IMG/VR virus record: IMGVR_UViG_3300030333_007705
Span: 10,016 to 74,015 of that record
Source: a virus
Strand: one strand, 5' to 3'
Length of the DNA stretch: 64,000 nt
Below, piece by piece: positions 1 to 64,000 of this stretch; within the stretch, counting starts at the first letter, position 1; the number at the start of each line of letters is the position of its first letter. A program made the translations under genes and the position numbers. The notes under the pieces were generated by a model. That model searched no databases, had not been told where the DNA came from, and worked only from the letters and a program-made list of their open reading frames with translations.

Positions 1-40
1 GCATGAGCAGTAATTTCGCATTATTTAATAAGTTCTTCAT
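1..40 (-). CDS. 5' end of a hypothetical protein running off the window (MKNLLNNAKLLLM...)
   Basis: ATG at 40 preceded by SD AAGGAG; frame open to the window edge. Confidence 0.5.
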   Translation of the reverse strand, partial: MKNLLNNAKLLLM

Positions 41-66
41 GATAATTTCTCCTTGTTGTTTGTATT

Positions 67-504
67 TTATGGCCTAGGCACGATTCTTAAGGTATCAACT
101 ATGTAATCAACGAGATTTTCCAGGGCGGTAACGCGCTTTTCTAGCTCGTGCGGCAGCGTTGGCATTGTACGTTGCGGTGGTCTGCGGTCATCTCCGGGTC
201 GTTCTGGCGGAAGGGCAGGGCCCAAGGACCGCTCTTTAATGGGAAGGGGCCCCCGCAGGTATTCGGGCTCGTCGCTTTCCAACTCTTCAACCCTTTCAAA
301 GAGTTCTACTATTGGATCCATAAACCGATTAAGTTTCGTACTCTGAGACGGCCTATTCTCAAGGCCGCCAAGGTCGATCGCCTCCGAGAGGGCGCGGACC
401 ATTTCAGCGCGCATCTGTCCCATGTGGCGCGCCTGCTTCTCATTAAGGGTTTTTTCTAATTCTTCTTTAATAAGCTTCTTTAAGCCTGATTTTGTAATTT
501 TCAT
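67..504 (-). CDS. Hypothetical protein with putative head-targeting N-terminus
   Basis: SD GGAGG; N-terminus MKITKSGLKKLIKEELEKTLNE. Confidence 0.75.
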   Translation of the reverse strand: MKITKSGLKKLIKEELEKTLNEKQARHMGQMRAEMVRALSEAIDLGGLENRPSQSTKLNRFMDPIVELFERVEELESDEPEYLRGPLPIKERSLGPALPPERPGDDRRPPQRTMPTLPHELEKRVTALENLVDYIVDTLRIVPRP

Positions 505-516
505 ATTGAGGCCCTC

Positions 517-882
517 CTACGGCCAATCCTGAGTTTCATCTGGATTCCAAGTTCTTAAGTCCCAGTTTCTATTATGCACGTCCACAGCCATGATCTCATT
601 CTCTGCACCAGCCTCTACCGAAACCAGACAATACGCTTTAAGTGATTTTACCTCCTCAGGGGTTTGCGGAATATCCGTATCATGCTCGTGTGCCCAACTG
701 AAATAAGCATTTTGTGCGTCTTCTTGTGTCCACGCGTTCCCAGCGGGAGTGTCTCGCAGCTGCCCACAATCTACAAGTGTATCACCGCCCTGGTTGTGGT
801 GATCCATGTCAATATTCTCGTTCAAGAAATACCTTGGATCTCTCCGCTTACCTTTATTTTTAATTGGTTTTCCGTATCTCAT
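517..882 (-). CDS. Hypothetical protein (N-terminus ...RRDPRYFLNE), probable virion internal protein
   Basis: 121-aa ORF, SD AGGAG, TAATG coupling to the upstream ORF. Confidence 0.7.
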   Translation of the reverse strand: MRYGKPIKNKGKRRDPRYFLNENIDMDHHNQGGDTLVDCGQLRDTPAGNAWTQEDAQNAYFSWAHEHDTDIPQTPEEVKSLKAYCLVSVEAGAENEIMAVDVHNRNWDLRTWNPDETQDWP

Positions 883-1076
883 TATTTACTCCTAAAACAG
901 CTCAAGCCCCCAGGAAACATGCCTTTCCAGGTGACTGCTCGTTCGGCTGTGTTTTTTTGTTTTTCTAAAGTAACCACCTTTTCTTCTAGCTCAGCAACTT
1001 TTGCTTCCAAAGCTCTTTTCTCTTGTTTAAGCTTTGCAATAATGTTTATTTTTTGCATGATACCGAACTGTTCCAC
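882..1076 (-). CDS. Small coiled-coil protein
   Basis: Heptad-like EKRALEAKVAELEEKVVTLEKQK; lies downstream of a late-type motif at 1106-1112. Confidence 0.55.
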   Translation of the reverse strand: MEQFGIMQKINIIAKLKQEKRALEAKVAELEEKVVTLEKQKNTAERAVTWKGMFPGGLSCFRSK

Positions 1077-1112
1077 AGGTGCATCCTTTTGTTGTCAGAC
1101 ACTAATATATAG

Positions 1113-1140
1113 TTTAATTTTAACTATAAGTTCCTATATT
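1113..1140 (+). promoter_or_regulatory. Sigma70-type phage promoter for the plus-strand operon
   Basis: TTTAAT-N16-TATATT with GTTCC just before -10, same consensus as the minus-strand promoters. Confidence 0.6.
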
Positions 1141-1157
1141 GTTAACAGGAGGTTGAC

Positions 1158-1274
1158 ATGATTATCTTTACGACGGTGGTAATCGCCGGAGTGTTGCTAA
1201 CAAGCCTGACGTGCAGGCTTTTGCTATCTGCACTCATTAATAATTGCATGCCCGCGCCCAAGGAGGCGAAATGA
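1158..1274 (+). CDS. 38-aa hydrophobic membrane peptide (not in ORF track)
   Basis: SD AGGAGG, MIIFTTVVIAGVLLTSLTCRLLLSALINN..., ATGA overlap with the next gene. Confidence 0.55.
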   Translation: MIIFTTVVIAGVLLTSLTCRLLLSALINNCMPAPKEAK

Positions 1275-1909
1275 AGAGGTTGATTGTTGGAGTGACGCTC
1301 GCCACAGTCATGCTCATGACCATATGTGGCACGCGCGCAAGCGCGGAAAAAAATTTCCAAACAGGGGACATTATCTTTCAAACCACACGAGGCAGATTGG
1401 CCACAGTGGTAGCGACAGCGACCCTTTCGAAGTATACACACGTTGGCATGGTTATCGTCAAGAAAGGAAAACCTTACGTAATCGAAGCCAGGAATCGGGG
1501 TGTAAAGATGCGACCATTGCACAAATTCACCGAAGCGGGCTTCGGAAAAAATTTTTCTGTTTTAAGGATCAACTATGGCCTTAGTGAAGAAGAAAAACGT
1601 AAGCTAGCCAATGAAGCCCGTAGCCATTTAGGCAAAAAATATGATAGCAAGTTTCGTTGGGACGATAAAAAGCTTTACTGTTCAGAGTTGGTGTACAAAT
1701 CTTACATGAATGCTTTGGGCCTTGAATTGAATACAACCGAGAAATTAGGTGATTTCTATTCTTCTTGGAACCCTATTATCAATGCTTATGTCGAGAGAAA
1801 ATATGGAAACAGCAAAAAGCTTCCCTTTGAAGAAGAGGCGATCACTCCCATACGTCTATACAAAAGCGATAAGCTTAAGCTAATTCACAGCACTTATCTA
1901 GTGCCTTAG
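1271..1909 (+). CDS. Permuted papain-like NlpC/P60 amidase, YiiX/YebB family, with signal peptide
   Basis: GDIIFQ, YTHVGMV (His), YCSELV (Cys) in permuted order; SD AGGAGG before ATG 1271; N-terminal signal ending ASA. Confidence 0.85.
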   Translation: MKRLIVGVTLATVMLMTICGTRASAEKNFQTGDIIFQTTRGRLATVVATATLSKYTHVGMVIVKKGKPYVIEARNRGVKMRPLHKFTEAGFGKNFSVLRINYGLSEEEKRKLANEARSHLGKKYDSKFRWDDKKLYCSELVYKSYMNALGLELNTTEKLGDFYSSWNPIINAYVERKYGNSKKLPFEEEAITPIRLYKSDKLKLIHSTYLVP

Positions 1910-2727
1910 ACGTTTACGATTTCCTCGTCTTTGTCATCGATAGCATAGTCGATAATAGAATCAGGTTTGGCAAGGAATGCCTTTCTCATGGAAAGGCCGC
2001 TTCCTTCGCCACCTCCGGCACTCAAAACCTCGGCCACAAACGTCGCGCAATTTTCCCCGCCTGCGGCGGGGCCTAAAAAGTTGTACGGTTTCATTCGGCC
2101 CGTTTTTGAGTTAGCATAGGCGAAAGCGCGTTCGGCGTTAATTCCTCGAACCAAAGCAACCTTCATTTGGCTTTGCCCTGAGTAGTTTTTAAACTTTCTG
2201 TATGCTTTGACGTTAGCTAGGTACTCATCCTGGTTTTTTAAGCTACCATCATAATCCCATATAGCCCTGCCTTTCATTCTCCAAGGCCCGCGCACGAGGC
2301 CGCCACCCTCTTTTAGGTTCGCTTTCGTCTCAGGTTCCTTACCTGTGATCCCTACAGACTGGGCCCCATACAGATACTTGCCAAAATCGAAGTAACGTCC
2401 TACACCTTTCTTGTCAATTATTACAATCCCAGCGTGCCCCAGGGGGAAGCCCAGTTTATCTGGGATGATCCCTTTCTCACGCGCTTTGTTGTATATATCC
2501 GACTTGGTTGTTTTTGGCATGTTGAACTCGTATTCTGGCCAGGCAATGGCTAGCGCGTTTACCCTCCGCATGTTTGGGTTCTCGATTGCCGCTTCCCTAG
2601 CTCTCGCCGCATCGGCTTCTGGGTCCTCATCTTTAAACCCAAACGGATCTAGCCACGATCGTTCGCTTAATACGGCCTTGGTCTCTTCTAATATGATCTG
2701 TCTTAGCAAATCTTGACTAATCTTCAT
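1906..2727 (-). CDS. Permuted papain-fold peptidase-like protein with head-targeting N-terminus
   Basis: GHAGIV...YNFL...ENCATFV; N-terminus MKISQDLLRQIILEETKAVLSE; CTATTTA motif 5 nt upstream of ATG 2727. Confidence 0.65.
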   Translation of the reverse strand: MKISQDLLRQIILEETKAVLSERSWLDPFGFKDEDPEADAARAREAAIENPNMRRVNALAIAWPEYEFNMPKTTKSDIYNKAREKGIIPDKLGFPLGHAGIVIIDKKGVGRYFDFGKYLYGAQSVGITGKEPETKANLKEGGGLVRGPWRMKGRAIWDYDGSLKNQDEYLANVKAYRKFKNYSGQSQMKVALVRGINAERAFAYANSKTGRMKPYNFLGPAAGGENCATFVAEVLSAGGGEGSGLSMRKAFLAKPDSIIDYAIDDKDEEIVNV

Positions 2728-2732
2728 GCTTG

Positions 2733-2739
2733 TAAATAG
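2733..2739 (-). promoter_or_regulatory. Late-promoter motif CTATTTA (leaderless transcript)
   Basis: Same heptamer precedes the tail tube and tape measure genes. Confidence 0.65.
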
Positions 2740-3213
2740 TTTATACTCTCGCAAATGTTCTTATATTGTTAGTGTGATTATGCAGTCCTCACCTTACCCT
2801 TCCCTAGGGGCCATGTTAACTAACTACAGGAAATCATTATGTTCTGAAAAACTCAAATCTGAAAATTTACCCGCGCAGCGTAAACGTATATAGCCCGCAT
2901 TTGAGCACCCTTTTATTTACAGGGACTTACATTCGGGGATTCTCTATCCCCCCTCCCCCTACCCCCTTGAAATCAAACAGTTTTTTTGTCAAGAAAATAG
3001 TAGATTATTTTGCGCTCAAATGTAACTTAATGTGTGTAAAATATACACACTCTAAGCTGCCAGAATCACTAGGGTTATCTGTCAAGAGGAAAGATTCACC
3101 ACTTGTAACTTTGGCTATGCAATACTTGCGGAGTGTGAGTGTGCATATTCGCTACACTCTAACCTCGCGTGATTACTGCACAATACGAGTTTAACATATT
3201 GAGCAGGTTTTGT

Positions 3214-3441
3214 TCAGGTCGGGGTGTCACTTTTGTCACTCTCCTTAGTGCCATTGACAATATGTGGCCAGCCATCAACGAAGCTGATCTCTATCTGACC
3301 AAGGATATATTTGTCTAAGGCATCGCTCAAAACCGTAGCAATATCAAGGCGATTGGCCTTGGCAAACTCATCTACGAGCCTGTGCATCTTGTATTCCGTG
3401 AAGTCGATTACGTTGTCATTTTCAATATGCTCCTCTGTCAT
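3214..3441 (-). CDS. Hypothetical protein (leaderless)
   Basis: ATG lies 6 nt after -10 TATATT of the promoter at 3448-3475. Confidence 0.7.
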   Translation of the reverse strand: MTEEHIENDNVIDFTEYKMHRLVDEFAKANRLDIATVLSDALDKYILGQIEISFVDGWPHIVNGTKESDKSDTPT

Positions 3442-3588
3442 ATACACAATATAGGAACCGTCGAAGTAAAGTCTATACTTTGAACAGGTAGTGCCTAGAC
3501 TATATTGTGTGTATTATTTCTACACACTTTGTCACCGCTTCTCGTTGGTGGGTAGGCACCCTGCATCCTGTGGACTGTGCATAGCCTT

Positions 3589-3605
3589 ATGCAAAATACG
3601 TGCCA
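3589..3605 (-). promoter_or_regulatory. Sigma54 (-24/-12) promoter
   Basis: TGGCACGTATTTTGCAT is a perfect TGGCACG-N4-TTGCW match, intergenic. Confidence 0.6.
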
Positions 3606-3630
3606 GGTTGCTGACTTCTACCCAGAAAAC

Positions 3631-3822
3631 TTAGAAGGGTATGTCGTCATCCTCGAAGGGGACTGGAACCATCCATGATGGGATACCTCTCTGTAGTAGG
3701 CTCTCCATCTGCTTAAAGGCCATTCGTGGGCCTCTTATGGAACCTTTCTTTTGTTTACCATCCTCGATCCAATGGACGCGGTAGAGGGTCGTCCAGGTGT
3801 CTTCTGGGCGTTGACCAAACAT
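3631..3822 (-). CDS. Hypothetical protein with SSB-like acidic tail DDDIPF
   Basis: 63-aa ORF, TAATG coupling, C-terminus FEDDDIPF. Confidence 0.65.
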   Translation of the reverse strand: MFGQRPEDTWTTLYRVHWIEDGKQKKGSIRGPRMAFKQMESLLQRGIPSWMVPVPFEDDDIPF

Positions 3823-4076
3823 TAGTTTAGTTCCCTCGGCTTCTCTGCGAGGTGCAGGTGTCGTCCTTGGTCATCCTCGACCCAGACAGGCCAGCCGGTG
3901 GCGAGCCATTGTCGTGCAGTGATCTCGACTTGCTGAAGGTTGGGCGTATCATAGCGCTGGACCCCTCCAGAACCGTCAGGAACGCACAGATACCACGTTG
4001 TCGCGACTTCCTCTGCCTTTTGGGGTGCAGGGCCTAGAAGGGCGCTTACGAGGGCGCTGAGAGTGTCTCTACTCAT
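3822..4076 (-). CDS. Hypothetical protein
   Basis: ORF translationally coupled on both sides. Confidence 0.65.
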   Translation of the reverse strand: MSRDTLSALVSALLGPAPQKAEEVATTWYLCVPDGSGGVQRYDTPNLQQVEITARQWLATGWPVWVEDDQGRHLHLAEKPRELN

Positions 4077-4332
4077 TTTCTTTTGTCTCCTCGACCATGA
4101 AGTTCAGGTCGTCTGTCTGGCGTATCCATCGCCAGTGTTTGTCAGGGTCGCTCAGGGCTCTGAGCAGTGCAATCGGTGTGCCCTCTGGGTGGACACTGTG
4201 GCGTCTCGCTACCTTTAGCTCTGTGACCCTCCACAGGGCTCCTTGTTCCCTCACACGGTTCTTCCCGTGCTTGGTCTTGCCTGTGAGGGTCAGGATGTCT
4301 CCTACGTCCATTTTCTTTGTACCCTCGGCCAT
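4069..4332 (-). CDS. SH3/KOW-like small protein (DVGDIL)
   Basis: Start uncertain (4332 or 4311); VGD motif followed by beta-rich sequence. Confidence 0.6.
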   Translation of the reverse strand: MAEGTKKMDVGDILTLTGKTKHGKNRVREQGALWRVTELKVARRHSVHPEGTPIALLRALSDPDKHWRWIRQTDDLNFMVEETKENE

Positions 4333-4333
4333 C

Positions 4334-5167
4334 TTAGAAGGAGGCGCGGAGCATGGCCTTGACGCCATCGGCTCCGAACGAGCGGGTGAAGTGGTCAGCG
4401 AGCTTCACGCGAAGCTGCTTCTCAATCTGACCAACGCGCTGCTTGGTCACGCCAAAGGACTTGGCGCAGCGCTGCTCCTCACCGAGCAGGTCGTTGATGA
4501 TGCGACCGCGCAGGATGGCTGCGTGGTTGGGCTTGAGGCCCTCGACAAAGGACGCCAGAGCGCGGGCGATAGCCTCGCTGTTCTGGGTGCGCTCCATGCG
4601 CGTATCCTGGCGAAGCTGCCCGTCAGGGATAATGGTTGCGACGGTGCCACCGTCAGCGGTGAGCGGCTTGTCGAGCGACACTCCACGGGAAGCCATCGAG
4701 GCGAGACACTCGCGCACGTCATCGGCGTCGAGGTCGAGGTGGGCAGCAATCTGCTCTGGGGTCGCGTCAGCGCCGATGGTCTTCTGAGCCTTCTGGAGCG
4801 AGGACCAGAGCTTCTTGGCAGTGCGGGAGCCGCAGTGCAGCGTACCGGCGTTGGCCTGGACGTGCTCCTGGCACTTGGCAGTCATCCACATGCGAGCGTA
4901 GGTCGTGAAGGACGCCTGCTTGGTGGCGTCGAACTTGCCAGCGGCGATGATGATGCCCTCGGTCGCACAGGCGAGGAGGTCGTTGAAGTCAACGCCACGT
5001 CGGACGTGCTTCTTGGCGACCTTGTGGGCGAGGCGAATGTTGGCACCGATGAGGCGCTCAAGGGACTTCTCGTCGCCCGTGGACTGGTAGTCGGCGCAGA
5101 GGTCAATCTGCTCGGACTTGCTGAGGATGATGCAGGTGGCGGCGATGGTCGTAAGAAGGTTCGTCAT
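4334..5167 (-). CDS. Sigma70-family RNA polymerase sigma factor, RpoH/sigma32-like
   Basis: Region 2 (LIGANIRLAHKVAKK; DLLACATEGIIIAAGKFD; FTTYARMW), RpoH-box-like segment GSRTAKKLWSSL, SLDKP, region 4 FGVTKQRVGQIE. Confidence 0.88.
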   Translation of the reverse strand: MTNLLTTIAATCIILSKSEQIDLCADYQSTGDEKSLERLIGANIRLAHKVAKKHVRRGVDFNDLLACATEGIIIAAGKFDATKQASFTTYARMWMTAKCQEHVQANAGTLHCGSRTAKKLWSSLQKAQKTIGADATPEQIAAHLDLDADDVRECLASMASRGVSLDKPLTADGGTVATIIPDGQLRQDTRMERTQNSEAIARALASFVEGLKPNHAAILRGRIINDLLGEEQRCAKSFGVTKQRVGQIEKQLRVKLADHFTRSFGADGVKAMLRASF

Positions 5168-5208
5168 GTTGGGTTCTCCAGGGTTGTTGACGTTGTGCCT
5201 ATATATAT

Positions 5209-5225
5209 TGCAGGTTCCGTGCCAA
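5209..5225 (-). promoter_or_regulatory. Sigma54 (-24/-12) promoter upstream of the sigma factor gene
   Basis: TTGGCACGGAACCTGCA, GG-N10-GC spacing exact; no sigma70-type phage promoter seen here. Confidence 0.6.
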
Positions 5226-5317
5226 CTTTGGCTTTTCAGCCATTTTTTTTACTTATTGAATGATTCCAGGGGGTTGCAGTCTTCTCTCTCTCGCCACTCT
5301 GGCCAGGAGAGCCTCAA

Positions 5318-5382
5318 GTGCGTACTTGGTTACGCACTTTTGTGTATCTCGTTACACACTAAGTGCGTACTTTTTGACACAC
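5318..5382. repeat. Three phased palindromes GTGYGTA-N6-TACRCAC (candidate enhancer sites)
   Basis: Copies start at 5318, 5340 and 5363 (22-23 bp period). Confidence 0.6.
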
Positions 5383-5580
5383 CTGTGCTCGTCGGGCCTT
5401 CCGGGCCTTCCGGGCGCAACCCTTGCAGGTGGCGAGGACAGGAGCCCAGTAGCCCACCGCAGACTGTGCCCAATGGACGTTCAGCTTCCGTCGCTGGCCA
5501 GGGGTCACGCAGTAGTCGTCAGCGTCACAGACGCCAATCTCGACGCGCTCAGAGGGATGGATGGGTGCTTGGTTCGTCAT
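5359..5580 (-). CDS. Small Cys-containing hypothetical protein
   Basis: GGAGACGAC-ATG leader; promoter at 5609-5636. Confidence 0.6.
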   Translation of the reverse strand: MTNQAPIHPSERVEIGVCDADDYCVTPGQRRKLNVHWAQSAVGYWAPVLATCKGCARKARKARRAQVCQKVRT

Positions 5581-5641
5581 GTCGTCTCCGTGTCTCTCGT
5601 ACACCTATAAAGTAAGAACCAGAATCGGCCAGACAAGGGGG

Positions 5642-5887
5642 TCATGTCGTTTTTTTGAAAGATTCTTCATCTTTCTTATAACCCTTTGAAATCACTATGA
5701 TTTTTGATGCTGGATACCATCTGTCGTACCCATCGGGTAGATAGAGGCTCTCAGGCGGCTGCAACCACCTGACGCGATACCAGCCACCCTTATCGACGTT
5801 CAGCACCAGCGCTGGCCCTCGTGGTTCATCCGAGAAGGGAGCCCGCAAGCGAACGAGGTCGCCAACTTCAGGCACCGACTCAGCCAT
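5642..5887 (-). CDS. SH3/KOW-like small protein (EVGDLV)
   Basis: VGDLVRL...ALVL...YRVRW...IIVIS. Confidence 0.7.
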   Translation of the reverse strand: MAESVPEVGDLVRLRAPFSDEPRGPALVLNVDKGGWYRVRWLQPPESLYLPDGYDRWYPASKIIVISKGYKKDEESFKKTT

Positions 5888-6179
5888 TGATGGCTCTCTG
5901 GCGCTTCAGCCAGAGCAGAGCGCGGGACTCAGCAGAGCCGCCCTCGAAGACAGTCGCGCCGCAGAGCGGTCGCTCTTGAGCGTCAAAATGTCCGCAGATA
6001 AAACGGTCGTTGGACCGAGCGATGGCAACCTGTGTGCCGTCACCGAGCCATGCACGACGGAACATTGTGTGCGGCATGTTCCGCGCAGGGATTCGCACCT
6101 GACCGATACGGGGCTTGCCCTCGTTTCGCGCTGCTCGCTTGTGGTCGCCTCGGACTGAAATCTTCTGATTCTTACGCAT
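5880..6179 (-). CDS. Hypothetical basic protein
   Basis: GGAGACGAC-ATG leader; promoter at 6208-6235. Confidence 0.65.
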   Translation of the reverse strand: MRKNQKISVRGDHKRAARNEGKPRIGQVRIPARNMPHTMFRRAWLGDGTQVAIARSNDRFICGHFDAQERPLCGATVFEGGSAESRALLWLKRQRAING

Positions 6180-6277
6180 GTCGTCTCCTTGTCTCTTCGA
6201 CACCTATACAGTAGGCACGGATTCTCGTGGGTAAAGGGGCGCGAGCAAAAAACTATGCACGCACGAGCAAAAAACTT

Positions 6278-6439
6278 TCAACCCTTTGGAATGATTAGGG
6301 TTATTGTACCCTCGCGAGAGCCATAAGCCTCGCGGGTCTTGTTCTTCTCGATGGTCGCCGCCACGTCCTCGATGGACCAGCAGCCAATGCGGGACTGGAA
6401 TCGCTCCCACTCGCTTGGCTTGTGGAAGATGATTTCCAC
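6278..6439 (-). CDS. Hypothetical protein
   Basis: GTG with GGAG SD right after the upstream stop. Confidence 0.45.
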   Translation of the reverse strand: MEIIFHKPSEWERFQSRIGCWSIEDVAATIEKNKTREAYGSREGTITLIIPKG

Positions 6440-6440
6440 T

Positions 6441-6665
6441 TTAATCTCCGCAACTTGGGGGGTGTGACCAGTTCGCATACTGCCAGTCAGAGATGATGCG
6501 GGCCTTGCAAAGCTGGTCTGTCCAGTTGTTCCAAGCCTCGGAGCGGGCTGGGATGTCGGGCTCGCCGTCCTGCTCGTGGATATACTTAATCAGGGGCATC
6601 ATCTCTTCTTCAAAGACGCGCACGGCATCTGCGTGCAGCATCACTTTTGGAATGTCTCTCGCCAT
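6441..6665 (-). CDS. Phage hypothetical protein (DIPARSEAWNNWTDQLCK motif)
   Basis: SD GAGGAG, TAATG coupling. Confidence 0.7.
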   Translation of the reverse strand: MARDIPKVMLHADAVRVFEEEMMPLIKYIHEQDGEPDIPARSEAWNNWTDQLCKARIISDWQYANWSHPPSCGD

Positions 6666-6805
6666 TATAGCTCCTCTACTGTGACTCTTGCCGTCTCTAA
6701 CAGGACGTGCCAAGAATCGACTGTGAACTCGATTATCTCCACTCCCCAGAGCGCACACACAGCGATGAGCGCGGCTGCGAGGAGGAGTCTCCCGATTGTA
6801 ATCAC
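6665..6805 (-). CDS. 46-aa membrane peptide (not in ORF track)
   Basis: MITIGRLLLAAALIAVCALWGVE...; fills the gap exactly, with overlaps on both sides. Confidence 0.5.
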   Translation of the reverse strand: MITIGRLLLAAALIAVCALWGVEIIEFTVDSWHVLLETARVTVEEL

Positions 6806-6993
6806 TAGAACTTGACCTCGACTGAGCCCACGGTCGCGTAGCTATTGCACGCACCGACGAACTTGCTGATGTCGAAGCGCGGGTTCACGTTCTTCAGCTT
6901 GACTGCGAAGTTCATCGCGACCGTGTGACGGGTCTTGCTGTCTTCGATGGTCTTAACAACGTCTGCAATCATTTGGAAATCTTTGCGGGTCAT
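6805..6993 (-). CDS. Phage hypothetical protein (MTRKDFQMIA...NPRFD family)
   Basis: SD AGGAG; promoter at 7020-7047. Confidence 0.75.
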   Translation of the reverse strand: MTRKDFQMIADVVKTIEDSKTRHTVAMNFAVKLKNVNPRFDISKFVGACNSYATVGSVEVKF

Positions 6994-7084
6994 GTCCACT
7001 CCTTTGTTGGGACACTTGTAATGTAGGTACGCTCTCGCGCAGGTAAACAGGCACGAGTAAAAAACTTACAAGTGCCTGGAATCT

Positions 7085-7183
7085 CTAGTCTTTATCTGAG
7101 ATGTATTTCATTGTCACGAAGGCAGCTAGCCCCATGAGGGCATACAGGCCCAAGGCTTTGATAATCATCATGGTCCAGTCCAT
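7085..7183 (-). CDS. 32-aa membrane peptide
   Basis: TGATG coupling to the vWA gene; hydrophobic segment. Confidence 0.45.
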   Translation of the reverse strand: MDWTMMIIKALGLYALMGLAAFVTMKYISDKD

Positions 7184-8463
7184 CACTCGTCGATTCCGAT
7201 GATGCGCTCTGAGGTTGCGAAGTATGGTCGCTTGGCGTGGTACGTCGTGGTCATCCACATGCGCTGGCACTTACTGGCCTTGGGCTTGGGGGCCTCCATG
7301 TCCGTCAGGACGATATGACCATCGAAGTTGCGCTGGTTGACGTACTCAGTGGGCGGGTTGAAGTTCGTTCCACCGTACATGTATCGCTTCTGTGGGTGGC
7401 TCTGGCCCTTCTTCCAGACGAACACCTTGTCCTCTGCGACCTGTGTGTCGAAGGGGATGACAGTGAACGTGGCAAGGCCCGCCAACTTGTTGAGTTCAGC
7501 GTAGAAGGCAGCGAGCATGGAGTCGGACACCGAGCCAGACTGGTCGATGCTGACCGCGATGTTAGCAGTGCGGTTGACCTTGCGACCGGGGTGGACGTAG
7601 GCGTAGCGACGGTTCAGACGCTTGGGCGTGCTGCGCTTGTTGGCACGCTGCGAGGTCTTGACGAAGTAGCGAAGCACCTTGCGCCAGTCAACCTTCGAGG
7701 TCAGGCGCTCCAGAATCTCACGCTTGCAGGAGGCACCAACGGAGCCCCAGCCCTTGCTAGTGGCCTCGCCTGCTGCATCCTTCATAGCTTCCTTCAGTCG
7801 CTCCTTGGCAATATCCATCGCTTCCTGCGAGGCTGCGTTGGCCTCGCCCTGTCCCCACTCGTCATGCGAGTCGAACTGGCCTGCGGCGTCAGGGTCGAAT
7901 GGTTGGTTGCTGGGAGAGCCAGAGCCGCCGCCCTGACCGTCGCCGTCCTCGTCACCGGGCTCACCTTGCCCACCTTCCTGCTGCTCCTCGACCTTCTGGA
8001 TGAGCTTGTCGTAGTACCACTCAGCGGTCTTGTCACCGGGCATGTCCTCGAACATGGGACCACCAGGGATGCAGCACTTCTCAGGCAGGTTGTCTGCGCC
8101 GATATGATAGTTGATGGAGAGGTCCGCTGCGATGTTCCACAGCTTGAACTTCTGCGCCTCCTCTGGAGAGGGCTTGCCGCTGGTCATAACGCCAGCGAGT
8201 TCGTCAGGCAGGCGGCCAGTGACGTGCTCGAAGACGAGGTGGTAGAACTCGTGGACCAGAACGCCAGTGCGCTGCTTGTCAGTGAGCGGCTCGAAGAAGT
8301 CTGGATTGTAGACCATCTCGAAGTAACCATCCTCGTTGACTCGCACACCAGCGGTCGGGATGGACTTGTTCATCTTCTTCTCGATGCGGCGCGACAGCGC
8401 GGCGAAGAAGGGCTCCGACTGAAGCAGTCGGTAAACATGGTCATTGAGGTTGAAGTCGGACAT
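7183..8463 (-). CDS. HExxH metallopeptidase-like plus vWA domain protein (DUF2201-like)
   Basis: HEFYH motif, acidic/Gly linker, MIDAS DQSGS...GGTNF...LTD. Confidence 0.88.
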   Translation of the reverse strand: MSDFNLNDHVYRLLQSEPFFAALSRRIEKKMNKSIPTAGVRVNEDGYFEMVYNPDFFEPLTDKQRTGVLVHEFYHLVFEHVTGRLPDELAGVMTSGKPSPEEAQKFKLWNIAADLSINYHIGADNLPEKCCIPGGPMFEDMPGDKTAEWYYDKLIQKVEEQQEGGQGEPGDEDGDGQGGGSGSPSNQPFDPDAAGQFDSHDEWGQGEANAASQEAMDIAKERLKEAMKDAAGEATSKGWGSVGASCKREILERLTSKVDWRKVLRYFVKTSQRANKRSTPKRLNRRYAYVHPGRKVNRTANIAVSIDQSGSVSDSMLAAFYAELNKLAGLATFTVIPFDTQVAEDKVFVWKKGQSHPQKRYMYGGTNFNPPTEYVNQRNFDGHIVLTDMEAPKPKASKCQRMWMTTTYHAKRPYFATSERIIGIDE

Positions 8464-8724
8464 TATGTCCTCCATCGGTCGTCATCGGTTACAGAGATAA
8501 CGTAGGCACCACACCTACAGAGTAAATAAAAAAAGCAGCGAAGGGTCGATTTCTAGCAGAGCGACCGTGCTATCCTGTTTTGGTTTTTTCTTACATTCCG
8601 CACACTTACAGGCAAAAAGTGCGGGTCCATACTCTTGGCTCCATCGTCGCTGCTGGGAGCTTTTATAATAAAATCAATAAGTTAGTTGTTAGTTCATTTG
8701 AAACCTCCGTGATTCCAAAGGGTT

Positions 8725-8755
8725 GAGGCATCTGCTGGCCATGCCTCCCTGCGCC
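8725..8755 (-). ncRNA. Pseudoknot-like 3'-UTR element, copy 3
   Basis: GGC-GCAGG-GAGGCAT-G-GCC-AGCAG-ATGCCTC, 6 nt after the AAA gene stop; covaries with copies at 49640 and 49987. Confidence 0.6.
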
Positions 8756-8761
8756 TGAGTC

Positions 8762-9832
8762 TTAGGACTCGGTGGACTTCCCGGTCAGGATAGCCACCAG
8801 CTTGCCAGACACCGTTTCACCGTTGTCGGCCTGCGTCTTGTGGAACGAGGTGACGTTCTCCGTGTCACCCTTGCCGAGAGCCTGCCACAGCTTCATCACA
8901 GCCTCAGAGGGCAGGGAGACGAAGTAGTTGGCAAGGTTCTTGCACTGCTCCTCGGTCATCTTCTTGTGGAAGACCTCGGTGGACTCCATCTTCTCAATGA
9001 GAGCGCAGTGCTCGTTGATATTGAAGTCGGAGGTCTTATCGACCTTGCCGTCGTCGAGGATCATCTCGACCGTGACCTGCCGCTCGTAGTTCTTCACGAA
9101 GTCGTTGAAGGACACCGCAGCCTCGAAACCGACGAAGCCAGTGGCGAGGTGGAAGATGGCGGGGTTGTGGTCCTCGACACCGAGCATCCCAGCGGACGCG
9201 AGGCAGTCGTTGAGCCGCTTCCAAGAGCGACGCGAGGGGTAAACCTTGTTGGGCTCATAGTCCTCGTTGTGCTCCAAGTGAGAGCGGTTCTGGTTCACGA
9301 AGTCCCAGACCTCATCAGCCACGTTGCCCTTGGCCCAGGTGAGCCAGTCCTCGGTCGTGGGCTCCACGTCGAAGACGGTCCAGCGGTCAAGCTCGGCAGG
9401 GTCCATCTCGCCCACCTGATACTGCGAGCCATGCTCGCCACCGTTGACGGCAGCGATGATGACAGTATCGGGGTGAAGGTAGTTACCGAAAATCTTGCGA
9501 GAGTCGGTAAGCTCGAAGATGCCCTGGCGCACCTCTGGAATGGCGCGGTCAACCTCATCGAGGAAGAGGAGGACTGCACGCGAGCAGGCGTCAGCCAGCC
9601 AGTCGGGCGGGCAGAAGGACGTAACGTCGCCATCCGTGCGAGGAAGGCCAACGAGGTCGCCCTCAGTCATCTGTGATGCACGTCGTTCGACGACGGGCAG
9701 GCCCATGTCGCCAGCCACCTGATAGACAAGCTCAGACTTGCCTACGCCGTGACGACCACGGAGCATGAGCGGCTTCTTGACCGCGAGGACGTGAGGGGCA
9801 ACAGAAGTAAACGTCTTGAAATCGATAGCCAT
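8762..9832 (-). CDS. MoxR-like AAA+ ATPase, partner of the vWA protein
   Basis: Walker A GRHGVGKS, Walker B LLFLDE, MDPAELDRW, PSRRSW. Confidence 0.9.
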   Translation of the reverse strand: MAIDFKTFTSVAPHVLAVKKPLMLRGRHGVGKSELVYQVAGDMGLPVVERRASQMTEGDLVGLPRTDGDVTSFCPPDWLADACSRAVLLFLDEVDRAIPEVRQGIFELTDSRKIFGNYLHPDTVIIAAVNGGEHGSQYQVGEMDPAELDRWTVFDVEPTTEDWLTWAKGNVADEVWDFVNQNRSHLEHNEDYEPNKVYPSRRSWKRLNDCLASAGMLGVEDHNPAIFHLATGFVGFEAAVSFNDFVKNYERQVTVEMILDDGKVDKTSDFNINEHCALIEKMESTEVFHKKMTEEQCKNLANYFVSLPSEAVMKLWQALGKGDTENVTSFHKTQADNGETVSGKLVAILTGKSTES

Positions 9833-9928
9833 GATAACTCCGTGTCAGGCTAAGAGGGAACATATTTGGTGTCGGGCCTTCCGACATAACTAACGTAGGA
9901 ACCAGATTGTGCTGGTAAACACTTTTTT

Positions 9929-10579
9929 TTACTTTCGCGACTTTTTGAGCCAACGCTCTTGAATCACTAGGGTTTCTCCTGCGCCGATAGGCAGGACAGT
10001 GTAGGACCGCGAACCCTTGGTTGCGTGCAGGACATTCTGCTCGACATCGACGATGAGCACATCCTGGCCGCGAAGGCTCGGACGTAGCGGGCTCTGCATC
10101 GAGTCTCGAATCGTGACCATCGTACCCACCGCATAGAGAGGGCTCGCCGCTGCATTCGCCATCGCTCGTTGGACGTACTTGTTCTCAACCATCTTGCGAT
10201 ACAGCTTTTCGGACGGTATGTAGTTGGAATCATTGATGATTCTGTCCGCCGCATCGCTGAAGTAAGGCGGGTTTGCCTTGTAGTAGTTCGCAGCGAACAC
10301 CGCCTTGGTGCGCTTCTCAGGAGTCCACGACTCATTCCACGACTTGCGTGCGGCCTGGAAGGCCGGGTCGGAGTTCCTCTCGATGCGCTGATAGACCTCA
10401 TGCTGCTTCGCAGTGAGTCGGCCCCACTTCTTGGCAGATTCGAGCAAGGAAGACAGGAAGTTGCGCTCCCAATCCGTCAGCGTCGAGATTCCTTTCGCAG
10501 CCGTCTTCTCAATGCGAGCGACAAGCTCAGGGTTGTTCTGTCGAGGCTGTCGATTGTAGCGTCGTCCGTAGTATCCCAT
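9929..10579 (-). CDS. Hypothetical protein with C-terminal SH3-like domain
   Basis: GGAGACGAC leader; promoter at 10610-10637; C-terminal YAVGTMV... Confidence 0.75.
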   Translation of the reverse strand: MGYYGRRYNRQPRQNNPELVARIEKTAAKGISTLTDWERNFLSSLLESAKKWGRLTAKQHEVYQRIERNSDPAFQAARKSWNESWTPEKRTKAVFAANYYKANPPYFSDAADRIINDSNYIPSEKLYRKMVENKYVQRAMANAAASPLYAVGTMVTIRDSMQSPLRPSLRGQDVLIVDVEQNVLHATKGSRSYTVLPIGAGETLVIQERWLKKSRK

Positions 10580-10638
10580 CGTCGTCTCCATTGTCCGGGG
10601 TACGTGTAAAACATAGGCACGGGTTTCGCTGAGTAAAG

Positions 10639-10767
10639 AAAAAAAGATAACATGGCGTCCAGTCACCACACTGGATCGATGGTTCAGCTAGCATCGTTTT
10701 CCGCCACCCGTATACGCGGGCTTGAACTAAGGGGTCGGTTCAGTATCCGCCACCATGTCATCTTGGT
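10639..10767 (-). ncRNA. Structured small RNA (five-helix junction), unknown family
   Basis: 12-bp closing stem 10646-10657/10751-10762, four internal hairpins, own promoter at 10774-10801, U7 tract after the stem. Confidence 0.7.
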
Positions 10768-10809
10768 ATCTTTAATATAGTTACGAGAAAAAAGTAGTAA
10801 ACACCTTGA

Positions 10810-11019
10810 TCAAAGTTTTTCTAAGTCCTCGACAAACATCGAGTCCCAATCCCATCGATCGTTCCACTGGACCCATACCGACCACAGTGCCCCGTCGCGT
10901 TGGAAACAGGCGGTCGATGCCTCTTCGACCACGATGCCAAGAGCATCAGGGGGAATCTCTCCGTTGTTCCTGTGGACCTCTGGGTCATCCAGAAGTCTAA
11001 CCAAATCACCTACTTGCAT
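10810..11019 (-). CDS. SH3/KOW-like array protein A11
   Basis: MQVGDLV; 14-nt overlap junction. Confidence 0.8.
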   Translation of the reverse strand: MQVGDLVRLLDDPEVHRNNGEIPPDALGIVVEEASTACFQRDGALWSVWVQWNDRWDWDSMFVEDLEKL

Positions 11020-11212
11020 TGACCACCTTCAGAATGTTTGCCGCGTAAAAACCAGCGGGAGTGTATGTATCAACCCACTCGATGTAGGCTGTGGGTTGTC
11101 CGTGTGACGTGGAGCCTGTTTTAAGCACTACGCCAAGATACTTAGAGCCACGACCCAAAGTCTCGGTGGCTGAATAGTGCGACTCAAATGTAACCAAATC
11201 ACCGACTTGCAC
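11006..11212 (-). CDS. SH3/KOW-like array protein A10
   Basis: MQVGDLV...KVVNASR. Confidence 0.8.
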   Translation of the reverse strand: MQVGDLVTFESHYSATETLGRGSKYLGVVLKTGSTSHGQPTAYIEWVDTYTPAGFYAANILKVVNASR

Positions 11213-11381
11213 TGATTATCTCCAACATGCTGTTCACTTCTAGTGTTGGGCCTGGTTCCAGCCGGTCGTCATCAGTTTCGTATGTCCACTGCACCATGCA
11301 GTGTGCGCCTAGACTCTGCACCACTAGACCACAACCCAGCCTGGGAATCTCTTTATGTTTCACTAAGTTACCGACTTTCAC
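11199..11381 (-). CDS. SH3/KOW-like array protein A9
   Basis: MKVGNLV...EIISASR. Confidence 0.8.
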   Translation of the reverse strand: MKVGNLVKHKEIPRLGCGLVVQSLGAHCMVQWTYETDDDRLEPGPTLEVNSMLEIISASR

Positions 11382-11538
11382 TGATGACCCTCAACTGGCT
11401 CTGATACATATCGGCCTCGCCGTTTGGCCACTGGACTGTGGCGCGCTTGTCCAGGCTAGTAGTTCTCAAAATCTTGGCTACGATGCCCACGCCGTCTGTC
11501 TCCCAGCCTTTTTGCACAACCAAGTCACCGACTTGCAC
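11368..11538 (-). CDS. SH3/KOW-like array protein A8
   Basis: GTG start MQVGDLV...RVISESR. Confidence 0.8.
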   Translation of the reverse strand: MQVGDLVVQKGWETDGVGIVAKILRTTSLDKRATVQWPNGEADMYQSQLRVISESR

Positions 11539-11680
11539 TGACGACCTCGCACTGAGATGCAACGAACCAGACCGTGTGTCCGGTGCTGGTGAGTACCCTC
11601 AAGGTGCCGCCAGCGTTTGGCCGAGATAGCACCGTGGCCATCTGTCCATTAAAATATCTAATAATATCACCGACTTTCAA
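11525..11680 (-). CDS. SH3/KOW-like array protein A7 (51 aa, not in ORF track)
   Basis: TTG start MKVGDIIRYFNGQMATVLSRPNAGGTLRVLTSTGHTVWFVASQCEVVSASR. Confidence 0.75.
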   Translation of the reverse strand: MKVGDIIRYFNGQMATVLSRPNAGGTLRVLTSTGHTVWFVASQCEVVSASR

Positions 11681-11871
11681 CTTACCAACTCCAAATCGCC
11701 TTCAAGGTAGCGACCAGTCAGGCGACGGGCGTGGTGAGAGATGACACTGACGTGCCAAACCTTAGTGCCCTGAGCGGCTGAAAGCCACTGCCAAGACATG
11801 AGCATCGCAAGTGTGTTTTGTGGCAAGCCGATTGAGGCTCGCTTGATTCTCACTAGATTACCGGGCTGCAC
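11677..11871 (-). CDS. SH3/KOW-like array protein A6
   Basis: MQPGNLV...LELVS. Confidence 0.8.
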   Translation of the reverse strand: MQPGNLVRIKRASIGLPQNTLAMLMSWQWLSAAQGTKVWHVSVISHHARRLTGRYLEGDLELVS

Positions 11872-12037
11872 TAACTACCTCTGCACATCGCTTGAGTTCT
11901 CTCATGCTCATCCAAGTTGGGTTCTTGAAGTGAACGTCCTGTGTAACTAATATACGAACGTGATTGTAGTCAGTAAACTCTAAAATCAAACCAGTGTAGT
12001 TTGTTTCAGGAAACCTAATCAAATCACCTACTTGCAC
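11858..12037 (-). CDS. SH3/KOW-like array protein A5 (59 aa, not in ORF track)
   Basis: GTG start MQVGDLIRFPETNYTGLIL...EVVSAAR. Confidence 0.75.
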   Translation of the reverse strand: MQVGDLIRFPETNYTGLILEFTDYNHVRILVTQDVHFKNPTWMSMRELKRCAEVVSAAR

Positions 12038-12209
12038 TGATTAACTCCAAAAACGGCATCGCGCAACTTCTAGGCTCACGGTCAGGCATCATGGACCACT
12101 TGACGAGACATCGCCTAGCCTGGGGCGTCACCTCGACAATGAGCCCAACACCATACAACTCCGGTGGGGCCACGGCTGGCCTGATAGTCACCAAGTCACC
12201 GACTTTCAC
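12024..12209 (-). CDS. SH3/KOW-like array protein A4
   Basis: GTG start MKVGDLV...ELISASR. Confidence 0.8.
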   Translation of the reverse strand: MKVGDLVTIRPAVAPPELYGVGLIVEVTPQARRCLVKWSMMPDREPRSCAMPFLELISASR

Positions 12210-12252
12210 TGGCAACCTCCACGCCCCAAGGGGCTGCACAGCGCAGTCTCAC
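12196..12252 (-). pseudogene. Collapsed 18-codon array unit (VRLRCAAPWGVEVASESR*)
   Basis: GTG at the canonical junction position, in frame with a canonical EVASESR* end. Confidence 0.5.
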
Positions 12253-12418
12253 TGATGACTGTCACGTTTTTAGGGTCTGCATGAATATCATGAGGGTGGT
12301 CGAATGGTCTGATTCGCCAGACTGGATAGCGCTTCGAGCCGTCGTCGATGCCGACGATGAGGCCAAACTTTTCACCATACTGCTTTGTCTTTACTTTGAC
12401 TAAGTTACCGACTTTCAC
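12206..12418 (-). CDS. SH3/KOW-like array protein A3
   Basis: MKVGNLV...TVISE plus read-through tail. Confidence 0.8.
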   Translation of the reverse strand: MKVGNLVKVKTKQYGEKFGLIVGIDDGSKRYPVWRIRPFDHPHDIHADPKNVTVISETALCSPLGRGGCQ

Positions 12419-12581
12419 TGATAACCTCCAGTTGGTTCGCGAACCTCGCGGCACGAAAGCCGTTGTCAGGATTAACAGTGACAACCATCGTTTCGAGACT
12501 GTGTTGCACATCCACTACCAAAACAACCGGGTTGGACTCCAGTGTTTTAGATTTATATCTAACCAAGTCACCGGGCTGCAT
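12405..12581 (-). CDS. SH3/KOW-like array protein A2
   Basis: MQPGDLV...EVISESR. Confidence 0.8.
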   Translation of the reverse strand: MQPGDLVRYKSKTLESNPVVLVVDVQHSLETMVVTVNPDNGFRAARFANQLEVISESR

Positions 12582-12792
12582 TGACAACCTCCAACTCGTC
12601 GAGAGCCATAGGATGCAAGCCATCGTGGACTTGCCCAAGGCCGGGAGCATCGCGACCCTCGCCTTCAATACCAGGGTAGTGAACTTGAATCGTCATGTCG
12701 CCATGCGCTGCGAAAATCTTTGCGGCGACGCCAACGCGACCTTTGTAGAAGCGAGCGTAACCAACATACCTTACCAAGTCACCGACTTGCAT
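12568..12792 (-). CDS. SH3/KOW-like array protein A1
   Basis: MQVGDLV...EVVNAAR; SD AGGAG; promoter at 12825-12853. Confidence 0.8.
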   Translation of the reverse strand: MQVGDLVRYVGYARFYKGRVGVAAKIFAAHGDMTIQVHYPGIEGEGRDAPGLGQVHDGLHPMALDELEVVNAAR

Positions 12793-12863
12793 GTCCATCT
12801 CCTGTGTCATCCGTGGACAACTAAAACATAGTCACGCAGTCGGGACTGGTAAAGAAAAAAAGT

Positions 12864-12929
12864 CTACTGCACGATGGCGTAGACGAGACTAGCTAGGCAA
12901 ATCGTGCCATAAGAAACTGCAAGTGTCAT
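12864..12929 (-). CDS. 21-aa hydrophobic peptide
   Basis: SD AGGAG; MTLAVSYGTICLASLVYAIVQ. Confidence 0.35.
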   Translation of the reverse strand: MTLAVSYGTICLASLVYAIVQ

Positions 12930-12961
12930 CCTGTTTCTCCTTTTATTTCAATGAGTTATAG

Positions 12962-13129
12962 TTATGCCTTGAGGATGCGACTGCTGCCACAGGCAGTGCA
13001 GTTGCTCTCGCAGGCGGGGCGAGTGGGCTTGGGCTTGTTGAGGTATTTGCAACCACAAGAGCCACAGTAATAGTTGTAGGGTTCAGGCTTCGGCTTGGGT
13101 GCTGGACAGCACCAATAGCTCATAATCAT
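12962..13129 (-). CDS. Cys-rich zinc-ribbon-like small protein
   Basis: CGSCGC...CTACG; TAATG coupling. Confidence 0.6.
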   Translation of the reverse strand: MIMSYWCCPAPKPKPEPYNYYCGSCGCKYLNKPKPTRPACESNCTACGSSRILKA

Positions 13130-13341
13130 TAGATTACCTCTAGGTGGCTCCTTTGAAACCACCACGGTTTGCCATGTCGTTGTTGTGATGCAGACAACTC
13201 TGGACCAATAGGCTCGACGACACACTCGATGCCTATCGTCTTGACTACTAGCCCGACCCTGCCTGCTGCTTCTGTGTTGGGGTAGTCCTCGCTAATCTTT
13301 ACGAGGTTGCCAACTCTTGGTTTCGGGGGTCGTCCTTCCAT
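13129..13341 (-). CDS. SH3/KOW-like small protein (leaderless)
   Basis: RVGNLV...HLEVI; ATG 6 nt after -10. Confidence 0.75.
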   Translation of the reverse strand: MEGRPPKPRVGNLVKISEDYPNTEAAGRVGLVVKTIGIECVVEPIGPELSASQQRHGKPWWFQRSHLEVI

Positions 13342-13377
13342 GCTGATACCATAGGAACAGATAATGCAGAGTAAACA

Positions 13378-13767
13378 TTAAATCGAAATATGCCTGGAAA
13401 TGTAAATGTTTTCAAAGCCATAGCCGCGTGTTTCGTTGTCATCCATGTCTTCGCCAACGCGAACAAACTTGAAAAGCTCCGCGTAGTTAGGAGCGTTATC
13501 GTCGTCCTTGAGGCCAAACTCCGACAGGTCTTCACACTCCAGGCCCTCGATGAACTTCTCAATCATGGCGATCTCTGGATAGCTGTCATACCACTTGACA
13601 TGCTCCCAATGCATGAGCCAGTTGCCCTTGCCGTCGTAGTCGGTGTCAAGATTGTCAACGTCCCTCGTGCATAGCTTCTGCGTCTCCTCGCACTTGGCGA
13701 AAGCCGTCATCAAGGCTGGCATCAGTTCTGCATGAACTGCCAGTATTACTTCAGATCTGTATCCCAT
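13378..13767 (-). CDS. Phage hypothetical protein (MGYRSEV...KWYDSY...FVRVGED family)
   Basis: 129-aa ORF in operon context. Confidence 0.75.
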   Translation of the reverse strand: MGYRSEVILAVHAELMPALMTAFAKCEETQKLCTRDVDNLDTDYDGKGNWLMHWEHVKWYDSYPEIAMIEKFIEGLECEDLSEFGLKDDDNAPNYAELFKFVRVGEDMDDNETRGYGFENIYISRHISI

Positions 13768-14034
13768 TTACCATGCTCCGTTGTAAGACCAGCAGAAATC
13801 ATTATCCCACTGGCACCATTCTTCATACCATCCATCGACCATCCAGACACAACATGTTGTGCCATCGTCGTACCAGTCGCACCATTCGGGCTCCCAATAA
13901 TATGGATCTTCTGTGCAATAATCAGGCGTGTAATAGACTACCACGCCGCTTGTATTTGGCACCGGCCTAGTCTCAAGCTCGACCGTGCAGCATGACAACA
14001 ATAGGCACAGAGTCGCGAGAGTAAAGTTTTTCAT
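13768..14034 (-). CDS. Putative Cys/Trp-rich lipoprotein
   Basis: MKNFTLATLCLLLSC lipobox-like; SD GGAGGAG; ATGA overlap. Confidence 0.65.
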   Translation of the reverse strand: MKNFTLATLCLLLSCCTVELETRPVPNTSGVVVYYTPDYCTEDPYYWEPEWCDWYDDGTTCCVWMVDGWYEEWCQWDNDFCWSYNGAW

Positions 14035-14294
14035 CGACGCTCCTCCCACAGTCGCCAACCAGCCTTTGTGATGGCGTCTTCACTGTTCCTCTGTTTCTTG
14101 TGAGAGGCAAAGACCTCGCTGCCATCAGGCATACGAATGAGGTACTGTGAGCCTCGGATGTGCTCAACTACGAGCGCACCCTCAAAACCTTTCTGGGTGA
14201 TGAGTGAGCCAACGAGAGCTTGTCGCTCGCGGGCAAACTGTGCCCTATCTTCAGCGGTTAGCCGTCGGTTCCTTGTTCTGTCTCTGCGTCTCAT
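14031..14294 (-). CDS. Hypothetical protein, SH3-like C-terminal half
   Basis: Arg-rich N-terminus; VGSLI...ALVV...YLIR. Confidence 0.65.
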   Translation of the reverse strand: MRRRDRTRNRRLTAEDRAQFARERQALVGSLITQKGFEGALVVEHIRGSQYLIRMPDGSEVFASHKKQRNSEDAITKAGWRLWEERR

Positions 14295-14551
14295 ACTCTC
14301 TTCTCCGGGTAGAATCTATAGACAAGACGCCAGTGCTGGGCGCGTTCCTGCTTGGTAGCCTCATCCCAATAGAGAGACGGGGAGCTGTCATCTTCCCAAA
14401 CAGCCGACGCATACTGAAGTTCATAGTCGCTGTCTTGTCGCTTGAAAATCTGAACTGCGATATTCTCCAGAACCACTTGCCCTGCATCAACTGTATCAGT
14501 AACAAGCGAGCCAAACTTTGGGTGGTTAATATCGGGGTTAAATCGTGTCAT
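14291..14551 (-). CDS. Hypothetical protein
   Basis: Coupled ORF. Confidence 0.6.
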   Translation of the reverse strand: MTRFNPDINHPKFGSLVTDTVDAGQVVLENIAVQIFKRQDSDYELQYASAVWEDDSSPSLYWDEATKQERAQHWRLVYRFYPEKRV

Positions 14552-14720
14552 CGAAGTCGTCCTCTTCGTCGTTCACTGGTACTATAGGAACGCCATCAGG
14601 TAGAGTAAACCTGTCATCATCAGAAAAAACCAAATCGACTTCGCGATCTCCACTAACATCTCGTTTTTGTTCATCTTTTTTACTCCATCGAGTTATGTGG
14701 AACCATTCTTTTTCAGCCAT
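14538..14720 (-). CDS. Acidic hypothetical protein
   Basis: Start MAEKEW overlapping the upstream stop. Confidence 0.55.
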   Translation of the reverse strand: MAEKEWFHITRWSKKDEQKRDVSGDREVDLVFSDDDRFTLPDGVPIVPVNDEEDDFDDTI

Positions 14721-14973
14721 TCGATAGCAACTTGACTTCCCAGCACTGAACCTTGTCCGGGTTGTTTTGTCGCGGACGATATTGTGGCGCCTTGAACCAG
14801 TGAACCCAGAGGTCATAGCGAGCCTGCTTTTTGCCTCCAAGCACCTTGGCGTAATGCTCTTCCAAAACATATTCCTTGTGAAGAACCATGCCAAGTGTGT
14901 GGCACGGCTCAGGCGCATAAGCCTCAGTTACCATCGCACCGGGTTTCAATTGTTTGCAGTCTTTCATATTCAT
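14713..14973 (-). CDS. SH3/KOW-like small protein
   Basis: LKPGAMV...LGMVL...WVHW. Confidence 0.7.
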   Translation of the reverse strand: MNMKDCKQLKPGAMVTEAYAPEPCHTLGMVLHKEYVLEEHYAKVLGGKKQARYDLWVHWFKAPQYRPRQNNPDKVQCWEVKLLSNG

Positions 14974-15155
14974 GGTGCTATGAACTTCTCCTTCTCCTCT
15001 GAAAAGGAATCAGGCAGTGAGACTGTCTCGCCGCGCACTTGCTCCAGCTTGCAACTGTCCTCGATGTCAGCAATCATATTGTCAACGTCTTCAAGTGCGC
15101 GTGTGATCTTGTCTTTGACGCTGCGAAGCTGTTTCAGTTTTTGTTCGTCTGTCAT
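14970..15155 (-). CDS. Small coiled-coil protein
   Basis: GGAGACGAC leader; promoter at 15173-15200. Confidence 0.7.
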   Translation of the reverse strand: MTDEQKLKQLRSVKDKITRALEDVDNMIADIEDSCKLEQVRGETVSLPDSFSEEKEKFIAP

Positions 15156-15203
15156 TGTCGTCTCCTGCGTGTAACATAGGCACGCTCCGTCGCGAGTAAA
15201 AAA

Positions 15204-15386
15204 CTATGCGGGCGACACGACAAAAAAACTTTTCGCCGCTTTCCACTCTTCAGGATCATCTGCCGTCACGATGAACGGACCCTTCGCATGACCTAGACTC
15301 TTTGTCACCTGAACCACCAGCTTTGATGGCAGGATGTTAGCATGGTTTTGATAAGCCTTGCTCATCACCAAGTCTCCAACTTTCAT
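15204..15386 (-). CDS. SH3/KOW-like small protein
   Basis: MKVGDLV. Confidence 0.75.
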   Translation of the reverse strand: MKVGDLVMSKAYQNHANILPSKLVVQVTKSLGHAKGPFIVTADDPEEWKAAKSFFVVSPA

Positions 15387-15646
15387 TTGACTACCTCCAA
15401 GAAGTCACCGTAGTGCGAAAGCGAATCACCGCGCACTGTATTGAGATTAAAGATACCGCCCCAACCATAACCATCCTCTTCTGGTCCTGTGATTACAATC
15501 GCCAACTGACCGTCCAGATTTTCATCAAAGTTGTCATTACCGGGCGGGCGAAGCTCCTTACCGAATCCGCGACGGGGTGGTGCATGTACGAAGCGGACCA
15601 ATGTGCCAGCCGGAATGTCTTTAGGGGAGTTGCGCCAGTTCTTCAT
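15383..15646 (-). CDS. SH3/KOW-like small protein (leaderless)
   Basis: PAGTLV...FLEVVK; ATG 6 nt after -10. Confidence 0.75.
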   Translation of the reverse strand: MKNWRNSPKDIPAGTLVRFVHAPPRRGFGKELRPPGNDNFDENLDGQLAIVITGPEEDGYGWGGIFNLNTVRGDSLSHYGDFLEVVK

Positions 15647-15682
15647 GCTTAAACCGTAGGAACAAAATCTAGCGAGTAAAGA

Positions 15683-15889
15683 CTATTTTACGTGTTTGAG
15701 ATCGCGGCGCACTTGGAACATCGGTTTGTCATGTCCAGACCAATGCACAGTGACATGGGTGCCTGGATGGCGTGGGACACTACTCAAGTTCTCGATGTCT
15801 GTCACCAAGCCTACCGCGCCACGAGCGGCAAAGTTGCACGTCAGCTTCTTGCCGTAAGCAGAAAGCTCAACTAAATCACCGACTTTCAC
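15683..15889 (-). CDS. SH3/KOW-like array protein
   Basis: GTG start MKVGDLV; 14-nt overlap. Confidence 0.78.
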   Translation of the reverse strand: MKVGDLVELSAYGKKLTCNFAARGAVGLVTDIENLSSVPRHPGTHVTVHWSGHDKPMFQVRRDLKHVK

Positions 15890-16064
15890 TGACAAGCTCC
15901 AGTTCCATTTCGTTCCACCAAGTCCTATCTGCTCCCGGCCAATCGACCTCGTAGTAGACTATGCCGTAGTCGTCTTCATACATATCAATGACTATTCCAT
16001 AGCCGTAGTCAACGCCAAGCATCGAAGCATCATTCTTTGGCAGAACAACATCACCGACGTTCAT
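15876..16064 (-). CDS. SH3/KOW-like array protein
   Basis: MNVGDVV...ELVSESR. Confidence 0.78.
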   Translation of the reverse strand: MNVGDVVLPKNDASMLGVDYGYGIVIDMYEDDYGIVYYEVDWPGADRTWWNEMELELVSESR

Positions 16065-16281
16065 TGTCCCCACCAAGATGGATCACCACCTGCTTCGATG
16101 AGTCGTCGAGATCAAAGGCGCTGTGCCAGCCAGACTGCTCTGGGTGCAGAAACCACTTGATGTAATATGGCTCCGGCTGGCTTCCGTGCGCGTTACTGTG
16201 GTCTACCTCAGAGACGATACCAATGTCGCCGTCAAGAATATATAGAACGTGGTCGCCTACTTTGAAGTCTGATTGCATCAT
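16051..16281 (-). CDS. SH3/KOW-like array protein
   Basis: FKVGDHV...IGIV...YIKW. Confidence 0.75.
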   Translation of the reverse strand: MMQSDFKVGDHVLYILDGDIGIVSEVDHSNAHGSQPEPYYIKWFLHPEQSGWHSAFDLDDSSKQVVIHLGGDNERR

Positions 16282-16649
16282 GGGTCCATGAGTTCTGAGA
16301 GGTTGTCTCGCCAACCGATGGCCTCGTCAACGTAGTCTCCATAAGTATCTCGCCACTTGATGCTGCCATCGAAGCACTTGATGTAGACATACTCTGGGCC
16401 TAGATCTTCCATTGAAGGATTCTGGAGTATACATGGATTGATGTAGTCATCCAGGTATTCTGTACCATGAGTCTTGATGATGCGGAAGCCTCCTCGCGGG
16501 GCAGCGAGCAAAATGTGAGTCAACAAAACGTCGTTGTCGATTGCTGCCAATGTCGGGAACATATGGCTAGGGTAGCCATCATAATGACAGTATGTGCCAA
16601 CATATGTCCCAGGCTCAGTCTCAACATAAACATTAGAGCGCGTGCCCAT
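16278..16649 (-). CDS. Phage hypothetical protein (MGTRS...YCHYDGYP family)
   Basis: SD GGAGG; motif YCHYDGYP. Confidence 0.75.
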   Translation of the reverse strand: MGTRSNVYVETEPGTYVGTYCHYDGYPSHMFPTLAAIDNDVLLTHILLAAPRGGFRIIKTHGTEYLDDYINPCILQNPSMEDLGPEYVYIKCFDGSIKWRDTYGDYVDEAIGWRDNLSELMDP

Positions 16650-16650
16650 T

Positions 16651-16944
16651 TTATGCCTCCAAGTAGACGATGCCCGCTGGTAGCTCACCAGACACTACGC
16701 CACCGTGCTTTGCAATCACATCCAACACGGTCTGCGAGGGCACCCAACCATAGACAGTCTCAGTCAGGTTTTCCGGGTTCTCTGCGTACCTCTCCAAGAG
16801 GGGCTCAGGCTTGTTTGGGAAGCCAACCTCGACCTCATCATATGAGGCCGCGTTGTCAGACCTTGGGCTGCAATATGCGTTGCTGTTAGCTTGCACGCTC
16901 ATGCTGAATCCGTCAGCGCACTTGATTCTTTTATTCTTGCTCAT
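16651..16944 (-). CDS. Phage hypothetical protein (CADGFSMSVQA...EVGFP family)
   Basis: 14-nt overlap with the upstream SH3-like gene. Confidence 0.75.
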   Translation of the reverse strand: MSKNKRIKCADGFSMSVQANSNAYCSPRSDNAASYDEVEVGFPNKPEPLLERYAENPENLTETVYGWVPSQTVLDVIAKHGGVVSGELPAGIVYLEA

Positions 16945-17128
16945 CTACAATCTCCAGCCATGCCTTGCTGTTCCATGAATAATCAGGGCAACCCGGCGGT
17001 GGGTTAATCCAATGTACCTTGTAGTCACAACCGTTCATTGGTTGGTTGCGAATGTTCACTTCTACTATAATCCCCAAACCGCTCCGGTCAAGGGCATGTG
17101 TATTATTTACTAAATCACCGACTTTCAT
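16931..17128 (-). CDS. SH3/KOW-like array protein
   Basis: MKVGDLV...LEIV. Confidence 0.78.
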   Translation of the reverse strand: MKVGDLVNNTHALDRSGLGIIVEVNIRNQPMNGCDYKVHWINPPPGCPDYSWNSKAWLEIVDEQE

Positions 17129-17279
17129 GACTCTCCACCGCTGAGTAGTCGCAGTAAATCATGCTTTCCTCTTTGGGGAACTCGACCAACATCGTGCCTT
17201 GGTTCGCATAGAACCTAACAATCTTGCCCGCGCCATATTCCTCTCTGCCTTTCACTATGACGGTATCACCGATTTTCAT
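17115..17279 (-). CDS. SH3/KOW-like array protein (54 aa, not in ORF track)
   Basis: MKIGDTVIVKGREEYGAGKIVRF...SHESR. Confidence 0.75.
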   Translation of the reverse strand: MKIGDTVIVKGREEYGAGKIVRFYANQGTMLVEFPKEESMIYCDYSAVESHESR

Positions 17280-17526
17280 TTATCTTCTCTTCTTTCTGCT
17301 TGCGAGTCAGGCGCTTGAACTTGTTCTCGGCCCGCATGGCCGAGGAACGACTAGGGTGAGGCTCCAGCAAAACAATCCTCGTGGGCCTTCTTCTTCTAGT
17401 GTATTTTGCACCACGTTTGGTGTGGTTGTGTTCGTACAACCTTCTCTCCGTGTTCGTCGTTACACCAGCATAGTAAGAACCATCAGCGCACAGTAAAACA
17501 TAAAACCACCAGAGATCAACTTTCAC
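17266..17526 (-). CDS. GIY-YIG nuclease (UPF0213/YhbQ-like)
   Basis: FYVLLCADGSYYAGVTTNTERRLYEHN...GAKYT...AMRAE. Confidence 0.88.
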   Translation of the reverse strand: MKVDLWWFYVLLCADGSYYAGVTTNTERRLYEHNHTKRGAKYTRRRRPTRIVLLEPHPSRSSAMRAENKFKRLTRKQKEEKINENR

Positions 17527-17728
17527 TTATTATTTCAACGTCTTCAAAGCCAAGATAAACTTGGGTGCCTTCAAAATCCACAGTCACGACCCTGTTGATG
17601 GCCGCTGCGACAACGACACCAATCTTGTCCTCATAGCCAATGCCGCGTCGTGTCTTCCTGCTCGAAAGTCTAACCAGATCACCGGGCTTCGGCTGAGTTG
17701 ACGATTTTGATTTCTGAATATCTCGCAC
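17516..17728 (-). CDS. SH3/KOW-like array protein (canonical start codon mutated)
   Basis: KPGDLV...EIISES; CCG at the expected GTG position 17692. Confidence 0.6.
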   Translation of the reverse strand: MRDIQKSKSSTQPKPGDLVRLSSRKTRRGIGYEDKIGVVVAAAINRVVTVDFEGTQVYLGFEDVEIISES

Positions 17729-17867
17729 TTCTCTTTACCCCGTTTCTCAAATCCAGCAGCCTATACATTTGCTCACCAAAGGGCACTCCTTCTCTCGGCA
17801 GCTTTTCTAGAACAATATAGTAACGCCTTGTCTCATATAAAACAGAAACTAAATCACCCGGCTTCAC
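17679..17867 (-). CDS. SH3/KOW-like array protein
   Basis: GTG start MKPGDLV. Confidence 0.78.
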   Translation of the reverse strand: MKPGDLVSVLYETRRYYIVLEKLPREGVPFGEQMYRLLDLRNGVKRSARYSEIKIVNSAEAR

Positions 17868-18063
17868 TGAGAACCTCGACCCAGCCACTTGTGATAGCGC
17901 TCAGGTCCATTGGCATCGCTTCTCCGTTATTGGAGGGCCACAAGACAAGCTGGGTGCGCGACGGGCTATGAATGAGGGCACGCTCTACTAATGCGCCGAC
18001 GATGATGCCAACGTCACCCTGGTCTACATCACGCACTAAGCTGCCAATCGGAATCGAGGTCAT
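17854..18063 (-). CDS. SH3/KOW-like array protein
   Basis: PIGSLV...EVLSEAG. Confidence 0.75.
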   Translation of the reverse strand: MTSIPIGSLVRDVDQGDVGIIVGALVERALIHSPSRTQLVLWPSNNGEAMPMDLSAITSGWVEVLSEAG

Positions 18064-18235
18064 CGTGTTTCATCTCCTCAAGGCTTGCCTCTGCATAGGT
18101 GCCCTGCGTTCCTGACTCGTCGTCGAGCCATAAAATCCTGTAGTTGTTGTCGCCAAGTGAGCTTGTTACTACACCTAATGTAGACTCCAAAACTTGACCG
18201 TCAATCTTCATGTGAACCAAATCACCAGTAATCAT
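18029..18235 (-). CDS. SH3/KOW-like array protein
   Basis: MITGDLV. Confidence 0.75.
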   Translation of the reverse strand: MITGDLVHMKIDGQVLESTLGVVTSSLGDNNYRILWLDDESGTQGTYAEASLEEMKHDDLDSDWQLSA

Positions 18236-18429
18236 TTTCCCACGTCCTTCGCCATGTTGGCGCTTGAAATATACATGTAGCCGCCCTTGTTGTAGGCTGG
18301 CGCAGTGCATTTTGCCTTGAATAGAATCTGTCTTGTCGCGATGGCGTCACCGCACTCCAAGCAGGTGTTGTAGCCGAGCGCCTTGCGGCGGTCAGAATAC
18401 TCATCGTCACACTTAATACAAATAGCCAC
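18232..18429 (-). CDS. C4 zinc-finger protein (TraR/DksA zinc-finger-like)
   Basis: CIKC...RRKAL...CLEC; GGAGACGAC-GTG leader. Confidence 0.7.
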   Translation of the reverse strand: MAICIKCDDEYSDRRKALGYNTCLECGDAIATRQILFKAKCTAPAYNKGGYMYISSANMAKDVGK

Positions 18430-18448
18430 GTCGTCTCCATTGTAAAGG

Positions 18449-19003
18449 CTAGAAAGTAAGTTGTAGTTGCCGACCCTGCGGGTTGGTCTGTTCTTCCTTA
18501 ACTATAGGCACCGTCATAACAAAGTCAAGCATGTCAATGTGCTTAACTCCTCTTTCGCCTGTGTCGTCTTCATAAGAGACATAGGCTGTACGATCGCCGC
18601 CCCATGCTATGGTCCTTGAGCCGTCTGCGCTTAGGGCCTGAACAACCTCAAAGAGTTCACGCTCATACATCGTGTACATCGTTTCGCCATCGTCGTCTTT
18701 GTGCCAAAACTCTTCTCCTAGCACGGCGAAAAAGTGCTCAGTCAAGTCGCGACCGTCAACCTCTTCTTCCCAATAGCAAGTCTCGCTGTATGCTTCCAGA
18801 TTGCCGTTGTCGGTGTCAACGTAGAACTCAACCCAACCTTCGGGAACAGGTCGGTGCAGTTGACTTGGCTCATGCTTTCGCCAGTAGAGATAAAACCCTT
18901 CGTGGTCATAGCTGAGAAACTTGTCGCAAAAGTGTTCAATAACTTTTTCTGCTATCTCAGGCCCACACTTGGGCTTGAAGCAATAGCTTGCTAAACTTGG
19001 CAT
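18449..19003 (-). CDS. Hypothetical acidic protein
   Basis: GGAGGACGAC-ATG leader; promoter at 19021-19048. Confidence 0.75.
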   Translation of the reverse strand: MPSLASYCFKPKCGPEIAEKVIEHFCDKFLSYDHEGFYLYWRKHEPSQLHRPVPEGWVEFYVDTDNGNLEAYSETCYWEEEVDGRDLTEHFFAVLGEEFWHKDDDGETMYTMYERELFEVVQALSADGSRTIAWGGDRTAYVSYEDDTGERGVKHIDMLDFVMTVPIVKEEQTNPQGRQLQLTF

Positions 19004-19055
19004 GTCGTCCTCCTGCCTAAAGTATAGTTACGTGTGTGTACGAGTAAAATATTTT

Positions 19056-19265
19056 TTACCCAGAAACCTCGAACTCAGTGTCATCTAAGAGTAAAATCCT
19101 ATCACCACACAAGACTCGATAAACATCTCCAGGCCAAAGATCCGCTTCCGATGGGAGTTCCTCGGAATGAAGCCCAACGATGAGTCCGTGGGTACACTTA
19201 CCAAGAGCCAACTCTTCAGGGTCGTGCAGCTTGACTAGGGTGCCGATAGTGAACTTTGCAGCCAT
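19056..19265 (-). CDS. SH3/KOW-like small protein
   Basis: FTIGTLV...FEVSG. Confidence 0.7.
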   Translation of the reverse strand: MAAKFTIGTLVKLHDPEELALGKCTHGLIVGLHSEELPSEADLWPGDVYRVLCGDRILLLDDTEFEVSG

Positions 19266-19474
19266 ATTCCTGAATCTAGTTTATCGTCGCTGAGAATGGT
19301 GTCAACGCTTTCACTTGTTACACTTAGTTTGTCATCTGGCCACACAACAGTGACAGCCAAATACTCGCCTTCCATCGTGCTTGGTCGGTACATAAAAGGC
19401 TCGTCAGATGTTACCAATCCCCATTCAGTTTCGCCGTCCAGATTGACATAGCCGATCAAATCGCCTTTGTTCAT
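19235..19474 (-). CDS. SH3/KOW-like small protein
   Basis: MNKGDLI...WGLV. Confidence 0.7.
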   Translation of the reverse strand: MNKGDLIGYVNLDGETEWGLVTSDEPFMYRPSTMEGEYLAVTVVWPDDKLSVTSESVDTILSDDKLDSGIWLQSSLSAP

Positions 19475-19564
19475 ATTAAAAACCCACCCTATCCCGCCGC
19501 GTTCATTCACGGCCCAACCAGTACCTACACTATAGGGACGACAATCTACAGTGTAAAGGTAGTT

Positions 19565-20347
19565 CTACCTCTGATCAACAATGTTGTTGATGACCCACTT
19601 CTCCACCTTCTTCTCATCAAGAACCTCTGGTGTGACCAGACAATCCTCGCTGAGGTCACAACGAGACAGCAGCGTGCAAGTGCTATTGCTCGGCTGCCGA
19701 TACCACTCGTCTTGAGGAATGTCATCGATGTTCAGGAACTCTGGCGGCATGTAACAACTGCCGTTAGTGTAGCTTCGGTCAGACCAAGAGTCTTTCTTGG
19801 GTACGACATACTGAAACTTGATGGCTCCTGAAATGCCGTAGAAGTATTGATCTCTAGTGATTGCATGACTGGGCGCAACAACCCCCAGGTCCACCGACTG
19901 AATGACAGCCATGATGTGCTTACCGTCCCCTTCTTGTCCGACACTGACAAGAGCACCGGGGCCGAAGCCAGCATCCAACATGCGAGAGATTACTTTCTTC
20001 CGAATGTCAAGCGTCTTCGCCAGTTGCTCTGCCGTCTGGCGCTTACGCTCAGGGCAGGTGCGTCGGGTGTGGCCCACGTCGCCGCAGAAACCACACTTGC
20101 GGTTCTGGCCGCGAGTTTCCATCTTGTGGAGTGCCTCTTTGGCGTTACGAAGGTAGCGCTCAGTGTTAGTTTTCTCCCACTCTCTGGAGAACTTGTCTTC
20201 TGCCAACTCTTTCGTGTAGCGTTCGATGTTCTCTTTAAGGTCTACCTTTCGCTTGGGGCAGGCGCTCTTGTTGTGGCCCTTCTCGTAGCAGTATCCGCAG
20301 CGCACCGTGCGCTTGTAGTTTCCGTTCTCGTCAGTAATGTATGCCAT
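19565..20347 (-). CDS. Double CCHC zinc-knuckle protein
   Basis: CGYCYEKGHNKSAC and CGFCGDVGHTRRTC. Confidence 0.8.
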   Translation of the reverse strand: MAYITDENGNYKRTVRCGYCYEKGHNKSACPKRKVDLKENIERYTKELAEDKFSREWEKTNTERYLRNAKEALHKMETRGQNRKCGFCGDVGHTRRTCPERKRQTAEQLAKTLDIRKKVISRMLDAGFGPGALVSVGQEGDGKHIMAVIQSVDLGVVAPSHAITRDQYFYGISGAIKFQYVVPKKDSWSDRSYTNGSCYMPPEFLNIDDIPQDEWYRQPSNSTCTLLSRCDLSEDCLVTPEVLDEKKVEKWVINNIVDQR

Positions 20348-20395
20348 TGGGTCGTCCTCCTGTGGCTTTCGGGTACATCTAAACTATAGTCACGC

Positions 20396-20737
20396 TCATT
20401 CGGCTGTAAACAGTTTAATGTATTTTGTGTGCTCTTTGTAAATATAGATGCGCTGGCCGTCAGGTCTAGCGAAAAGGTGCGCGTCATCATATTGGACCGA
20501 ATCTCCATTCATGCCACCATAAGCCTTCTTCAGTCCCAAATAGATTAGTGGCCCGGTGGACAATGCTCGCTTCATAAAATCGTCCGAGCGATAACCTCTT
20601 TCATAATCTTGCTTGCTCATTCGGTGCAACGCCACCCTGACCGCTTTTTCTTTTGCCATAGGCGCTGCTACAACATATACTCTAGGGTCTGAGCTTATGG
20701 TGTAGATCTCTGATTTCTTTAGCTTTCTAGTTCTCAT
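20396..20737 (-). CDS. Hypothetical protein
   Basis: 113-aa coupled ORF. Confidence 0.65.
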   Translation of the reverse strand: MRTRKLKKSEIYTISSDPRVYVVAAPMAKEKAVRVALHRMSKQDYERGYRSDDFMKRALSTGPLIYLGLKKAYGGMNGDSVQYDDAHLFARPDGQRIYIYKEHTKYIKLFTAE

Positions 20738-20921
20738 TCAGGGTTCCGATATTCCATCGGGCTATGTACCTGTATTCGCCCTCAACTAAAATCCTGGCGT
20801 ATGAGCCTCCGTCTAACATCTCGATAATCAAGAACGGAGTCCTGTCACGATAAAGCCGCACGAGCCAAGGACTGTCTCCAGTTGATGTGCTGTTCACGTA
20901 TGCAAGTGTGCCTGCCTTCAT
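20727..20921 (-). CDS. SH3/KOW-like small protein (leaderless)
   Basis: MKAGTLA; ATG 6 nt after -10 TATAAT. Confidence 0.7.
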   Translation of the reverse strand: MKAGTLAYVNSTSTGDSPWLVRLYRDRTPFLIIEMLDGGSYARILVEGEYRYIARWNIGTLNEN

Positions 20922-21004
20922 GTAGACATTATAATCACTTGCGCGTGTCAGTAAAGAACTTGCGTGACCGCGAGCACAAAACTATGGCGTATGCCAGCAT
21001 AAAA

Positions 21005-21415
21005 CTATCCATTATCTTTAACCTCATCCATCGCTTCAAGCGTTTTCTGTAGAACCTGCAAGGCTATATTATCCTCAGAGGTTTTCTCCACCATGTCTTG
21101 CACGGCCTCGATGGCCTCGCCCACAGCTTCCATGTTTTCTTTCATCTTGTCGATTACTCGATCCAAAACTTCAAACTGCCCATCACTCGCCTGGGCACGT
21201 AGGACCATAAAATCTTGTGTGTTCATGCTGCTGCCCGCAGCATAAAAACCCTCGACTGCTTTATCTTTCTGCTCCTGCGTAAGCTCGTCCGACTTGTTTT
21301 GATTTTGCTTTTGCTCGACGTTTGTCTCGCTCAAGTTATCTTGAGTCGAAGAGCTAGGGTCCATAGCCCTTACTGCCTGCGAGTTGAGGCTTGGGCCAAT
21401 ACTTTCAATGCTCAT
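21005..21415 (-). CDS. Hypothetical helical protein under a late motif
   Basis: SD GAGG before ATG 21415 (alternative start 21466); CTATTTA at 21474-21480. Confidence 0.7.
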   Translation of the reverse strand: MSIESIGPSLNSQAVRAMDPSSSTQDNLSETNVEQKQNQNKSDELTQEQKDKAVEGFYAAGSSMNTQDFMVLRAQASDGQFEVLDRVIDKMKENMEAVGEAIEAVQDMVEKTSEDNIALQVLQKTLEAMDEVKDNG

Positions 21416-21491
21416 TCTTTCCTCGAAACTATCTTTATCTCTGTATCCTGTTAGTGGTAGGTACATTGTAAAATAAATAGCTCCGAAAAAG

Positions 21492-21725
21492 TTATTTAGA
21501 ATGTCGCATGTAAAACTTTCGATCGTGCGCGGCGTATGATGCCCTAAGATATGCAGTCACCTGCTCTTTTGTGACGATAAAACTTTGAGCCTCCATCGCC
21601 TCCATGATGTCCTTTATAATATCTTTCGGCGGATCATAATACTTGCCTTGAGACTTTAGAAGTTTCTTGTAGCCTTTGACACGATCGGCCTTATACTTGG
21701 AAAATATTTGCTTGTTGCCTTTCAT
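21492..21725 (-). CDS. Basic hypothetical protein
   Basis: Coupled ORF. Confidence 0.6.
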   Translation of the reverse strand: MKGNKQIFSKYKADRVKGYKKLLKSQGKYYDPPKDIIKDIMEAMEAQSFIVTKEQVTAYLRASYAAHDRKFYMRHSK

Positions 21726-22011
21726 CTTCCACCGTGCTTCTTTGTTTGCCTTCGGCAAAGCTGATACATTCACAGAGGGCAGTTAGCTCTCGCTTTGTAT
21801 CGACAACTTTCAGTTCGTCATTACGATATTCGTAACGAGTCAAATCCTTTTTGCGAAGGTCACGCAGAGTTGTCATGGCGCGCTCGTAAGGCTCGTCACT
21901 AAACCACTTGACCTTCCAGAAGGCCCAGCCACCTCTCATCTTCTTTTCAGTTGTAACACCAAAGCGCCTAATGCCTTGATACTCCTGAAAAACTACATCA
22001 TTGATTTTCAT
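21691..22011 (-). CDS. SH3-like hypothetical protein
   Basis: MKINDVV...FGV...KVKW; 14-nt overlap. Confidence 0.65.
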   Translation of the reverse strand: MKINDVVFQEYQGIRRFGVTTEKKMRGGWAFWKVKWFSDEPYERAMTTLRDLRKKDLTRYEYRNDELKVVDTKRELTALCECISFAEGKQRSTVEDERQQANIFQV

Positions 22012-22570
22012 TTTCCTTTCCTTGGCCAGACTCAACATCGTCTGGATTGAACTTTTCTACTTCAATCGGCTCAAACCAAACCACTATGTCCATGTTTCCC
22101 GTTCGGTAAAACGCGCCTCGATATTGAGACTCGCCCGGTTCAATAAGTAGCTTTGGTGGTGCGCCATATTTTGATTGTCGGGGCACACCAGCGAGGCTTC
22201 GCAATATTGCGTCCACATCTGGCGTCACCCTCCCAGGCACTACTGACTTTTTTATAAGACCAAGGGGGTCTTGCGCCAAATCATATATCTGATTTGTCGG
22301 CACAAAAACACTGAAGAGTGACGAGCCTTCTTTGACCATCCTTTCGGCGTGGTCGAGATTTGTGTAGAAAAAAACTCTCGGCAAATCAGATGCCTCGTAA
22401 TCTCTCCTACTATAGCTGTGGCGGTGCTGTAAAAAATAATCAGGATCCAAAGTCAGCTTTTGCTCGCTCGACTTTGAATAGTGATATAGTCTTATTGCGC
22501 CGTTCACCTCATAATCGCTCAACGCCTCTGTGAGTAAAAAACTTCGCCAGTTCTCAAACAAGTATTTCAT
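21998..22570 (-). CDS. Putative head-packaged ADP-ribosyltransferase-fold protein
   Basis: N-terminus MKYLFENWRSFLLTE; LYHYS...RVFFYT...YRGAFY...IVVWF; late-like motif CTACTTA 6 nt upstream. Confidence 0.55.
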   Translation of the reverse strand: MKYLFENWRSFLLTEALSDYEVNGAIRLYHYSKSSEQKLTLDPDYFLQHRHSYSRRDYEASDLPRVFFYTNLDHAERMVKEGSSLFSVFVPTNQIYDLAQDPLGLIKKSVVPGRVTPDVDAILRSLAGVPRQSKYGAPPKLLIEPGESQYRGAFYRTGNMDIVVWFEPIEVEKFNPDDVESGQGKENENQ

Positions 22571-22599
22571 ATAAAGTAAGTAGTTCATATTACATGATT

Positions 22600-22676
22600 T
22601 GGCACGCCCGACTGGATTCGAACCAGTGACCTACGGCTTAGAAGGCCGTTGCTCTATCCAGCTGAGCTACGGGCGC
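22600..22676 (-). tRNA. tRNA-Arg(UCU)
   Basis: GCGCCCGTAGCTCAGCTGGATAGAGC...CTTCTAA...GGTTCGAATCC...CCA. Confidence 0.95.
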
Positions 22677-22681
22677 TCACC

Positions 22682-23056
22682 CTATTCGAAGCTCGTGCCA
22701 AACTTGCTAGTCTTGTGCCGTGAAACTTCATTCAGGCGTCTAGCCAGCGCAGCCAAGTGCTTGTAGTCAACTCGGTAAGCCGAATGACCAGCAGTTGCTT
22801 CGCCACTCAGCTTCTTCAACTCAACGCCCTTCTTGCGATATTTAGTCGCTCGCCCCCGAAGCTGCTTGAAGCCACTATTACGGCTTGAGTAAAACGTCTT
22901 CCCTGGGCGGTGGGCTTGCCGCTGCCAAGCATCCTCAATCTTGTCATACACCTCTGATAAAGATTCGCAAAGCTGCCAGGTGACAACAAAAGATTCTGAA
23001 TCTAGGCTAGCCTTCTCTCTCGATTGAAGGCGAAACTTGATATTTATATTAGACAT
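22682..23056 (-). CDS. Hypothetical basic protein
   Basis: SD AGGAGG; promoter at 23083-23110. Confidence 0.7.
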   Translation of the reverse strand: MSNINIKFRLQSREKASLDSESFVVTWQLCESLSEVYDKIEDAWQRQAHRPGKTFYSSRNSGFKQLRGRATKYRKKGVELKKLSGEATAGHSAYRVDYKHLAALARRLNEVSRHKTSKFGTSFE

Positions 23057-23228
23057 GCTTAATCCTCCTATGTCATACTAAGACTATAATAACAGTTCAA
23101 GTTAAGTTAAGTCTTTGTTTCAATAAAGCAACTAAAGCACCGCATATAGCACAAGTGCTATAACACCAGTAGCTACGCCAATGAGGGCGCCCTTGAAAAG
23201 TCCATCTCCACTAAATCTATCTGCGTAA

Positions 23229-24158
23229 TCATTCATGATTTTCTCCTAGTAAGTCTCGCATTTTAAACAGCCCAAGTTCTTTGTGCTTGCACTCCAACAT
23301 AACATCCAAATCCAGATCGTAAAGATCGATCGGAGTCCAATAGGAATCAGAGTGCGCGTTGTCTCGAATCTTAGGGTCATTGTATTCGACGGATCTGGAC
23401 TGTGAGTAGTGTACGACAGGACGAACATCGCCCCATGTCATGCACGCAGTCAACAGAGCCTCTTCTTCGTCTTGGCCACCGGTGCAGAACTTGTGGTGGT
23501 GATAGTCGAAGACGATTGGAATCCCAATACGACTATGAACCTCGTCATATAGTTCCTTGGTTGAGTACAGGCTAGCCTTATCATCATTCTCGACGGTCAA
23601 CCTAGAGCGCACAGACTCAGATAGTCGCTCAAAGTTGCGACAAAAATTATCGATTGCCATCGGCTTGTTGTTATAGTGTGCGCCAACATGAATATTAATC
23701 TTGGCATAAGGCGTGCGCGGAAGACCCATGAGATCAAAAATCTTGCCATGATTTTCCAAGTCAACAATGGTGTTTGCTACAACATGTGGCGTCGGACTAG
23801 TGAGCTTGTTGAATGGACCAGGGTGCGTCGTAATGCGCTGACCATACAACTTTGCTAGATCGCCGGCGCGTCTAAGAGACGCGGCGATCGCTTTGAAGTC
23901 TGGCAACTCCTCTAGTTCATATTCACTGTACCAGGGTACAATATCTGAGGACATGCGATAAAACTTAATGTCATTGTCTTCGTTCCATTGTATGATACGC
24001 TCTAGGTCTAGACAGTTTTGTAGTGCCAACTCAGAGGCATACGGCAAACCTTTAGCATCAAAGGTCTTACGAATCATTGAGCGATTTGTAGTAACGCGCT
24101 TAGACTTGGGCTGGTTACTCAAGCCCATGTTGATGCATGCGTATCCTAGATTATACAT
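23229..24158 (-). CDS. uvsE: UV damage endonuclease
   Basis: LGYACIN, FYRMSS, HPGPF, IHVG, ENDD, FDYHHH, HYS, HSD, MLECKHKE. Confidence 0.93.
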   Translation of the reverse strand: MYNLGYACINMGLSNQPKSKRVTTNRSMIRKTFDAKGLPYASELALQNCLDLERIIQWNEDNDIKFYRMSSDIVPWYSEYELEELPDFKAIAASLRRAGDLAKLYGQRITTHPGPFNKLTSPTPHVVANTIVDLENHGKIFDLMGLPRTPYAKINIHVGAHYNNKPMAIDNFCRNFERLSESVRSRLTVENDDKASLYSTKELYDEVHSRIGIPIVFDYHHHKFCTGGQDEEEALLTACMTWGDVRPVVHYSQSRSVEYNDPKIRDNAHSDSYWTPIDLYDLDLDVMLECKHKELGLFKMRDLLGENHE

Positions 24159-24176
24159 ATTATCCTCGTGTGTGAA

Positions 24177-24253
24177 TGGTGGGCTCTCTCGGACTTGAAC
24201 CGAGGACTACCCCGTTATGAGCGGGGGGCTCTAACCAACTGAGCTAAGAGCCC
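24177..24253 (-). tRNA. tRNA with CAU anticodon, probably Ile2 (lysidine) rather than Met
   Basis: GGGCTCTTAGCTCAGTTGGTTAGAGC...CTCATAA...CCA; resembles bacterial Ile2 tRNAs. Confidence 0.88.
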
Positions 24254-24262
24254 GAAATATAA

Positions 24263-24349
24263 TGGTAGCCCCGGCGGGACTCGAACCCGCAAGCCCATAC
24301 GGGCGACAGATTTTAAGTCTGTTGTGTATGCCAATTCCACCACAGGGCC
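24263..24349 (-). tRNA. tRNA-Leu(UAA)
   Basis: Anticodon loop CTTAAAA, long variable arm, GGTTCGAGTCC, CCA. Confidence 0.95.
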
Positions 24350-24354
24350 GAGAC

Positions 24355-24648
24355 TTAACAGCTTGGTACTACGTAACAACCAGTCTTGTCACACTCTTCA
24401 AAAAACTTATCGACTGCTGTATCATATTCGGATCCAGAATCGATATCCGGCCCTGCATCATGCAAGACATCGGAATCATTATTCGAATCAGGTTCTGGCG
24501 TGGAATCAGTATCACGTTCTAGCTCCACGGGCACCAGAATAACCTCTGGGTCGCGATCTCCGAACTGTGCGCTGCACTCGCCTACAATGCCAGATGCAAT
24601 CACAATCATTGAAATTAAGGCAAACAGCCCTACCGCTTTGTAACTCAT
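24355..24648 (-). CDS. Membrane-anchored acidic hypothetical protein
   Basis: N-terminal TM segment; SD GAGGAGG. Confidence 0.65.
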   Translation of the reverse strand: MSYKAVGLFALISMIVIASGIVGECSAQFGDRDPEVILVPVELERDTDSTPEPDSNNDSDVLHDAGPDIDSGSEYDTAVDKFFEECDKTGCYVVPSC

Positions 24649-24700
24649 TTGTTCCTCCTCTTGACTTTAAGATAGACACAAACTTGTTTCTTGTAAACAC

Positions 24701-24874
24701 TTAGTCTTCGCTGGTTTCAATTAAGCGTGACAGCTTTGCTCTGATGGCGTTAACCATCTTGATCCTTGAATCAGGCGTACCGGACTGATAGTCGATTGCC
24801 TGACGAAGCAAGTAAAGCTCTTTCAAGACATTACGGATAACTTCGTCCTTCGGATCAGGAACATATACTCGCAT
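24701..24874 (-). CDS. 57-aa hypothetical protein (not in ORF track)
   Basis: SD AGGAGGAG; MRVYVPDPKDEVIRNVLKELYLLRQ... Confidence 0.6.
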   Translation of the reverse strand: MRVYVPDPKDEVIRNVLKELYLLRQAIDYQSGTPDSRIKMVNAIRAKLSRLIETSED

Positions 24875-24891
24875 CGAATACTCCTCCTAAA

Positions 24892-25035
24892 TCATATTTC
24901 TATGACGACAACTCCCCTGCTCTCGTCGTCACGCTTTTCTGACTCTTCTTGTTGTTTCTTAGCCCACTCCTCAAAGCGGCGCCGCTCCTCCTCAGAAGGC
25001 GCAGGGATCTGTAGGTATGGGCGCTCTTGAGTCAT
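24892..25035 (-). CDS. 47-aa hypothetical protein (not in ORF track)
   Basis: ATGA overlap; MTQERPYLQIPAP...RGVVVIEI. Confidence 0.6.
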   Translation of the reverse strand: MTQERPYLQIPAPSEEERRRFEEWAKKQQEESEKRDDESRGVVVIEI

Positions 25036-25217
25036 CGACCTTGACCCCTGCTTGGCTTACGCCGGCGACGTGCTGCTGAAGGGGGTGAACCGGCTCGCTG
25101 ACCGTTGATAAAAGTCTCTCCGCCAGCCGCCGGCTTCTTACTGTACTTGCCCTCGCCCTGTCTCGTAGTCTTCTTCTCGCTTAGAGAAGAACTCTTTGGG
25201 TTTCCATATCTAGACAT
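25032..25217 (-). CDS. Small basic protein
   Basis: SD AGGAG; K/R-rich. Confidence 0.6.
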   Translation of the reverse strand: MSRYGNPKSSSLSEKKTTRQGEGKYSKKPAAGGETFINGQRAGSPPSAARRRRKPSRGQGR

Positions 25218-25656
25218 TGAATAACTCCTTTTCTATTGCTCTGTCCATCATTGTGATTCCGTGCAAATGGTCAATCTCGTGCTGGACGCAAACACACTCA
25301 AGCGGATTTTTTTGAAAAGAAAAAATCAACTGCTTGTTGTGATTAGATGCGTCGACAACAATATCTGTCCATCGCTCAGTAATAACATAGTCACCGGGAA
25401 AGGACAAACAACCCTCTTGAAAAAAGCTTTTTCCAAAATGGCCTACAATCCTGGGATTGACTAAGATAATCGGGCGCACAACATTTACAACGCACACGGC
25501 AGCGTCGACACCAACTTGGTTTGCTGCAAGCCCGACGCCATCTTTGTTTTCTTTTAGGATTTCTAAAAGCCTGTTACCAACGACCAAGCCTTCGGTCACT
25601 GTTGCACAAGGTTTGACGACCCTCTTAAGGATCTTCTGGTCGGTGACGTACTCCAC
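25210..25656 (-). CDS. def: Peptide deformylase
   Basis: GVGLAANQVG, EGCLS, QHEIDHLHG; start uncertain (25656 or 25692). Confidence 0.92.
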   Translation of the reverse strand: MEYVTDQKILKRVVKPCATVTEGLVVGNRLLEILKENKDGVGLAANQVGVDAAVCVVNVVRPIILVNPRIVGHFGKSFFQEGCLSFPGDYVITERWTDIVVDASNHNKQLIFSFQKNPLECVCVQHEIDHLHGITMMDRAIEKELFNV

Positions 25657-25772
25657 TATGTCCCGACTCCATTCTCTAGAATGTATAAGCATAAAAATAA
25701 ACTTGAAACTAGGGCAACCATCCAGAACCTAACTCTTCGCTCTGACTGGTCATTTTCCATCTTTAAGCCCCC

Positions 25773-26402
25773 CTAACAATAAATAGGAGGCTGCGGCTTC
25801 TGCTGCCTTATAAATAACTTTGCGATGTAAAAACTTAAAACCGCAGTAGCGATGCCAGAAACAACATCGGCAACAAAATGCTGTTTAATCACCAGGGTAG
25901 AGAAAGAGATACCAATTGCCCATAGCAAGAAAAACCTGCTAATGAATGGATTCTCTTTTGCATATTTTGTCTTCCGTGCGGCCAAAAACATCAGCCACGA
26001 AAAAGCAACATGGCCAGACGGGAATGTATTACTCGCACCGTCTATTGTGCGAGTAAATTCAACTAAAGTCTCATGCACATTTGTAACCTCAAATGGCGCG
26101 CGCGGATATATCGCCGGCGCCGCGATATGAAATACTGACATAAGCAGGCCGGCCACTATGCAAGCCCAAAATGTCTGCATAAAAAGTGCTCGATGTTGTA
26201 TATACCCCACCATAACCATGGCTATACAGACAGGCAGCGTATGATACACCCAGACAAACTCGGGCATAAAAGGGATCGCACCATCAATCTCAGTCCAATA
26301 GTCAACTTGTGTCTGGTGGACGAAATATTGAATGGTGTAATAGATGACAAGGTAGGCAAGGAACAACAATGCTGTGTAGATTACCTTGCCATGTCTCGAC
26401 AT
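25773..26402 (-). CDS. PAP2-family membrane phosphatase/phosphotransferase
   Basis: Multiple TM segments; FPSGHV; KQHFVADV. Confidence 0.85.
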   Translation of the reverse strand: MSRHGKVIYTALLFLAYLVIYYTIQYFVHQTQVDYWTEIDGAIPFMPEFVWVYHTLPVCIAMVMVGYIQHRALFMQTFWACIVAGLLMSVFHIAAPAIYPRAPFEVTNVHETLVEFTRTIDGASNTFPSGHVAFSWLMFLAARKTKYAKENPFISRFFLLWAIGISFSTLVIKQHFVADVVSGIATAVLSFYIAKLFIRQQKPQPPIYC

Positions 26403-26427
26403 AGAGATCTCCTGCAACAAAAGAGAG

Positions 26428-26463
26428 GGAATGAGGTGCGCAAGATTTTACACACCTCATTCC
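26428..26463. terminator. Strong hairpin downstream of Hsp20
   Basis: GGAATGAGGTG...CACCTCATTCC 11-bp inverted repeat followed by CTCTCTTTT on the minus strand. Confidence 0.5.
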
Positions 26464-26510
26464 TTAACTATCTAAATAAACAGGAAAAAGTTATTTTTTT
26501 TTGAAAAAAT

Positions 26511-26933
26511 TTACTTAATTTCAATGTTTAATGGGCGTGCCTCTTCCTTGCGTGGAAGAACCAACGTAAGAAGCCCGTTATTGAACTCTGCTGTAGTATT
26601 ATTTAGATTGAGATTGTTGTCATAGTTGACATAAGTTTTTGTAAAACTTCGCCTAGCAATCCGACGAGCATCATCATTCTCGCTAGCGCGGGATGCACTA
26701 ACAGTGATGGTGTTTTTCTCTGGCTTGATCTCGATAGACAAGTCTTCCTTGGAAAAGCCCGCCAAAGCGAACTCCATAACGGTGTCACCTGTGTCATTCT
26801 GATACAGGTCAGCAACAGGATAACCTTTGGTTGTTCTATTCGTTAGAGCAGAAAAATCCATAGCATCAAACAAATCATCAAAAACGCTCCTACCAAGAAG
26901 GCTAGGGCGGTAAGTGGCAAGTGTTGTATTCAT
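26511..26933 (-). CDS. Small heat-shock protein Hsp20
   Basis: YPVADL, ALAGFSKEDL, RSF, AEFNNGLLTL. Confidence 0.92.
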   Translation of the reverse strand: MNTTLATYRPSLLGRSVFDDLFDAMDFSALTNRTTKGYPVADLYQNDTGDTVMEFALAGFSKEDLSIEIKPEKNTITVSASRASENDDARRIARRSFTKTYVNYDNNLNLNNTTAEFNNGLLTLVLPRKEEARPLNIEIK

Positions 26934-27037
26934 AATATTTTCTCCTTAAAAAAGCAAGTTAATAAGCAAAAGCCCCTTGCAGCAGCAAATGCTCTTTTAT
27001 ACTATAAGAACATTTTTTTAATAGTCAAGAAAAATAT

Positions 27038-27373
27038 TTATTTCCACATCACCTGTATTGTTATTATGGCGACGGAGAGCACCAAACACACCATAGTCTT
27101 GGGAACCAGTATAGACTCCTTTAACAGTGCGTAGGTCAATATTGCAAACACCATGTTAGATACCCCGAAACCGATCAGTTTGGAGGACCACAACAAGCCA
27201 GTCGCATCTACGATGTGTCGGATGGCATACCAAAAGCAAAGACCCATCGGGACAGCAAAAATAATGTTTGACAACATGGGTCGCGAAGACCACCAGGGCC
27301 AAACAAATTGTGAATTAAATTGAAACCAAGCAAGTACGTTGCCCAGCAAAAATAACATTACACCAGCAAACAT
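27038..27373 (-). CDS. Small 4-TM membrane protein (DMT/SMR-like)
   Basis: Four hydrophobic segments in 111 aa. Confidence 0.7.
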   Translation of the reverse strand: MFAGVMLFLLGNVLAWFQFNSQFVWPWWSSRPMLSNIIFAVPMGLCFWYAIRHIVDATGLLWSSKLIGFGVSNMVFAILTYALLKESILVPKTMVCLVLSVAIITIQVMWK

Positions 27374-27384
27374 TCTTCACCCCG

Positions 27385-27738
27385 CTAATGAATAGAGGTA
27401 GATATAGACAACTTGTTAAGCTCGCTGACAGCATGGTGCCTAGCTAAAACAATGTTCTGTAAAGTCAAGATTGTGTTTTCTAAAACCATCAAATGTTCGC
27501 CTTGTCCCTCATCAGGCATAGAAACCGCACTTTCAATTTCTTTCTCAAGGAGAGATATTAGTGTTAAGTTAGACCAGATCATCTCACAAAACAAACTGAA
27601 AATGTAGCTTTTGCTCTCCTCCTCTGCATCGAGGAGCATGTCTTTTGTCAAGTTCTTCACCACGTCATATTGTTGCTGAGTCTCTACAAGAAGCTCAACT
27701 AAAAACTCGAAAGACAGCGAATATACCTTGTTACTCAT
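27385..27738 (-). CDS. Hypothetical protein
   Basis: Coupled ORF. Confidence 0.65.
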   Translation of the reverse strand: MSNKVYSLSFEFLVELLVETQQQYDVVKNLTKDMLLDAEEESKSYIFSLFCEMIWSNLTLISLLEKEIESAVSMPDEGQGEHLMVLENTILTLQNIVLARHHAVSELNKLSISTSIH

Positions 27739-27979
27739 CTATTCCCAGGTGGTCAAGAAAGTCGGTGTACCCGCCAATAAACTTTACATCGTTACCGACG
27801 CGCTTAAAAATCATTGGTACAGTTCTCCAGTCGTGCACCTTTTTGATTTCTGCTAGAATGTTCTCTTGCTCCGGCTCAAAAACAACTTCGCCAAATTCCA
27901 AATCTCGTTCTTGCATGAGCTGTACGGCAGAAACGCAAAAGGGGCATCCAGGCTTAGAAAAAATTATATAACGATCCAT
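27731..27979 (-). CDS. Glutaredoxin
   Basis: CPFC, TVPMIF, IGGYTD. Confidence 0.92.
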   Translation of the reverse strand: MDRYIIFSKPGCPFCVSAVQLMQERDLEFGEVVFEPEQENILAEIKKVHDWRTVPMIFKRVGNDVKFIGGYTDFLDHLGIDE

Positions 27980-28273
27980 TTAGTTTGCCTCTCTCTTGTT
28001 TAGCTTTTCTGCTATTTGTTCTAATGGGCCAACAACATCAACCATCGTAGGTCCAGCGTTGGAGCGAATCAAGAACAAGCGCGTAAACTGAGTGTGCTCG
28101 CTCAAGCCATCCACCATAGGGGTGGTTCTTGAATTGTAATCTTCGTTAGCCCGGGCAACAATAACATGTTCTGGGTTAACAAGGGCGCGCCGAAGCGCAA
28201 AGTCTGTCTTTACTCGGCCAGCGACGGGATCATATTCTGACGCTGCTGAATATATTTCTGTAAGTTCAATCAT
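27980..28273 (-). CDS. Hypothetical protein
   Basis: 97-aa ORF in operon. Confidence 0.7.
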   Translation of the reverse strand: MIELTEIYSAASEYDPVAGRVKTDFALRRALVNPEHVIVARANEDYNSRTTPMVDGLSEHTQFTRLFLIRSNAGPTMVDVVGPLEQIAEKLNKREAN

Positions 28274-28276
28274 CTT

Positions 28277-28492
28277 TTATCCTGAAATTTCGTAAACATC
28301 TTTTGCCAATACTGTCCAGTGCTGATTCTCATAAATAACACTTAGGATTTTTGGATCAGAGCCAGCCTCAGTCAGCAACAAGTTTCTTGGCTTTTCAAGT
28401 TTCATGTAGGTTTGTATATCTCCGCTTTCACGAAATCTATACAAATAAACCCCCGAGGGTGCATGAACTAAATCGCCTTTCTTAAACTTCAT
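28277..28492 (-). CDS. SH3/KOW-like small protein
   Basis: FKKGDLV...YEIS. Confidence 0.7.
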   Translation of the reverse strand: MKFKKGDLVHAPSGVYLYRFRESGDIQTYMKLEKPRNLLLTEAGSDPKILSVIYENQHWTVLAKDVYEISG

Positions 28493-28796
28493 CTTCTTGC
28501 TCCTCGCCGACTGGAGCCGTAGCTTGTCTCATGTCCTCAGGCAAATCAGGCGCGGACAGCTGCGCAATAACATTGGCGTACCCCTGGAGCATGCTAGTAA
28601 CATCCTCAAGTTGACTATCGACGATGGCCAATCCAGATCGAACATGCTCAACAGAATCATTAAAAGCAGGCAAACTGGCTGTGGTCATGGGCGCTTTTGA
28701 TAGTTGCGCCAGCCTTCTCCTGATCAGGTGTATTAGTTCATCAATTTTAGCTGGCACCTCATCAAAATCAATAGTGTGCGTAATCTTAACTTTCAT
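28482..28796 (-). CDS. Hypothetical protein
   Basis: Coupled to GroEL. Confidence 0.7.
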   Translation of the reverse strand: MKVKITHTIDFDEVPAKIDELIHLIRRRLAQLSKAPMTTASLPAFNDSVEHVRSGLAIVDSQLEDVTSMLQGYANVIAQLSAPDLPEDMRQATAPVGEEQEDEV

Positions 28797-30369
28797 TTTC
28801 TATCTCCACAATAGCGTTGTTAGTAGTAATAAGGGTGGAAGCAACAGAGACGGCATTCCTGAGTGCGGTTATGGTAACCTTAGCCGGATCGATGATTCCT
28901 GCTTCCATCATGTCGACAACCTCCCCGCTGGCAAAATTCCAACCGAAGCCTTCTTTCTCTTGTTGTTCCTGAAGCCTGGAGATGATCAAGTCTGAGCTTT
29001 CCCCCGCGTTCGAAGCCATCTGTCTAATCGGTGCTTCGAGGCTTCTCTTTAATATCTCAGCCCCGAATCTCTGATCTTCGTTTTCTAATTCAAACTCCAG
29101 CTTGCGACAATTCAACAACGTCGATCCGCCGCCGGGGACAATCCCTTGTTCTTGGGCTGCTCGTACTGCCTCCAGCGCATCTTCAATACGGTGCTTTTTC
29201 TCTGTCATTTCAACTTCCGTTGGAGCACCTACCTTAATTATTGCAACACCACTGTTTAGCCTAGTGATGCGCTCCTGCAGGCGCCGGCACTCCTCCATGT
29301 CTTCTGTTTGCTTTATCTCAGACTTGAGAGACTCTATCCTCTCTTCAATAGCTGGCCAGTCGGAGTTGCCGTCAACAATGGTGGTGAAATTTTTCATAAT
29401 CTCAATTCTCTTACATGTACCCAAGTCAACCAGCTTTACGTCACCTAGCTTTTTTCCTGATTCACGAGACACAAAATTAGCTCCGGTGGCCAGGCAAAGG
29501 TCCCTCATGATGTCCCTTCGCTCATTGCCGTATCTAGGAGCCTTGACAGCGGCGACCCTCATTGTGCCACGAACTGCGTTCATAATTAACGCTGCCAGGG
29601 CTTGACCCTCGACTTCTTCAGCGACAATCACAAAAGGCTTTGCTTCGCGAGAAACAAGCTCTAGAATAGGGAATATATCATTTACGTTTTCTATCTTGTG
29701 ATCTGTAACAAGCATGAGAACATCATCATAATCAACAATGTTTCTTTTTTCATCTGTAACAAACGCTCTAGCAAAATATCCAGAATCAAATCTAAAGCCC
29801 TCGACAACATCAAGACTTGTTTGTTCGGCCTTGGCTTCTTCGATAGTGATAGCGCCGTCGGCTCCGGCCTGATCGGCAGCAGTGGCAATGAGTTTACCAA
29901 TAGAGGCGTCGTTGTTAGCTGAAATTGTTGCAACATGTTCTATCTCTTCGAATGACGAGACGGGCGTGGCCTGATGTTCAATCTCATTTACAATTTTCTC
30001 TAGCGCGTGGTCCATGCCTCGCTTAAGCTCAATCGGAGAACTGCCGGCAATAATATATTTTTGTGCATTAGCTAGGATGTCTCTTGCCAGCACTGTAGAG
30101 GTAGTCGTGCCGTCCCCTGCAAGTGCGTTGGTTTGCAACGCTGCTTGCTTCAAGACCTCGGCACCCGCGTTCTCAACCGGATCGTCTAAGTGAACAAAGT
30201 TGGCAACAGTGACGCCGTCTTTTGTTATGACGGGGCTTACACCATTTTTATATAAAAGGACGTTTCGTCCGCGTGGGCCGAGCGTAGCTGCAACGTTGTC
30301 AGCCAACTTGTCGACTCCAGCGAGTAGTTTTTCTTGCAAAGCGCGGTCGTGCGCATAGACCTTAGTCAT
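28786..30369 (-). CDS. groEL: Chaperonin GroEL
   Basis: TLGPRGRNV, TKDGVTVA, AGDGTTT, GIVPGGG, GIIDP; promoter at 30385-30412. Confidence 0.96.
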   Translation of the reverse strand: MTKVYAHDRALQEKLLAGVDKLADNVAATLGPRGRNVLLYKNGVSPVITKDGVTVANFVHLDDPVENAGAEVLKQAALQTNALAGDGTTTSTVLARDILANAQKYIIAGSSPIELKRGMDHALEKIVNEIEHQATPVSSFEEIEHVATISANNDASIGKLIATAADQAGADGAITIEEAKAEQTSLDVVEGFRFDSGYFARAFVTDEKRNIVDYDDVLMLVTDHKIENVNDIFPILELVSREAKPFVIVAEEVEGQALAALIMNAVRGTMRVAAVKAPRYGNERRDIMRDLCLATGANFVSRESGKKLGDVKLVDLGTCKRIEIMKNFTTIVDGNSDWPAIEERIESLKSEIKQTEDMEECRRLQERITRLNSGVAIIKVGAPTEVEMTEKKHRIEDALEAVRAAQEQGIVPGGGSTLLNCRKLEFELENEDQRFGAEILKRSLEAPIRQMASNAGESSDLIISRLQEQQEKEGFGWNFASGEVVDMMEAGIIDPAKVTITALRNAVSVASTLITTNNAIVEIENES

Positions 30370-30426
30370 AGATACCTCATTAGTATTATAAGTCCAGATT
30401 ACCACAAGTCAATCTTTTTTTAAAGA

Positions 30427-32121
30427 TTAAGATTGCTTACCTGGGTCGATTTTTAAGCCAGACTCTTCAGCCGTTTTCTTTTGAATGTTTCCGGCAGAAT
30501 CAATAGACTTTCGAGCGTGCTCATCTTCTTTCAAGCCAGTTGCAAAATACGCCTGAATGTTTGTGGTCAAGTCTTTGAGGCTACCAAAGATCTCAAAAAT
30601 AGATTCATTAATAATCGCAATAACTCGATTCAACATGCCCTGAATAGCTTCAGGACCGATCTCAATTTCGGTTAAATACACCTCAGACTGGCCCTCGGGG
30701 AACAAGCCCTGGGTGTCTTGCTCGCCGTCGGGGCCCGCTGCAGCAGTGGCGATTCTTTCAACCATTGTGCGAGTCATTTCAAACTGATCTACGTTCGCAT
30801 AGCCGTAAGTATATTTGAGAGCCTTCTTTTTCTGAGCGGTGCTTAGGTTGTTGTACGCGACCTGCGACTCAGATATGAGATCTCGGCCTTCGACGCCAGT
30901 GAAGTAAGCGCTCTTGATGGCGGCCTGTCTCTTCAGCGCGGCTTCGGTAGCCGAATACTTCTTTCTTATTTGTTCATTTGCATCGATGATTGCATCTCGC
31001 ATAGCCTTTCTAGTTCTCGAAGTCGTCTTGGGTTCAGCAAGGAACTCAAGCTCTTTAATCTTAACATCTAATGGCGTAGCCGCGATAGAAGACTTGCCTC
31101 GAATGACTTCACCCTTGCCCCACATTTCATCATCTTTGGCATAGTTAACGGCCTGCACTAGGGCTTTAAAATCTATCTTGCCATAGATATCTTCAAGACC
31201 CCTAGTCTTGATTATTTTTGCCAAGTTTTCCAGAAACTCTTTTTCTAAAACTTCGGCACTTGGAAATTGTCCTGCTGATGGCAAGGCTTTCACCTTCCGA
31301 CCCTTTAGAAAAGCCTGAGGTAAGATTATACAACGGCGCGACTCCTTGCTGGAGTTGGCAATGATGTTAAACACGTTGTCCAGCGTGAAGTTAAATCTAT
31401 AAAATTTTAATACGCCAGCCTTCTGCAAGCCCTCGCCCTGCAAGGTCTTTGTAACGACGACATATTGCATTGGCTCGCCGGTAACTAAGTCGTTCACTAA
31501 GTCAACCCAGCTACCTCCGACCTTCACTGAGCCGTGATTGTAAAGCTTCAAGCTGATCGCTACCTGATTAGCGTCCTTGAGGTCTGCAATAGTACCCTCG
31601 CCAGTCGGCACCTGTGTGCCACCTAGCAACACTGCTAAGAAGGACTCAAAAGAAAAGCCGGCCGAGGAAGCATTAAAGTGGCCAATGATCGTTGTGAGCG
31701 TCTTGTAGAACACCAAGTAAGACATGACCTTGGAGATTCTTTCAGAGTTCGAAGTTCCCTCGTCCATACCCAGCATGCGAAATGACTCTTCGTCACCTTT
31801 ATAAAATCGTGAAAGGCTGTCGAGTTTATCTTTTAGATCTGCGCCCTGAATATTTCTTAGGAAATTGTGCAGTTGACCACGGGCAGTTTCATGGAAGCCT
31901 TCTTCCTCTTCGCCCACTGACACGTCAGACCAGCCAATTTCAGAAACAGGAATCTCTGGGATTGCCTGCATTGTGAGCGTGAACTTTTCTTGATTTTCGA
32001 AAAGCATTTGAAGCTTATCTCTACCCATTTCATATTCCGCGATCATCTCAAAGAGCATCTCTAGGTCAAGGTTGTCAGAGTAAAAGCTGTCTACAAGTGA
32101 ATTAATTTTTTCTTCATTCAT
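30427..32121 (-). CDS. Large late protein, possible PD-(D/E)xK-like nuclease domain
   Basis: CTATTTA 5 nt before ATG; GFSFESFLA...IAD...ISLK pattern. Confidence 0.7.
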   Translation of the reverse strand: MNEEKINSLVDSFYSDNLDLEMLFEMIAEYEMGRDKLQMLFENQEKFTLTMQAIPEIPVSEIGWSDVSVGEEEEGFHETARGQLHNFLRNIQGADLKDKLDSLSRFYKGDEESFRMLGMDEGTSNSERISKVMSYLVFYKTLTTIIGHFNASSAGFSFESFLAVLLGGTQVPTGEGTIADLKDANQVAISLKLYNHGSVKVGGSWVDLVNDLVTGEPMQYVVVTKTLQGEGLQKAGVLKFYRFNFTLDNVFNIIANSSKESRRCIILPQAFLKGRKVKALPSAGQFPSAEVLEKEFLENLAKIIKTRGLEDIYGKIDFKALVQAVNYAKDDEMWGKGEVIRGKSSIAATPLDVKIKELEFLAEPKTTSRTRKAMRDAIIDANEQIRKKYSATEAALKRQAAIKSAYFTGVEGRDLISESQVAYNNLSTAQKKKALKYTYGYANVDQFEMTRTMVERIATAAAGPDGEQDTQGLFPEGQSEVYLTEIEIGPEAIQGMLNRVIAIINESIFEIFGSLKDLTTNIQAYFATGLKEDEHARKSIDSAGNIQKKTAEESGLKIDPGKQS

Positions 32122-32135
32122 GTTTATAAATAGTC

Positions 32136-32786
32136 CTAAAAAATGATATCAGCAATTCCTAGCTTAACTGCCTCTTCGGCATCCAAATATACGTTGGTTT
32201 TTTTGTTCATCAGCCGCCTAACATATTTCTCATCCATGTTTGTTTCTTCAGCAAGGGCCCGGACATAAAGCTTCTGTGTCATCTTGGCTTCCTCAAACTC
32301 ATTGGCGATGTTCGCGAGATGGCCGTGCTGGCCGGAGATGACTCCGTGAATCATAACACGACAATTCTTCCCTATGTAGCGGTGGCCTTTTGTACCAGAC
32401 GCCAACAGCGGAACGCCAGCAGACATAACCTTGCCTAAGCCATGTGTATAGATGGGAGTTTTGTCTCTTATGGAGCGTATTGTGTCGTATACTGAAAACA
32501 TTTCTGCAGCGACGCCGCCGAAAGTAGATATGTAAAAGTCTATTGGTTTGTAAGTCTCAACTAGGCTTTTTTCAGGCTCGTCAGGATCCATAGCAACCAG
32601 CTCTTTGCCCATCTCATGAAGCGCGAGGAGGCCATAAATGGCTTCCGAGCAGCGCTCTTCTGTGATGTCACCATAAATACCAGTAAATCTTAAATCTTGC
32701 TTGTCCATATAGCTCATCAGAGTTGCTAACTCTTCATTCGATTTTTCTGTCTTTTCTTTCTTCTCACCTTCATTAAACTTGTTCAT
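32136..32786 (-). CDS. clpP: ClpP-like protease subunit
   Basis: FYISTFGG, GKVMSAG (Ser), MIHG (His), YLDAEEAVKLGIAD. Confidence 0.88.
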   Translation of the reverse strand: MNKFNEGEKKEKTEKSNEELATLMSYMDKQDLRFTGIYGDITEERCSEAIYGLLALHEMGKELVAMDPDEPEKSLVETYKPIDFYISTFGGVAAEMFSVYDTIRSIRDKTPIYTHGLGKVMSAGVPLLASGTKGHRYIGKNCRVMIHGVISGQHGHLANIANEFEEAKMTQKLYVRALAEETNMDEKYVRRLMNKKTNVYLDAEEAVKLGIADIIF

Positions 32787-33135
32787 CTTGACTCCTAACT
32801 TCTTCAAGTGCGTGAATAACCCTCTCCACAGTGGCCCAGTCTTTTATACCTAAAGAAGACCAGACCTCTGGAGGGGTGCTATTTTTCAATGAAAGAACGG
32901 ACAAGTTTTGCCAATACTTGACCGCTTCTCTTATAATCGGCTTCTCCGCCTCAGTCGCGCATGCCGCAAGCAAAAATTGCTCAGAGTGCCTGCTGGCATA
33001 TTTTGTGATTCCCAAGCAATTAATCAAGGCTGTGCGATATACCCTTAATTTAATATTGATTCCAAGCATCCTAGAAAGGAAAGCGTGACACAGGGCGCCA
33101 CTAATAAATATAAATAAAGCTTCTGCTAATTCCAT
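32773..33135 (-). CDS. Membrane-anchored hypothetical protein
   Basis: N-terminal TM segment; SD GAGG. Confidence 0.65.
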   Translation of the reverse strand: MELAEALFIFISGALCHAFLSRMLGINIKLRVYRTALINCLGITKYASRHSEQFLLAACATEAEKPIIREAVKYWQNLSVLSLKNSTPPEVWSSLGIKDWATVERVIHALEEVRSQDEQV

Positions 33136-33144
33136 TACTACCTC

Positions 33145-33175
33145 AAAAAAAAAGCAGAGCTTTCGCTCTGCTTTT
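33145..33175 (-). terminator. Intrinsic terminator
   Basis: AAAGCAGAGC-GAAA-GCTCTGCTTT followed by a T run. Confidence 0.8.
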
Positions 33176-33201
33176 CATTATACCACTTTTACATCAATCT
33201 C

Positions 33202-33765
33202 TTAACGCTTCTTCAACAATCTTTTAGCGACGCGGCGGGTGACCTCTTGTACAATCGACTCCTCAAGATCGTCCTCGCCCTCGTCGCCTGCTGGGGCTTC
33301 GCCCCCTTCTTCGTCCTCTGGCTCATCCATGTCCATCTCTTCTTCGTCGCCAAGATCAGGCTCCTCCATGTCCATGTCGTCTTCACCGCCTGCTCCGGCA
33401 AGGATCTGGTCAATTACATCGCGAGCAGTGCGAAGAGTCTCAACATCCTCCTCGCTGATCTGGACCTCTGCTTCGACTCCTTCATCGCCGCCAGCCTCAG
33501 GATCATCGCCCATGTCCATGTCGTCTTCTTCGTCGCCCATGTCCATGTCGTCTTCTTCGTCGCCGGCCTCGGGGTCACCACCCATATCCATGTCTGCTTC
33601 TTCGCCGCCTGCTTCGTCGCCGGCTTCCATATCCATTTCGTCTTCTTCGGCCTCGAACATTTCTTCTTCTTCGAGACGATCAATAAAGTTTTCGCTTAGT
33701 GGGTGAAGATTCGCGAATTTCATCATCTTGCGAATTTCACCTTCTGATAAGAGATTCTTACTCAT
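33202..33765 (-). CDS. Highly acidic late protein (scaffold/internal-protein-like)
   Basis: D/E/M-rich core with a tandem GDEEDDMDM repeat; CTATTTA at 33803-33809. Confidence 0.8.
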   Translation of the reverse strand: MSKNLLSEGEIRKMMKFANLHPLSENFIDRLEEEEMFEAEEDEMDMEAGDEAGGEEADMDMGGDPEAGDEEDDMDMGDEEDDMDMGDDPEAGGDEGVEAEVQISEEDVETLRTARDVIDQILAGAGGEDDMDMEEPDLGDEEEMDMDEPEDEEGGEAPAGDEGEDDLEESIVQEVTRRVAKRLLKKR

Positions 33766-33801
33766 AGTATATTCTCCTTGGTATAATATGCATACTACAA
33801 A

Positions 33802-34041
33802 CTAAATAGACCCATCTGTAAAGAAACGACCTATTTTTTTTAAAACTGAATCTTCTATTTGTTTAACCCTGACAAAACTAATCCCGAGCCGCTCACCAAC
33901 ATCACGAAGAGTCATATTGCCATTCTTTTCAACCGCTTCCAGTGTGCAGTTTCTGTCTTGCTCAAAGTCTATCCAATGCCGGCACTCCTGCACAGGACAA
34001 GAAACGCCCAAGCGTTTACATGTTTTCAAGCATTCTCTCAT
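33802..34041 (-). CDS. Cys-rich sigma70 region-4-like HTH protein
   Basis: MTLRDVGERLGISFVRVKQIE. Confidence 0.75.
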   Translation of the reverse strand: MRECLKTCKRLGVSCPVQECRHWIDFEQDRNCTLEAVEKNGNMTLRDVGERLGISFVRVKQIEDSVLKKIGRFFTDGSI

Positions 34042-34376
34042 ATTCCACTCTCCGTCTCGATTATATCAAATATAGACTCAATTTCGTTTTCATCTAAATT
34101 AAATTTTTTAATATTTTCATTAGAATTTTTAATCATCTTGCTGGCTGAGGCGCGCTTGTGCTTGCCTTGCAGGTTCATTTCTGCTTTTTTCTCTGTCAGA
34201 TAGCCCACAACAGCGGGGTGGTTGTCTATATAGCCAGACAGCATGATTCTAAAAAACTGAGATTGGCTGATGCCATCATGCTGGCACCTGATCCTGAGCC
34301 TGGTTTGCCTGTCAAGAGAGTCATAGAACATGATTTTTTTTCTTTCTTTGGGCTTCGGTGCAGTTGGGTCCTTCAC
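34038..34376 (-). CDS. Hypothetical protein, possible ribbon-helix-helix
   Basis: KIMFYD...LRIRCQHDGISQSQFFR. Confidence 0.65.
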   Translation of the reverse strand: MKDPTAPKPKERKKIMFYDSLDRQTRLRIRCQHDGISQSQFFRIMLSGYIDNHPAVVGYLTEKKAEMNLQGKHKRASASKMIKNSNENIKKFNLDENEIESIFDIIETESGI

Positions 34377-35398
34377 TCATTCCTCCACAATATGTGAGTT
34401 GCGCTCTCGCTCTGGCCGGCACTAGTTTGCAAAATAAACTCAGATTTGGCTTGAAAGTCCGCTATGTTACGGCAGCCAGAGTAAGACAAGCCGCTCCGGA
34501 GGCCACCAACAATGTCACCCATAATCAAGCTCACGCTGCCTCTAAATGGGACAGTAGTTGACACACCCTCCGGCGTGGAGGATTTCCCGCGCCAGCTAGT
34601 CTGCGCAGCATGAGAGGCCATGCCTCTGTAAACCTTATACTTCTTGCCGTTGGCCTTGGTCAAGACATCGCCCGGAGTCTCAGACGAGCCGGCCAACATA
34701 GATCCTAACATAACAAAGTCGGCGCCGGCAGCGATGGCCTTTACCATGTCGCCAGTAGTCTTTATCCCGCCATCAGCAATTATCTTTGCATCGTAGGTGC
34801 TTCTTGCGCAATCCATAACGCTCTGTAGCGTCGGCATGCCGTGACCGGTCACAAGTCTCGTGGAACAGATAGACCCTCCTCCGATACCAACCCTGATAGA
34901 GTCAGCTCCAAGGGAGGCTAGCTTATCAAACCCCTCTAAAGTTGCCACGTTGCCTGCCATAATGTGAACGTCATCACCAATCCTGTTTTTTAAGTTGGTT
35001 AGGCTGCGCTCAACCATCGCATGATCTCCGTGGGCGACGTCAATGCACAAGACGTTAGCGCCGGCATCCACTAAAGCAAGTGCACGATCAATCGAATCGC
35101 CAGTCACTCCAATGGCTGCGGCAATAGTCTTGGCACCTCTAGAGTAAACTTGATAAACCAGCTTGGCCTGCTCTTTGATTGTATTATATCGATGAATGAC
35201 GCCTAGGCCGCCATGCTCGGCCATGGCCAAAGCCATAGTAGTCTCAGTAACCGTATCCATTGGACTAGAAATGACTGGCAGTGCTAGAGTGACGCCCTTG
35301 GACAAGGAAGAAGACAGGCTCACTTCTGACCTGCTTTCAATATCACTATATTTTGGCACAAGCAAAACATCATCGAACGAATATGTCTGCCTAATCAT
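34373..35398 (-). CDS. guaB: IMP dehydrogenase/GMP reductase family protein lacking CBS domains
   Basis: [40 protein letters not shown]. Confidence 0.9.
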
Positions 35399-35681
35399 TT
35401 TCTACTCCTTTTTTTAGGGTGTCGAGCCTTCTCTTCAAGTACCATATTGCTTTCTCAATGTCTCTAATCGCTGTACCTTTATGCATGTGTCTTGAAATAT
35501 ACTTCACGGCATTGCCGCAATTAAAATCAAGATCCCAATCTTCAATAACATCGATTGTTTCATATTTGCCCTGATTGTAGTGGTCTGGATGGTCGACTAA
35601 ATTCAAGGCAAGAGTTAGAGTCTCTTCTTCCGAATTGTCAACACCCAAAAGCATTTTTATTGTCTTATTTTTATCTTTCAT
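35391..35681 (-). CDS. DUF3310 family protein
   Basis: VDHPDHY...GNAVKYISR...DIEKAIWY. Confidence 0.88.
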   Translation of the reverse strand: MKDKNKTIKMLLGVDNSEEETLTLALNLVDHPDHYNQGKYETIDVIEDWDLDFNCGNAVKYISRHMHKGTAIRDIEKAIWYLKRRLDTLKKGVEND

Positions 35682-35689
35682 CTTATCTC

Positions 35690-36202
35690 CTAGAAGCCTG
35701 GTGGCATGCCATTGAGTGGGTGCCCGTTAGGCCAAACCTGCGCCTGTTGGGGGGTCACGTCAGTGCTGCCAAGGGCCCCATCTCCGCGCTTAGAAATAGA
35801 GATTGACTCACCATAAAGATCTCCATCTGCCTTTTCAGATAAGCGGAAGGGCACCACTGGAATGAGCACAAGCTGTGCCACCTTGTCGCCCGGACAAATT
35901 GATTGTTCGTGCCGTCCGACATTGTGTAGATCAATGAAGACCTCTCCGTCGTAGCCGGAATCTACGATGTGCGCACCAACAACAAGAGAGTATTTGGCAC
36001 CCATTGAGGAGCGGTTGCAAACTTGCAGCATGTATCCATGCGGTACACCAAACCTCAAACCAGTTGGAATTAAACTATTTCCGGCTGGTGGGATGATAAC
36101 CGATTCAGTTAAGTTTGCATACACATCCAGCCCGGCGTCCGATGGATTTGAGCGAGTTGGTGTTTTTACTTTCTCATTCTTCTTGCAGTATTCTAGAATC
36201 AT
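35690..36202 (-). CDS. dut: dUTPase
   Basis: AGLD, RSS, VDSGYDGE, AQL, RGDGALGST. Confidence 0.93.
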   Translation of the reverse strand: MILEYCKKNEKVKTPTRSNPSDAGLDVYANLTESVIIPPAGNSLIPTGLRFGVPHGYMLQVCNRSSMGAKYSLVVGAHIVDSGYDGEVFIDLHNVGRHEQSICPGDKVAQLVLIPVVPFRLSEKADGDLYGESISISKRGDGALGSTDVTPQQAQVWPNGHPLNGMPPGF

Positions 36203-36449
36203 TTTCTACCTCCTGTATTGCGGCCATCGCTGTGTCCCAACATTCGGGACAATAAAGCCTAACTGCGTTTTGTTTTTCTCTAACAATCACCTTCCAGGTA
36301 TTAGCGTACTCCTTTGATTTCTTATCAAAATCTTTACGACAAGAGTAACATTCGTCACCTAGTTTGTGAAATAAGTTAATTTGTTCCTGCATGCTTTTTT
36401 TAGCACGCTTCTCTTTTGCTCTTCGCATTTTTCTTTTTAAGCTTCCCAT
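36174..36449 (-). CDS. Zn-binding hypothetical protein
   Basis: CYSC...CPEC. Confidence 0.7.
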   Translation of the reverse strand: MGSLKRKMRRAKEKRAKKSMQEQINLFHKLGDECYSCRKDFDKKSKEYANTWKVIVREKQNAVRLYCPECWDTAMAAIQEVENDSRILQEE

Positions 36450-36450
36450 A

Positions 36451-39400
36451 TTACCCCAACAGTTTGAAACCTCTAACAGAGCGCGAGCTAAAGCCCCACT
36501 CATCACTATAGTCTAGCTTGGCAGCATAAGGTCGATTAAGGTGCAATACATCATGCTCTTTGATGCCCCAGCACTTGATTGTTGTTGTCGTTGAAGTATC
36601 ATCGATAACCTTAACCAGCCAGTATGGCTTGTCATTTTTAGTTTTCTTAGGGATGATCTGCCTAGGTATAAACCACGCAACTCCAAGCTTGTTGTCCCAA
36701 TTGCCAACTGCTGGTACGCAGTATCTTTCAATTGCCTCCATGACGTTTTGTGACATGACAAGCGAAAAAGGAAACATTCCCGTCAATGAAGAGATGTACT
36801 CGATCTTCTCCTCGCTGGAAAAATCGCCCTCTGGAGAATATAGTTCAATATTTTCAACCAGCTTCTTAACGCTTTTTGGTCTGTCTTGGATGCACGCCAT
36901 CCAGAAATGTTTTGCTCCGGTGAACCTCTCATCCACAAGATTGGGGATCGCACCAGCCCTACAAAGAACGTCAAGCGCCTTCTTGTTGAGTTTTGAATAG
37001 ACAATATCTTCGTTAAACAGCAATTCTTCCACTGTGTTGAATGGCCTATTGTTGATAATCTGCTCAATAGCTTTGTCCCCCAGGCCTTTAATAGAGCTTA
37101 GTGGCTGAATCAAAGTCCTGCCGTCTTCAGCTATCTCCCACTGCTGAGTGGAAGTATTGATATCCAAAGACTTAATCTTAAATCCAGATTTTTGAGCTAG
37201 CGAGATTGCGACCTCTTTTCTGGACTCTGGTTCCTTGTCAAGGAAAGCTGCCATCCATTCCGCAGGATAGTAGTTCAATAGCCAAGCACACTGAAAGCTG
37301 AGTATAGAATAAGAAATAGCGTGAGACTTATTAAAGCCGTAACCACTGAAGTATTCAAATGTTTGCCATAGATCGCTGGCCTTTGACTCTTCAATTCCCT
37401 TCTCCTTGCAGCCCTGGATAAACTTCTCTCTGATCTTGTTCTTTTCCTTCGCACCTTTTCCTGTTCCTTTCTTAGTTAATAGTTTTCTGAGTTTGTTTCC
37501 CTCGTCCAAAGAGATGTCCTTACCAAGCTTGTGAGCCAGCAAGGCAATCTGCTCCTGAAAGATGAGGAAGCCTGCAGTTTCGCTCGTAACTTCTTTAACG
37601 GTGTCGTTTATGTATCGAATGTCTGAGCTGTTATTCTTTGCCTTTACATATTGCCTATCAACAGAGGCCGACAATGGCCCGGGCCTGTAAATAGATGTGA
37701 TAGCAGAGATGTCAATAATGTTGTTGGGCTTTGCTTTTTTGCAAAACCGTTGTGCACCGGCGTTAGTAAACTGAAATACGCCGGCGAACTTACCTTTATG
37801 AAAGATGTTTTTGTACACCTTGTCATCATTAAGATCAATCTTGTCTGGATGCAGATTCTCCTCGTAGTATTTTTTGATATCTGCAAAAGTCGGATCTTGG
37901 ATCCCGTGATGTCTTTTCAGGATGTGGCCGACGGCGGACTGAATCATCTCCAAAGTAGAAAGACCCAATAGATCAAACTTAATAAAGCCAAGCGGCTCTA
38001 AATGTCTGACGTTCATCCCCTCTGACCAAGGTGTTTGAATGACACCACCAGAACAGATCAAAGGCATGTGCTTGTCAAGATCTTCACCAATCACCACACC
38101 TCCGGCGTGACGACTGACAGAACGTACCTGCCCCACGAGAGATTCAACGTGTGTCTTGATGTGGGGGTATTTGTTCAAGAAGTTTTGCAAGGAAATAGAA
38201 TAGTCCATGACCTCTTCAAAAGTTGGAACATAGACACCAGCCTTGATGCCATGCTTTTTCTTTGCCTTGGGGGTAGCCTCCTTGACCATGCGACTAGTAA
38301 CCGCGTTGACTTCAACAAATGGCACATCATAGAACTTCCCGATATCTTTGATTAGAGATCTAAGCTGCAGAGTATTAAAGTTGGAGATAGGCACAACCGT
38401 TGTGTTGCCCCACTCCTCTGCAAGAATCTCTTTAAGGCCAAAAGCATCACTAACATCATAATCAATATCAGGATAGTCTTTTGCATCAGATCGCAAAAAA
38501 CGACTGAATAGTAGGCCGTACTTGATTGGGTCGACTTGTGTGATTCCCAGGACATAGGCGACAAGTGAGCCGGCTGCGGATCCTCGGCCCGGGCCGGCCA
38601 GCATGTGCTCGCCAGCTTTGTCTGCGATAGCCTTCATGGTGAGAAAATACTTACTAAAACCTCTGCCATTGATCGTCGTTATCTCGTGTTTTAGGCGCTC
38701 AATATACTCTTCATCATCGTCTAGGCCAAGCTTTTTAAGACCACTAATACAAGCCTTTGTCAGTGTCTCGTCGGCGTCGGCGCCATCAGGAACAACGAAG
38801 CCTGGTAGCCGCACAGTGTCGTCTGGCATAAAGTCATCAATTAGCTCATGAGCAATCCAGTGAGTGGTTGTTAGCGAATCGCGGACGACGCCATCATCGT
38901 ATTCGACGCCGGCTTCGCTGGAGTACTTCTTGTAGGAAGCCCACATCTGATCGCCGTTCTTCGGGTAAAGCTCATAACCGATCTCCTCAACACCGAGTGG
39001 AAGCTCGGAGGTCATATAATCAGGCTGCTTCTTGCCTCCTCCAAGCCAGCCCAAGCGCTTATAAAGCTCGCGCTCTTTCCAGGCGTCTGGACTGGGGTAG
39101 TGGCTGTCTGCTGTGGATATCAAATCTATGCCAAACTCGTCTTTCATTTGAATTACGAACTTATTTAAAATGTGTTGCTCCGGCACGTTATTCCACTGCA
39201 GTTCTCCATACCACCGGGAGCCGAGAGCTTTTTGCATTCGACGAGTTGTTTCGCGCATGGCGGTAAGGACAGCCTCGTCACCATCATCGCGGTTGTCCCA
39301 GTAGTCGCCAGCGTATACGCCGCCGAGACAAGCGGAGGAGGCCATGATACCTTCCCCATACTTCTCAAGCATCTTGTAATCCAAGCGCGGATATCTATAA

Positions 39401-39882
39401 AAATTATCACCTTGATGAGTTTCAGAGACAATTTTGTAAATGTTATTCAAGCCCACCTGATTAAGCGCAACCAGCACGATATGCCTGCGCGCATTGATCT
39501 TGTTCTTGGACTTCCTCTTGGAGGCTCCCTCGTCTTCTGTAGATACTTTATCTGTATCAGAAATAATCTTCTTAGCTTGTTTCTTGTCAAGCTTGACTCT
39601 CTCATACTCCTCTTTCCACTCTTCTACGGAAGGCACAAAATAGGCCTCGACGCCGAAGATGGGCTTAAAGTCTTTACCTTCCTCCTTCATCTTCTTGGCA
39701 TGCAATACTTGATAAGACAAGCCATTCATGTTGCCATGATCGGTGAGGGCAAGGGCTGACATGCCGTTTTGATATGCGAAATCCATGTGCTCTTGTGGAT
39801 ATCCAAACCCATCAAAAACTGAGCCGGCAACGCTGTGGGCGTGCAAGCCGACGAACGGAATTTGTGATACAGTTCTCTCCAT
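36451..39882 (-). CDS. dnaE: DNA polymerase III alpha subunit (family C)
   Basis: PHP domain (LHAHS, ALTDHG, DSHY), GRGSAAGSLV, PDIDYD, KFDLLGL, YGFNKSH. Confidence 0.96.
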   Translation of the reverse strand: MERTVSQIPFVGLHAHSVAGSVFDGFGYPQEHMDFAYQNGMSALALTDHGNMNGLSYQVLHAKKMKEEGKDFKPIFGVEAYFVPSVEEWKEEYERVKLDKKQAKKIISDTDKVSTEDEGASKRKSKNKINARRHIVLVALNQVGLNNIYKIVSETHQGDNFYRYPRLDYKMLEKYGEGIMASSACLGGVYAGDYWDNRDDGDEAVLTAMRETTRRMQKALGSRWYGELQWNNVPEQHILNKFVIQMKDEFGIDLISTADSHYPSPDAWKERELYKRLGWLGGGKKQPDYMTSELPLGVEEIGYELYPKNGDQMWASYKKYSSEAGVEYDDGVVRDSLTTTHWIAHELIDDFMPDDTVRLPGFVVPDGADADETLTKACISGLKKLGLDDDEEYIERLKHEITTINGRGFSKYFLTMKAIADKAGEHMLAGPGRGSAAGSLVAYVLGITQVDPIKYGLLFSRFLRSDAKDYPDIDYDVSDAFGLKEILAEEWGNTTVVPISNFNTLQLRSLIKDIGKFYDVPFVEVNAVTSRMVKEATPKAKKKHGIKAGVYVPTFEEVMDYSISLQNFLNKYPHIKTHVESLVGQVRSVSRHAGGVVIGEDLDKHMPLICSGGVIQTPWSEGMNVRHLEPLGFIKFDLLGLSTLEMIQSAVGHILKRHHGIQDPTFADIKKYYEENLHPDKIDLNDDKVYKNIFHKGKFAGVFQFTNAGAQRFCKKAKPNNIIDISAITSIYRPGPLSASVDRQYVKAKNNSSDIRYINDTVKEVTSETAGFLIFQEQIALLAHKLGKDISLDEGNKLRKLLTKKGTGKGAKEKNKIREKFIQGCKEKGIEESKASDLWQTFEYFSGYGFNKSHAISYSILSFQCAWLLNYYPAEWMAAFLDKEPESRKEVAISLAQKSGFKIKSLDINTSTQQWEIAEDGRTLIQPLSSIKGLGDKAIEQIINNRPFNTVEELLFNEDIVYSKLNKKALDVLCRAGAIPNLVDERFTGAKHFWMACIQDRPKSVKKLVENIELYSPEGDFSSEEKIEYISSLTGMFPFSLVMSQNVMEAIERYCVPAVGNWDNKLGVAWFIPRQIIPKKTKNDKPYWLVKVIDDTSTTTTIKCWGIKEHDVLHLNRPYAAKLDYSDEWGFSSRSVRGFKLLG

Positions 39883-39934
39883 CTTTTCTCCTTAAGCTAC
39901 AAAAACAATATAATGATGACTTTAAAAAAGTAAA

Positions 39935-40780
39935 TTACTCATCAAAACTAATCTCGTTCCACTCTTTGTAGCCCAATAAGCTTGGTTTTATAACATTGTT
40001 AGACTTGCCCAAAAACGAACAATAGTTAGCCCAGCTATCTATACTCTTGTAATCAGAGATTTCGATTTTCTCATGAGCACTAAAGTCCAAAGTATCGAAA
40101 ACCTCAGAAGGAGAGAAGTTGCGATAAGAGTACCTCTCGTCTTTTGATAATTTTACAGTGCGAAAAGAGTCAAGCCAAAGACCAGTTGATTTATCTCTGA
40201 CCTCGCCAACAAGTTGTTCAATGTGCTCTGGAAGCAGAGTCATTCCTAAATATTTATTGTCAACAATAGACTGACCATCGTGATTTAAGATAACACCTTT
40301 TTCATAAATAGTCCGCCTGTGGGCTTGAATTGCGTCAGGTGAGTAGTATCCGTATGGCCAAGAGACATAGAAGATATCTGGACGCGTCCATTTGCTCAGA
40401 GCGCCGGCAACCTTTAGGGCCGTGCCGGCACCATGTATGGCGCCCCAACTCAGGCAATCTCTCTTTCCCAGGTCACGCGGATGAATCGGCACATAGTAAA
40501 TTCTAATCATGCGACGGTGTTCATCTCGATTGCTCTCAAAGTGCCGATTAGCGTAGACAGGATCTTCTATCTTTTCTCCAACCTGATACCTTATCAATGG
40601 CTGGACGTCGTCATTGCAGACAATCCAGATTGTAGAGCATCCTGCATACGCGCACTCCGCAACCGAGCGTTCTACAGAAAGATAGTTTGGCGCCAAGGGC
40701 ATCAGACTCTCGTGCCATGGCATATCAAAGTCGCTCCTAAGGCCAGATACCGGTATTATACCTGCAACGTGCTTCTTCAT
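39935..40780 (-). CDS. Divergent sugar-phosphate nucleotidyltransferase-like protein
   Basis: AGIIPVSG...LMPL...ECAYAGCSTIWIV. Confidence 0.6.
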   Translation of the reverse strand: MKKHVAGIIPVSGLRSDFDMPWHESLMPLAPNYLSVERSVAECAYAGCSTIWIVCNDDVQPLIRYQVGEKIEDPVYANRHFESNRDEHRRMIRIYYVPIHPRDLGKRDCLSWGAIHGAGTALKVAGALSKWTRPDIFYVSWPYGYYSPDAIQAHRRTIYEKGVILNHDGQSIVDNKYLGMTLLPEHIEQLVGEVRDKSTGLWLDSFRTVKLSKDERYSYRNFSPSEVFDTLDFSAHEKIEISDYKSIDSWANYCSFLGKSNNVIKPSLLGYKEWNEISFDE

Positions 40781-41517
40781 CCCACCTTCACCAAAGTTAT
40801 ATTATTACTTTTTTTGTAGTCCTGCTTGTAGATTGGAAGAACATCTCTCTTCCAAAGTTCTAGCTCAACCCCAGGGAAGCCATGACTACTCAGCAGCGCT
40901 TGGGCCTTAAATCTAGACATGGTGTCACTATACTCTATTGAAGATATCTGCTGTCTGGTCATAAATGATTCCACAACCAAATCTTTGCTAGCGTGCTCTC
41001 CGTCGCGACGCGAGCTTTGAAAAAGCTGTATCTTTTTTGCAAACTCTTCGCCGTTGGCCTCAATAGAAGTTAAATCTATTTTAGAATGCCTCTTGATATC
41101 AAACCAGTCCAAAACCCTATAGCCAAGCAAAACCTGATTAAAGTCAGAATCTAAACCTGCGATGTCCTGCATGCTGAATATAGTGCAGGTCTGGTATTTG
41201 ACTCTATACATGTTGCCAGACAAGGTAAACACCTTGATGGTGTCACTGTCTAATTCAAAGCGCAAGGATTGAATCAACCCGCCAAAAGGATTCAATCCTT
41301 TCTCGTAGAGTTCAACACTAAGCGCAGACCATTGCTCTTCTAAATTATTGCCGGCTGAATCGACATCATAAGAGTGGATAGCAGGATAACTATTGAGCAG
41401 TAAATGAGTCTTGTTTTTAGTGGCAAATCGTAATGCATCTAGACTTCCTCCTATGGTTACGGCAGTCCATTGAAAATCAGCACCCGCAGCCGTCTTGCTT
41501 GGCTTCACATTCTTCAA
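40777..41517 (-). CDS. Hypothetical protein, degenerate Rossmann-like N-terminus
   Basis: AVTIGGSLDALRFA. Confidence 0.65.
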   Translation of the reverse strand: MKNVKPSKTAAGADFQWTAVTIGGSLDALRFATKNKTHLLLNSYPAIHSYDVDSAGNNLEEQWSALSVELYEKGLNPFGGLIQSLRFELDSDTIKVFTLSGNMYRVKYQTCTIFSMQDIAGLDSDFNQVLLGYRVLDWFDIKRHSKIDLTSIEANGEEFAKKIQLFQSSRRDGEHASKDLVVESFMTRQQISSIEYSDTMSRFKAQALLSSHGFPGVELELWKRDVLPIYKQDYKKSNNITLVKVG

Positions 41518-42169
41518 CTTCTTTTCTCAGCTTCATTATGTTTTTATGCCACTTCCTTAAAACACGGTAGTGTAAAGGCCTCTCCTTGCACCGGCCACCC
41601 TTCTTTTTGTAGCGTATGCCGGTCACCCAAGCAGCTAGCCATATCCTATTATCAGTTCTGTATTTGCACTTTCTCTTCACGCCAGGTATCTGGCGAACGA
41701 TATGCTTCATCCACGCGTGGGCTGAGGCGATCGGATCAGTTCTGTCTAGACCAGGGTTCATTTTTTTATAGACTGGCCAAAGTTGCAGCATCCCAATGGC
41801 CATCGGTGTTTTCTTGTTCTTGCTAAACTTTCTGTCACCTTTGGCTTTTGGATTGTAACCAGATTCCCAACATGCTGCTGCTAGGAGCATCCCCTTCATC
41901 CCAGCTGGCACGTTATATGATTTTTCAATTTCAACCAACTTCTTCAAAAGCTTCCTATCAACCTTGTCAGGTTTTCGGCGCCGACAATTAAAGATTGCTT
42001 GGTCGAGGATCTCATCATAGGTGACTGACATTTGGACCTTTCTAACAGGTTTGACGTACATGTCACTGTCCGCAATTTCAATCAAATGCACAGGCTTTGC
42101 GAAGGCCCGATCTATGTCGGTGCTCCCTGCTCCGCTAAAAATAAAATATAAAGGTAACAACCAATCCAC
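41477..42169 (-). CDS. SLT-like lytic transglycosylase
   Basis: AAACWESGYNPKA, AIGMLQL; hydrophobic N-terminus. Confidence 0.7.
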   Translation of the reverse strand: MDWLLPLYFIFSGAGSTDIDRAFAKPVHLIEIADSDMYVKPVRKVQMSVTYDEILDQAIFNCRRRKPDKVDRKLLKKLVEIEKSYNVPAGMKGMLLAAACWESGYNPKAKGDRKFSKNKKTPMAIGMLQLWPVYKKMNPGLDRTDPIASAHAWMKHIVRQIPGVKRKCKYRTDNRIWLAAWVTGIRYKKKGGRCKERPLHYRVLRKWHKNIMKLRKEVEECEAKQDGCGC

Positions 42170-42873
42170 TACTTCTCTCCTTCCGCAACTTTAAAGGCGC
42201 TCACTGCCGCTGGCCACAAATCTCTTGCTATTTCTAACATGTTATTTGCTAATTGCTGAATCTCCCACTGAGCACCCTCATGCGTTCTAAGACTTATAAA
42301 CTTAAGTAGGTTGCTTAGATTGACAGTGCCATAATATTCAGTATAAAGATTTTGAGGTAGTACGCCGCGTGCTTGTTCTCTACAAATTCCGCTATCAATT
42401 AATTTATTGTAGAGTCGTAGAGATTTGAGGTGATGACCCCTAACGAGATACGACGCACCTGAGCCGCCAGACAGACTACCCTCATCAATCACCGGGTCGA
42501 TCAAATCGTTAAAGTTACTAGCCTGTCTATTTGATTTATGTTGTGTTCTAAAGCTTTTTGGCTCATAAAACCTAATACCAACATCAGTGTACCTGCGACT
42601 GATCTCATTATAGGACCACGTACGATGCCTCATGTGCTGAGACCGCACGAACAAGGGAACACAAATTCTAAAAGTCAAAACATTGTGCTCGAAGGTTGAT
42701 GTGTGCCTATGCTCAACCAAATATTTAATTAACTTACGATCCTTGTCGTCGATCTCATCCTTGTGTTTTCCAAAAGATACGCGCGCTGCATTAACAATCG
42801 TCAAGTCGGTACCCATGCTGTCAACTAGCTCGACAAACCCCACCTTATCATCATATAGGTATTTCCTTTCCAT
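42169..42873 (-). CDS. thyX: Flavin-dependent thymidylate synthase
   Basis: AARVS, HTSTFEH, RHRTWSYNEISRRY, REQARGVLP, AQWEI. Confidence 0.95.
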   Translation of the reverse strand: MERKYLYDDKVGFVELVDSMGTDLTIVNAARVSFGKHKDEIDDKDRKLIKYLVEHRHTSTFEHNVLTFRICVPLFVRSQHMRHRTWSYNEISRRYTDVGIRFYEPKSFRTQHKSNRQASNFNDLIDPVIDEGSLSGGSGASYLVRGHHLKSLRLYNKLIDSGICREQARGVLPQNLYTEYYGTVNLSNLLKFISLRTHEGAQWEIQQLANNMLEIARDLWPAAVSAFKVAEGEK

Positions 42874-42883
42874 ACTCACTCTT

Positions 42884-43153
42884 TTAAGATTCAACTCGCG
42901 CTACGACATGACTCTCCAACACAATGTGGTGGACTTCACCGCCTACGTTAACATGCTCAAGGCTATGGCTGGGCACAACAAGACAACACCCAGACCAAAG
43001 GGCAGAATCCTCATGAGCCTTTATCAGCTTCACAACCTTGAAAGGCTCAACATCGATTTTTACATCATCCGGCACAAGTATAGTTGATTTGTCTTGTTTG
43101 TCTTCATTGAGGCAAGGCTCAACAACCAAATACCTATTTAGTGGGAATAGCAT
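42884..43153 (-). CDS. groES: GroES-like co-chaperonin
   Basis: PLNRYLVVEP, ILVPD, IVLESHVVA. Confidence 0.7.
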   Translation of the reverse strand: MLFPLNRYLVVEPCLNEDKQDKSTILVPDDVKIDVEPFKVVKLIKAHEDSALWSGCCLVVPSHSLEHVNVGGEVHHIVLESHVVARVES

Positions 43154-43154
43154 G

Positions 43155-43403
43155 TCATGCTCCTGTGATTTTTGTATTAATCTTGTTAAAGTAATTTACA
43201 AACTCATTGATGTCGTCGCCGTTCTTCAGCATACGATAAGCTCTCACAACTTGACGCATCTCGTCGCGACTTAGCCACCCGTTTTGAACGTAATTACTTC
43301 TCAAATCTCTTTTGTGTTCCTTGTACGGCTCCATCTCATCTTCAATAGCCTTAAACGCTTTAATAAACTCAACTGCGTACTCATCCTTCGTTAGGTCACT
43401 CAT
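43155..43403 (-). CDS. Small helical protein, possibly GapR/DUF2312-like DNA binder
   Basis: EFIKAFKAIEDE...MRQVVRAYR pattern. Confidence 0.6.
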   Translation of the reverse strand: MSDLTKDEYAVEFIKAFKAIEDEMEPYKEHKRDLRSNYVQNGWLSRDEMRQVVRAYRMLKNGDDINEFVNYFNKINTKITGA

Positions 43404-43426
43404 TATACTCTCCTTTGTTGTTTTTG

Positions 43427-45283
43427 TTAAGTGATTTCACAGGCGCCGCCAGCACAAGCTAGCTCGCCCGTCAGATTTGTATTATCCTCTGCTTCTATAA
43501 TTTTAGAAACATCCACCTCTTTTAAAAGGTTAAAACTCTTTTCGTATTCTTCCTTGCTGCAATCTTCGAACGGAGCCTGTTTATAATTGTGATCTGCCCA
43601 AGGTAGTACCGACAGGCCGTTATATACATTCTTGTTGTCCCACATCCACTCTGCAACCTCTTCCCATTCTTTTTCCTTAATAGAAATGGTGGCAGACACG
43701 TTGTGCGTATTCTGACCCCTGCAGTGGCCCGGGCGGACCCAATCATGAGAAACTGCCTGAACTCTCCTCAGCAAATCCAGAGCGCTCTCTTTTCTAGTGA
43801 TACTGCCTCTAGGGGCTTGCTGTGGTACAGTTATAACTGCAGTGTCATGAGGTCGAAAGAACTCATCTTCTACGAGTTCTGGATGGTTTACATACAAATA
43901 CCAATATATGGCCTCATTTTTCCCAACCCGTATTCTCCTCTTGTAGTGTCTGTTGTGCCATGCATGGATGCCACTAGAGGTGCCAAGAGTCAAGGATGTG
44001 GTGCCTGCAGGCTTAACACAAGTTGTCCTAGCTGCTGGTTTTATCCCAATCAAGCTTGCGACTCTTTTATTTTCCTTCCTAACAAGCTTGGCTGCAGTCG
44101 ACATGTCCAAATTAAGAACTTTACCTGATGCGATACCAGTCATAGAAACTCCAATCAATGCATCTTTTTCTGTTGTCCTGCGCCAAATATCTCGCAAATA
44201 ATGAAAATCAGTGTATCCTGCCTGGAGCGTGCCAATAAAGGCTGCTGCAGTGGCACGTTGCTCATAATCTTGTTGAGACTCTATGTTGGAAGCATTAATT
44301 TCAGTCAAATTACAAAATTGGTAGGGCCGGAGGGCAATCTCACAACATGGATTGGTGCCCCAGTCTTTATCGTTAGAGAAATAAAAACCAGGCTCCCCCG
44401 AGCCGCTAGCGCGGACGCGCTCCCAGATGTCCATAAAGAATTCTTTAGTGACTCTGTGGCGCATCAAAACTACTGAGTTGTTTGCCCTGCCTCGCTGAGG
44501 ATTTGTCTCCCACCAGTTTCCTGTTTTCGCAGCGAGCATCTCTTCATCGTCCGCCGAAAAAAGTGAAATAAGAGCAGCACGACGAATCCCCCCGGCGAGA
44601 ACAGCATCAGCAATGTAGCAAATAATGTCGTGTACTTCGATAGGTTCAAGCTGGTCTCCTGCTTCTTTGCTATCTAAAACTCCCCTGACCTTCAAAAGAC
44701 ATTCTTTTAAAGGCTGGGGGCCTGGGGCTTTGCCGCCAGAAGTAACTAGTCGCGCGCCTTTAGGACGGATGTCACTAAAATCAAAACGCACCCTGGAGCC
44801 CCCCTTAAAGTAGGATCCAATTAAAACTTTCACTGCGTCGGCCCAGCCTTCGATTGAGTCCCCAATTAAATATCTCCTAGTCCTCTTTAGGCTAGGTTTT
44901 TTGATTTCAGGTAATTTTTCAACGTGGTGCTTCTGCACAGAAAAACCAACACCTGTTCCTCCAAGAAGGAGAAACATGCACTCGCTGAAAGCCAGAATAT
45001 GATCAACAGGAAGGTAAGCGCAGTTGTAAATCCGGTTAGGAGCCACTTCAATTGGCTTGCCACCGAATTGCATCGATCGCATAGATGGTAAAACTTTTTT
45101 TTCATAGACATATTCATAGGCCTCCTTGATCTCGTCCCTTAGATCTGGATACTTCTTAATGTGCATATTTTTATTTCTGGTTACTAACTCTTCCCATGTC
45201 TCGCGGCGCTCAAGCTTCGGCTCAAAGCGCGCATATTTCATATGTACTGTGATGTCTGATAAGATTTTATTAGATAGTTCCAT
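43427..45283 (-). CDS. nrdJ: Class II (adenosylcobalamin) ribonucleotide reductase
   Basis: RETWEE, GTGVGFS, TNPCCEI, KPAGT, C-terminal CAGGACE. Confidence 0.92.
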   Translation of the reverse strand: MELSNKILSDITVHMKYARFEPKLERRETWEELVTRNKNMHIKKYPDLRDEIKEAYEYVYEKKVLPSMRSMQFGGKPIEVAPNRIYNCAYLPVDHILAFSECMFLLLGGTGVGFSVQKHHVEKLPEIKKPSLKRTRRYLIGDSIEGWADAVKVLIGSYFKGGSRVRFDFSDIRPKGARLVTSGGKAPGPQPLKECLLKVRGVLDSKEAGDQLEPIEVHDIICYIADAVLAGGIRRAALISLFSADDEEMLAAKTGNWWETNPQRGRANNSVVLMRHRVTKEFFMDIWERVRASGSGEPGFYFSNDKDWGTNPCCEIALRPYQFCNLTEINASNIESQQDYEQRATAAAFIGTLQAGYTDFHYLRDIWRRTTEKDALIGVSMTGIASGKVLNLDMSTAAKLVRKENKRVASLIGIKPAARTTCVKPAGTTSLTLGTSSGIHAWHNRHYKRRIRVGKNEAIYWYLYVNHPELVEDEFFRPHDTAVITVPQQAPRGSITRKESALDLLRRVQAVSHDWVRPGHCRGQNTHNVSATISIKEKEWEEVAEWMWDNKNVYNGLSVLPWADHNYKQAPFEDCSKEEYEKSFNLLKEVDVSKIIEAEDNTNLTGELACAGGACEIT

Positions 45284-46649
45284 CGGCTGCTTCCTTCTTT
45301 GTTTTTCTAAATTGTTTGTATTTTTCCTTTAGAGAAGTTGCGACTTGCTGAGGTGACGCGACAGGGCCCACAGAGGGACTGTCGACAGGCGAGAGGACCT
45401 GCAGATTGACACAAGACGTGTCCATAAGCATAGGGAACACCAGTCCATCGGGTCCATTTCTATTTTTTGCGATAAACATTCGTGCTGTATTGGCATTTTT
45501 GTCTCTTATCGTTCGTGAAACAGAGCAGATAAAGTCTGACACAAAGCACTTATTAAATGCCTCAGAGATAGATTCCATTGTTACCACTTCTGCGTTCAAT
45601 CCTGTCCTGTTGGTTTGCGAAGCTGTCCAAACAGGACACTTATTTTCTTGCGCAATAGCTCTTAGGTTTTCATAAATAGACTCTAACTCATTCCTCTTCT
45701 CTTTAAAAATTGCAGGGGCTCTTAGCAAATCAGCGTAATCTACTAAAATCATATCAATTTTGTGATTTCTTTTTTTTAATTTTTCTAAATGTGCGCGTAA
45801 AGTATTCGGAGAGGCGGTCTTTGTGGGGTATTCTTTAATAATAAGCGTCCCTTCAACTTCGCTAATAGCCTCTAAGACATCTTCTTTGCGATGAAATAAG
45901 GTAGACAACGGCACTTGACTAATGCAACTGTCGTATCTCTGCCCTGTTACGGCCTCCGACAATTCTAGTGTATAATGCACTACATTTTTGCCTGCTTTTA
46001 GCGCTTGGGCGCCCAAGTGTGCCAAAACCATTGATTTTCCTGCGCCCGTGGGGGCGATTACAACACCCATCTCGCCAGTACCTAAGCCGCCTTTCGTCAG
46101 CTTGTCAACTTTGTCCCAGCCAGTCGTTACAGGATTACGAGCTTTAATCTCATATCTCATCTCGAAGTCTTTAACAAACTCGTGACCAAAATCATTATCA
46201 GTGCCGAGATTCAGAGCCTCATCAATTACTTTTCTAACTTCATCGTATGATGAACTTTGAATTAAGTCGGCCGACTTCATAAGCGCTTCTTTGAGCTTCT
46301 GCTTTTTGCAAAAATCCAAAGATGTATCTTTGATGTACTTCTCGTCATCAACACTCTTAATGAGTGTTCGGCTAAAATAGTCTCTTACCTGTTTTTGAGT
46401 TGCTTCGTTTTGATTGTCAAGTTCTGTCCTCAGAATAGAGGCAATAATCTTATCAGTTGGATGGACGCCGTATTTTTTTCTATAACCAAACACCACCGAG
46501 ACAAAGACTCTCAGGTACTTTAGCTCAAAAAAATTTATATCTAAAACTTCTTCAAGTTGATCTGCGAATGGCCGGTCTTGTAAAATTAGTTGACATAAAG
46601 TCTCCTGAAATTGTTTTCCATATTTGGAAAAGCTGATATTGTCTGTCAT
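45270..46649 (-). CDS. Replicative DNA helicase (DnaB/gp41-like)
   Basis: APTGAGKS, YTLE, VDYADL, WTASQTNR, KNRNG. Confidence 0.93.
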   Translation of the reverse strand: MTDNISFSKYGKQFQETLCQLILQDRPFADQLEEVLDINFFELKYLRVFVSVVFGYRKKYGVHPTDKIIASILRTELDNQNEATQKQVRDYFSRTLIKSVDDEKYIKDTSLDFCKKQKLKEALMKSADLIQSSSYDEVRKVIDEALNLGTDNDFGHEFVKDFEMRYEIKARNPVTTGWDKVDKLTKGGLGTGEMGVVIAPTGAGKSMVLAHLGAQALKAGKNVVHYTLELSEAVTGQRYDSCISQVPLSTLFHRKEDVLEAISEVEGTLIIKEYPTKTASPNTLRAHLEKLKKRNHKIDMILVDYADLLRAPAIFKEKRNELESIYENLRAIAQENKCPVWTASQTNRTGLNAEVVTMESISEAFNKCFVSDFICSVSRTIRDKNANTARMFIAKNRNGPDGLVFPMLMDTSCVNLQVLSPVDSPSVGPVASPQQVATSLKEKYKQFRKTKKEAADGTI

Positions 46650-46683
46650 TTCTTCCTCGCTTAAATTTAAGATAACTACGGCA

Positions 46684-47658
46684 TCAAGAGTTGTCTACGC
46701 AAATCTTATTAAAATGCTGAAAGATCTCAGAAAAATTAGTTTCGCCAAAGCCATCCTGCAACATCATCTTTATGACCTCAGTCCTATTGAATGTATTGTC
46801 CGGAGAGTCTAGTGTGGCATTTATCTCTTTTTTTGAAGAAACTGTAAGCATAGGGGCATAGAGTTGCATCATCTTATAGTTGCGCTCAACAACCTGCCGA
46901 TGATCTACCACATTTTGGTATGCCTTGATGTCCTTTTCCTCTAGTTGCTTTTCGCAGTGTTCAATTAGGTCATCCACAGTTGCGGCCTGTTCGCTCCGCA
47001 GGAATGGGAAGCGGCGGGCGACTGTTTTCAATCCCAAGCCAGGAACACCGTCAAGATTATCTGATTTATCTCCGACGATCGCTCTGGCAATTGCAAAATT
47101 ATTAGGATGTATATCAAACTTGTCAAGCAAAATTTTTCGATTTACAACTTCTTTCTGTACAGGCCGCATCAAAACGGTGTGCTCATTTAGTAGCTGAAAA
47201 AAATCTTTATCGCTCGAAACAATCAACTTTTGCCAGTCTTTAAATCTGGGGTGCTGGGTAACGTAGCCAATGACATCATCAGCCTCTGTGCTATCAAACA
47301 TAAATTGGACAACTGGCATCTGGTTTAGATATTCGACCAGCCTGGTTTGTTGCCAAATTTTGTTTTCAAGCTCTTCGTGTTCAGACAGGTTTCTGATACC
47401 CCTATTGAGCCTAATTGGCTTTCTTCCAGCCTTGTAGTCTTTCTTGATTAGTTTTCTTTTACGAGAGCCTCCAGCACCATCCCAACAAACGACAATCATG
47501 TCAGGCTTTGACTCTCTAACAATCTTCTGTAAACTCTGGATGCAGCCCTTGAGACCGCCGATTGGCTGTCCGTTAAGAGACAGACTCGGATTTACAATAT
47601 AGTTCCTAAAAAATAGGTTCAACTGGTCAATGACCAGCATACGTTTAGAATTTTTCAC
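46684..47658 (-). CDS. 5'-3' exonuclease/flap endonuclease (PolI N-terminal/T4 RNase H-like)
   Basis: YKAGR, EADDVI, SSDKD, GDKSDNLDGV. Confidence 0.92.
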   Translation of the reverse strand: MKNSKRMLVIDQLNLFFRNYIVNPSLSLNGQPIGGLKGCIQSLQKIVRESKPDMIVVCWDGAGGSRKRKLIKKDYKAGRKPIRLNRGIRNLSEHEELENKIWQQTRLVEYLNQMPVVQFMFDSTEADDVIGYVTQHPRFKDWQKLIVSSDKDFFQLLNEHTVLMRPVQKEVVNRKILLDKFDIHPNNFAIARAIVGDKSDNLDGVPGLGLKTVARRFPFLRSEQAATVDDLIEHCEKQLEEKDIKAYQNVVDHRQVVERNYKMMQLYAPMLTVSSKKEINATLDSPDNTFNRTEVIKMMLQDGFGETNFSEIFQHFNKICVDNS

Positions 47659-47666
47659 TCTTTCCT

Positions 47667-48002
47667 CTAGTTTCTGTAGATTCTGTTTTGGACTTTTCCA
47701 ACTTTCGTAACAATAAAAGAATAAACACCATCGATCTTTCTAGCTTCAAAAGCCATTTTTTCGACATGCCTTCTCATCGAGTCCTCAGTTTGAAAAAATT
47801 TAACTTTCAGATATGTTTTCTCTGCGGATGCGGAAACTTTTTGAGCTGCCTCCTTGACAGTCACAACCGTGATTCCGCATACTCCGCGCAAATTATCTGT
47901 TATAAGAGTGAGTCTTTTTGTCCGATCCGAGCGCATTATAACATCCGCTTCATATAGAGTGTCTTTAAGATATTCCCTAACAAGGCTTTTTACAGAATCC
48001 AT
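47667..48002 (-). CDS. Hypothetical late protein
   Basis: CTATTTA at 48022-48028; N-terminus SLVREYLKDTLYE. Confidence 0.7.
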   Translation of the reverse strand: MDSVKSLVREYLKDTLYEADVIMRSDRTKRLTLITDNLRGVCGITVVTVKEAAQKVSASAEKTYLKVKFFQTEDSMRRHVEKMAFEARKIDGVYSFIVTKVGKVQNRIYRN

Positions 48003-48030
48003 TTAAAATTCTCCGTTTATATAAATAGTA

Positions 48031-48465
48031 CTAAAGCTTGTACATTTCAAACGTTCCTTCATTAGTTGTATAATAAACTCTTTTCACCCCGACATGTCTT
48101 AGTGCCTCATGGCACATAGGACAAGGCTTACTAGAACGAAACTCACCTTCTTTGTTAATGCGACAAACATAAATATCTGCGCCTGTGGTGCTGTCTCTCG
48201 ACAGGCCCAGGACGCAACCAAGTTCGGCATGCACGGTCGCTGGGCCTTGGCCTGACCTTCGAAAACGGTTGCCAAAAGAGCTAAAGTTCTCTTTATTGAA
48301 GGAAGCGTTTAGCACAGAGCCGCCCCTGACAAGAACCGCACCATGTCGAATGTTGCCATAAGTACTGTTATGAGCAACATTCCGCGCTAGTTCGAAATTG
48401 CGACTAATTTTGCGAGTCACGCTAACTTGCGTGCCTACCGCTTCTGTTCTTGACTTAAAAGACAT
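48031..48465 (-). CDS. Cytidine/deoxycytidylate deaminase-family protein
   Basis: HGAVL, HAE, PCPMC. Confidence 0.85.
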   Translation of the reverse strand: MSFKSRTEAVGTQVSVTRKISRNFELARNVAHNSTYGNIRHGAVLVRGGSVLNASFNKENFSSFGNRFRRSGQGPATVHAELGCVLGLSRDSTTGADIYVCRINKEGEFRSSKPCPMCHEALRHVGVKRVYYTTNEGTFEMYKL

Positions 48466-48510
48466 ACACCCTCTAGATAAATATAAGAACCTAGAGGGGA
48501 GTAGAAAGAA

Positions 48511-49620
48511 CTACTCAGAATCAATATTATAGAAATCGCTAGCTTTGCCTTCCTTGTTGTCGAAACGCATGATGATCTCCTCATCCATAATCTGGAGCAC
48601 TCTGGACTTGAATTTTTCATCTTTTAGCTTTTCTTTCCACTTTGCAGCTTGAAACTTGTCAACACTCCCATCTTCATATACAAGGTTATACCAAGCCCCA
48701 GCTTGCTTTAGATTATCCGATCCCTTGATTGCCTCAAGCCAGCTTTCTTCGTCCTGAATGCCAACATCGCCGCCCCACATAATTTTAAATGTGCATTGGC
48801 GACCCTCAGTGCCAAAGCGACTTTTCTTTAAAGTAACTTTAACTTCTGATCCAACTCGGTAACCATTTTCATCAACAATAAAAGACGCCTTGGCCTTCCT
48901 CTTAGTTAGCCAGATACGCAAAGAATAAGCGTAATGCATCGCCTTGCCTCCGGGCGTGACATAGGGAGTGGTCATCGCCTCCGCGACGTTGCTAGTAATG
49001 TTGGTCTTAAGCTGATTCAAAACCAAGAACGTTGATTCAGATGCAGCGATTGGCACGGTCAGCTTTGACATGCCTTTTGCAAGAATTCTTGGCTTAACAG
49101 CCATCGAGGACTGTGGGTTAAAGTCTCCTTCAACGTCGCTAATTGAAGGAGTAAGCGCCAGCGAGTCCCAAATAAACAACATTCTGTTATCGTTTGAGCC
49201 TAGTAGCTCTTCAATTGTCTCCAGCACATATTCAACGCTGGGCGGCTGTAGATATAGGATATTGTCAACGTCGCAGCCTGCGCTGGCTAAAAATTCAGGA
49301 TCAATAGCTGATTCTGAATCAAAGTATACAACGTCAATGCCCAGCTTTTGAGCATTCGCAGCAATTTGTGCTGCCATATAAGACTTACCTGAGCCTTCAA
49401 GTCCAGCGATTTCTACGATCTTTCCGACCGGAACTCCAGCTAGATGGCCCCTGCAGATAACACTATCAAGCCAGCGTGACCCCGTTGAAATCCACTCCTT
49501 GACTTGTGTTGGGTTGTCTTTTGTCAGGTCAAAAGCAACCTCTCTGCCTGATTTTTTGTTAATAAGATCTCGCATTTCGCCAATGCTCAAACGACCTAGT
49601 TTTTTCGCTTTCTTAGCCAC
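48511..49620 (-). CDS. recA: RecA/UvsX recombinase
   Basis: GLEGSGKS, DSE, WDS, LNQ, TPGG; GTG start after SD GGAGG (alternative ATG 49632). Confidence 0.93.
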   Translation of the reverse strand: MAKKAKKLGRLSIGEMRDLINKKSGREVAFDLTKDNPTQVKEWISTGSRWLDSVICRGHLAGVPVGKIVEIAGLEGSGKSYMAAQIAANAQKLGIDVVYFDSESAIDPEFLASAGCDVDNILYLQPPSVEYVLETIEELLGSNDNRMLFIWDSLALTPSISDVEGDFNPQSSMAVKPRILAKGMSKLTVPIAASESTFLVLNQLKTNITSNVAEAMTTPYVTPGGKAMHYAYSLRIWLTKRKAKASFIVDENGYRVGSEVKVTLKKSRFGTEGRQCTFKIMWGGDVGIQDEESWLEAIKGSDNLKQAGAWYNLVYEDGSVDKFQAAKWKEKLKDEKFKSRVLQIMDEEIIMRFDNKEGKASDFYNIDSE

Positions 49621-49639
49621 ACCTTCCTCCATTAAAAAT

Positions 49640-49670
49640 AAGGCACCTGTAACCCGTGCCTTCCTGCGGT
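49640..49670 (-). ncRNA. Pseudoknot-like 3'-UTR element, copy 1
   Basis: ACC-GCAGG-AAGGCAC-G-GGT-TACAG-GTGCCTT followed by ATTTTT. Confidence 0.6.
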
Positions 49671-49682
49671 ACTTACTAAAGT

Positions 49683-49964
49683 CTACTTGGTATTAGTACC
49701 GGTAGAAGGCGTAACAATCACCTCCTCAACAACAACAGGGGTGTTGTCGCTGTTGATAGGACCAGTAGTCTTAGTGCTAGTTGTGTTGGTTGTATTTGTA
49801 GCACTTTCGGTGCCAACGCTAGCGTCCAAACCATTTGAAACTGGGTCCGTATTTGGAGCCGGTGTCGTAGTGGGTTCAGCTACCGTAGTAGTTGTCTCTT
49901 CAGCAAACGGGTTACAACCAACCATCATTGCAAGACATGCCATAGTGGCAAAAATTCTAATCAT
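49683..49964 (-). CDS. Thr-rich lipoprotein
   Basis: Signal peptide with lipobox MVGC; low-complexity T/P/N tail. Confidence 0.75.
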   Translation of the reverse strand: MIRIFATMACLAMMVGCNPFAEETTTTVAEPTTTPAPNTDPVSNGLDASVGTESATNTTNTTSTKTTGPINSDNTPVVVEEVIVTPSTGTNTK

Positions 49965-49986
49965 AGTAAAATCCTTTTTAAAAAAT

Positions 49987-50018
49987 AAGGCACCTGTAAC
50001 CCCGTGCCTTCCTGCGGT
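49987..50018 (-). ncRNA. Pseudoknot-like 3'-UTR element, copy 2
   Basis: Identical to copy 1 apart from one extra G; 5 nt after the SSB stop. Confidence 0.6.
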
Positions 50019-50023
50019 TTTCT

Positions 50024-50770
50024 CTAGGCGCCTAGAAGATCCTCAAAAGCCTGATCAACAGAGCTTTTTTCTGAGTTGCTCGTATACCGAGCAGACTCAA
50101 CGGATGCATCTTCGGCATCCTCCTCCCCAAGGAGGAACTCATCCAGCATTGCTTGGACTTGCTCCGGCGTCTTACGTTCGAAGACATCGTTAAAGTCCGG
50201 AATGCTATCGAGTAGAGTACTAATCTCTTCCTCAGAATCCACGAGCTTGGAGGGACGACGACGGGGGGTGATAGTGGTCTGAGGAAATTGAGCGCCGGCT
50301 GGCTTGCCATAATTAATGACAAGGTCAGTGCCCTCATTTACATCAGTAATATCACCGTACTCGGGATTGAGAACGAGATTTAGCAACTCTTTATAGGCCA
50401 TCTTTCCATAGCCCCATAGTCGCACACCTTCCCCCTCTTCTCCACGGACGAGGACAGGTGAAAAGAAACGCTGTCGTGCAGACAGGTTTTTAGCCATCTT
50501 GACGGACTCGTCAGAGCCATCCTTGTATAGCTGTCGGATAAAATCATCAAGCGGATCATCTTCTCCGAAATTCTTCTTAGGGCTCAAGAAACCAGCGTTC
50601 TTGCCCAGGTTATAGTGAAACCAATACTGCTTGAATGGATCACCATCGGCAGTTGGTAGAAGGCGAATAGTTTGCTCGCCATCTTCCGGGCGCCAAAAGA
50701 CGCTCTTGCCATTTCCGCGATTCTCTAAGGCGTCGCGCTTCGCCTTCATTTTTGCAAAATCAATACCCAT
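50024..50770 (-). CDS. Single-stranded DNA-binding protein (gp32-like)
   Basis: FWRP, IRLLP, YGDITD...G, acidic tail DQAFEDLL. Confidence 0.88.
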   Translation of the reverse strand: MGIDFAKMKAKRDALENRGNGKSVFWRPEDGEQTIRLLPTADGDPFKQYWFHYNLGKNAGFLSPKKNFGEDDPLDDFIRQLYKDGSDESVKMAKNLSARQRFFSPVLVRGEEGEGVRLWGYGKMAYKELLNLVLNPEYGDITDVNEGTDLVINYGKPAGAQFPQTTITPRRRPSKLVDSEEEISTLLDSIPDFNDVFERKTPEQVQAMLDEFLLGEEDAEDASVESARYTSNSEKSSVDQAFEDLLGA

Positions 50771-50871
50771 TATTTTCTCCATTTTAATAGAGTACACCCG
50801 GCTAATGTTCCAGATGCCTGATTCTTTTTAACTTAGTTATACAATAGCAACTCTTGCTCAGTAGTAAAACT

Positions 50872-51705
50872 TTATTCTAAATATTCTTCCTGAACCATGG
50901 TGGCATAGTGTTTGGTGTAAACATACGTGTCCTTATAGGCAGTAGAATAAATTGAAAAAGAGGCATTAACCTCTTTCGATGATTTTGTACGCACTGATGA
51001 TCTGACGTCGTGCAGCAAAGACTTGTTTTCCTCCAAGTGAGAGTTGTTAACTCCAAAGTAGTATACTCTACTTCTGGGCATCTTTAAATCATAAAACAAC
51101 TTTTCCTCAAAATCCTCGAACTTGACAACACCAATGGTGCTAATCCTCGCAGTATCGGGCTTGCTTGAAAAAGTTGTCAGCAAAGGCTCTGTATTCTCGA
51201 ATACATTTATCATGTGAAAAGAATTAACAATTGTATCATTAATTGAGCCCCAGTAGTTTTTTAAAGATATGTGCGGCGTCAAGGCTTCTATTTTTTCATT
51301 AGAAACAAAGCAGAATTCCTCAATCACGCCAGAGCGAGTGTATTGTTGCAGCACCTGACTAACAACTCGATTTTGCGCAGAAGCGAGAGACGACATGTCT
51401 TCTTCGGCAGGCTTAATGTATAGAATTTTTATTTTATTTGTTTTCAACTCTTCAAGCAGGCGAAGAACACAGCCAGAAATAGCTCCGGCGCCGGAAAGCA
51501 CGAGCAAAAGCTGGTCTTCCGAAAAGTTTAATCCGAGCTTGGTATAGTTTTTTTCGTAACTCTCGTGATCCTGTTGTTTTAAAATTTTTATAAAATTGTC
51601 ATACCCGGCGTTCTCGACGTCGATGCACGTTGTAGAATACTCAGGAAATGAGGAAAATTTTTGTGCTATCCTGCAACCAGCGGATCCAAGACCTAAAACT
51701 CTCAT
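50872..51705 (-). CDS. Divergent tubulin/FtsZ-like protein
   Basis: LGLGSAGCRIA T1 loop; degenerate T4 loop SGAGAISG; VSN...INDTI. Confidence 0.6.
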   Translation of the reverse strand: MRVLGLGSAGCRIAQKFSSFPEYSTTCIDVENAGYDNFIKILKQQDHESYEKNYTKLGLNFSEDQLLLVLSGAGAISGCVLRLLEELKTNKIKILYIKPAEEDMSSLASAQNRVVSQVLQQYTRSGVIEEFCFVSNEKIEALTPHISLKNYWGSINDTIVNSFHMINVFENTEPLLTTFSSKPDTARISTIGVVKFEDFEEKLFYDLKMPRSRVYYFGVNNSHLEENKSLLHDVRSSVRTKSSKEVNASFSIYSTAYKDTYVYTKHYATMVQEEYLE

Positions 51706-52880
51706 TTTATCTCCTTGAGGTTTCCAAAATTTCTGCCCATGGATAGATTAGCTTTGAAGCGGCCTAGTGATGTATCTGAAAATACGCTAAGGATCTCCTC
51801 TAGAAGCTGCTTGTCTTCTCTGTCGACATCCAAAACTACGCTATCATGCACAAGAAACGCAATTTTAGTTTTCTTGCCAGCAAGAAGTTTATCAACCTCA
51901 AGCACGCTTCTCAAGAACATGTCGCTGGCGGTGCTTTGTATTAGATAGTTTAAAGCCTTGTCGGGCTCTACCTCTATTGTGCGATTGTACGGCGTAGATA
52001 CGCAGCCGTCAATATAATATTTTTTAAGCATCTGATGCTTATCAAAGAAGTTTGATAATTTTTTGTTTTTAGCGTTTGGATTGTAGAGCCATGCAAAAAC
52101 TTTCTTCTTGGCTTCGGCGCGTGTTATCTTAGAGTCAAAAATATTCTCTCGTGCCCACTCATGGATATCAGCTTCGGGCTGGGGATCTCCCATAAGCGAA
52201 AGCAAAGTACGAATTTCAGCTGAATTATAATCAAGTTCAACAAACAAATCATTCTGAGGATGGATAACGCTGCGCAAATTCCTGTTTAAGGTTAAGATTG
52301 GAAAACTATCTGAGTGTGTGGAGAGTCTTCCTGTTGTTGTACCCCATAAATTATATTTTACTTTTGTTTGTGCATTCTTGATCTTCGCGAAACCCTGCCT
52401 TGCAGAAGGATTTATAAAATCAAGGTTTTTTAACTGCAGGTTTAGCTCTTGTGTTGCTATTTTATCGACAAGTGCCGACATGTCAACCATGAAATCATAA
52501 TTTTTTGGCTTTTTTGTATGCTCAAAGACATAATCAGTTATTTTATTCTTTACCTCACAAAATTCCAGTAAAAACTTCTTAGGCACCAAATCATAAAAAC
52601 AGACATGATCTAAATTTATCTTGGCGTGCTTAAAAGAAGTCAAAAATGCGGATGCGCGGGAACGAATGTGCTCGTATTCGTCCTTTAAGTGCTCTGGGCA
52701 GGCGGCCGTGAGGTCTGCGCCGTGGGCCCAGATCTGAGCGTATTCAATATCGCGACCCTTAAAGTGGGGACTGTAGGACCAAGTTCTACTCAAATCTATA
52801 TCACCGGGATAGTGACAAAGCTCGCCTTCACAGTAAATCGCATAGCATTCTTTTTTGTTATCTAATGCTTGAAAAAGCAA
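51702..52880 (-). CDS. Family A DNA polymerase, polymerase domain only
   Basis: TTTGRLS, motif A LDYNSAEIR, motif B RAEAKKKVFAWLY, NYLIQST, motif C VHDS. Confidence 0.85.
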   Translation of the reverse strand: MLFQALDNKKECYAIYCEGELCHYPGDIDLSRTWSYSPHFKGRDIEYAQIWAHGADLTAACPEHLKDEYEHIRSRASAFLTSFKHAKINLDHVCFYDLVPKKFLLEFCEVKNKITDYVFEHTKKPKNYDFMVDMSALVDKIATQELNLQLKNLDFINPSARQGFAKIKNAQTKVKYNLWGTTTGRLSTHSDSFPILTLNRNLRSVIHPQNDLFVELDYNSAEIRTLLSLMGDPQPEADIHEWARENIFDSKITRAEAKKKVFAWLYNPNAKNKKLSNFFDKHQMLKKYYIDGCVSTPYNRTIEVEPDKALNYLIQSTASDMFLRSVLEVDKLLAGKKTKIAFLVHDSVVLDVDREDKQLLEEILSVFSDTSLGRFKANLSMGRNFGNLKEIK

Positions 52881-52881
52881 A

Positions 52882-54285
52882 TTATCCTCTTTTCTTGTTT
52901 AAGGAGCCTCGAAGCTCAAGGTCGACTTGTGATGGGTCCGATTTTGACATTTCAGCCAGCTGCTTTCTGTGCTGATATTTGAATCTTGTTTGACCATGCC
53001 AATATTCGCCTTCTCTTATAAACTTACTATCCATGTGCCCCTTTGTCAAGTCATTAATGTAATTTAAGCCAGCAATGGGGCCCATGACGTTATTTGAATT
53101 CAAAACAATATCAACGTGGTGAGCAAAGCTAGTTTCAGAAAGTTGATGGCCGGTCTCGGCCAGGCGTAAGTGCAATATTATCTTTAGCCAATATTCATCT
53201 CCATACACCATCTCTTCAAGTTCGCTTTTTGGATCATCAGGCCCCGGCAGGGGCTGTCTATTCTCGTATTGTCTTTTTACAGTATCAACAAAACAGTCTC
53301 CATCAAAAGAAGACTTATGAAATCTTAATTTAATATAAGAACTATACTGTCCATAGAAAGAACTGTAAAGATCAAACATGCTTTTTCTCAAGTTCTCAAT
53401 TTCTCTTAAGTGTGATTTTTGATAGTAAACATCAAACACACTATCAAACTCCAGGCCATAATTTGCCAAGTATTTTGCAGCACCAGACACAAGCTCGGCG
53501 CCTTCCTCTAATCCAGTTTGCTTATTTTTTTTAAAATATTTGCCGCCGGAAGCAACATTAAAAACTATACGCCAAGGTGCGTTTCTATCGACCATAAAGC
53601 CAAACTTTCTAGCTGTTTCTACAAAGTGATCATAGTTGTAATCATTTACATATTGAGGAATCTTGTTGTTGGCTACTACATGAGGCTCACTAGCTATATC
53701 GATCATAAGCCCGCTTGCATATGGAGAGCAATGATTGGACAATATAAACCCAGTCATGGTGACCGGAAAATAGTAAGCAATTCTTGAAGCGTACCTTAAA
53801 AATTCGCGAACAAAATCATTAAAATCATGTATTTTTTCATGGCGGCGGTCCACGCTTAGGTACTCTTGCACGAAATTTACATACATTTTTTGCATGTGCT
53901 TGCTGTAATTATAGGCAATATCACCACTCCTTTGAGCTTTATAAGCCTTGAGGAAGCGATTATACGGACTGTCTTTAACAAGGAAAGTTTTTCTTTGATA
54001 GTTGGCCTGCAGGTCGCTAAAGGCTTCAGCAGCAAAGTCAGCAACCCACTCTGTTGAGCGCCCGGCGGAAATTTGTTCAAGATTTTCTTTCTCTAGGTAT
54101 ATTGCGTTGCCCTCCCTATCAATACGACCATAAAACAAGTGTTTCTTTTCCAAATCAAACTGAGGCGCAGGCGTGCTGAGAAAGTTTTTTCGTGCGGCTT
54201 TCTCGGCAGCAATATTTGCTAACACCTTTGAAGTTTTCCAAAAGCGCTGCTGGGCATCAAATATAGCTTTAGAGAGTTTTGGCAT
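52882..54285 (-). CDS. Hypothetical protein (tail/baseplate region)
   Basis: 467-aa ORF coupled to the baseplate gene. Confidence 0.75.
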   Translation of the reverse strand: MPKLSKAIFDAQQRFWKTSKVLANIAAEKAARKNFLSTPAPQFDLEKKHLFYGRIDREGNAIYLEKENLEQISAGRSTEWVADFAAEAFSDLQANYQRKTFLVKDSPYNRFLKAYKAQRSGDIAYNYSKHMQKMYVNFVQEYLSVDRRHEKIHDFNDFVREFLRYASRIAYYFPVTMTGFILSNHCSPYASGLMIDIASEPHVVANNKIPQYVNDYNYDHFVETARKFGFMVDRNAPWRIVFNVASGGKYFKKNKQTGLEEGAELVSGAAKYLANYGLEFDSVFDVYYQKSHLREIENLRKSMFDLYSSFYGQYSSYIKLRFHKSSFDGDCFVDTVKRQYENRQPLPGPDDPKSELEEMVYGDEYWLKIILHLRLAETGHQLSETSFAHHVDIVLNSNNVMGPIAGLNYINDLTKGHMDSKFIREGEYWHGQTRFKYQHRKQLAEMSKSDPSQVDLELRGSLNKKRG

Positions 54286-57014
54286 TACAAGGTCATCCTC
54301 TTGGTTTTCATTTTGCCATGGCCTAATGTTTTAGCATTTATAATCCTTGTCTCAAACGTTCCAGGCTCAATAACTATTTCTGTTTCTAAAATTAAGAAAT
54401 AGCCTCCTAGATTTAGTTGATACGCTAAAGAGTTTCTGTCTTCTGCTGATCCTAGACCAAGAAAAGTTGGGTTAGCATAGAAAATCATCCCAGGGGTGAA
54501 AAGTGTATTTCCAACCAACGTCAAGTCAACGTCATAAGGAAACGCTAGCTGGCTTATTTGGTCGCCGCCAGCCTCAATAGACTGCAGACTGCGCATTTCT
54601 GCTACGCCTGCGATATCTTGTTTTGAGAATTGCATTGTCTTTAAAAGCCCTCGGTCTGAGCCTATATTAAAATGATATATCCCGTCCTTTATATCAGAAA
54701 CAGCTGTGCCAGTCCTTCTTCTTATGTCGCCAATTGATGACAACTGAAGAAGCAGGTAGTCGTAAGATTTGTGCACAGCGGAATCAGACTTGTATGCGGC
54801 AGCAGCTTTTTCTTTATACATAGCCTTAAAGAAGCCATCGTCGACATTGATGACACGCTCGATGGGAAGTAGCTCCTCGCGAGTCCCGCTTTTGGTCTGG
54901 CGCCCGGGGAGGCTCACTTGCACATTCTCAACACGAGTTCCTCGTGGTTTGGCCGGGCGTATGCAATCAGCACCCATGCCAGGAAGCACAAGTTCATTCA
55001 TAAATTTTCTGAGAAAGGTCCCAAGAGACATTGTGACAGCATCTCTTTTAATAACTGCATTTGTAAACCACTCTCTAAAAGTATCGAAGGCTATAGGAAA
55101 TTGAGACAAGTTGCAATGTTTAAGCTTACCGGTTCGGCTTCTGTATTCCATTGGTCCGATTAGTATTCGCACTCCAGACAAGATAGAGTATAGTGAGTTC
55201 TCATCTTGTTCTTTCCAATAACTCTTTGGTTCAAAAATATATTTTTTATCCTCGTGCAGTTGCACGATGCCCGCGTTTTTGCATGCTAATTCAATTACGT
55301 CACCAGCAAATATAAAGTGAAATTGATATCTCTCGCCCTCTCTCGCAGCTGTAATCAGCGATCTTGCGTTGTAGTCGACTGGCTTGTCTTTTTTGTCCTT
55401 ACCTGCGCTCTCGCTACTTGGGCTTCTTGAAAATTCATCCGCATTTTTACTTACATCTGCCATCTTGGCGGCGTCAGCCAAAATCTCGCTACAGACCGCA
55501 ACTTTAAATGATTCCGCAGCATCACTAATTGCCGCGGTTGTTTGTTTCTTAATTCTTTCTTTTTCTTTTGCCTTGAGCTGCTCCTCTTCGCCAGCAGGTG
55601 TCATTTTAGCGCCCTTCGCCAAGGTGTTGCTTAGGCCTAAAACCTCATCCATTTTGCTGCTCGGCACGTTGGCACAAAACAATCTAGTCCCCGTGCCTCG
55701 GTCTCCCTTGGCTCCATTAATAAGCTGACTCATGAAAGAGCGGTAAGCCGTTCGACGCAGGGCACCCGCCTTTTCATCAACAGAGGCTTTAAGACCCTGA
55801 ACGAGTGCCGCGTCCTCGATATCTAACAGCACTTTCTCAGCATTTGTAGAAGATATTTTACCTTTTTTATTTCTAATCTTCTTGCCGGAAAACTCTTCAT
55901 ATATTTTTACAAAAGAGGGCATTTTAAGCAAGCGCGCGACGATAGATTCTCCGTCTGCGACGTCATCCTCCGAGTTTAAATCTTTGTTTGCCTCGGTAAG
56001 AAGAAGCTTGATTCTCCCCAGATTAACGGGGCTGGATTCGGGCGACGCGGTCGGCGATATATCACCCTCGCCATCTTTTTTTACCTGCAAGGATGGTTGA
56101 AAAACATTTGCGTGGGCTGAAGAAATAGTAGTCTCAATTCGGCCAAAATAATCCGCACTAAGCTCTACACTACCATCGGCCTGTATACTAAAATCATGGC
56201 GATGGAGACTTAAAGACACCATTATATTTGAGTTTTCAAGTTTTTTTATGCACTCAATTTCTTTTTTATTAGTAATTCCCAAGCCACGCAAAGAAGATTC
56301 AGGCGGTATATTGTAGCCAATCAGCGCTCTGATTTCATAATGCTTGGGGTTGTATTCTTCTGTTTGGCGGTTTATCTTCCCTTCAGGAAACAATACCAAG
56401 TCAACATATCTTATATCGCGTTGGCCGGCTGGTCGGGCCACTAAATCTTTCAAACCTTTAAATTTTAAACTCAAAGAGCACTTAATATTCCTCTCTATGC
56501 CGCCATGGTCGCGTCCAATATGTCTTAATGTAAAAGACCTGAGGCCTACATTTCTCCAGTTTGCCTGAGAGGATTCAGATGCAAGATAGCTTGATACACT
56601 AGCAGACTGCTGTTTTCCGAAATTATCAGCAAATTTAATTTCTTTCATTGTTGGCTCTGAGAGGGGTATTATCTGACCTTCGTCATCGGTAGTAGTATAC
56701 CTGACCTTGAAGAGTCGCACTTTTGGATGCAGAAGAGACAAAGTGGAGCTTTTGATGTTATAAAAACAACTCAAGTCACCTAAACCCTTCAGGGAGCTAA
56801 CGATTGTTGGTGTGTGTCCTTTAATTTGGCGAAAAGTCCTGTATTCGAACAAATCCTCCCTAGAATTAGCGAATTCAAGAACACTGTCAATGTTTTGAGA
56901 AAGTATGCACTGTTGAATATTTCTATGTGTGCGCTCTTGGCGCAGAAAAGCCTTCCTTCTCTTTTCCTCCAGAACCTTAGGGTCTACTTTTTCTTTTTTT
57001 TCTTCTTTCGACAT
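54285..57014 (-). CDS. Baseplate hub-like tail protein
   Basis: Position after the LysM/gp53-like gene; C-terminal LVGNTLFTPG...LGGYFLI...FETRI hub-type pattern. Confidence 0.65.
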   Translation of the reverse strand: MSKEEKKEKVDPKVLEEKRRKAFLRQERTHRNIQQCILSQNIDSVLEFANSREDLFEYRTFRQIKGHTPTIVSSLKGLGDLSCFYNIKSSTLSLLHPKVRLFKVRYTTTDDEGQIIPLSEPTMKEIKFADNFGKQQSASVSSYLASESSQANWRNVGLRSFTLRHIGRDHGGIERNIKCSLSLKFKGLKDLVARPAGQRDIRYVDLVLFPEGKINRQTEEYNPKHYEIRALIGYNIPPESSLRGLGITNKKEIECIKKLENSNIMVSLSLHRHDFSIQADGSVELSADYFGRIETTISSAHANVFQPSLQVKKDGEGDISPTASPESSPVNLGRIKLLLTEANKDLNSEDDVADGESIVARLLKMPSFVKIYEEFSGKKIRNKKGKISSTNAEKVLLDIEDAALVQGLKASVDEKAGALRRTAYRSFMSQLINGAKGDRGTGTRLFCANVPSSKMDEVLGLSNTLAKGAKMTPAGEEEQLKAKEKERIKKQTTAAISDAAESFKVAVCSEILADAAKMADVSKNADEFSRSPSSESAGKDKKDKPVDYNARSLITAAREGERYQFHFIFAGDVIELACKNAGIVQLHEDKKYIFEPKSYWKEQDENSLYSILSGVRILIGPMEYRSRTGKLKHCNLSQFPIAFDTFREWFTNAVIKRDAVTMSLGTFLRKFMNELVLPGMGADCIRPAKPRGTRVENVQVSLPGRQTKSGTREELLPIERVINVDDGFFKAMYKEKAAAAYKSDSAVHKSYDYLLLQLSSIGDIRRRTGTAVSDIKDGIYHFNIGSDRGLLKTMQFSKQDIAGVAEMRSLQSIEAGGDQISQLAFPYDVDLTLVGNTLFTPGMIFYANPTFLGLGSAEDRNSLAYQLNLGGYFLILETEIVIEPGTFETRIINAKTLGHGKMKTKRMTL

Positions 57015-57026
57015 TCTGAAGCCTCT

Positions 57027-57359
57027 TTAGTAGCCCAAGTAAGGCAAGACCGCCTCAAGAGGGAAGGGTATGTATATCACATCGCCTTTCCTGAGGTGTG
57101 ACTCAGTCGGCTTCTTATTAAAAAGGCCAATAACCCACCACATCTTTGGATCTGAATAGTGCTCACTGGCCAATTTAAAATATCTGTCGCCTTCGCCCCA
57201 GATGTGCTCGATAGTTGAAAAATTTTCTATTTCAGAGACAGTTGGATGTCTGAAGATTGAAGTATCATATTGCCGAATGCTAGAAATGCCTCTACTCTTC
57301 AACAGTTGTTTGTAATTTTGTTTTTCATTTTTAAAAATATTGTTTTTAGAATATCTCAT
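57027..57359 (-). CDS. LysM/gp53-like baseplate wedge protein
   Basis: GDRYFKLASEHYSDPKMWWVIGLFN...GDVIYIP. Confidence 0.8.
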   Translation of the reverse strand: MRYSKNNIFKNEKQNYKQLLKSRGISSIRQYDTSIFRHPTVSEIENFSTIEHIWGEGDRYFKLASEHYSDPKMWWVIGLFNKKPTESHLRKGDVIYIPFPLEAVLPYLGY

Positions 57360-58204
57360 GTTTTTGTTTGACTCCCCATCATTCCACTTGCGCCTGCTGC
57401 AGCAACCTTTCCATCAGCACCCTCGCTGGCGCCGGGCGCGTCTGCGACTGTTGGAGATGCTGATTTTGCCGGGCGCGTGGTGCCTTTGCCCAACCCATAG
57501 CCGTATGGGAATCCGATGGTATCACCGCCGCGCCACTCTCCACTTTGCAGATCCCAACCTAAAGAATGATCATGTACGACACTTAGATTAACGCTTAGGC
57601 TAAAGTTTTTAGGAATCAAAAGTTTGCTGGGTCCGGACTTGCCTTTTAGTTTGCGATCCACACTGTCAAAGTCAATATAAATAAATCCAGAATTTACCTC
57701 AGGTGAGACTTCAACTCCTGACATGGTGCACAAAAGACCTCGGTCGCCGCGTGCATGCGAAATCATATTTGCATACTTAACTCTAAACAACGGCGAAGCT
57801 GCAATAGACGTGGCGTCGCCTTGACTTGCGTACGCTGGGTATTGCGAGGCTATAAGCAGATTTAGATTATTTAAGTTCCTCAAAGCGCTCTCTTTTGACG
57901 TCGAAGGAACAGTCCAACTTATGCTTATTGTTCTTTCTGACTTCTGCCATATGTGATATGGGTCTGGGCGTCCAAAAGGCTGCTCTGGTTGGTGATCATG
58001 CCTAAAATTATCGGACATGCTCTTGATGAAGGCCATAAAAGTGATCACAGGAGCGTTTCTAACATGGACTGGAATGAACTCTAAAACTGTGCCAGTTTGA
58101 GCTTCTGGTGAAGAGCCAAAAGCGGCGTTGTCTTTTTTAAATTCAGCATTAACAGATGCCGCCTTACCAAGTGCTGCTCTTTCGTTTGCAAAAAATTTAG
58201 ACAT
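57356..58204 (-). CDS. Baseplate/tail-tube initiator-like protein
   Basis: FGRPDP...ERTISISW; follows the tape measure gene. Confidence 0.65.
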   Translation of the reverse strand: MSKFFANERAALGKAASVNAEFKKDNAAFGSSPEAQTGTVLEFIPVHVRNAPVITFMAFIKSMSDNFRHDHQPEQPFGRPDPYHIWQKSERTISISWTVPSTSKESALRNLNNLNLLIASQYPAYASQGDATSIAASPLFRVKYANMISHARGDRGLLCTMSGVEVSPEVNSGFIYIDFDSVDRKLKGKSGPSKLLIPKNFSLSVNLSVVHDHSLGWDLQSGEWRGGDTIGFPYGYGLGKGTTRPAKSASPTVADAPGASEGADGKVAAAGASGMMGSQTKT

Positions 58205-58218
58205 CGATGCGCACCTCC

Positions 58219-60864
58219 CTATCTACCATAATTCTCAATTGTGTGCTCAATAAACTCTTTCAAGGTTCGGATGATTGTTTCGTATCCAACCTCAGCACCG
58301 CCTGTTTGAGAATTTTTAAGCTGCAGCTCGTACATTTTTTGTAATATGTCAAGACCGGCGCCTCCCATGGGATCAAGGCCAATACCCATAGCTCGTCGAG
58401 TAGCTTCCGGGCCTGTTTCGGCCCTCAGTTCAGCCAAACCAGGGGCAGTACCAAGCTTGCGCTTTGTTAGCTCTTTTGCTTTCTTTTCAGCCTCAGTCTC
58501 AACTGGCTTAGCTTTAAGGTTTCTTTGATAATCTTTAAATTGCAGCACTGCATCGCGCATGGACGTTCCCGGATCGCGGTCTTTTATAAAGTCTTTCAGA
58601 GTTTTTGCTTTCGCTGCTTCTGCTTTCTTTGGCGTCGTAGCAGCCTTTTTTTGTTCTGCTTTCAATTTCTGCATTTTTTGATTTACATGGAACTCTGCCA
58701 TTTTTTGGGCTTTCGCTTCCATTTCTTCTTCTGACATGCCGGTCTTCTTGGCCCATTCGCCCATGACGGTCTTTGAATCTTTCAGCTGCCTTAGAGCCAT
58801 CTCTTTCCTAGCTTCAAGCATCATCTTTCTCATCGCAGGCATGGCGCTAGCGGAGCCGACGAAATCTCTACCGCCGCCGCCACCACCACCGGTCTTGGGC
58901 TTTCCTTTTGCCTTTGCGCGAAATTGCTCATTTTGCTCTTCGAGCATTTTCTTCAACGCTTCATCGTCGATTTTGCTCATATCCACTACGTTTCGGGATT
59001 CGTCGAAGTACGTAGCCCGGGATCTTCCGCGATCAGCGCCGCGAAGCAAGCGCGCGGGGTCTTTTGCTTTGTTGAAAAAACCTTCGGCCGCGTCTGTGCC
59101 AGCTGTCAATGCGTGCATTGCCATCTCAGGCATGAGCGTAGCTAGCTTTGCAAGATTGCCGCCAATCTTCTCAGTAAGGATGCGAGAAATTTTATCGATA
59201 TTGTCGGCCTGCTTGTAGACAACCGCGTTGACTCTGTCTGTCAAAGTCTGAGACGCGTCGAGCTTGTCCTGTATCAATTTTAAGTTTTTCGCAGGGTCTT
59301 TCGCATCCACAGCTTTGGCTTGTTTGTCTAACTCACCGGTCAAAGCTGAAGTAGTTGCACTAAACATTCTCTGCGCTGTGGGGACGTCCACCTTTAAGAT
59401 GCCAGCAAAAACTTGCTGTTGTCGACGATCTAACTCAGAGAAATCTTTATCTAGGCCACCCATTGCTTTTTGTATTATTTTAATTTTATCATCAGGCGCT
59501 GCGTGGACTAGCTCCATGACAGAGATCTTGTTTTGGCCCAGCATGGCGTTGAGGCGGCCGGCTGCTTCTGCGGCGCCTTCAAAAGTGTCCATGCCCATGG
59601 CCATATCGGTTAGTTTAGACACCTCGACACCAGTAGCTTTTGCGACTGCTTGCATGCCGGCAAAAGTCTTAATAATGTCTTTCTTGCCAAACATTGCAAT
59701 CTTAGGAGCCATCTTGACAAAATCATCAAAATTCTGGTTTAGGTTAATATCCAGAGCGTCCCCAACAGCAAGTATGTGGTCCATTGTTTTAACCATTTGC
59801 GGACCTTGCATTTGGAGCGCTCTGTTGAAGAAATCAAGCGTACCTGCAGTAGTTTTCGTACTGACGCCAAATTTTGCCAGAACTGCCATTCGCTGACTTA
59901 TGACAGTTGCGCCGGCACGGAGCCTTTTGTCGCTTTCTAGCTGCTCTCTTCTGAATGCCATAATAGTCGAAGTCAGATCAACCATAGACTTTCTAGATTC
60001 TTTTGCTGTAATGCCAGTATCTTTTAGCGTACCGCCAAACTCTTCGTAAGCTTTCCGCGTTAAGCTCGCATCCGGTCCTGCAATATCAGGATCAAGAGGC
60101 GCCATTGTGGCTACAAAGACATCACGCAAATTTTCAGACTGCAATCCGGTGGCTTTAACGAATGCTCTATATTCGTCATCCATCTCGCCAATGGCATTCT
60201 TAAACTTAGTCTTCGCGCTATCCATAGTTGATTGAAGGGTATCCAAGCCAAACCCTGTGCCCTGGCCGAGGGCCTCACCAAGCTGTTGTTTAAAATACCC
60301 CATAGCGCCCAGCTTCTTAAACTCCGTGAACTTTCTGATGGCCTTCGCGACGGCGCCGGGGTCAGTGCCCATTTTCCCAGCAGGCGATGGTGCACCGGCA
60401 GTGCCCATCTTTCTCTGATTTTTATAATACTCTTCTTGTAGTCTGAGTCCTTTGCCCCACGCAGTGGCTTCTTTTTCCGCGGGACTCTGACCCTTGCCGG
60501 GTGCAGAAGAGGCTGCTTTGACTCTTTCGAACGAAGTAAGAACCTCCTTTAAGGAGGCGGTTATACCGGCTGTTCCGGTCTTAATTTCTGCAAGGATCTG
60601 CTTTACAGCTAGCGCTGCGTTAGCTTGCTCTTTGAGGCCGTCGGCTTTGACTTGCTTTTCAGCATCTTTGGCTAGCAACTCTGCCTGTTTTAGTCTAGTT
60701 TCGGCAAATTTGGTCATTTGCTCGCCAGACGTATTCACGACACGAAGAAGCTCTTGAAAACCAGCAACTTGCCCCTGTGTAAGGTTTGTAACTTGCAGCA
60801 TGCCTTCTTTTAAGGCATTAAGGTTCTCTAGGGCTTCCTTTATTTTTTCTGGATCAAAGGCCAT
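58219..60864 (-). CDS. Tail tape measure protein
   Basis: Long A/K/M-rich helical protein; FEGAAEAAGRLNAMLG; canonical position; CTATTTA at 60884-60890. Confidence 0.75.
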   Translation of the reverse strand: MAFDPEKIKEALENLNALKEGMLQVTNLTQGQVAGFQELLRVVNTSGEQMTKFAETRLKQAELLAKDAEKQVKADGLKEQANAALAVKQILAEIKTGTAGITASLKEVLTSFERVKAASSAPGKGQSPAEKEATAWGKGLRLQEEYYKNQRKMGTAGAPSPAGKMGTDPGAVAKAIRKFTEFKKLGAMGYFKQQLGEALGQGTGFGLDTLQSTMDSAKTKFKNAIGEMDDEYRAFVKATGLQSENLRDVFVATMAPLDPDIAGPDASLTRKAYEEFGGTLKDTGITAKESRKSMVDLTSTIMAFRREQLESDKRLRAGATVISQRMAVLAKFGVSTKTTAGTLDFFNRALQMQGPQMVKTMDHILAVGDALDINLNQNFDDFVKMAPKIAMFGKKDIIKTFAGMQAVAKATGVEVSKLTDMAMGMDTFEGAAEAAGRLNAMLGQNKISVMELVHAAPDDKIKIIQKAMGGLDKDFSELDRRQQQVFAGILKVDVPTAQRMFSATTSALTGELDKQAKAVDAKDPAKNLKLIQDKLDASQTLTDRVNAVVYKQADNIDKISRILTEKIGGNLAKLATLMPEMAMHALTAGTDAAEGFFNKAKDPARLLRGADRGRSRATYFDESRNVVDMSKIDDEALKKMLEEQNEQFRAKAKGKPKTGGGGGGGRDFVGSASAMPAMRKMMLEARKEMALRQLKDSKTVMGEWAKKTGMSEEEMEAKAQKMAEFHVNQKMQKLKAEQKKAATTPKKAEAAKAKTLKDFIKDRDPGTSMRDAVLQFKDYQRNLKAKPVETEAEKKAKELTKRKLGTAPGLAELRAETGPEATRRAMGIGLDPMGGAGLDILQKMYELQLKNSQTGGAEVGYETIIRTLKEFIEHTIENYGR

Positions 60865-60919
60865 TGGTGTCTCCTCGCTAGTATAAATAGTCTAATGGAG
60901 CAAACTAAACACAGCAGAA

Positions 60920-61106
60920 CTACTCGTTAGCCTTTTCGATCGCTTCTTTCTCATCTTCAAATTGCTTGTTCAGGCGTTGTATATACCAGCGTCGGAGACC
61001 GACAGGCAGGTTGTAAGCTTCAATGAAACTCCAACCTCCATGGTATTTGAGTAAAAAGAACTCCTCATATACGCCCTCAATGTATTCATCACCCAGGCCA
61101 AAAAAA
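60920..61106 (-). CDS. Start-less ORF, probable frameshift extension of the tail assembly chaperone (gp51-like)
   Basis: FFGLGDEYIEGVYEEFFLLKYHGGWSFIEAYNLPVGLRRWYIQRL...; no in-frame ATG/GTG/TTG; entered at a T7 run. Confidence 0.7.
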
Positions 61107-61958
61107 GTCCGTATTAAACGGCACCTCCATGTCTTCTATATGACCACAGTTTGAACATGCAAACGTTTGGGTGAGGTCAACTGCAGGCGTAAGCTGCGAA
61201 TACAATTTTCTCAAGTGTTTTGAGTCAGAAATAGGCATAACGCCCACAAAGCGCTTGATTGTCCAACGATCATCGTCGCCGTTGACCGCCTTAATGATCA
61301 TCATCAACTGGTCAGTTACAACTGATTCGCCTTTGCCCTTTTTGTTGCTGTTTTGAGCAAACAACTTTGACTCTTCGTGACCAGTCATTAGCGACACGCC
61401 AACAACAACTTTAGATTTTGGCAACTCAATCAAAAACAATCCAGACTCTTCATCATGTTTGATTTTATTTTCTGCCAAAAAGTTTTGATCTGTGCAGTTG
61501 TTAACTATCTTCTTCTCTTCCAAGTCAAAAACGTGCTCTTCGTTAGAAGAGCATGCAGGACACTCAACGATTGTCTCATATGAGCTTCCAAACGCACTTG
61601 CGCGGGCCGCAACCAGAATAGCGTTGCGATCGCCAGTCAACAAAGACAAACCTTTAATGTTCTTATTGACCATGATGCTATCAATAAGCCTATCGAGCGC
61701 AACACCTCTTTTTATGAGAGCCGTCGAGGATAAAATATCCTCCTCCTTGGCCGTCATAAACTTAATTTCTAAATCTTTGGCACCGTGCAGCGGGTGACCT
61801 TCGGGATAAAACCGACCTGCTGAAGGTAATTCAACAAATTCAGTTGGAACCGAGAAAGATAAACCAGTTTGAGCTTGACCGCCGTTAAAAACCTCTGGTA
61901 TTACGCCATCAGAAGCTTCGCCAGGCTTTGGTCCAAGCCGATCCTCATTGTTCCTCAT
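61089..61958 (-). CDS. Baseplate hub assembly/tail assembly chaperone (T4 gp26-like)
   Basis: VELPSAG, MTAKEEDIL, CPAC, CSNC, C-terminal DFFWP. Confidence 0.8.
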   Translation of the reverse strand: MRNNEDRLGPKPGEASDGVIPEVFNGGQAQTGLSFSVPTEFVELPSAGRFYPEGHPLHGAKDLEIKFMTAKEEDILSSTALIKRGVALDRLIDSIMVNKNIKGLSLLTGDRNAILVAARASAFGSSYETIVECPACSSNEEHVFDLEEKKIVNNCTDQNFLAENKIKHDEESGLFLIELPKSKVVVGVSLMTGHEESKLFAQNSNKKGKGESVVTDQLMMIIKAVNGDDDRWTIKRFVGVMPISDSKHLRKLYSQLTPAVDLTQTFACSNCGHIEDMEVPFNTDFFWPG

Positions 61959-62022
61959 TCAAACCTCTCAAGAATGTTACATTCTTATTATACACACATT
62001 AAAGATAAATTAAAGATTAATT

Positions 62023-62598
62023 TTAACTATAAGGCATGAAAGACGTGATTTTTTCGTATTTAGCATAATCATATGCAATATCAATCCCAACTTCGACTAA
62101 GCCATTGTTGCCGTAATCCAGGCTTTCACCCCACTTAATGCTGGTAATGAAAGGATTGACTAATGACCATACCTCTTTTACGTTCGCATTTTCAGGGACG
62201 CCGGCATCGTTGGTGGTGCCACCGTCAAGCTGCTTAATTGTAATTCCGCCAATAGCTTCAACTGCGGCTTTCTTTGTAATACCGACTGCGGCATCTACCC
62301 TGTTACCCGGTAGACGATATCCCATGGACTTCATTACATGCCAAAATTCGCTTCCCATGTCAGCTTGAAAGGAGTCAATAAGAGTAACGCTGATGGGTTC
62401 CCATTTAACCTTGGTGGGAAACTTAAAAACATGATTTAAAAAGTTATGCTCTTCTGCGTCTTGGCTAAAAGACGGCTTCTTAGCTACCTTTGCCATAAAC
62501 TCAACGTCGCTTACGTTGGCAAAGTTTAAAATCCATCGAAACTGCCTTTTGGGCTCAAATGCATTTGGGTTCGTTGCTTTACTAAAAAATGTACTCAT
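62023..62598 (-). CDS. Tail tube protein (gp19-like)
   Basis: EPKRQFRW, KPS, WEPISVT, W-x-L-x-N, LDY, YDYA; CTATTTA at 62621-62627. Confidence 0.85.
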   Translation of the reverse strand: MSTFFSKATNPNAFEPKRQFRWILNFANVSDVEFMAKVAKKPSFSQDAEEHNFLNHVFKFPTKVKWEPISVTLIDSFQADMGSEFWHVMKSMGYRLPGNRVDAAVGITKKAAVEAIGGITIKQLDGGTTNDAGVPENANVKEVWSLVNPFITSIKWGESLDYGNNGLVEVGIDIAYDYAKYEKITSFMPYS

Positions 62599-62641
62599 TA
62601 AAGTTGTCTCCTTCCAATTTTAAATAGCATGAAAAAATATT

Positions 62642-64000
62642 TTAGTCGTCAAAAGAGGCTCCGGAGCGCGTAATAATGAAATCAAGCGCGATGTACTCAA
62701 TTGCTCGTGCAGGTTTAAGGTAAATTTTCGCATACATAATGTTACGGTCAATTAAGTCCGGAGTTGTAGTCGTCCCGTCAAGAACAACCTTGTAATCCGT
62801 AAGACCAAACCCTGCCTTTACACTGTCCAGGAGGGGGTCAACTTGACCAATGAATCTATCCCAGGTCTTCTGCACGTTTTGGTCAAATAAGATTCGAGAT
62901 GCAATTTTAGAAATTCTCTTCTTAAGGAAGATGAGAAGTCTTCTAACGTTAATTCTGTCCAGCGCTGAAGGTGTTACTTGCAGCGTTTTTTGACCAAAGA
63001 TTACAATTCCTTCCGCTGGGAAGCTAGCAATCGGGTTGATGTTAGCATCATACAGCTTGTCACGCTCTTTGGAGGTAACACGCTGGCGTACGCCAACGAC
63101 CGGGATGCCTGCAGAACCTTCGCTTAGGCCGCCTCTTGTGAAGCCAGCTGGTGCAAACCAAACATCAGATTTTCTCTGCGAGCTTGAGAACGTGCCCAAG
63201 GCTACAACAGATGGCGGAACGTAAAGAATGGAGTTATTGATAGTGTCGCGCACTTGGACCCATGGGTAGAAAGCGCAACCATAGCTTGAGTTAAGGCCCA
63301 TGGCCTTAAGATTCGACACAGTCGTATCAACACTACCAACTCTTGCTGTTTCAGTCGTGTTGGTTTCATGCTTGGGCACGTAGCCGCCAGGCAAGTCGAT
63401 TATTGCCAACGAGTCGCCGCGATCCTCGCATGCGTTAACAAGGGCTGTCGTCAAGTTAGTGTTGGTAAGGCCCGGCATGCAAGCAGTATCAAACTCAACA
63501 TACTCGGAATCTGACAAGATATCAATGGCCTTTTTGACAGAGTAATAAGCATAGTTAGTCGTAACGCCGCCGCCGTCCAAGTAGTTATTTCGGAAAGGAT
63601 CAGCTTCTTGAATCTTCAAGCCGTCGCGGCCTCCCCACATGGGCGAAGTAAAGCGGTTGAAGCCCTTGTCAAGAACACCCTCAGAGCCTGACCTTGCAGT
63701 CAGAGAAAGGTTATCTGCGCGGGATCCCGAAGTCCAAATGGCTGTTGAAGTATCAGTGTTGTCCCCATCGCTGTCTCTTAAGCGAACATCGTCAAGCGTG
63801 AACACCCAAGAATACTCAGTGTTGTTTGAAGACACAGCATGCTGATCAAGACCAGCAGGACCGGCGCGAAGCAGATCCAGGTTGGTATGATCGAAAATGC
63901 GCGTACCTTCAATAACAGACTGATATCCAAAGTAAGCTTGCGTATCCAGCACCAGGTCTCCCTCTGAAGAGGAAACGCGCGTGCGAGTGCGAGGCCAGTC
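62642..64000 (-). CDS. Contractile tail sheath protein (5' part outside the window)
   Basis: YPW, PPS, WFAPAGFTRG, INPI, GQKTL, RINVRRL, P...IEYI; frame open to 64000. Confidence 0.95.
   Translation of the reverse strand, partial: DWPRTRTRVSSSEGDLVLDTQAYFGYQSVIEGTRIFDHTNLDLLRAGPAGLDQHAVSSNNTEYSWVFTLDDVRLRDSDGDNTDTSTAIWTSGSRADNLSLTARSGSEGVLDKGFNRFTSPMWGGRDGLKIQEADPFRNNYLDGGGVTTNYAYYSVKKAIDILSDSEYVEFDTACMPGLTNTNLTTALVNACEDRGDSLAIIDLPGGYVPKHETNTTETARVGSVDTTVSNLKAMGLNSSYGCAFYPWVQVRDTINNSILYVPPSVVALGTFSSSQRKSDVWFAPAGFTRGGLSEGSAGIPVVGVRQRVTSKERDKLYDANINPIASFPAEGIVIFGQKTLQVTPSALDRINVRRLLIFLKKRISKIASRILFDQNVQKTWDRFIGQVDPLLDSVKAGFGLTDYKVVLDGTTTTPDLIDRNIMYAKIYLKPARAIEYIALDFIITRSGASFDD

Follow-up and report, generated by a model that had tools for sequence, protein, structure and literature searches.

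A short element behind three stop codons

Three genes in the 64,000-nucleotide stretch of viral DNA that we analysed (the window) are each followed, shortly past the stop codon, by a short element, which raises the question of whether these sites encode one and the same RNA structure and of what such a structure may do at the end of a gene. An earlier note on this DNA had reported these three copies and we found each of them where it had placed them (Table 1): copy A begins 5 nt past the stop codon of the SSB gene (TAG, 50026-50024) and ends 22 nt ahead of the ATG (49964) of a small gene that the note took for a lipoprotein; copy B, which has the sequence of copy A minus one G, begins 12 nt past the stop codon of that small gene (TAG, 49685-49683), with ATTTTT and the ribosome-binding site of recA coming next; copy C begins 6 nt past the stop codon of an AAA+ ATPase gene (TAA, 8764-8762), with the next long gene starting about 250 nt downstream. 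As read from its sequence and its relatives, recA likely starts at the GTG at 49620, behind a GGAGG, rather than at the ATG at 49632. We also agree that copy C has no T-run, whereas ATTTTTT and ATTTTT follow copies A and B. Two other genomes (G002 and G004) have the copy C site as well, with 40.8 kb between it and the SSB site. Of the three copies, copy C alone has a promoter-like site (8692-8665) behind it, at a distance of 33 nt.

Structure-aware scans, strict and relaxed (any 7-bp S2 stem, a 3-bp S1 stem and RCRGG as the L1 linker), covered the whole 74,015-bp record, which contains exactly three copies of the element, all on the coding (-) strand. Each scan gave one extra match that we judged spurious: 20054-20086 (+) in the strict scan, with only 6 of 7 stem pairs, and 4571-4626 in the relaxed scan, within a long ORF frame. 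The 12-mer GCAGGRAGGCAY occurs three times, compared to about 0.03 occurrences expected in 128 kb of two-strand sequence. The 7-bp S2 stem includes four or five G-C pairs, the S2 hairpins of copies A and B reach -11.5 and -10.6 kcal/mol, respectively, and the minimum free energies range from -10.6 to -14.6 kcal/mol.

Table 1. Coordinates of the element copies, of their parts and of the neighbouring genes
Feature	Coordinates	Strand	Details
gp32-like single-strand DNA-binding protein (SSB)	50024-50797	-	257 aa; Pfam PF08804, E 3.3e-11
Copy A	49987-50018	-	5'-3': ACC-GCAGG-AAGGCAC-GGGGTTACAG-GTGCCTT; S1a 50018-50016; L1 50015-50011; S2a 50010-50004; loop 50003-49994 (contains S1b); S2b 49993-49987
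T-run ATTTTTT	49980-49986	-	directly 3' of copy A
Accessory gene (lipoprotein of the earlier note)	49683-49964	-	93 aa; flanked by copies A and B; no Pfam family matched
Copy B	49640-49670	-	S1a 49670-49668 ACC; L1 49667-49663; S2a 49662-49656; L2 49655; S1b 49654-49652 GGT; L3 49651-49647 TACAG; S2b 49646-49640
recA-like recombinase	48511-49620	-	Pfam PF00154, E 7e-38
AAA+ (MoxR/AAA_5-like) ATPase	8762-9832	-	precedes copy C; Pfam PF07728
Copy C (GC-type)	8725-8755	-	5'-3': GGC-GCAGG-GAGGCAT-G-GCC-AGCAG-ATGCCTC; S1a 8755-8753; L1 8752-8748; S2a 8747-8741; L2 8740; S1b 8739-8737; L3 8736-8732; S2b 8731-8725

Both stems covary in a large family of relatives

More than 140 distinct instances of the element were examined on contigs of uncultured marine phages. 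In this family, S1 consists of 3 bp formed by the triplet just 5' of L1 with bases 2-4 of the hairpin loop, and S2 is a 7-bp hairpin stem with the consensus NRGGC(A/C)Y; L1 has the consensus RCAGG (variants GCAGG, ACAGG and ACGGG), L2 is a single purine that is the sole base separating S1 and S2, and L3 has 5-7 nt with the consensus end AYAG (observed as ACAG, ATAG or ATCAG). An extra hairpin can sit in L3, and the hairpin loop of 9-11 nt can then reach 33 nt. The linkers GCAGG and CAG, which the earlier note had called invariant, are thus only nearly so, since variants of L1 and of the end of L3 exist.

The same note had deduced covariation of both stems from what amounted to two independent sequences, and this now holds in 78 and 43 distinct relatives. 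In gap-free alignments of these two sets, 99.1% and 94.3% of cells were paired, none of 500 shuffles of either alignment equalled the observed pairing percentage or covariation score, and sliding the partners by 1-3 columns lowered pairing to 20-53%. The proposed 3-bp pairing with the loop thereby withstood a larger alignment: the triplet is complementary to its loop partners in 97-100% of instances and uses all four Watson-Crick pair types, S1 pair 2 being C-G in 103 cases and G-C in 12 with no mismatch, and S1 pair 3 being paired in 107 of 115 cases, compared to 54 +/- 5 in shuffles. S2 covaries at positions 1, 2, 6 and 7. On the SSB tree, the S1 pairing type has switched at least 11 times, including between sister phages (ACC/GGT in the window and CCC/GGG in L139, with 91% SSB identity). 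Since the wobble pairs are 29 G.U and no A.C, the sense RNA is the folded strand. A natural negative control is provided by a scan of cellular genomes, where 16 of 18 pattern matches were read as chance and none of these 16 carries the S1 complement. The compact H-type pseudoknot that had been proposed is thus strongly supported by compensatory changes in both stems, and these sequence comparisons identify the three sites as copies of one conserved pseudoknot of about 31 nt in the sense transcript.

An uncatalogued element restricted to phages

The family had not been recognised in the earlier note, and a search of Rfam 15 returned no catalogued match. At the gathering threshold, only three tRNAs were detected in the window, and a permissive scan of 49600-50060 gave only chance-level matches (E 0.39-8.7); no riboswitch or ribozyme model matched in either scan. 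The element was not found in 50,697 GenBank phage records, and a scan of 185,579 cellular genomes gave only two copies, each on a contig from a metagenome-assembled genome. Its distribution is therefore phage-restricted, and the carriers form a clade of uncultured marine myoviruses of about 180 kb, with 2-3 copies per genome (1-2 pattern matches per 110-193-kb record, three in this record).

Conservation covers the 31 nt and not the flanking intergenic sequence. Within the element, the first base of L1 and L2 change together (G..G in 126 instances, A..A in 13), which suggests a tertiary contact, and the preservation of L1, of the S2 core and of the L3 end beyond what a terminator would need points to a specific partner or a tertiary fold, for which the terminator reading favoured below does not account.

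The pseudoknot stays close to the upstream stop codon

In 121 of 134 instances, S1 begins 5-14 nt past the stop codon, most often 6-9 nt; the minimum is 5 nt and is the same in an independent SSB-anchored sample. The knot stays at the upstream stop even when the next gene is 40-250 nt away (copy C and the 26 cases classed as far). It is found behind the gp32-like SSB gene, the AAA+ ATPase gene and every small gene that has been inserted into the SSB-recA gap. In relatives, the most frequent upstream gene is the SSB gene (at least 55/123) and the most frequent downstream gene is recA (35/120). The gene behind the knot has its own Shine-Dalgarno sequence and start codon.

Ts are enriched across the family at +3 to +7 after the knot. 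Of the 128 CC-type knots, 68 have a T-run behind them (at least 5 T in 8) and 47% have none; the 13 GC-type members, copy C among them, all lack it. The earlier argument that the element is no ordinary terminator was therefore too strong, given the T-runs at copies A and B and in about half of the family; with the structure and the uncatalogued family upheld, the earlier interpretation is supported in part. The sense-strand copies went unreported in a terminator scan that accepted only loops of 3-8 nt, and the assembled contigs that made up the RNA data do not span the element. Considering that the knot has only 2-3 copies per genome and that ordinary terminators occur elsewhere in the window (e.g., 33136-33201), it is not the general terminator of this phage. 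Copies A and B end just 19-22 nt ahead of the next start codon, and since this leaves recA no room for a promoter of its own behind copy B, any termination there would have to be partial or regulated.

Plain hairpins replace the pseudoknot in relatives

Among 64 SSB loci picked regardless of whether they carry the element, 47 had the knot, 16 a plain stable hairpin and one nothing. The substitute hairpins are GC-rich (-20 to -36 kcal/mol), occupy the same slot and come with T-runs in about 5 of 8 hairpin lineages; at least 6 swaps between knot and hairpin were counted on the tree. In 27 of 41 knot-bearing gaps between SSB and recA, there is exactly one knot more than there are inserted ORFs, the largest array having five knots around four ORFs, and the lipoprotein gene is absent from this gap in the nearest relatives, L139 and L149. 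Since near-identical copies bracket single accessory genes, the element probably doubles as a short homology patch for the gain and loss of cassettes.

A candidate terminator and protector of mRNA 3' ends

Since relatives have plain terminator hairpins in place of the knot, we favour a role at the 3' ends of genes and give an even chance to the reading that the element is a pseudoknotted terminator or attenuator and a 3'-end protector that also marks the junctions of gene cassettes, a role that would be close to the exonuclease block listed among the options of the earlier note. According to this model, leaky termination or attenuation would come from the S2 hairpin, which S1 clamps and behind which there is often a U-run, and the knot would also block 3'-to-5' exonucleases. 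Together, termination and protection would shift the balance of output towards the upstream gene (SSB) and away from recA downstream, and the spacing of at least 5 nt would keep the knot folded while a ribosome terminates just upstream.

An operator for a trans-acting protein (the phage SSB or another RNA-binding protein) that controls translation of the gene behind the knot appears unlikely, even if several observations fit it: the loops and the stem core are conserved in sequence beyond structural need, the knot is linked to the gp32-like gene and is phage-restricted, and the tract between it and the next start codon (usually 16-31 nt) is 75% A+U. Against it, none of 120 downstream genes is gp32-like, so that the knot is never upstream of an SSB gene; even where a long gap precedes the next gene, the knot stays with the stop codon in front of it, and it is replaced by unrelated plain hairpins.

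Slightly less probable still, we may be looking at a new minimal class of regulatory RNA (about 31 nt), in which the loops bind a ligand, a phage protein or the terminating ribosome, thereby switching read-through or stability at the gene end and setting the ratio of SSB to recombinase. If so, this switch would be among the smallest natural ones and would have an unusual site of action, behind a stop codon.

A very small ligand-sensing attenuator, in which a metabolite or ion stabilises the knot and S2 and so tunes read-through into recA and other genes, strikes us as quite improbable. Size and topology resemble those of the smallest pseudoknot riboswitches (preQ1-I and guanidine-III), the unpaired bases are highly conserved, the linked change in L1 and L2 suggests a tertiary contact, the fold includes a terminator stem and relatives carry constitutive hairpins in the same slot; however, the adjoining genes (SSB, recA, FKBP, Hc1 and an ATPase) are metabolically incoherent, the knot is placed after a gene and not in a 5' leader, the U-run that a transcriptional switch requires is missing from half of the members, and no Rfam riboswitch model matches.

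We are just as doubtful that the knot acts on the ribosome terminating upstream, either insulating the downstream gene from re-initiation or scanning, or modulating termination. The sharp spacing, never below 5 nt, does resemble that of recoding pseudoknots and would, given the toeprint and helicase positions on the ribosome, put S1 roughly at the edge of the mRNA channel while the stop codon occupies the A site. However, all distances from 5 to 14 nt occur, without any 3-nt periodicity, UAA stops predominate (73/123), the next gene's own initiation signals imply no read-through or frameshift product, and the short distance may simply reflect genome compaction and the need to stay folded.

The odds are poorer again for an RNA processing signal, such as a site recognised by a specific endoribonuclease, or a self-cleaving RNA of minimal size, either of which would split the polycistronic message into gene-sized pieces. 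The presence of a knot at every gene boundary in the SSB-recA gap, its strong sequence conservation and its restriction to phages would suit such a signal, but no known natural self-cleaving ribozyme is as small as this knot of 31 nt and 10 base pairs, Rfam ribozyme models give no match, and the swap for plain hairpins better fits a structural barrier than a specific cleavage site.

Finally, we give next to no credit to ordinary terminator hairpins or a DNA repeat alike by chance or shared descent, even though copies A and B resemble a hairpin with a T-run and the single-copy RNAfold z-scores (-1.9 to +0.5) are unremarkable. Against this reading stand the compensatory changes that both stems show, which involve several pair types and at least 11 independent switches, the G.U-only wobbles, the chance cellular matches without S1 pairing and the conservation of the 31 nt but not of their intergenic flanks.

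Comparison with known systems

Like intrinsic terminators and intercistronic mRNA-stabilising hairpins, the element is a GC-containing hairpin just past a stop codon, often with a U-run; it fills the slot of the plain terminator hairpins of relatives and, like intercistronic hairpins, lies between a high-demand and a lower-demand gene. Unlike in these, the 5' flank base-pairs with the loop, the sequence of loop and linkers is conserved, the loop has 9-11 nt or more instead of 3-8 nt, half of the knots lack a U-run and copies are few in a ~180-kb genome.

Small H-type pseudoknot riboswitches (guanidine-III and preQ1-I) have a similar size (31-41 nt), and guanidine-III has the same order of elements, with a 5' strand, a conserved linker and a 7-bp hairpin whose loop pairs to the 5' strand. 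The conserved bases nevertheless differ, Rfam gives no match, and our knot is not in the 5' leaders of functionally coherent genes. Stimulatory recoding pseudoknots lie 5-9 nt behind the recoding site, comparable to the 5-14 nt (mode 6-9) found here, but no conserved extended or shifted frame continues past the site.

PeSLs (promoter-early stem-loops; Arbiol et al. 2010, PMC2839356) are mobile regulatory cassettes of T4-type phages. They are also repeated, conserved intergenic elements with a terminator-like stem-loop, and knots likewise bracket single small accessory genes and mark sites of gain and loss in a variable region. A PeSL is however defined by a hairpin and a strong sigma-70-like early promoter, for which copies A and B leave no room, whereas the knot is defined by a covarying RNA pseudoknot, has no promoter, is far shorter and is present in few copies per genome instead of many.

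In the T4 gene 32 operator, cooperative binding of gp32 is nucleated by a pseudoknot and extends along an A+U-rich leader, the ribosome-binding site included (PMC3014915). Our knot differs from the T4, T2 and RB69 operators in that it lies 3' of the SSB gene and not in its 5' leader, is also found behind unrelated genes and has other stem and loop sequences; what it shares with them is the compact H-type pseudoknot fold with two short stems (here 3 + 7 bp), the link with a gp32-type SSB gene in a large myovirus, and an A+U-rich tract between the knot and a ribosome-binding site downstream.

Three copies of the pseudoknot and their surroundings

The minus strand carries all long ORFs of the window, and the three copies of the knot, an H-type RNA pseudoknot of about 31 nt, are sense on that same strand. 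Each combines a 3-bp stem (S1, a 5' triplet paired with loop bases 2-4) and a 7-bp hairpin stem (S2, strands S2a and S2b) with the linkers L1 (RCAGG), L2 (a single purine) and L3 (the end of the loop). Copy A starts 5 nt past the stop codon of a gp32-like SSB gene (Pfam PF08804), copy B starts 12 nt past that of a 93-aa gene without family and copy C 6 nt past that of an AAA_5 ATPase gene. ATTTTTT directly follows copy A and ATTTTT follows copy B, each before the next ribosome-binding site, while no T-run is found 3' of copy C. The record thus confirms what the earlier note had described, including the coordinates of the copies, their placement after stop codons and the missing U tract of copy C. 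Structure-aware scans of the whole 74,015-bp record returned the three copies plus one extra match per scan, and these extra matches were judged spurious.

The most likely recA start is a GTG behind GGAGG, giving M-A-K-K as in relatives; an upstream ATG is probably not the start, as it lies 7 nt past the knot and has no Shine-Dalgarno sequence. It is also unlikely that the Shine-Dalgarno-like GGAGG within L1/S2a acts as a start signal, considering that no more than about half of the members have an ATG after it, at a distance of only 1 nt.

Features of the window and of related loci
Feature	Location	Strand	Description
Copy A	window 50018-49987	-	ACC-GCAGG-AAGGCAC-GGGGTTACAG-GTGCCTT
Copy B	window 49670-49640	-	as copy A minus one G
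Copy C	window 8755-8725	-	GGC-GCAGG-GAGGCAT-G-GCC-AGCAG-ATGCCTC
Extra scan matches	window 20054-20086; window 4571-4626		judged spurious
Most likely recA start	window 49620	-	GTG
Improbable recA start	window 49632		ATG
Ordinary hairpins behind other genes	window 33136-33201; 26421-26510; 48466-48510	-	first one: A-run/hairpin/T-run terminator
Hairpin behind recA			CCCTCTAG...CTAGAGGG
Candidate small RNA or leader	window 8476-8724	-	sigma-70-like promoter at 8692-8665
Counterpart in a relative	L076:10966-11215		almost identical
Region that looks like early genes	window 10000-20000	-	many small ORFs
tRNA genes	window 22600-24349	-	Arg-TCT, Met-CAT, Leu-TAA
Knots with L3 hairpin insert	L205:3281-3345; L217:2897-2961; L218:3158-3222; L016; L022; L089		for example GAAAAG...CTTTTC
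Knot with variant S1	L203:3866-3900		CTC/GAG
Knots with variant L1	L151; L216		ACGGG
Terriglobia MAG repeat	L121, L122, L127, L129, L130, L132, L134-L137		unrelated to the phage knot

Comparative evidence for the pseudoknot fold

IMG/VR was scanned with an exact pattern that left the bases 5' of GCAGG and their partners unconstrained, and at least 120 loci were found. In every one of the matches listed, the triplet preceding GCAGG can pair with loop bases 2-4, the pairings being ACC/GGT, CCC/GGG, TCC/GGA, GCC/GGC, GGC/GCC, CGC/GCG and AGC/GCT. When pairs were counted in a fixed register with zero alignment freedom among the matches listed, S1 pair 1 was always C-G, pair 2 was C-G in 103 and G-C in 12 with no mismatch, and pair 3 was formed in 107 of 115, compared to 54 +/- 5 in shuffles. 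On two gap-free alignments, 99.1% (n=78) and 94.3% (n=43) of the cells were paired, neither this pairing nor the covariation score was matched by any of 500 shuffles, and sliding the partners along the alignment brought pairing down to 20-53%. A fourth S1 pair, formed in 18 of 43, was unsupported. S2, analyzed in a search freed of the pattern, covaries at positions 1, 2, 6 (where A-U becomes C-G) and 7 and shows G.U at its fourth position. Compensatory changes therefore bear out the covariation of both stems proposed in the earlier note, and that of the 3-bp pairing holds in the larger alignments.

To the worry that these sequences are simply related, the SSB tree provides an answer: the S1 type switches at least 11 times on a tree of 64 SSB proteins, sister phages included, and the ACC/GGT of the window becomes CCC/GGG in a relative (L139) whose SSB is 91% identical. 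The 96 distinct elements contain 29 G.U pairs and no A.C pair, indicating that the sense strand is the one that folds, as RNA. L1 base 1 and L2 also change together (G..G 126, A..A 13, A..G 2). In single-sequence folding energy the copies do not stand out from shuffles; the case for structure is made by comparison rather than by thermodynamics, and on that basis the element is real and statistically secure and its fold is established.

Variants were also seen: one sub-lineage carries an extra hairpin of about 20 nt in L3 while keeping S1, S2 and a terminal AATAG, which again points to a genuine fold, the middle S1 pair can also be U-A, and L1 can deviate from its consensus (see table).

The knot belongs to the end of the upstream gene

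Position rules were derived from 141 unique instances. Among the matches listed, S1 lies 5-14 nt from the end of the stop codon in 121 of 134 cases (mode 6-9, never less than 5), S2 is usually 16-31 nt from the next start codon, 79% have an A immediately 3' of S2, and T makes up 50-72% at each of positions +3 to +7. The upstream gene in these matches encodes a gp32-like SSB in at least 55 of 123 cases, other examples being FKBP, Hc1, AAA_5 and cold-shock protein genes, and a wider range of genes lies downstream (RecA in 35 of 120, with FKBP, Hc1, helicases, methylases, Clp and others after it). For 26 of the listed instances, several of them at a locus end, the next gene was more than 35 nt away or not found; whenever the upstream ORF of such an instance could be scored, the knot was 6-18 nt past its stop codon in 19 of 21 cases. 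The knot thus stays near the upstream stop codon when the next gene is far, which ties it to the end of the upstream gene.

Plain hairpins can take its place

Eighty SSB loci were fetched by protein similarity alone, leaving 64 non-redundant loci. Behind the SSB stop codon, 47 of these had a knot, 16 a plain stable GC-rich hairpin and one had nothing. The replacement hairpins have folding energies of -20 to -36 kcal/mol, with T-runs in about five of eight lineages, and knots and hairpins were swapped at least six times on the SSB tree. This interchange argues most strongly that the knot stands in for a gene-end hairpin, terminating transcription, protecting the RNA end or doing both. A T-run (at least 5 T in 8) follows 68 of 128 knots of the CC-type S1 class but none of the 13 of the GC-type class, to which copy C belongs.

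Ordinary hairpins were also found behind other genes of the window, recA included. Considering these ordinary terminators, general termination in this phage does not depend on the knot; the knot is a special, gene-specific device.

Knots as probable cassette junctions

The SSB-recA gap holds 0-4 ORFs. In 27 of 41 loci with knots, the knots outnumber the ORFs by one, with a maximum of five knots for four ORFs (L203). In the window, the 93-aa gene is flanked by the near-identical copies A and B, while in the nearest relatives (L139 and L149) a knot is directly followed by recA. Local duplication was rejected as a general rule, the S1 type being shared within a locus in 32 of 84 pairs, compared to 25.4 +/- 4 by chance. 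The knots of one locus are often of different types, which suggests that each cassette brings along a knot of its own.

Distribution of the element

The family had gone unrecognized in the earlier note, and a search of Rfam at gathering and permissive thresholds likewise gave no family match; the element is not catalogued as an RNA family. Using blastn, no copy of the element was found in 50,697 GenBank phage records. These records also hold no near relative of the SSB-recA region DNA. The best SSB protein match is 35% identical, and there is no close cultured phage. A pattern scan of 185,579 cellular genomes gave 18 matches, but only two of these are genuine copies, and both lie on MAG contigs (L123 and L131); the other 16 lack the S1 complement and arise by chance or from coding repeats. 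In one Terriglobia MAG, a longer repeat present in ten identical copies, without S1 pairing, is apparently a multicopy coding element that happens to fit the pattern. No description of the motif was found in the literature: in the accessible part of a survey of 10,006 viral candidate RNAs, structures are discussed upstream of gp32, not downstream (PMC10690425), and a preprint (10.64898/2026.09.22.753630) was not relevant to the motif.

The window comes from a marine metagenome and encodes a tail sheath, a baseplate protein, DNA polymerase, ribonucleotide reductase, GroEL, a DnaB-type helicase, SSB and RecA. A complete 180,711-bp record with terminal repeats (G002) has an SSB-type site and, 40.8 kb from it, an ATPase-type site, an arrangement shared with the window, which is therefore part of a myovirus of about 180 kb. 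Each large record contains no more than one or two matches to the pattern. One metatranscriptome among public sequencing runs had 5% of words present, and assembled metatranscriptome contigs span parts of the relatives' SSB and recA genes but not the knots, so that they are silent on RNA ends.

Other features of the window

The 250-nt gap between copy C and a DUF2201/VWA gene is almost identical in a relative (L076), while the flanking coding DNA differs. The gap contains a sigma-70-like promoter and about 135 nt that close with a long-range stem and a T-run, and may encode a small RNA or a leader; its folding z-score is about 0 and it has no Rfam match. The region that looks like early genes, besides its many small ORFs, has an excess of sigma-70-like promoter matches (31 over window 1-20000 versus 14.3 +/- 3.4 expected), several being of the form TTTACT-N16-TATAGT/TATATT.

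A proposed function

We give about an even chance to a model in which the knot acts as a gene-end terminator or protector and as a cassette junction. S1 would form first on the emerging RNA and would then keep S2a near S2b, so that the long-loop 7-bp stem could close fast and stack on S1. Together with a U-run, the knot may cause partial termination; with or without one, it may be a compact block to 3' exonucleases. A structure 5 nt from a ribosome on a stop codon need not be unwound, and the 5-nt lower limit may correspond to the distance where the knot escapes such unwinding. L1, the S2 core and the end of L3 are more strongly conserved than a terminator or protector accounts for, which leaves room for action through a specific partner, be it protein-, ligand- or ribosome-linked.

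This work adds a well-supported RNA structure family to marine phages lacking both a cultured member and a matching Rfam model; comparison of sequences was enough to establish its fold. At 31 nt, the knot is easy to synthesize, probe and crystallize, and binding of a partner by its conserved loops would make it a minimal regulatory RNA of a new kind. It also joins three questions usually studied apart: by what means a phage balances plentiful and scarce replication proteins encoded on one transcript, why a compact structure serves well as a gene-end signal beside a terminating ribosome, and what part short conserved elements play in steering the turnover of accessory genes.

Among phages, the T4 gene 32 operator (PMC3014915) comes closest as an earlier example of an SSB-linked pseudoknot, but that operator lies 5' of its gene, whereas the knot is never 5' of an SSB gene among the matches listed (120 downstream genes). 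Its cassette-junction pattern is reminiscent of PeSL-mediated shuffling in T4-type phages (PMC2839356), although, unlike PeSLs, the knot has no promoter and few copies per genome.

Follow-up and report, generated by a model that had tools for sequence, protein, structure and literature searches.

Architecture of the locus

The window, a 64,000-nt stretch of viral DNA (positions 10,016 to 74,015 of IMG/VR record IMGVR_UViG_3300030333_007705), carries at positions 10639-10801 of its minus strand a promoter, then an RNA of about 118 nt closed by a stem of 12-14 bp, and then a run of seven U that meets the next promoter (Table 1). An array of genes for SH3/KOW-like microproteins ends just upstream, and the downstream gene, P0001, received no family assignment from either Pfam or PHROG. 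The promoter TTTACT-N16-TATATT, the 12-bp closing stem with G-U pairs (GAUGACAUGGUG with CGCCAUGUUAUC) and the T7 run behind it, which an earlier note on this DNA had described, are all present, and the stem can be extended by two further A-U pairs. The promoter is a member of a family of the phage, TTTAC-N17-TAYNNT, that occurs 17 times in the window against 0.84 copies expected, each time on the minus strand. With a start about 1-5 nt upstream of the 117-nt core and the U-tail at its end, the transcript is predicted from the sequence to measure about 122-128 nt. Since the closing stem encloses a multibranch insert of 90 nt, it is unlike a textbook intrinsic terminator; a U-run of 3-7 nt follows it in all copies. 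The repeats reported earlier, GGUGGCGGA and CUGAACC, do occur twice each in the window, and the first CUGAACC copy is not kept in the homologues described below.

Table 1. Features of the RNA gene and its surroundings, listed 5' to 3' along the minus strand
Feature	Position in window	Strand	Remarks
Last gene of the SH3/KOW-like microprotein array, 69 aa	10810..11019	-	ends ...FVEDLEKL; context only
Promoter of the RNA gene	10774..10801	-	-35 TTTACT 10801-10796, 16-nt spacer, -10 TATATT 10779-10774
RNA core, 117 nt	10646..10762	-	from P1 5' strand to P1 3' strand
P1 5' strand, GAUGACAUGGUG	10751..10762	-	pairs with CGCCAUGUUAUC, 10646-10657; 100% of cells paired, 6 distinct sequences
P2 hairpin, UGAAC/GUUCA	10723..10742	-	conserved 10-nt loop CGACCCCUUA; helix uncertain
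P3 hairpin, GCCCG-CGUAUA-CGGGU	10706..10721	-	variable, peripheral
29-nt block: junction GGCGGAAAA and P4 hairpin (CGAUG-CUAGCUGAAC-CAUCG)	10677..10705	-	nearly invariant
P5 hairpin, UCCAGU-GUGGUG-ACUGGA	10658..10675	-	joins P1 3' strand without spacer
U7 tract	10639..10645	-	directly 3' of P1; with P1, a likely intrinsic terminator (predicted)
Second family promoter	10610..10637	-	begins right after the U-run; serves the downstream gene; 3' edge of the cassette
Gene P0001, 216 aa	9929..10579	-	outside the RNA; anchor for finding related loci

The carriers of the gene are uncultured marine myoviruses of one clade, whose genomes measure about 180-190 kb. The phage encodes a DnaE-like polymerase, GroEL, RNR and a tail sheath. 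Among 50,697 phage records it has no close relative. It is not a T4-type phage with T4 early-promoter sequences. The tRNA genes of the window lie at 22.6-24.3 kb, and the RNA element is thus outside the tRNA cluster.

Homologues and family membership

Six homologues with 76-96% identity were found by a covariance model in marine metagenome contigs of related myoviruses. Homology between the phages extends from the predicted transcript start to the U-run. In all six homologues, CAAGAU or UAAGAU is preceded at 4-8 nt by a family promoter, so that an own upstream promoter is predicted from sequence for 7/7 copies. Likewise, in 6/6 homologues the U-run runs into another promoter-like site, two of these sites being off consensus (TTTAT in L233, TAGGTT in L210). 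The 3' ends read UCUUUU or UCUUUC and then CUUUAC, with a shorter or interrupted U-run in the L231 group. The homologues support the earlier description of a small non-coding RNA that stands alone, forms several helices and is served by its own predicted promoter and terminator.

Searches for further relatives were negative. Megablast and blastn searches of the phage collection returned no match. Pattern scans of IMG/VR with GGTGGCGGANNNTGAACC and with GGTGGCGGA-N25-50-GGTGGCGGA hit 74 and more than 118 loci, all of them chance occurrences or Gly-rich coding repeats. Two patterns drawn from the invariant block, GGYGGAAAACNNNNNCTAGCTGAAC and CCGACCCCTYA-N0-1-GTTYRAGCCC, had 0 matches in IMG/VR and 0 and 1 matches, respectively, in GTDB genomes; the single GTDB match (L289) is due to chance (covariance-model E = 3.2). 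A literature search for the invariant sequences found no paper.

The element matches no known RNA family, in line with what the earlier note had proposed to verify: none of the 4227 models of Rfam 15 matched over it at gathering scores, nothing appeared at E<=10 over 10300-11100, and no match overlapped the RNA in L210, L215, L231 or L225. Its assessment as not being a tRNA holds as well, since ARAGORN found no tRNA or tmRNA over the element at default and 95% thresholds, the Rfam tRNA clan gave nothing, and the P5 loop is no T-loop. At thresholds of 60-70%, ARAGORN produced only mutually inconsistent calls on both strands. Several likenesses seen by eye, namely to the D-arm and T-loop of tRNA-Leu, to the GACCCC/GAAC motifs of 5S rRNA, to P15-17 of RNase P and to type I-C/I-F CRISPR repeats, were set aside as chance or unprovable, having no support from covariance models.

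Distribution and mobility

Among 94 related loci located through the P0001 anchor, six carry the element and 88 lack it. The six carrier loci are scattered over P0001 lineages that share 63-73% amino acid identity. The element is absent from the three closest relatives (L002, L003 and L209), as well as from four related genome records rated 92-100% complete, which were searched over their whole length by blastn and with covariance models R1 and R2. A role as a replication origin or primer RNA was rejected, since most relatives live without the element.

Comparison with the closest relatives delimits a cassette. L002 and L003 lack the RNA, the U-run and the second promoter; their upstream promoter leads straight into the leader CGTACCC. 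The indel unit measures about 163 nt relative to L002, L003 and L209, and its edges are the two promoters of Table 1; with terminator/promoter motifs at both edges, it corresponds to what defines a cassette of the PeSL (promoter-early stem-loop) type. The copies occupy at least three different gene neighbourhoods. In the window, L210 and L215 the RNA is followed by P0001; in the other four copies (L225, L231, L233 and L239) a small SH3-like gene takes this place. A promoter stands between the RNA and the next gene in every copy. The SH3/KOW-like 69-aa array gene is also found upstream in L002, L003, L210 and L215. Accordingly, the position directly after the cassette array, to which the earlier note had drawn attention, is correct for the window but is not conserved among the copies.

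In every pair compared, the RNA is more conserved (76-100% identity) than the neighbouring gene (66-88% at the nucleotide level). For instance, the window and L225 share 95.7% identity in the RNA versus 72.3% in the neighbouring gene, and L231 and L233 share 100% versus 86.2%. High identity of the RNA beside a diverged neighbour gene could in part reflect recent horizontal transfer instead of purifying selection. Collectively, an element more conserved than the adjacent protein gene is well founded as a selected, mobile, stand-alone RNA gene, representing a new candidate family.

Predicted fold and covariation

The minimum free energy (MFE) of the window sequence is -46.8 kcal/mol, compared with -33.4 +/- 3.7 kcal/mol for 200 dinucleotide shuffles (z = -3.65), none of which (0/200) folded as well. 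The five-helix model P1-P5 has an energy of -39.7 kcal/mol versus this MFE. In the thermodynamic ensemble of the window sequence, P1, P2 and P5 alone are strong, and P3 and P4 have pair probabilities of about 0.01-0.02; in three homologues both are part of the MFE fold. The four interior hairpins proposed earlier (UGAAC/GUUCA, GCCCG/CGGGU, CGAUG/CAUCG and UCCAGU/ACUGGA) are thus present as sequences, but two of them are weak in the window ensemble.

Across the six distinct sequences, the five-helix model leaves 95.4% of cells paired versus 25-48% when the partners are slid, and five pairs show double changes. The closing helix P1 contains two compensatory pairs (U-A to C-G, twice) and two more G-U/A-U changes. 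The homologues therefore preserve this helix by compensatory substitution, the point on which the earlier proposal could have failed, with the two double-change pairs counted at the low power that six distinct sequences afford; since four of these are 92-96% identical to the window, covariation events are few. In P5, 94% of cells are paired and three pairs change on one side only, remaining paired as G-U; its loop varies in sequence and length (GUGGUG or UACGUGCC). Several pairs, which are conserved as G-U or switch only between G-U and Watson-Crick, would be A-C mismatches on the other strand, which argues for an RNA of the minus strand.

The interior of the molecule shows two opposite regimes. 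P3 shrinks to about 3 bp with another loop in L210 and L215, where the GCC...GGU base is retained. On the other hand, the 29-nt block is the same in 7/7 copies except for one C-to-U change in L215, at an overall identity that goes down to 76%. As P4 never varies, it has no covariation support as a helix. For P2, 80% of cells are paired and two pairs carry double changes, with a mismatch in three of the six distinct sequences. Its GUUYR strand could instead pair with the invariant UGAAC of the P4 loop, an arrangement paired at 100% across homologues; the alternative UGAAC/GUUCA pairing suggested by the earlier note thus fits all homologues and is a live competitor of the local hairpin. RNAalifold prefers other interior pairings, CGG/CCG plus CCCC/GG.GG, as the alternative to P2, and the single-sequence folds of L210 and L215 differ. 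The interior fold is therefore only partly settled, as either a local P2 or a pseudoknot.

Comparison with known systems

The organization of the cassette resembles that of PeSL cassettes in T4-type phages, where small accessory units of a hyperplastic early region are likewise bordered by composite terminator/promoter motifs and close relatives differ by clean indels bounded by the motifs (Arbiol et al. 2010, PMC2839356; Comeau et al. 2014, PMC4122927). However, the present phage is not T4-like (DnaE-type polymerase, GroEL, no close cultured relative), the motif has another sequence, and the cargo is a structured non-coding RNA rather than an ORF.

In its size and in the paired ends that close a multi-helix body, the element is similar to the T4 species 1/2 (rnaC/rnaD) RNAs and the Y-RNA-like YrlA of phages or bacteria. 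These are stand-alone stable RNAs of about 110-140 nt with paired 5'/3' ends and several helices, which large lytic phages encode near tRNA or early regions, probably forming RNPs, and either of unknown function or acting as decoys. Unlike them, the element matches no Rfam model at E<=10, has no T-loop or D-loop motifs and lies outside the tRNA cluster. Orphan riboswitch-like motifs of marine and phage metagenomes, such as manA, wcaG and PhotoRC of Rfam, share its marine phage origin, compact multi-helix fold, variable peripheral hairpins and conserved junctions and loops, but they are cis elements upstream of defined genes, whereas the element, with variable neighbours, has a predicted promoter and terminator to itself; neither these nor other Rfam motifs match it.

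The CsrB/RsmY/RsmZ sponges, which carry many GGA motifs in hairpin loops, have in common with the element the GGA motifs and, as we infer here, action in trans by protein binding rather than base pairing. They differ in that the element has two conserved GGA in single-stranded junctions and no covariance-model similarity to them. Finally, Racr or solitary repeat units, which are RNA anti-CRISPRs (Camara-Wilpert et al. 2023, PMC10651486), are likewise small non-coding RNA genes of phages with their own promoter and terminator (predicted here), a patchy accessory distribution and a hairpin followed by a GAAA-rich tail. In contrast to Racr, the element has no Rfam CRISPR-DR match, its hairpin varies in length, and its conserved region far exceeds one repeat.

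Discussion

The reading that we favour, with moderate confidence, is that the locus forms a gene unit of its own, encoding a stable and highly folded non-coding RNA (about 125 nt) that acts in trans, probably as a protein-binding decoy or scaffold; the decoy step is inferred from the architecture alone. The RNA would be an early product of the host RNA polymerase, its synthesis ending at the closing stem and U-run, and its paired 5' and 3' ends could shield it from exonucleases. It would act in trans as a folded molecule, not as an antisense regulator or cis leader, with the near-invariant junction, the P4 hairpin and the P2 loop forming the putative surface by which it would recognise a protein of host or phage, or some other ligand. 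Recombination at the promoter/terminator repeats on either side may add or remove the cassette, as PeSL motifs have been proposed to shuffle genes in T4-type phages (PMC2839356, PMC4122927). The earlier suggestion of a ligand for the neighbouring KOW/SH3-like proteins found no support: the neighbours of the RNA vary and most relatives keep these proteins without the RNA.

The best-placed alternative, possible but unlikely in our view, is a base-pairing antisense sRNA that would use the exposed 10-nt P4 loop CUAGCUGAAC and/or the junction GGCGGAAAA as a seed for an mRNA or stable RNA, the stem and U-tail forming an Hfq-type 3' module. The near-invariance of 29 nt resembles a seed under target constraint, and the RNA does have a 3' stem with a U-run. 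However, complementarity within the 74-kb phage record does not exceed 11 nt, which is chance level, and part of the invariant block sits in a helix. Furthermore, a closed multi-helix architecture with paired ends is typical of RNPs and structural RNAs, not of Hfq-dependent seeds.

A bolder version of the favoured decoy reading, which we regard as rather improbable, would make the element a new class of tertiary-folded phage RNA. It would act in trans as an anti-defence or host-takeover decoy through the core formed by the junction, P4 and the P2 loop, neutralise a host protein or small signalling molecule, and spread between marine phages as a promoter-bounded cassette.

We think it quite improbable that the unit has no RNA function and is a composite terminator/insulator combined with a PeSL-like recombination module, ending the microprotein operon and restarting transcription. 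The stem and U-run do occupy just the space between two promoters, comparison with close relatives shows the unit to be an indel, and PeSL motifs have been implicated in such shuffling in T4-like phages (PMC2839356, PMC4122927). But a terminator takes only about 30 nt, whereas 117 nt, five helices and the 29-nt block are kept at an identity above that of the protein gene. Every copy also has its own promoter, and in L231 a separate, terminator-like hairpin and T-run already precede the promoter of the RNA.

Mimicry of a host RNA as an anti-defence decoy, either tRNA-like against anticodon nucleases or as a CRISPR-repeat mimic of the Racr/solitary repeat unit kind, appears very unlikely. Phage RNA mimics of CRISPR repeats exist (PMC10651486), and GUUYRAGCCC...GGYGGAAAAC bears a superficial likeness to a repeat of 27-32 nt that has a hairpin and ends in a GAAA(A)C tail. 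In our reading, the five helices at one junction with P5 stacked on P1 also recall class II tRNA topology, there are short by-eye similarities to the T-loop and variable arm of the phage's own tRNA-Leu/Met, and a sister cassette in L219 bears a perfect T-arm-like hairpin. Against this stand the ARAGORN results (nothing at default or 95%, inconsistent noise at 60-70%) and the silence of the Rfam tRNA, Y-RNA-like and CRISPR-DR models at E<=10. The candidate repeat hairpin has only 3 bp in L210 and L215, the invariance reaches well past it, and the P5 position has no T-loop.

We give little credence to a cis leader, riboswitch or attenuator, governing read-through into the downstream gene. The layout is aptamer-like in that junctions and loops are conserved and the peripheral hairpins P3 and P5 vary, and the closing stem would double as a terminator just upstream of a gene. 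Yet that gene is either P0001 or an SH3-like small gene depending on the copy, in every copy a promoter lies between it and the RNA, there is no sign of an alternative anti-terminator pairing, and the riboswitch models of Rfam give no match. The RNA thus does not occupy the leader of one recurring class of genes, as a riboswitch with its expression platform would.

The proposal of the earlier note that the RNA is a CsrA/RsmA sponge, whose two GCGGA junction strands would titrate host CsrA, is hardly credible. Two single-stranded GGA motifs do occur in all copies, as GCGGA(U/C) or GCGGGAU and as GG(C/U)GGAAAAC. But only these two are conserved as single strands: the third lies within helix P5 and is lost in L225. 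The total of just 2-3 GGA per ~118 nt compares with ~1.8 expected by chance, none is in a hairpin loop, and the A(N)GGA context seen at established CsrA sites is missing. Moreover, conservation extends far beyond these motifs, and no Rfam CsrB/RsmY/RsmZ model matches.

A micro-ORF, either a 25-codon frame from the ATG in GATGACATGG on the minus strand, placed a suggestive 12 nt past the -10 hexamer, or a 42-codon frame on the plus strand, has a negligible chance of being right and is effectively refuted by sequence comparison with the homologues, where this ATG is lost in 5/6 cases (GATAAC, GACAAC or GATAGC), the indels of L210 and L215 are not multiples of three, and substitutions preserve structure with no third-codon-position bias. 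The absence of a credible ORF, as stated in the earlier note, is thus borne out by lost starts, premature stops and frame-breaking indels: in L231, L233 and L239 only 7 codons of a 55-codon ORF precede a stop, and the indels of L210 (+1, +1, +1, -5) break any frame on either strand.

Of the structured non-coding RNAs that lytic phages encode, only a few are understood, to our knowledge. Those that are, such as pRNA, Racr, pseudo-ToxI and phage tRNAs, have each exposed a mechanism of host takeover or counter-defence. The present element bears the marks of a functional RNA, namely constraint above that of the neighbouring protein gene, compensatory changes in the closing helix and a near-invariant interior block. 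With seven copies, it is for now a well-founded candidate family rather than a mechanism. It behaves as an accessory cassette traded between lineages of abundant uncultured marine myoviruses, indicating that shuffling between promoter/terminator boundaries, known from ORFs in T4-type phages, can also carry RNA genes, in an unrelated phage group.

Organization of the small RNA gene

The stretch derives from a 74-kb IMG/VR virus record whose completeness is estimated at 41%. All the features previously listed for the RNA were found again on the minus strand, including the four inner hairpins and the internal repeats GGUGGCGGA and CUGAACC, each occurring twice. A 127-nt stretch folds at -46.8 kcal/mol compared with -33.4 ± 3.7 kcal/mol for its dinucleotide shuffles (z = -3.65), none of 200 shuffles being as good, and the fold is somewhat stronger on the minus strand than on the plus strand. 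In the thermodynamic ensemble of the window sequence, the closing stem P1 and the inner hairpins P2 and P5 are near-certain, whereas P3 and P4, also proposed in the earlier note, are displaced by alternative pairings. The RNA feature is real and the anatomy first given for it is largely right.

Features of the RNA gene and its surroundings (window coordinates)
Feature	Position	Strand	Remark
Promoter TTTACT-N16-TATATT	10801-10774	minus	sequence match
P1 5' strand GAUGACAUGGUG	starts ~12 nt after promoter	minus	pairs with CGCCAUGUUAUC
P1 3' strand CGCCAUGUUAUC	90 nt downstream of GAUGACAUGGUG	minus	U7 directly after
U7 tract	10645-10639	minus	immediately 3' of CGCCAUGUUAUC
Second family promoter	10637-10610	minus	begins right after the RNA's U-run
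P0001 leader (A/G)CGTACCC...GGAGA	10580-10609		in L002-L007 just 5' of P0001 start
Family promoter copy	8499-8526		inverted repeat GTAGG...CCTAC within spacer
Array of 50-90-aa genes	10810-16076	minus	start M(K/Q)VGDLV, end ...(V/I)(I/V)S(E/A)(S/A)R
MoxR/AAA_5-type ATPase	8762-9832	minus	paired with the next entry
DUF2201 metallopeptidase/VWA protein	7183-8475	minus	
GroEL-type chaperonin	28786-30405	minus	539 aa; phrog_5725, E 3.5e-143

The promoter of the RNA is more than a lone consensus match, since its family (TTTAC-N17-TAYNNT) has 17 sites in the window against 0.84 expected, all 17 on the minus strand. The fuller family consensus is TTTAC(T/C)-N10-(C)GT(G/T)CCTAYNTT. These promoters span 6208-23323, with two more at 39907 and 50841 (minus strand), and most lie in the small-gene region. 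In L009-L014, more distant relatives with 41-46% amino acid identity in P0001, the protein encoded downstream of the RNA, three TCTTGACA boxes in tandem and then TGTATAATGTATAT take the place of the TTTAC promoter some 120 nt 5' of the P0001 homologue, a distinct and very strong-looking promoter architecture. The GC content of 7183-9832 is 56-59%, against ~45% in the remaining window.

Homologues and identity of the RNA

P0001 (216 aa, without a Pfam or PHROG family) served as an anchor for related loci, yielding 14 in IMG/VR and 80 marine loci in a metagenome collection (Tara and deep-ocean samples). Among the latter, a covariance model built from one sequence found six homologues of the RNA, representing five distinct sequences (L231 and L233 are identical). 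In all six, a family promoter stands 4-8 nt 5' of CAAGAU/UAAGAU, and the closing stem is followed by a U-run that continues into the -35 of a further promoter-like site, which is off consensus in L233 (TTTAT) and L210 (TAGGTT as -10). Homology to the window extends from the predicted start to the U-run, and the flanking promoters differ in sequence between the homologues and the window.

Covariance-model scores and neighbouring genes of the RNA copies
Locus	Bit score	Upstream	Downstream
Window		...FVEDLEKL gene	P0001
L210	90	...FVEDLEKL gene	P0001
L215	80	additional 81-aa gene	P0001
L225	151	contig starts 52 nt before RNA	same SH3-like small gene as L231 group, then P0001
L231, L233, L239	148 each	homologue of window gene 13378-13767	additional SH3-like small gene, then P0001

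A known RNA family is ruled out: the only Rfam 15 matches were three tRNAs at other places in the window, with no match in 10300-11100 even at E<=10 and none over the homologues. Identity as a tRNA is excluded as well, in agreement with the earlier note, ARAGORN calling neither a tRNA nor a tmRNA at normal thresholds and giving only inconsistent noise at very relaxed ones. The absence of a credible ORF was likewise borne out, and a protein-coding reading is ruled out by the broken frames of the homologues. Indeed, the ATG of a 25-codon frame is gone in five of the six, L231, L233 and L239 have a stop seven codons into a 55-codon frame, and the indels of L210 relative to the window (+1, +1, +1 and -5 nt) break every frame on either strand.

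Secondary structure

On A3, a model-guided alignment whose six distinct sequences give low statistical power, the five-helix model leaves 95.4% of cells paired, compared with 25-48% once the partners have been shifted 1-3 columns, and five pairs are changed on both sides. P1 is 100% paired, with two compensatory pairs (U-A/C-G in L210 and a U-A/U-G/C-G series at the eighth pair) and two A-U/G-U changes; by this comparison of sequences, the helix can be taken as established. P3 and P5 are likely: in L210 and L215, P3 is cut from 5 to ~3 bp and has a new loop, its GCC...GGU base being retained, and P5 is retained despite three one-sided G-U changes, its loop varying in sequence and length. P2 and P4 are tentative. 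P4 shows no variation and is therefore uninformative on pairing; P2 has two double changes, but three of the six distinct sequences carry a C-U mismatch in it. As an alternative to local P2, GUUYR could pair with the P4 loop's invariant UGAAC, a combination 100% paired in all copies with one-sided changes only, which would be a pseudoknot if formed; RNAalifold prefers another alternative, CGG/CCG plus CCCC/GG.GG. Several pairs are kept as G-U or switch only between G-U and Watson-Crick, and since these would be A-C mismatches on the plus strand, they argue for a minus-strand RNA.

Conservation and mobility

The nucleotide identity of the RNA exceeds that of neighbouring P0001 in every pairwise comparison: 95.7% versus 72.3% for window and L225, 100% versus 86.2% for L231 and L233, and 86.3% versus 66.2% for L210 and L215. 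A 29-nt block, GG(C/U)GGAAAA plus the P4 hairpin, is the same in all copies save one C-to-U in L215, and near-invariance also extends to the P2 loop CGACCCCU(U/C)A and to GUUYRAGCCC. This pattern means that the transcript is under strong purifying selection, that the cassette was recently exchanged between phages by lateral transfer, or both; whichever is true, it argues against a neutral spacer.

The closest of the 14 IMG/VR loci, L002 and L003 (~85% amino acid identity in P0001), keep the upstream microprotein gene (...FVEDLEKL end) and the same promoter as the window, fused straight to the P0001 leader CGTACCC. The RNA, U-run and second promoter, ~163 nt, are absent as a single block. Neither blastn nor covariance models found the RNA in the relatives' whole records, four of which are rated 92-100% complete. 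Of 94 related loci, 89 include 200 nt or more 5' of P0001, and only these six carry the RNA. The six are dispersed among P0001 lineages at 63-73% amino acid identity to the window, and the three loci at ~85% are without it.

Homologues of the small-gene array units differ in order and number in L215 and L231, which fits cassette shuffling. The P0001 leader is kept among relatives otherwise differing upstream, possibly as a conserved element of the gene's 5' UTR. Related marine phages also contain a second kind of unit running from promoter to promoter (L219:1006-1233, L228:1750-1977). This 227-nt unit lacks a long ORF and any Rfam match; 216 nt of it fold very strongly, at -86 kcal/mol (z -3.83). 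Within a 7-bp stem (CUGGCGA/UCGCCAG) lie two hairpins, one of them perfectly tRNA T-arm-like (ACGGGG-UUCGAUU-CCCCGU), and a U-run comes next. Further 3' are a hydrophobic micro-ORF of 21 codons, preceded by a strong RBS, and a terminator leading into the next promoter.

Possible mode of action

The comparisons show that the unit of promoter, RNA and likely terminator is conserved over its predicted transcript, does not depend on its neighbours, and is an accessory, mobile element. Since the promoter is sigma-70-like and clustered in the small-gene region, the RNA would be transcribed early by the host RNA polymerase. Transcription would end at P1 and the U-run, the paired ends could confer stability, and the RNA would work in trans via its folded core. 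Its layout, in which a 5'/3' stem closes the molecule, junctions and loops are conserved and the peripheral hairpins vary, is typical of RNAs that form RNPs or bind ligands, and atypical of antisense RNAs acting through seed pairing with a target; no antisense target above chance was found within the 74-kb phage record. No close cultured relative of the phage was found. A cis-acting leader is unlikely, because a promoter always stands between the RNA and the next gene, and this gene differs among copies. A mere terminator would leave the nearly invariant interior unexplained. Both functions guessed in the earlier note, a CsrA sponge, which has two junction GGA motifs as its sole basis, and a ligand of KOW/SH3 proteins, are unsupported.

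The RNA unit is gained and lost in like manner to the PeSL promoter/terminator cassettes of T4-type phages (PMC2839356, PMC4122927), but this phage is a different myovirus, with a DnaE-like polymerase, DnaB, RNR, GroEL and tail sheath, and the cargo is an RNA rather than an ORF. It shares with Racr RNAs (PMC10651486) the broad class of phage accessory small RNA genes. Racr RNAs are defined by their similarity to a CRISPR repeat, and no CRISPR-DR model of Rfam matched the RNA. Because no Rfam family includes it, the RNA is classed as a new family among the structured small RNAs that phages encode as stand-alone genes. Narrow in its known distribution, it represents a clean, selected and mobile orphan RNA in abundant marine phages.
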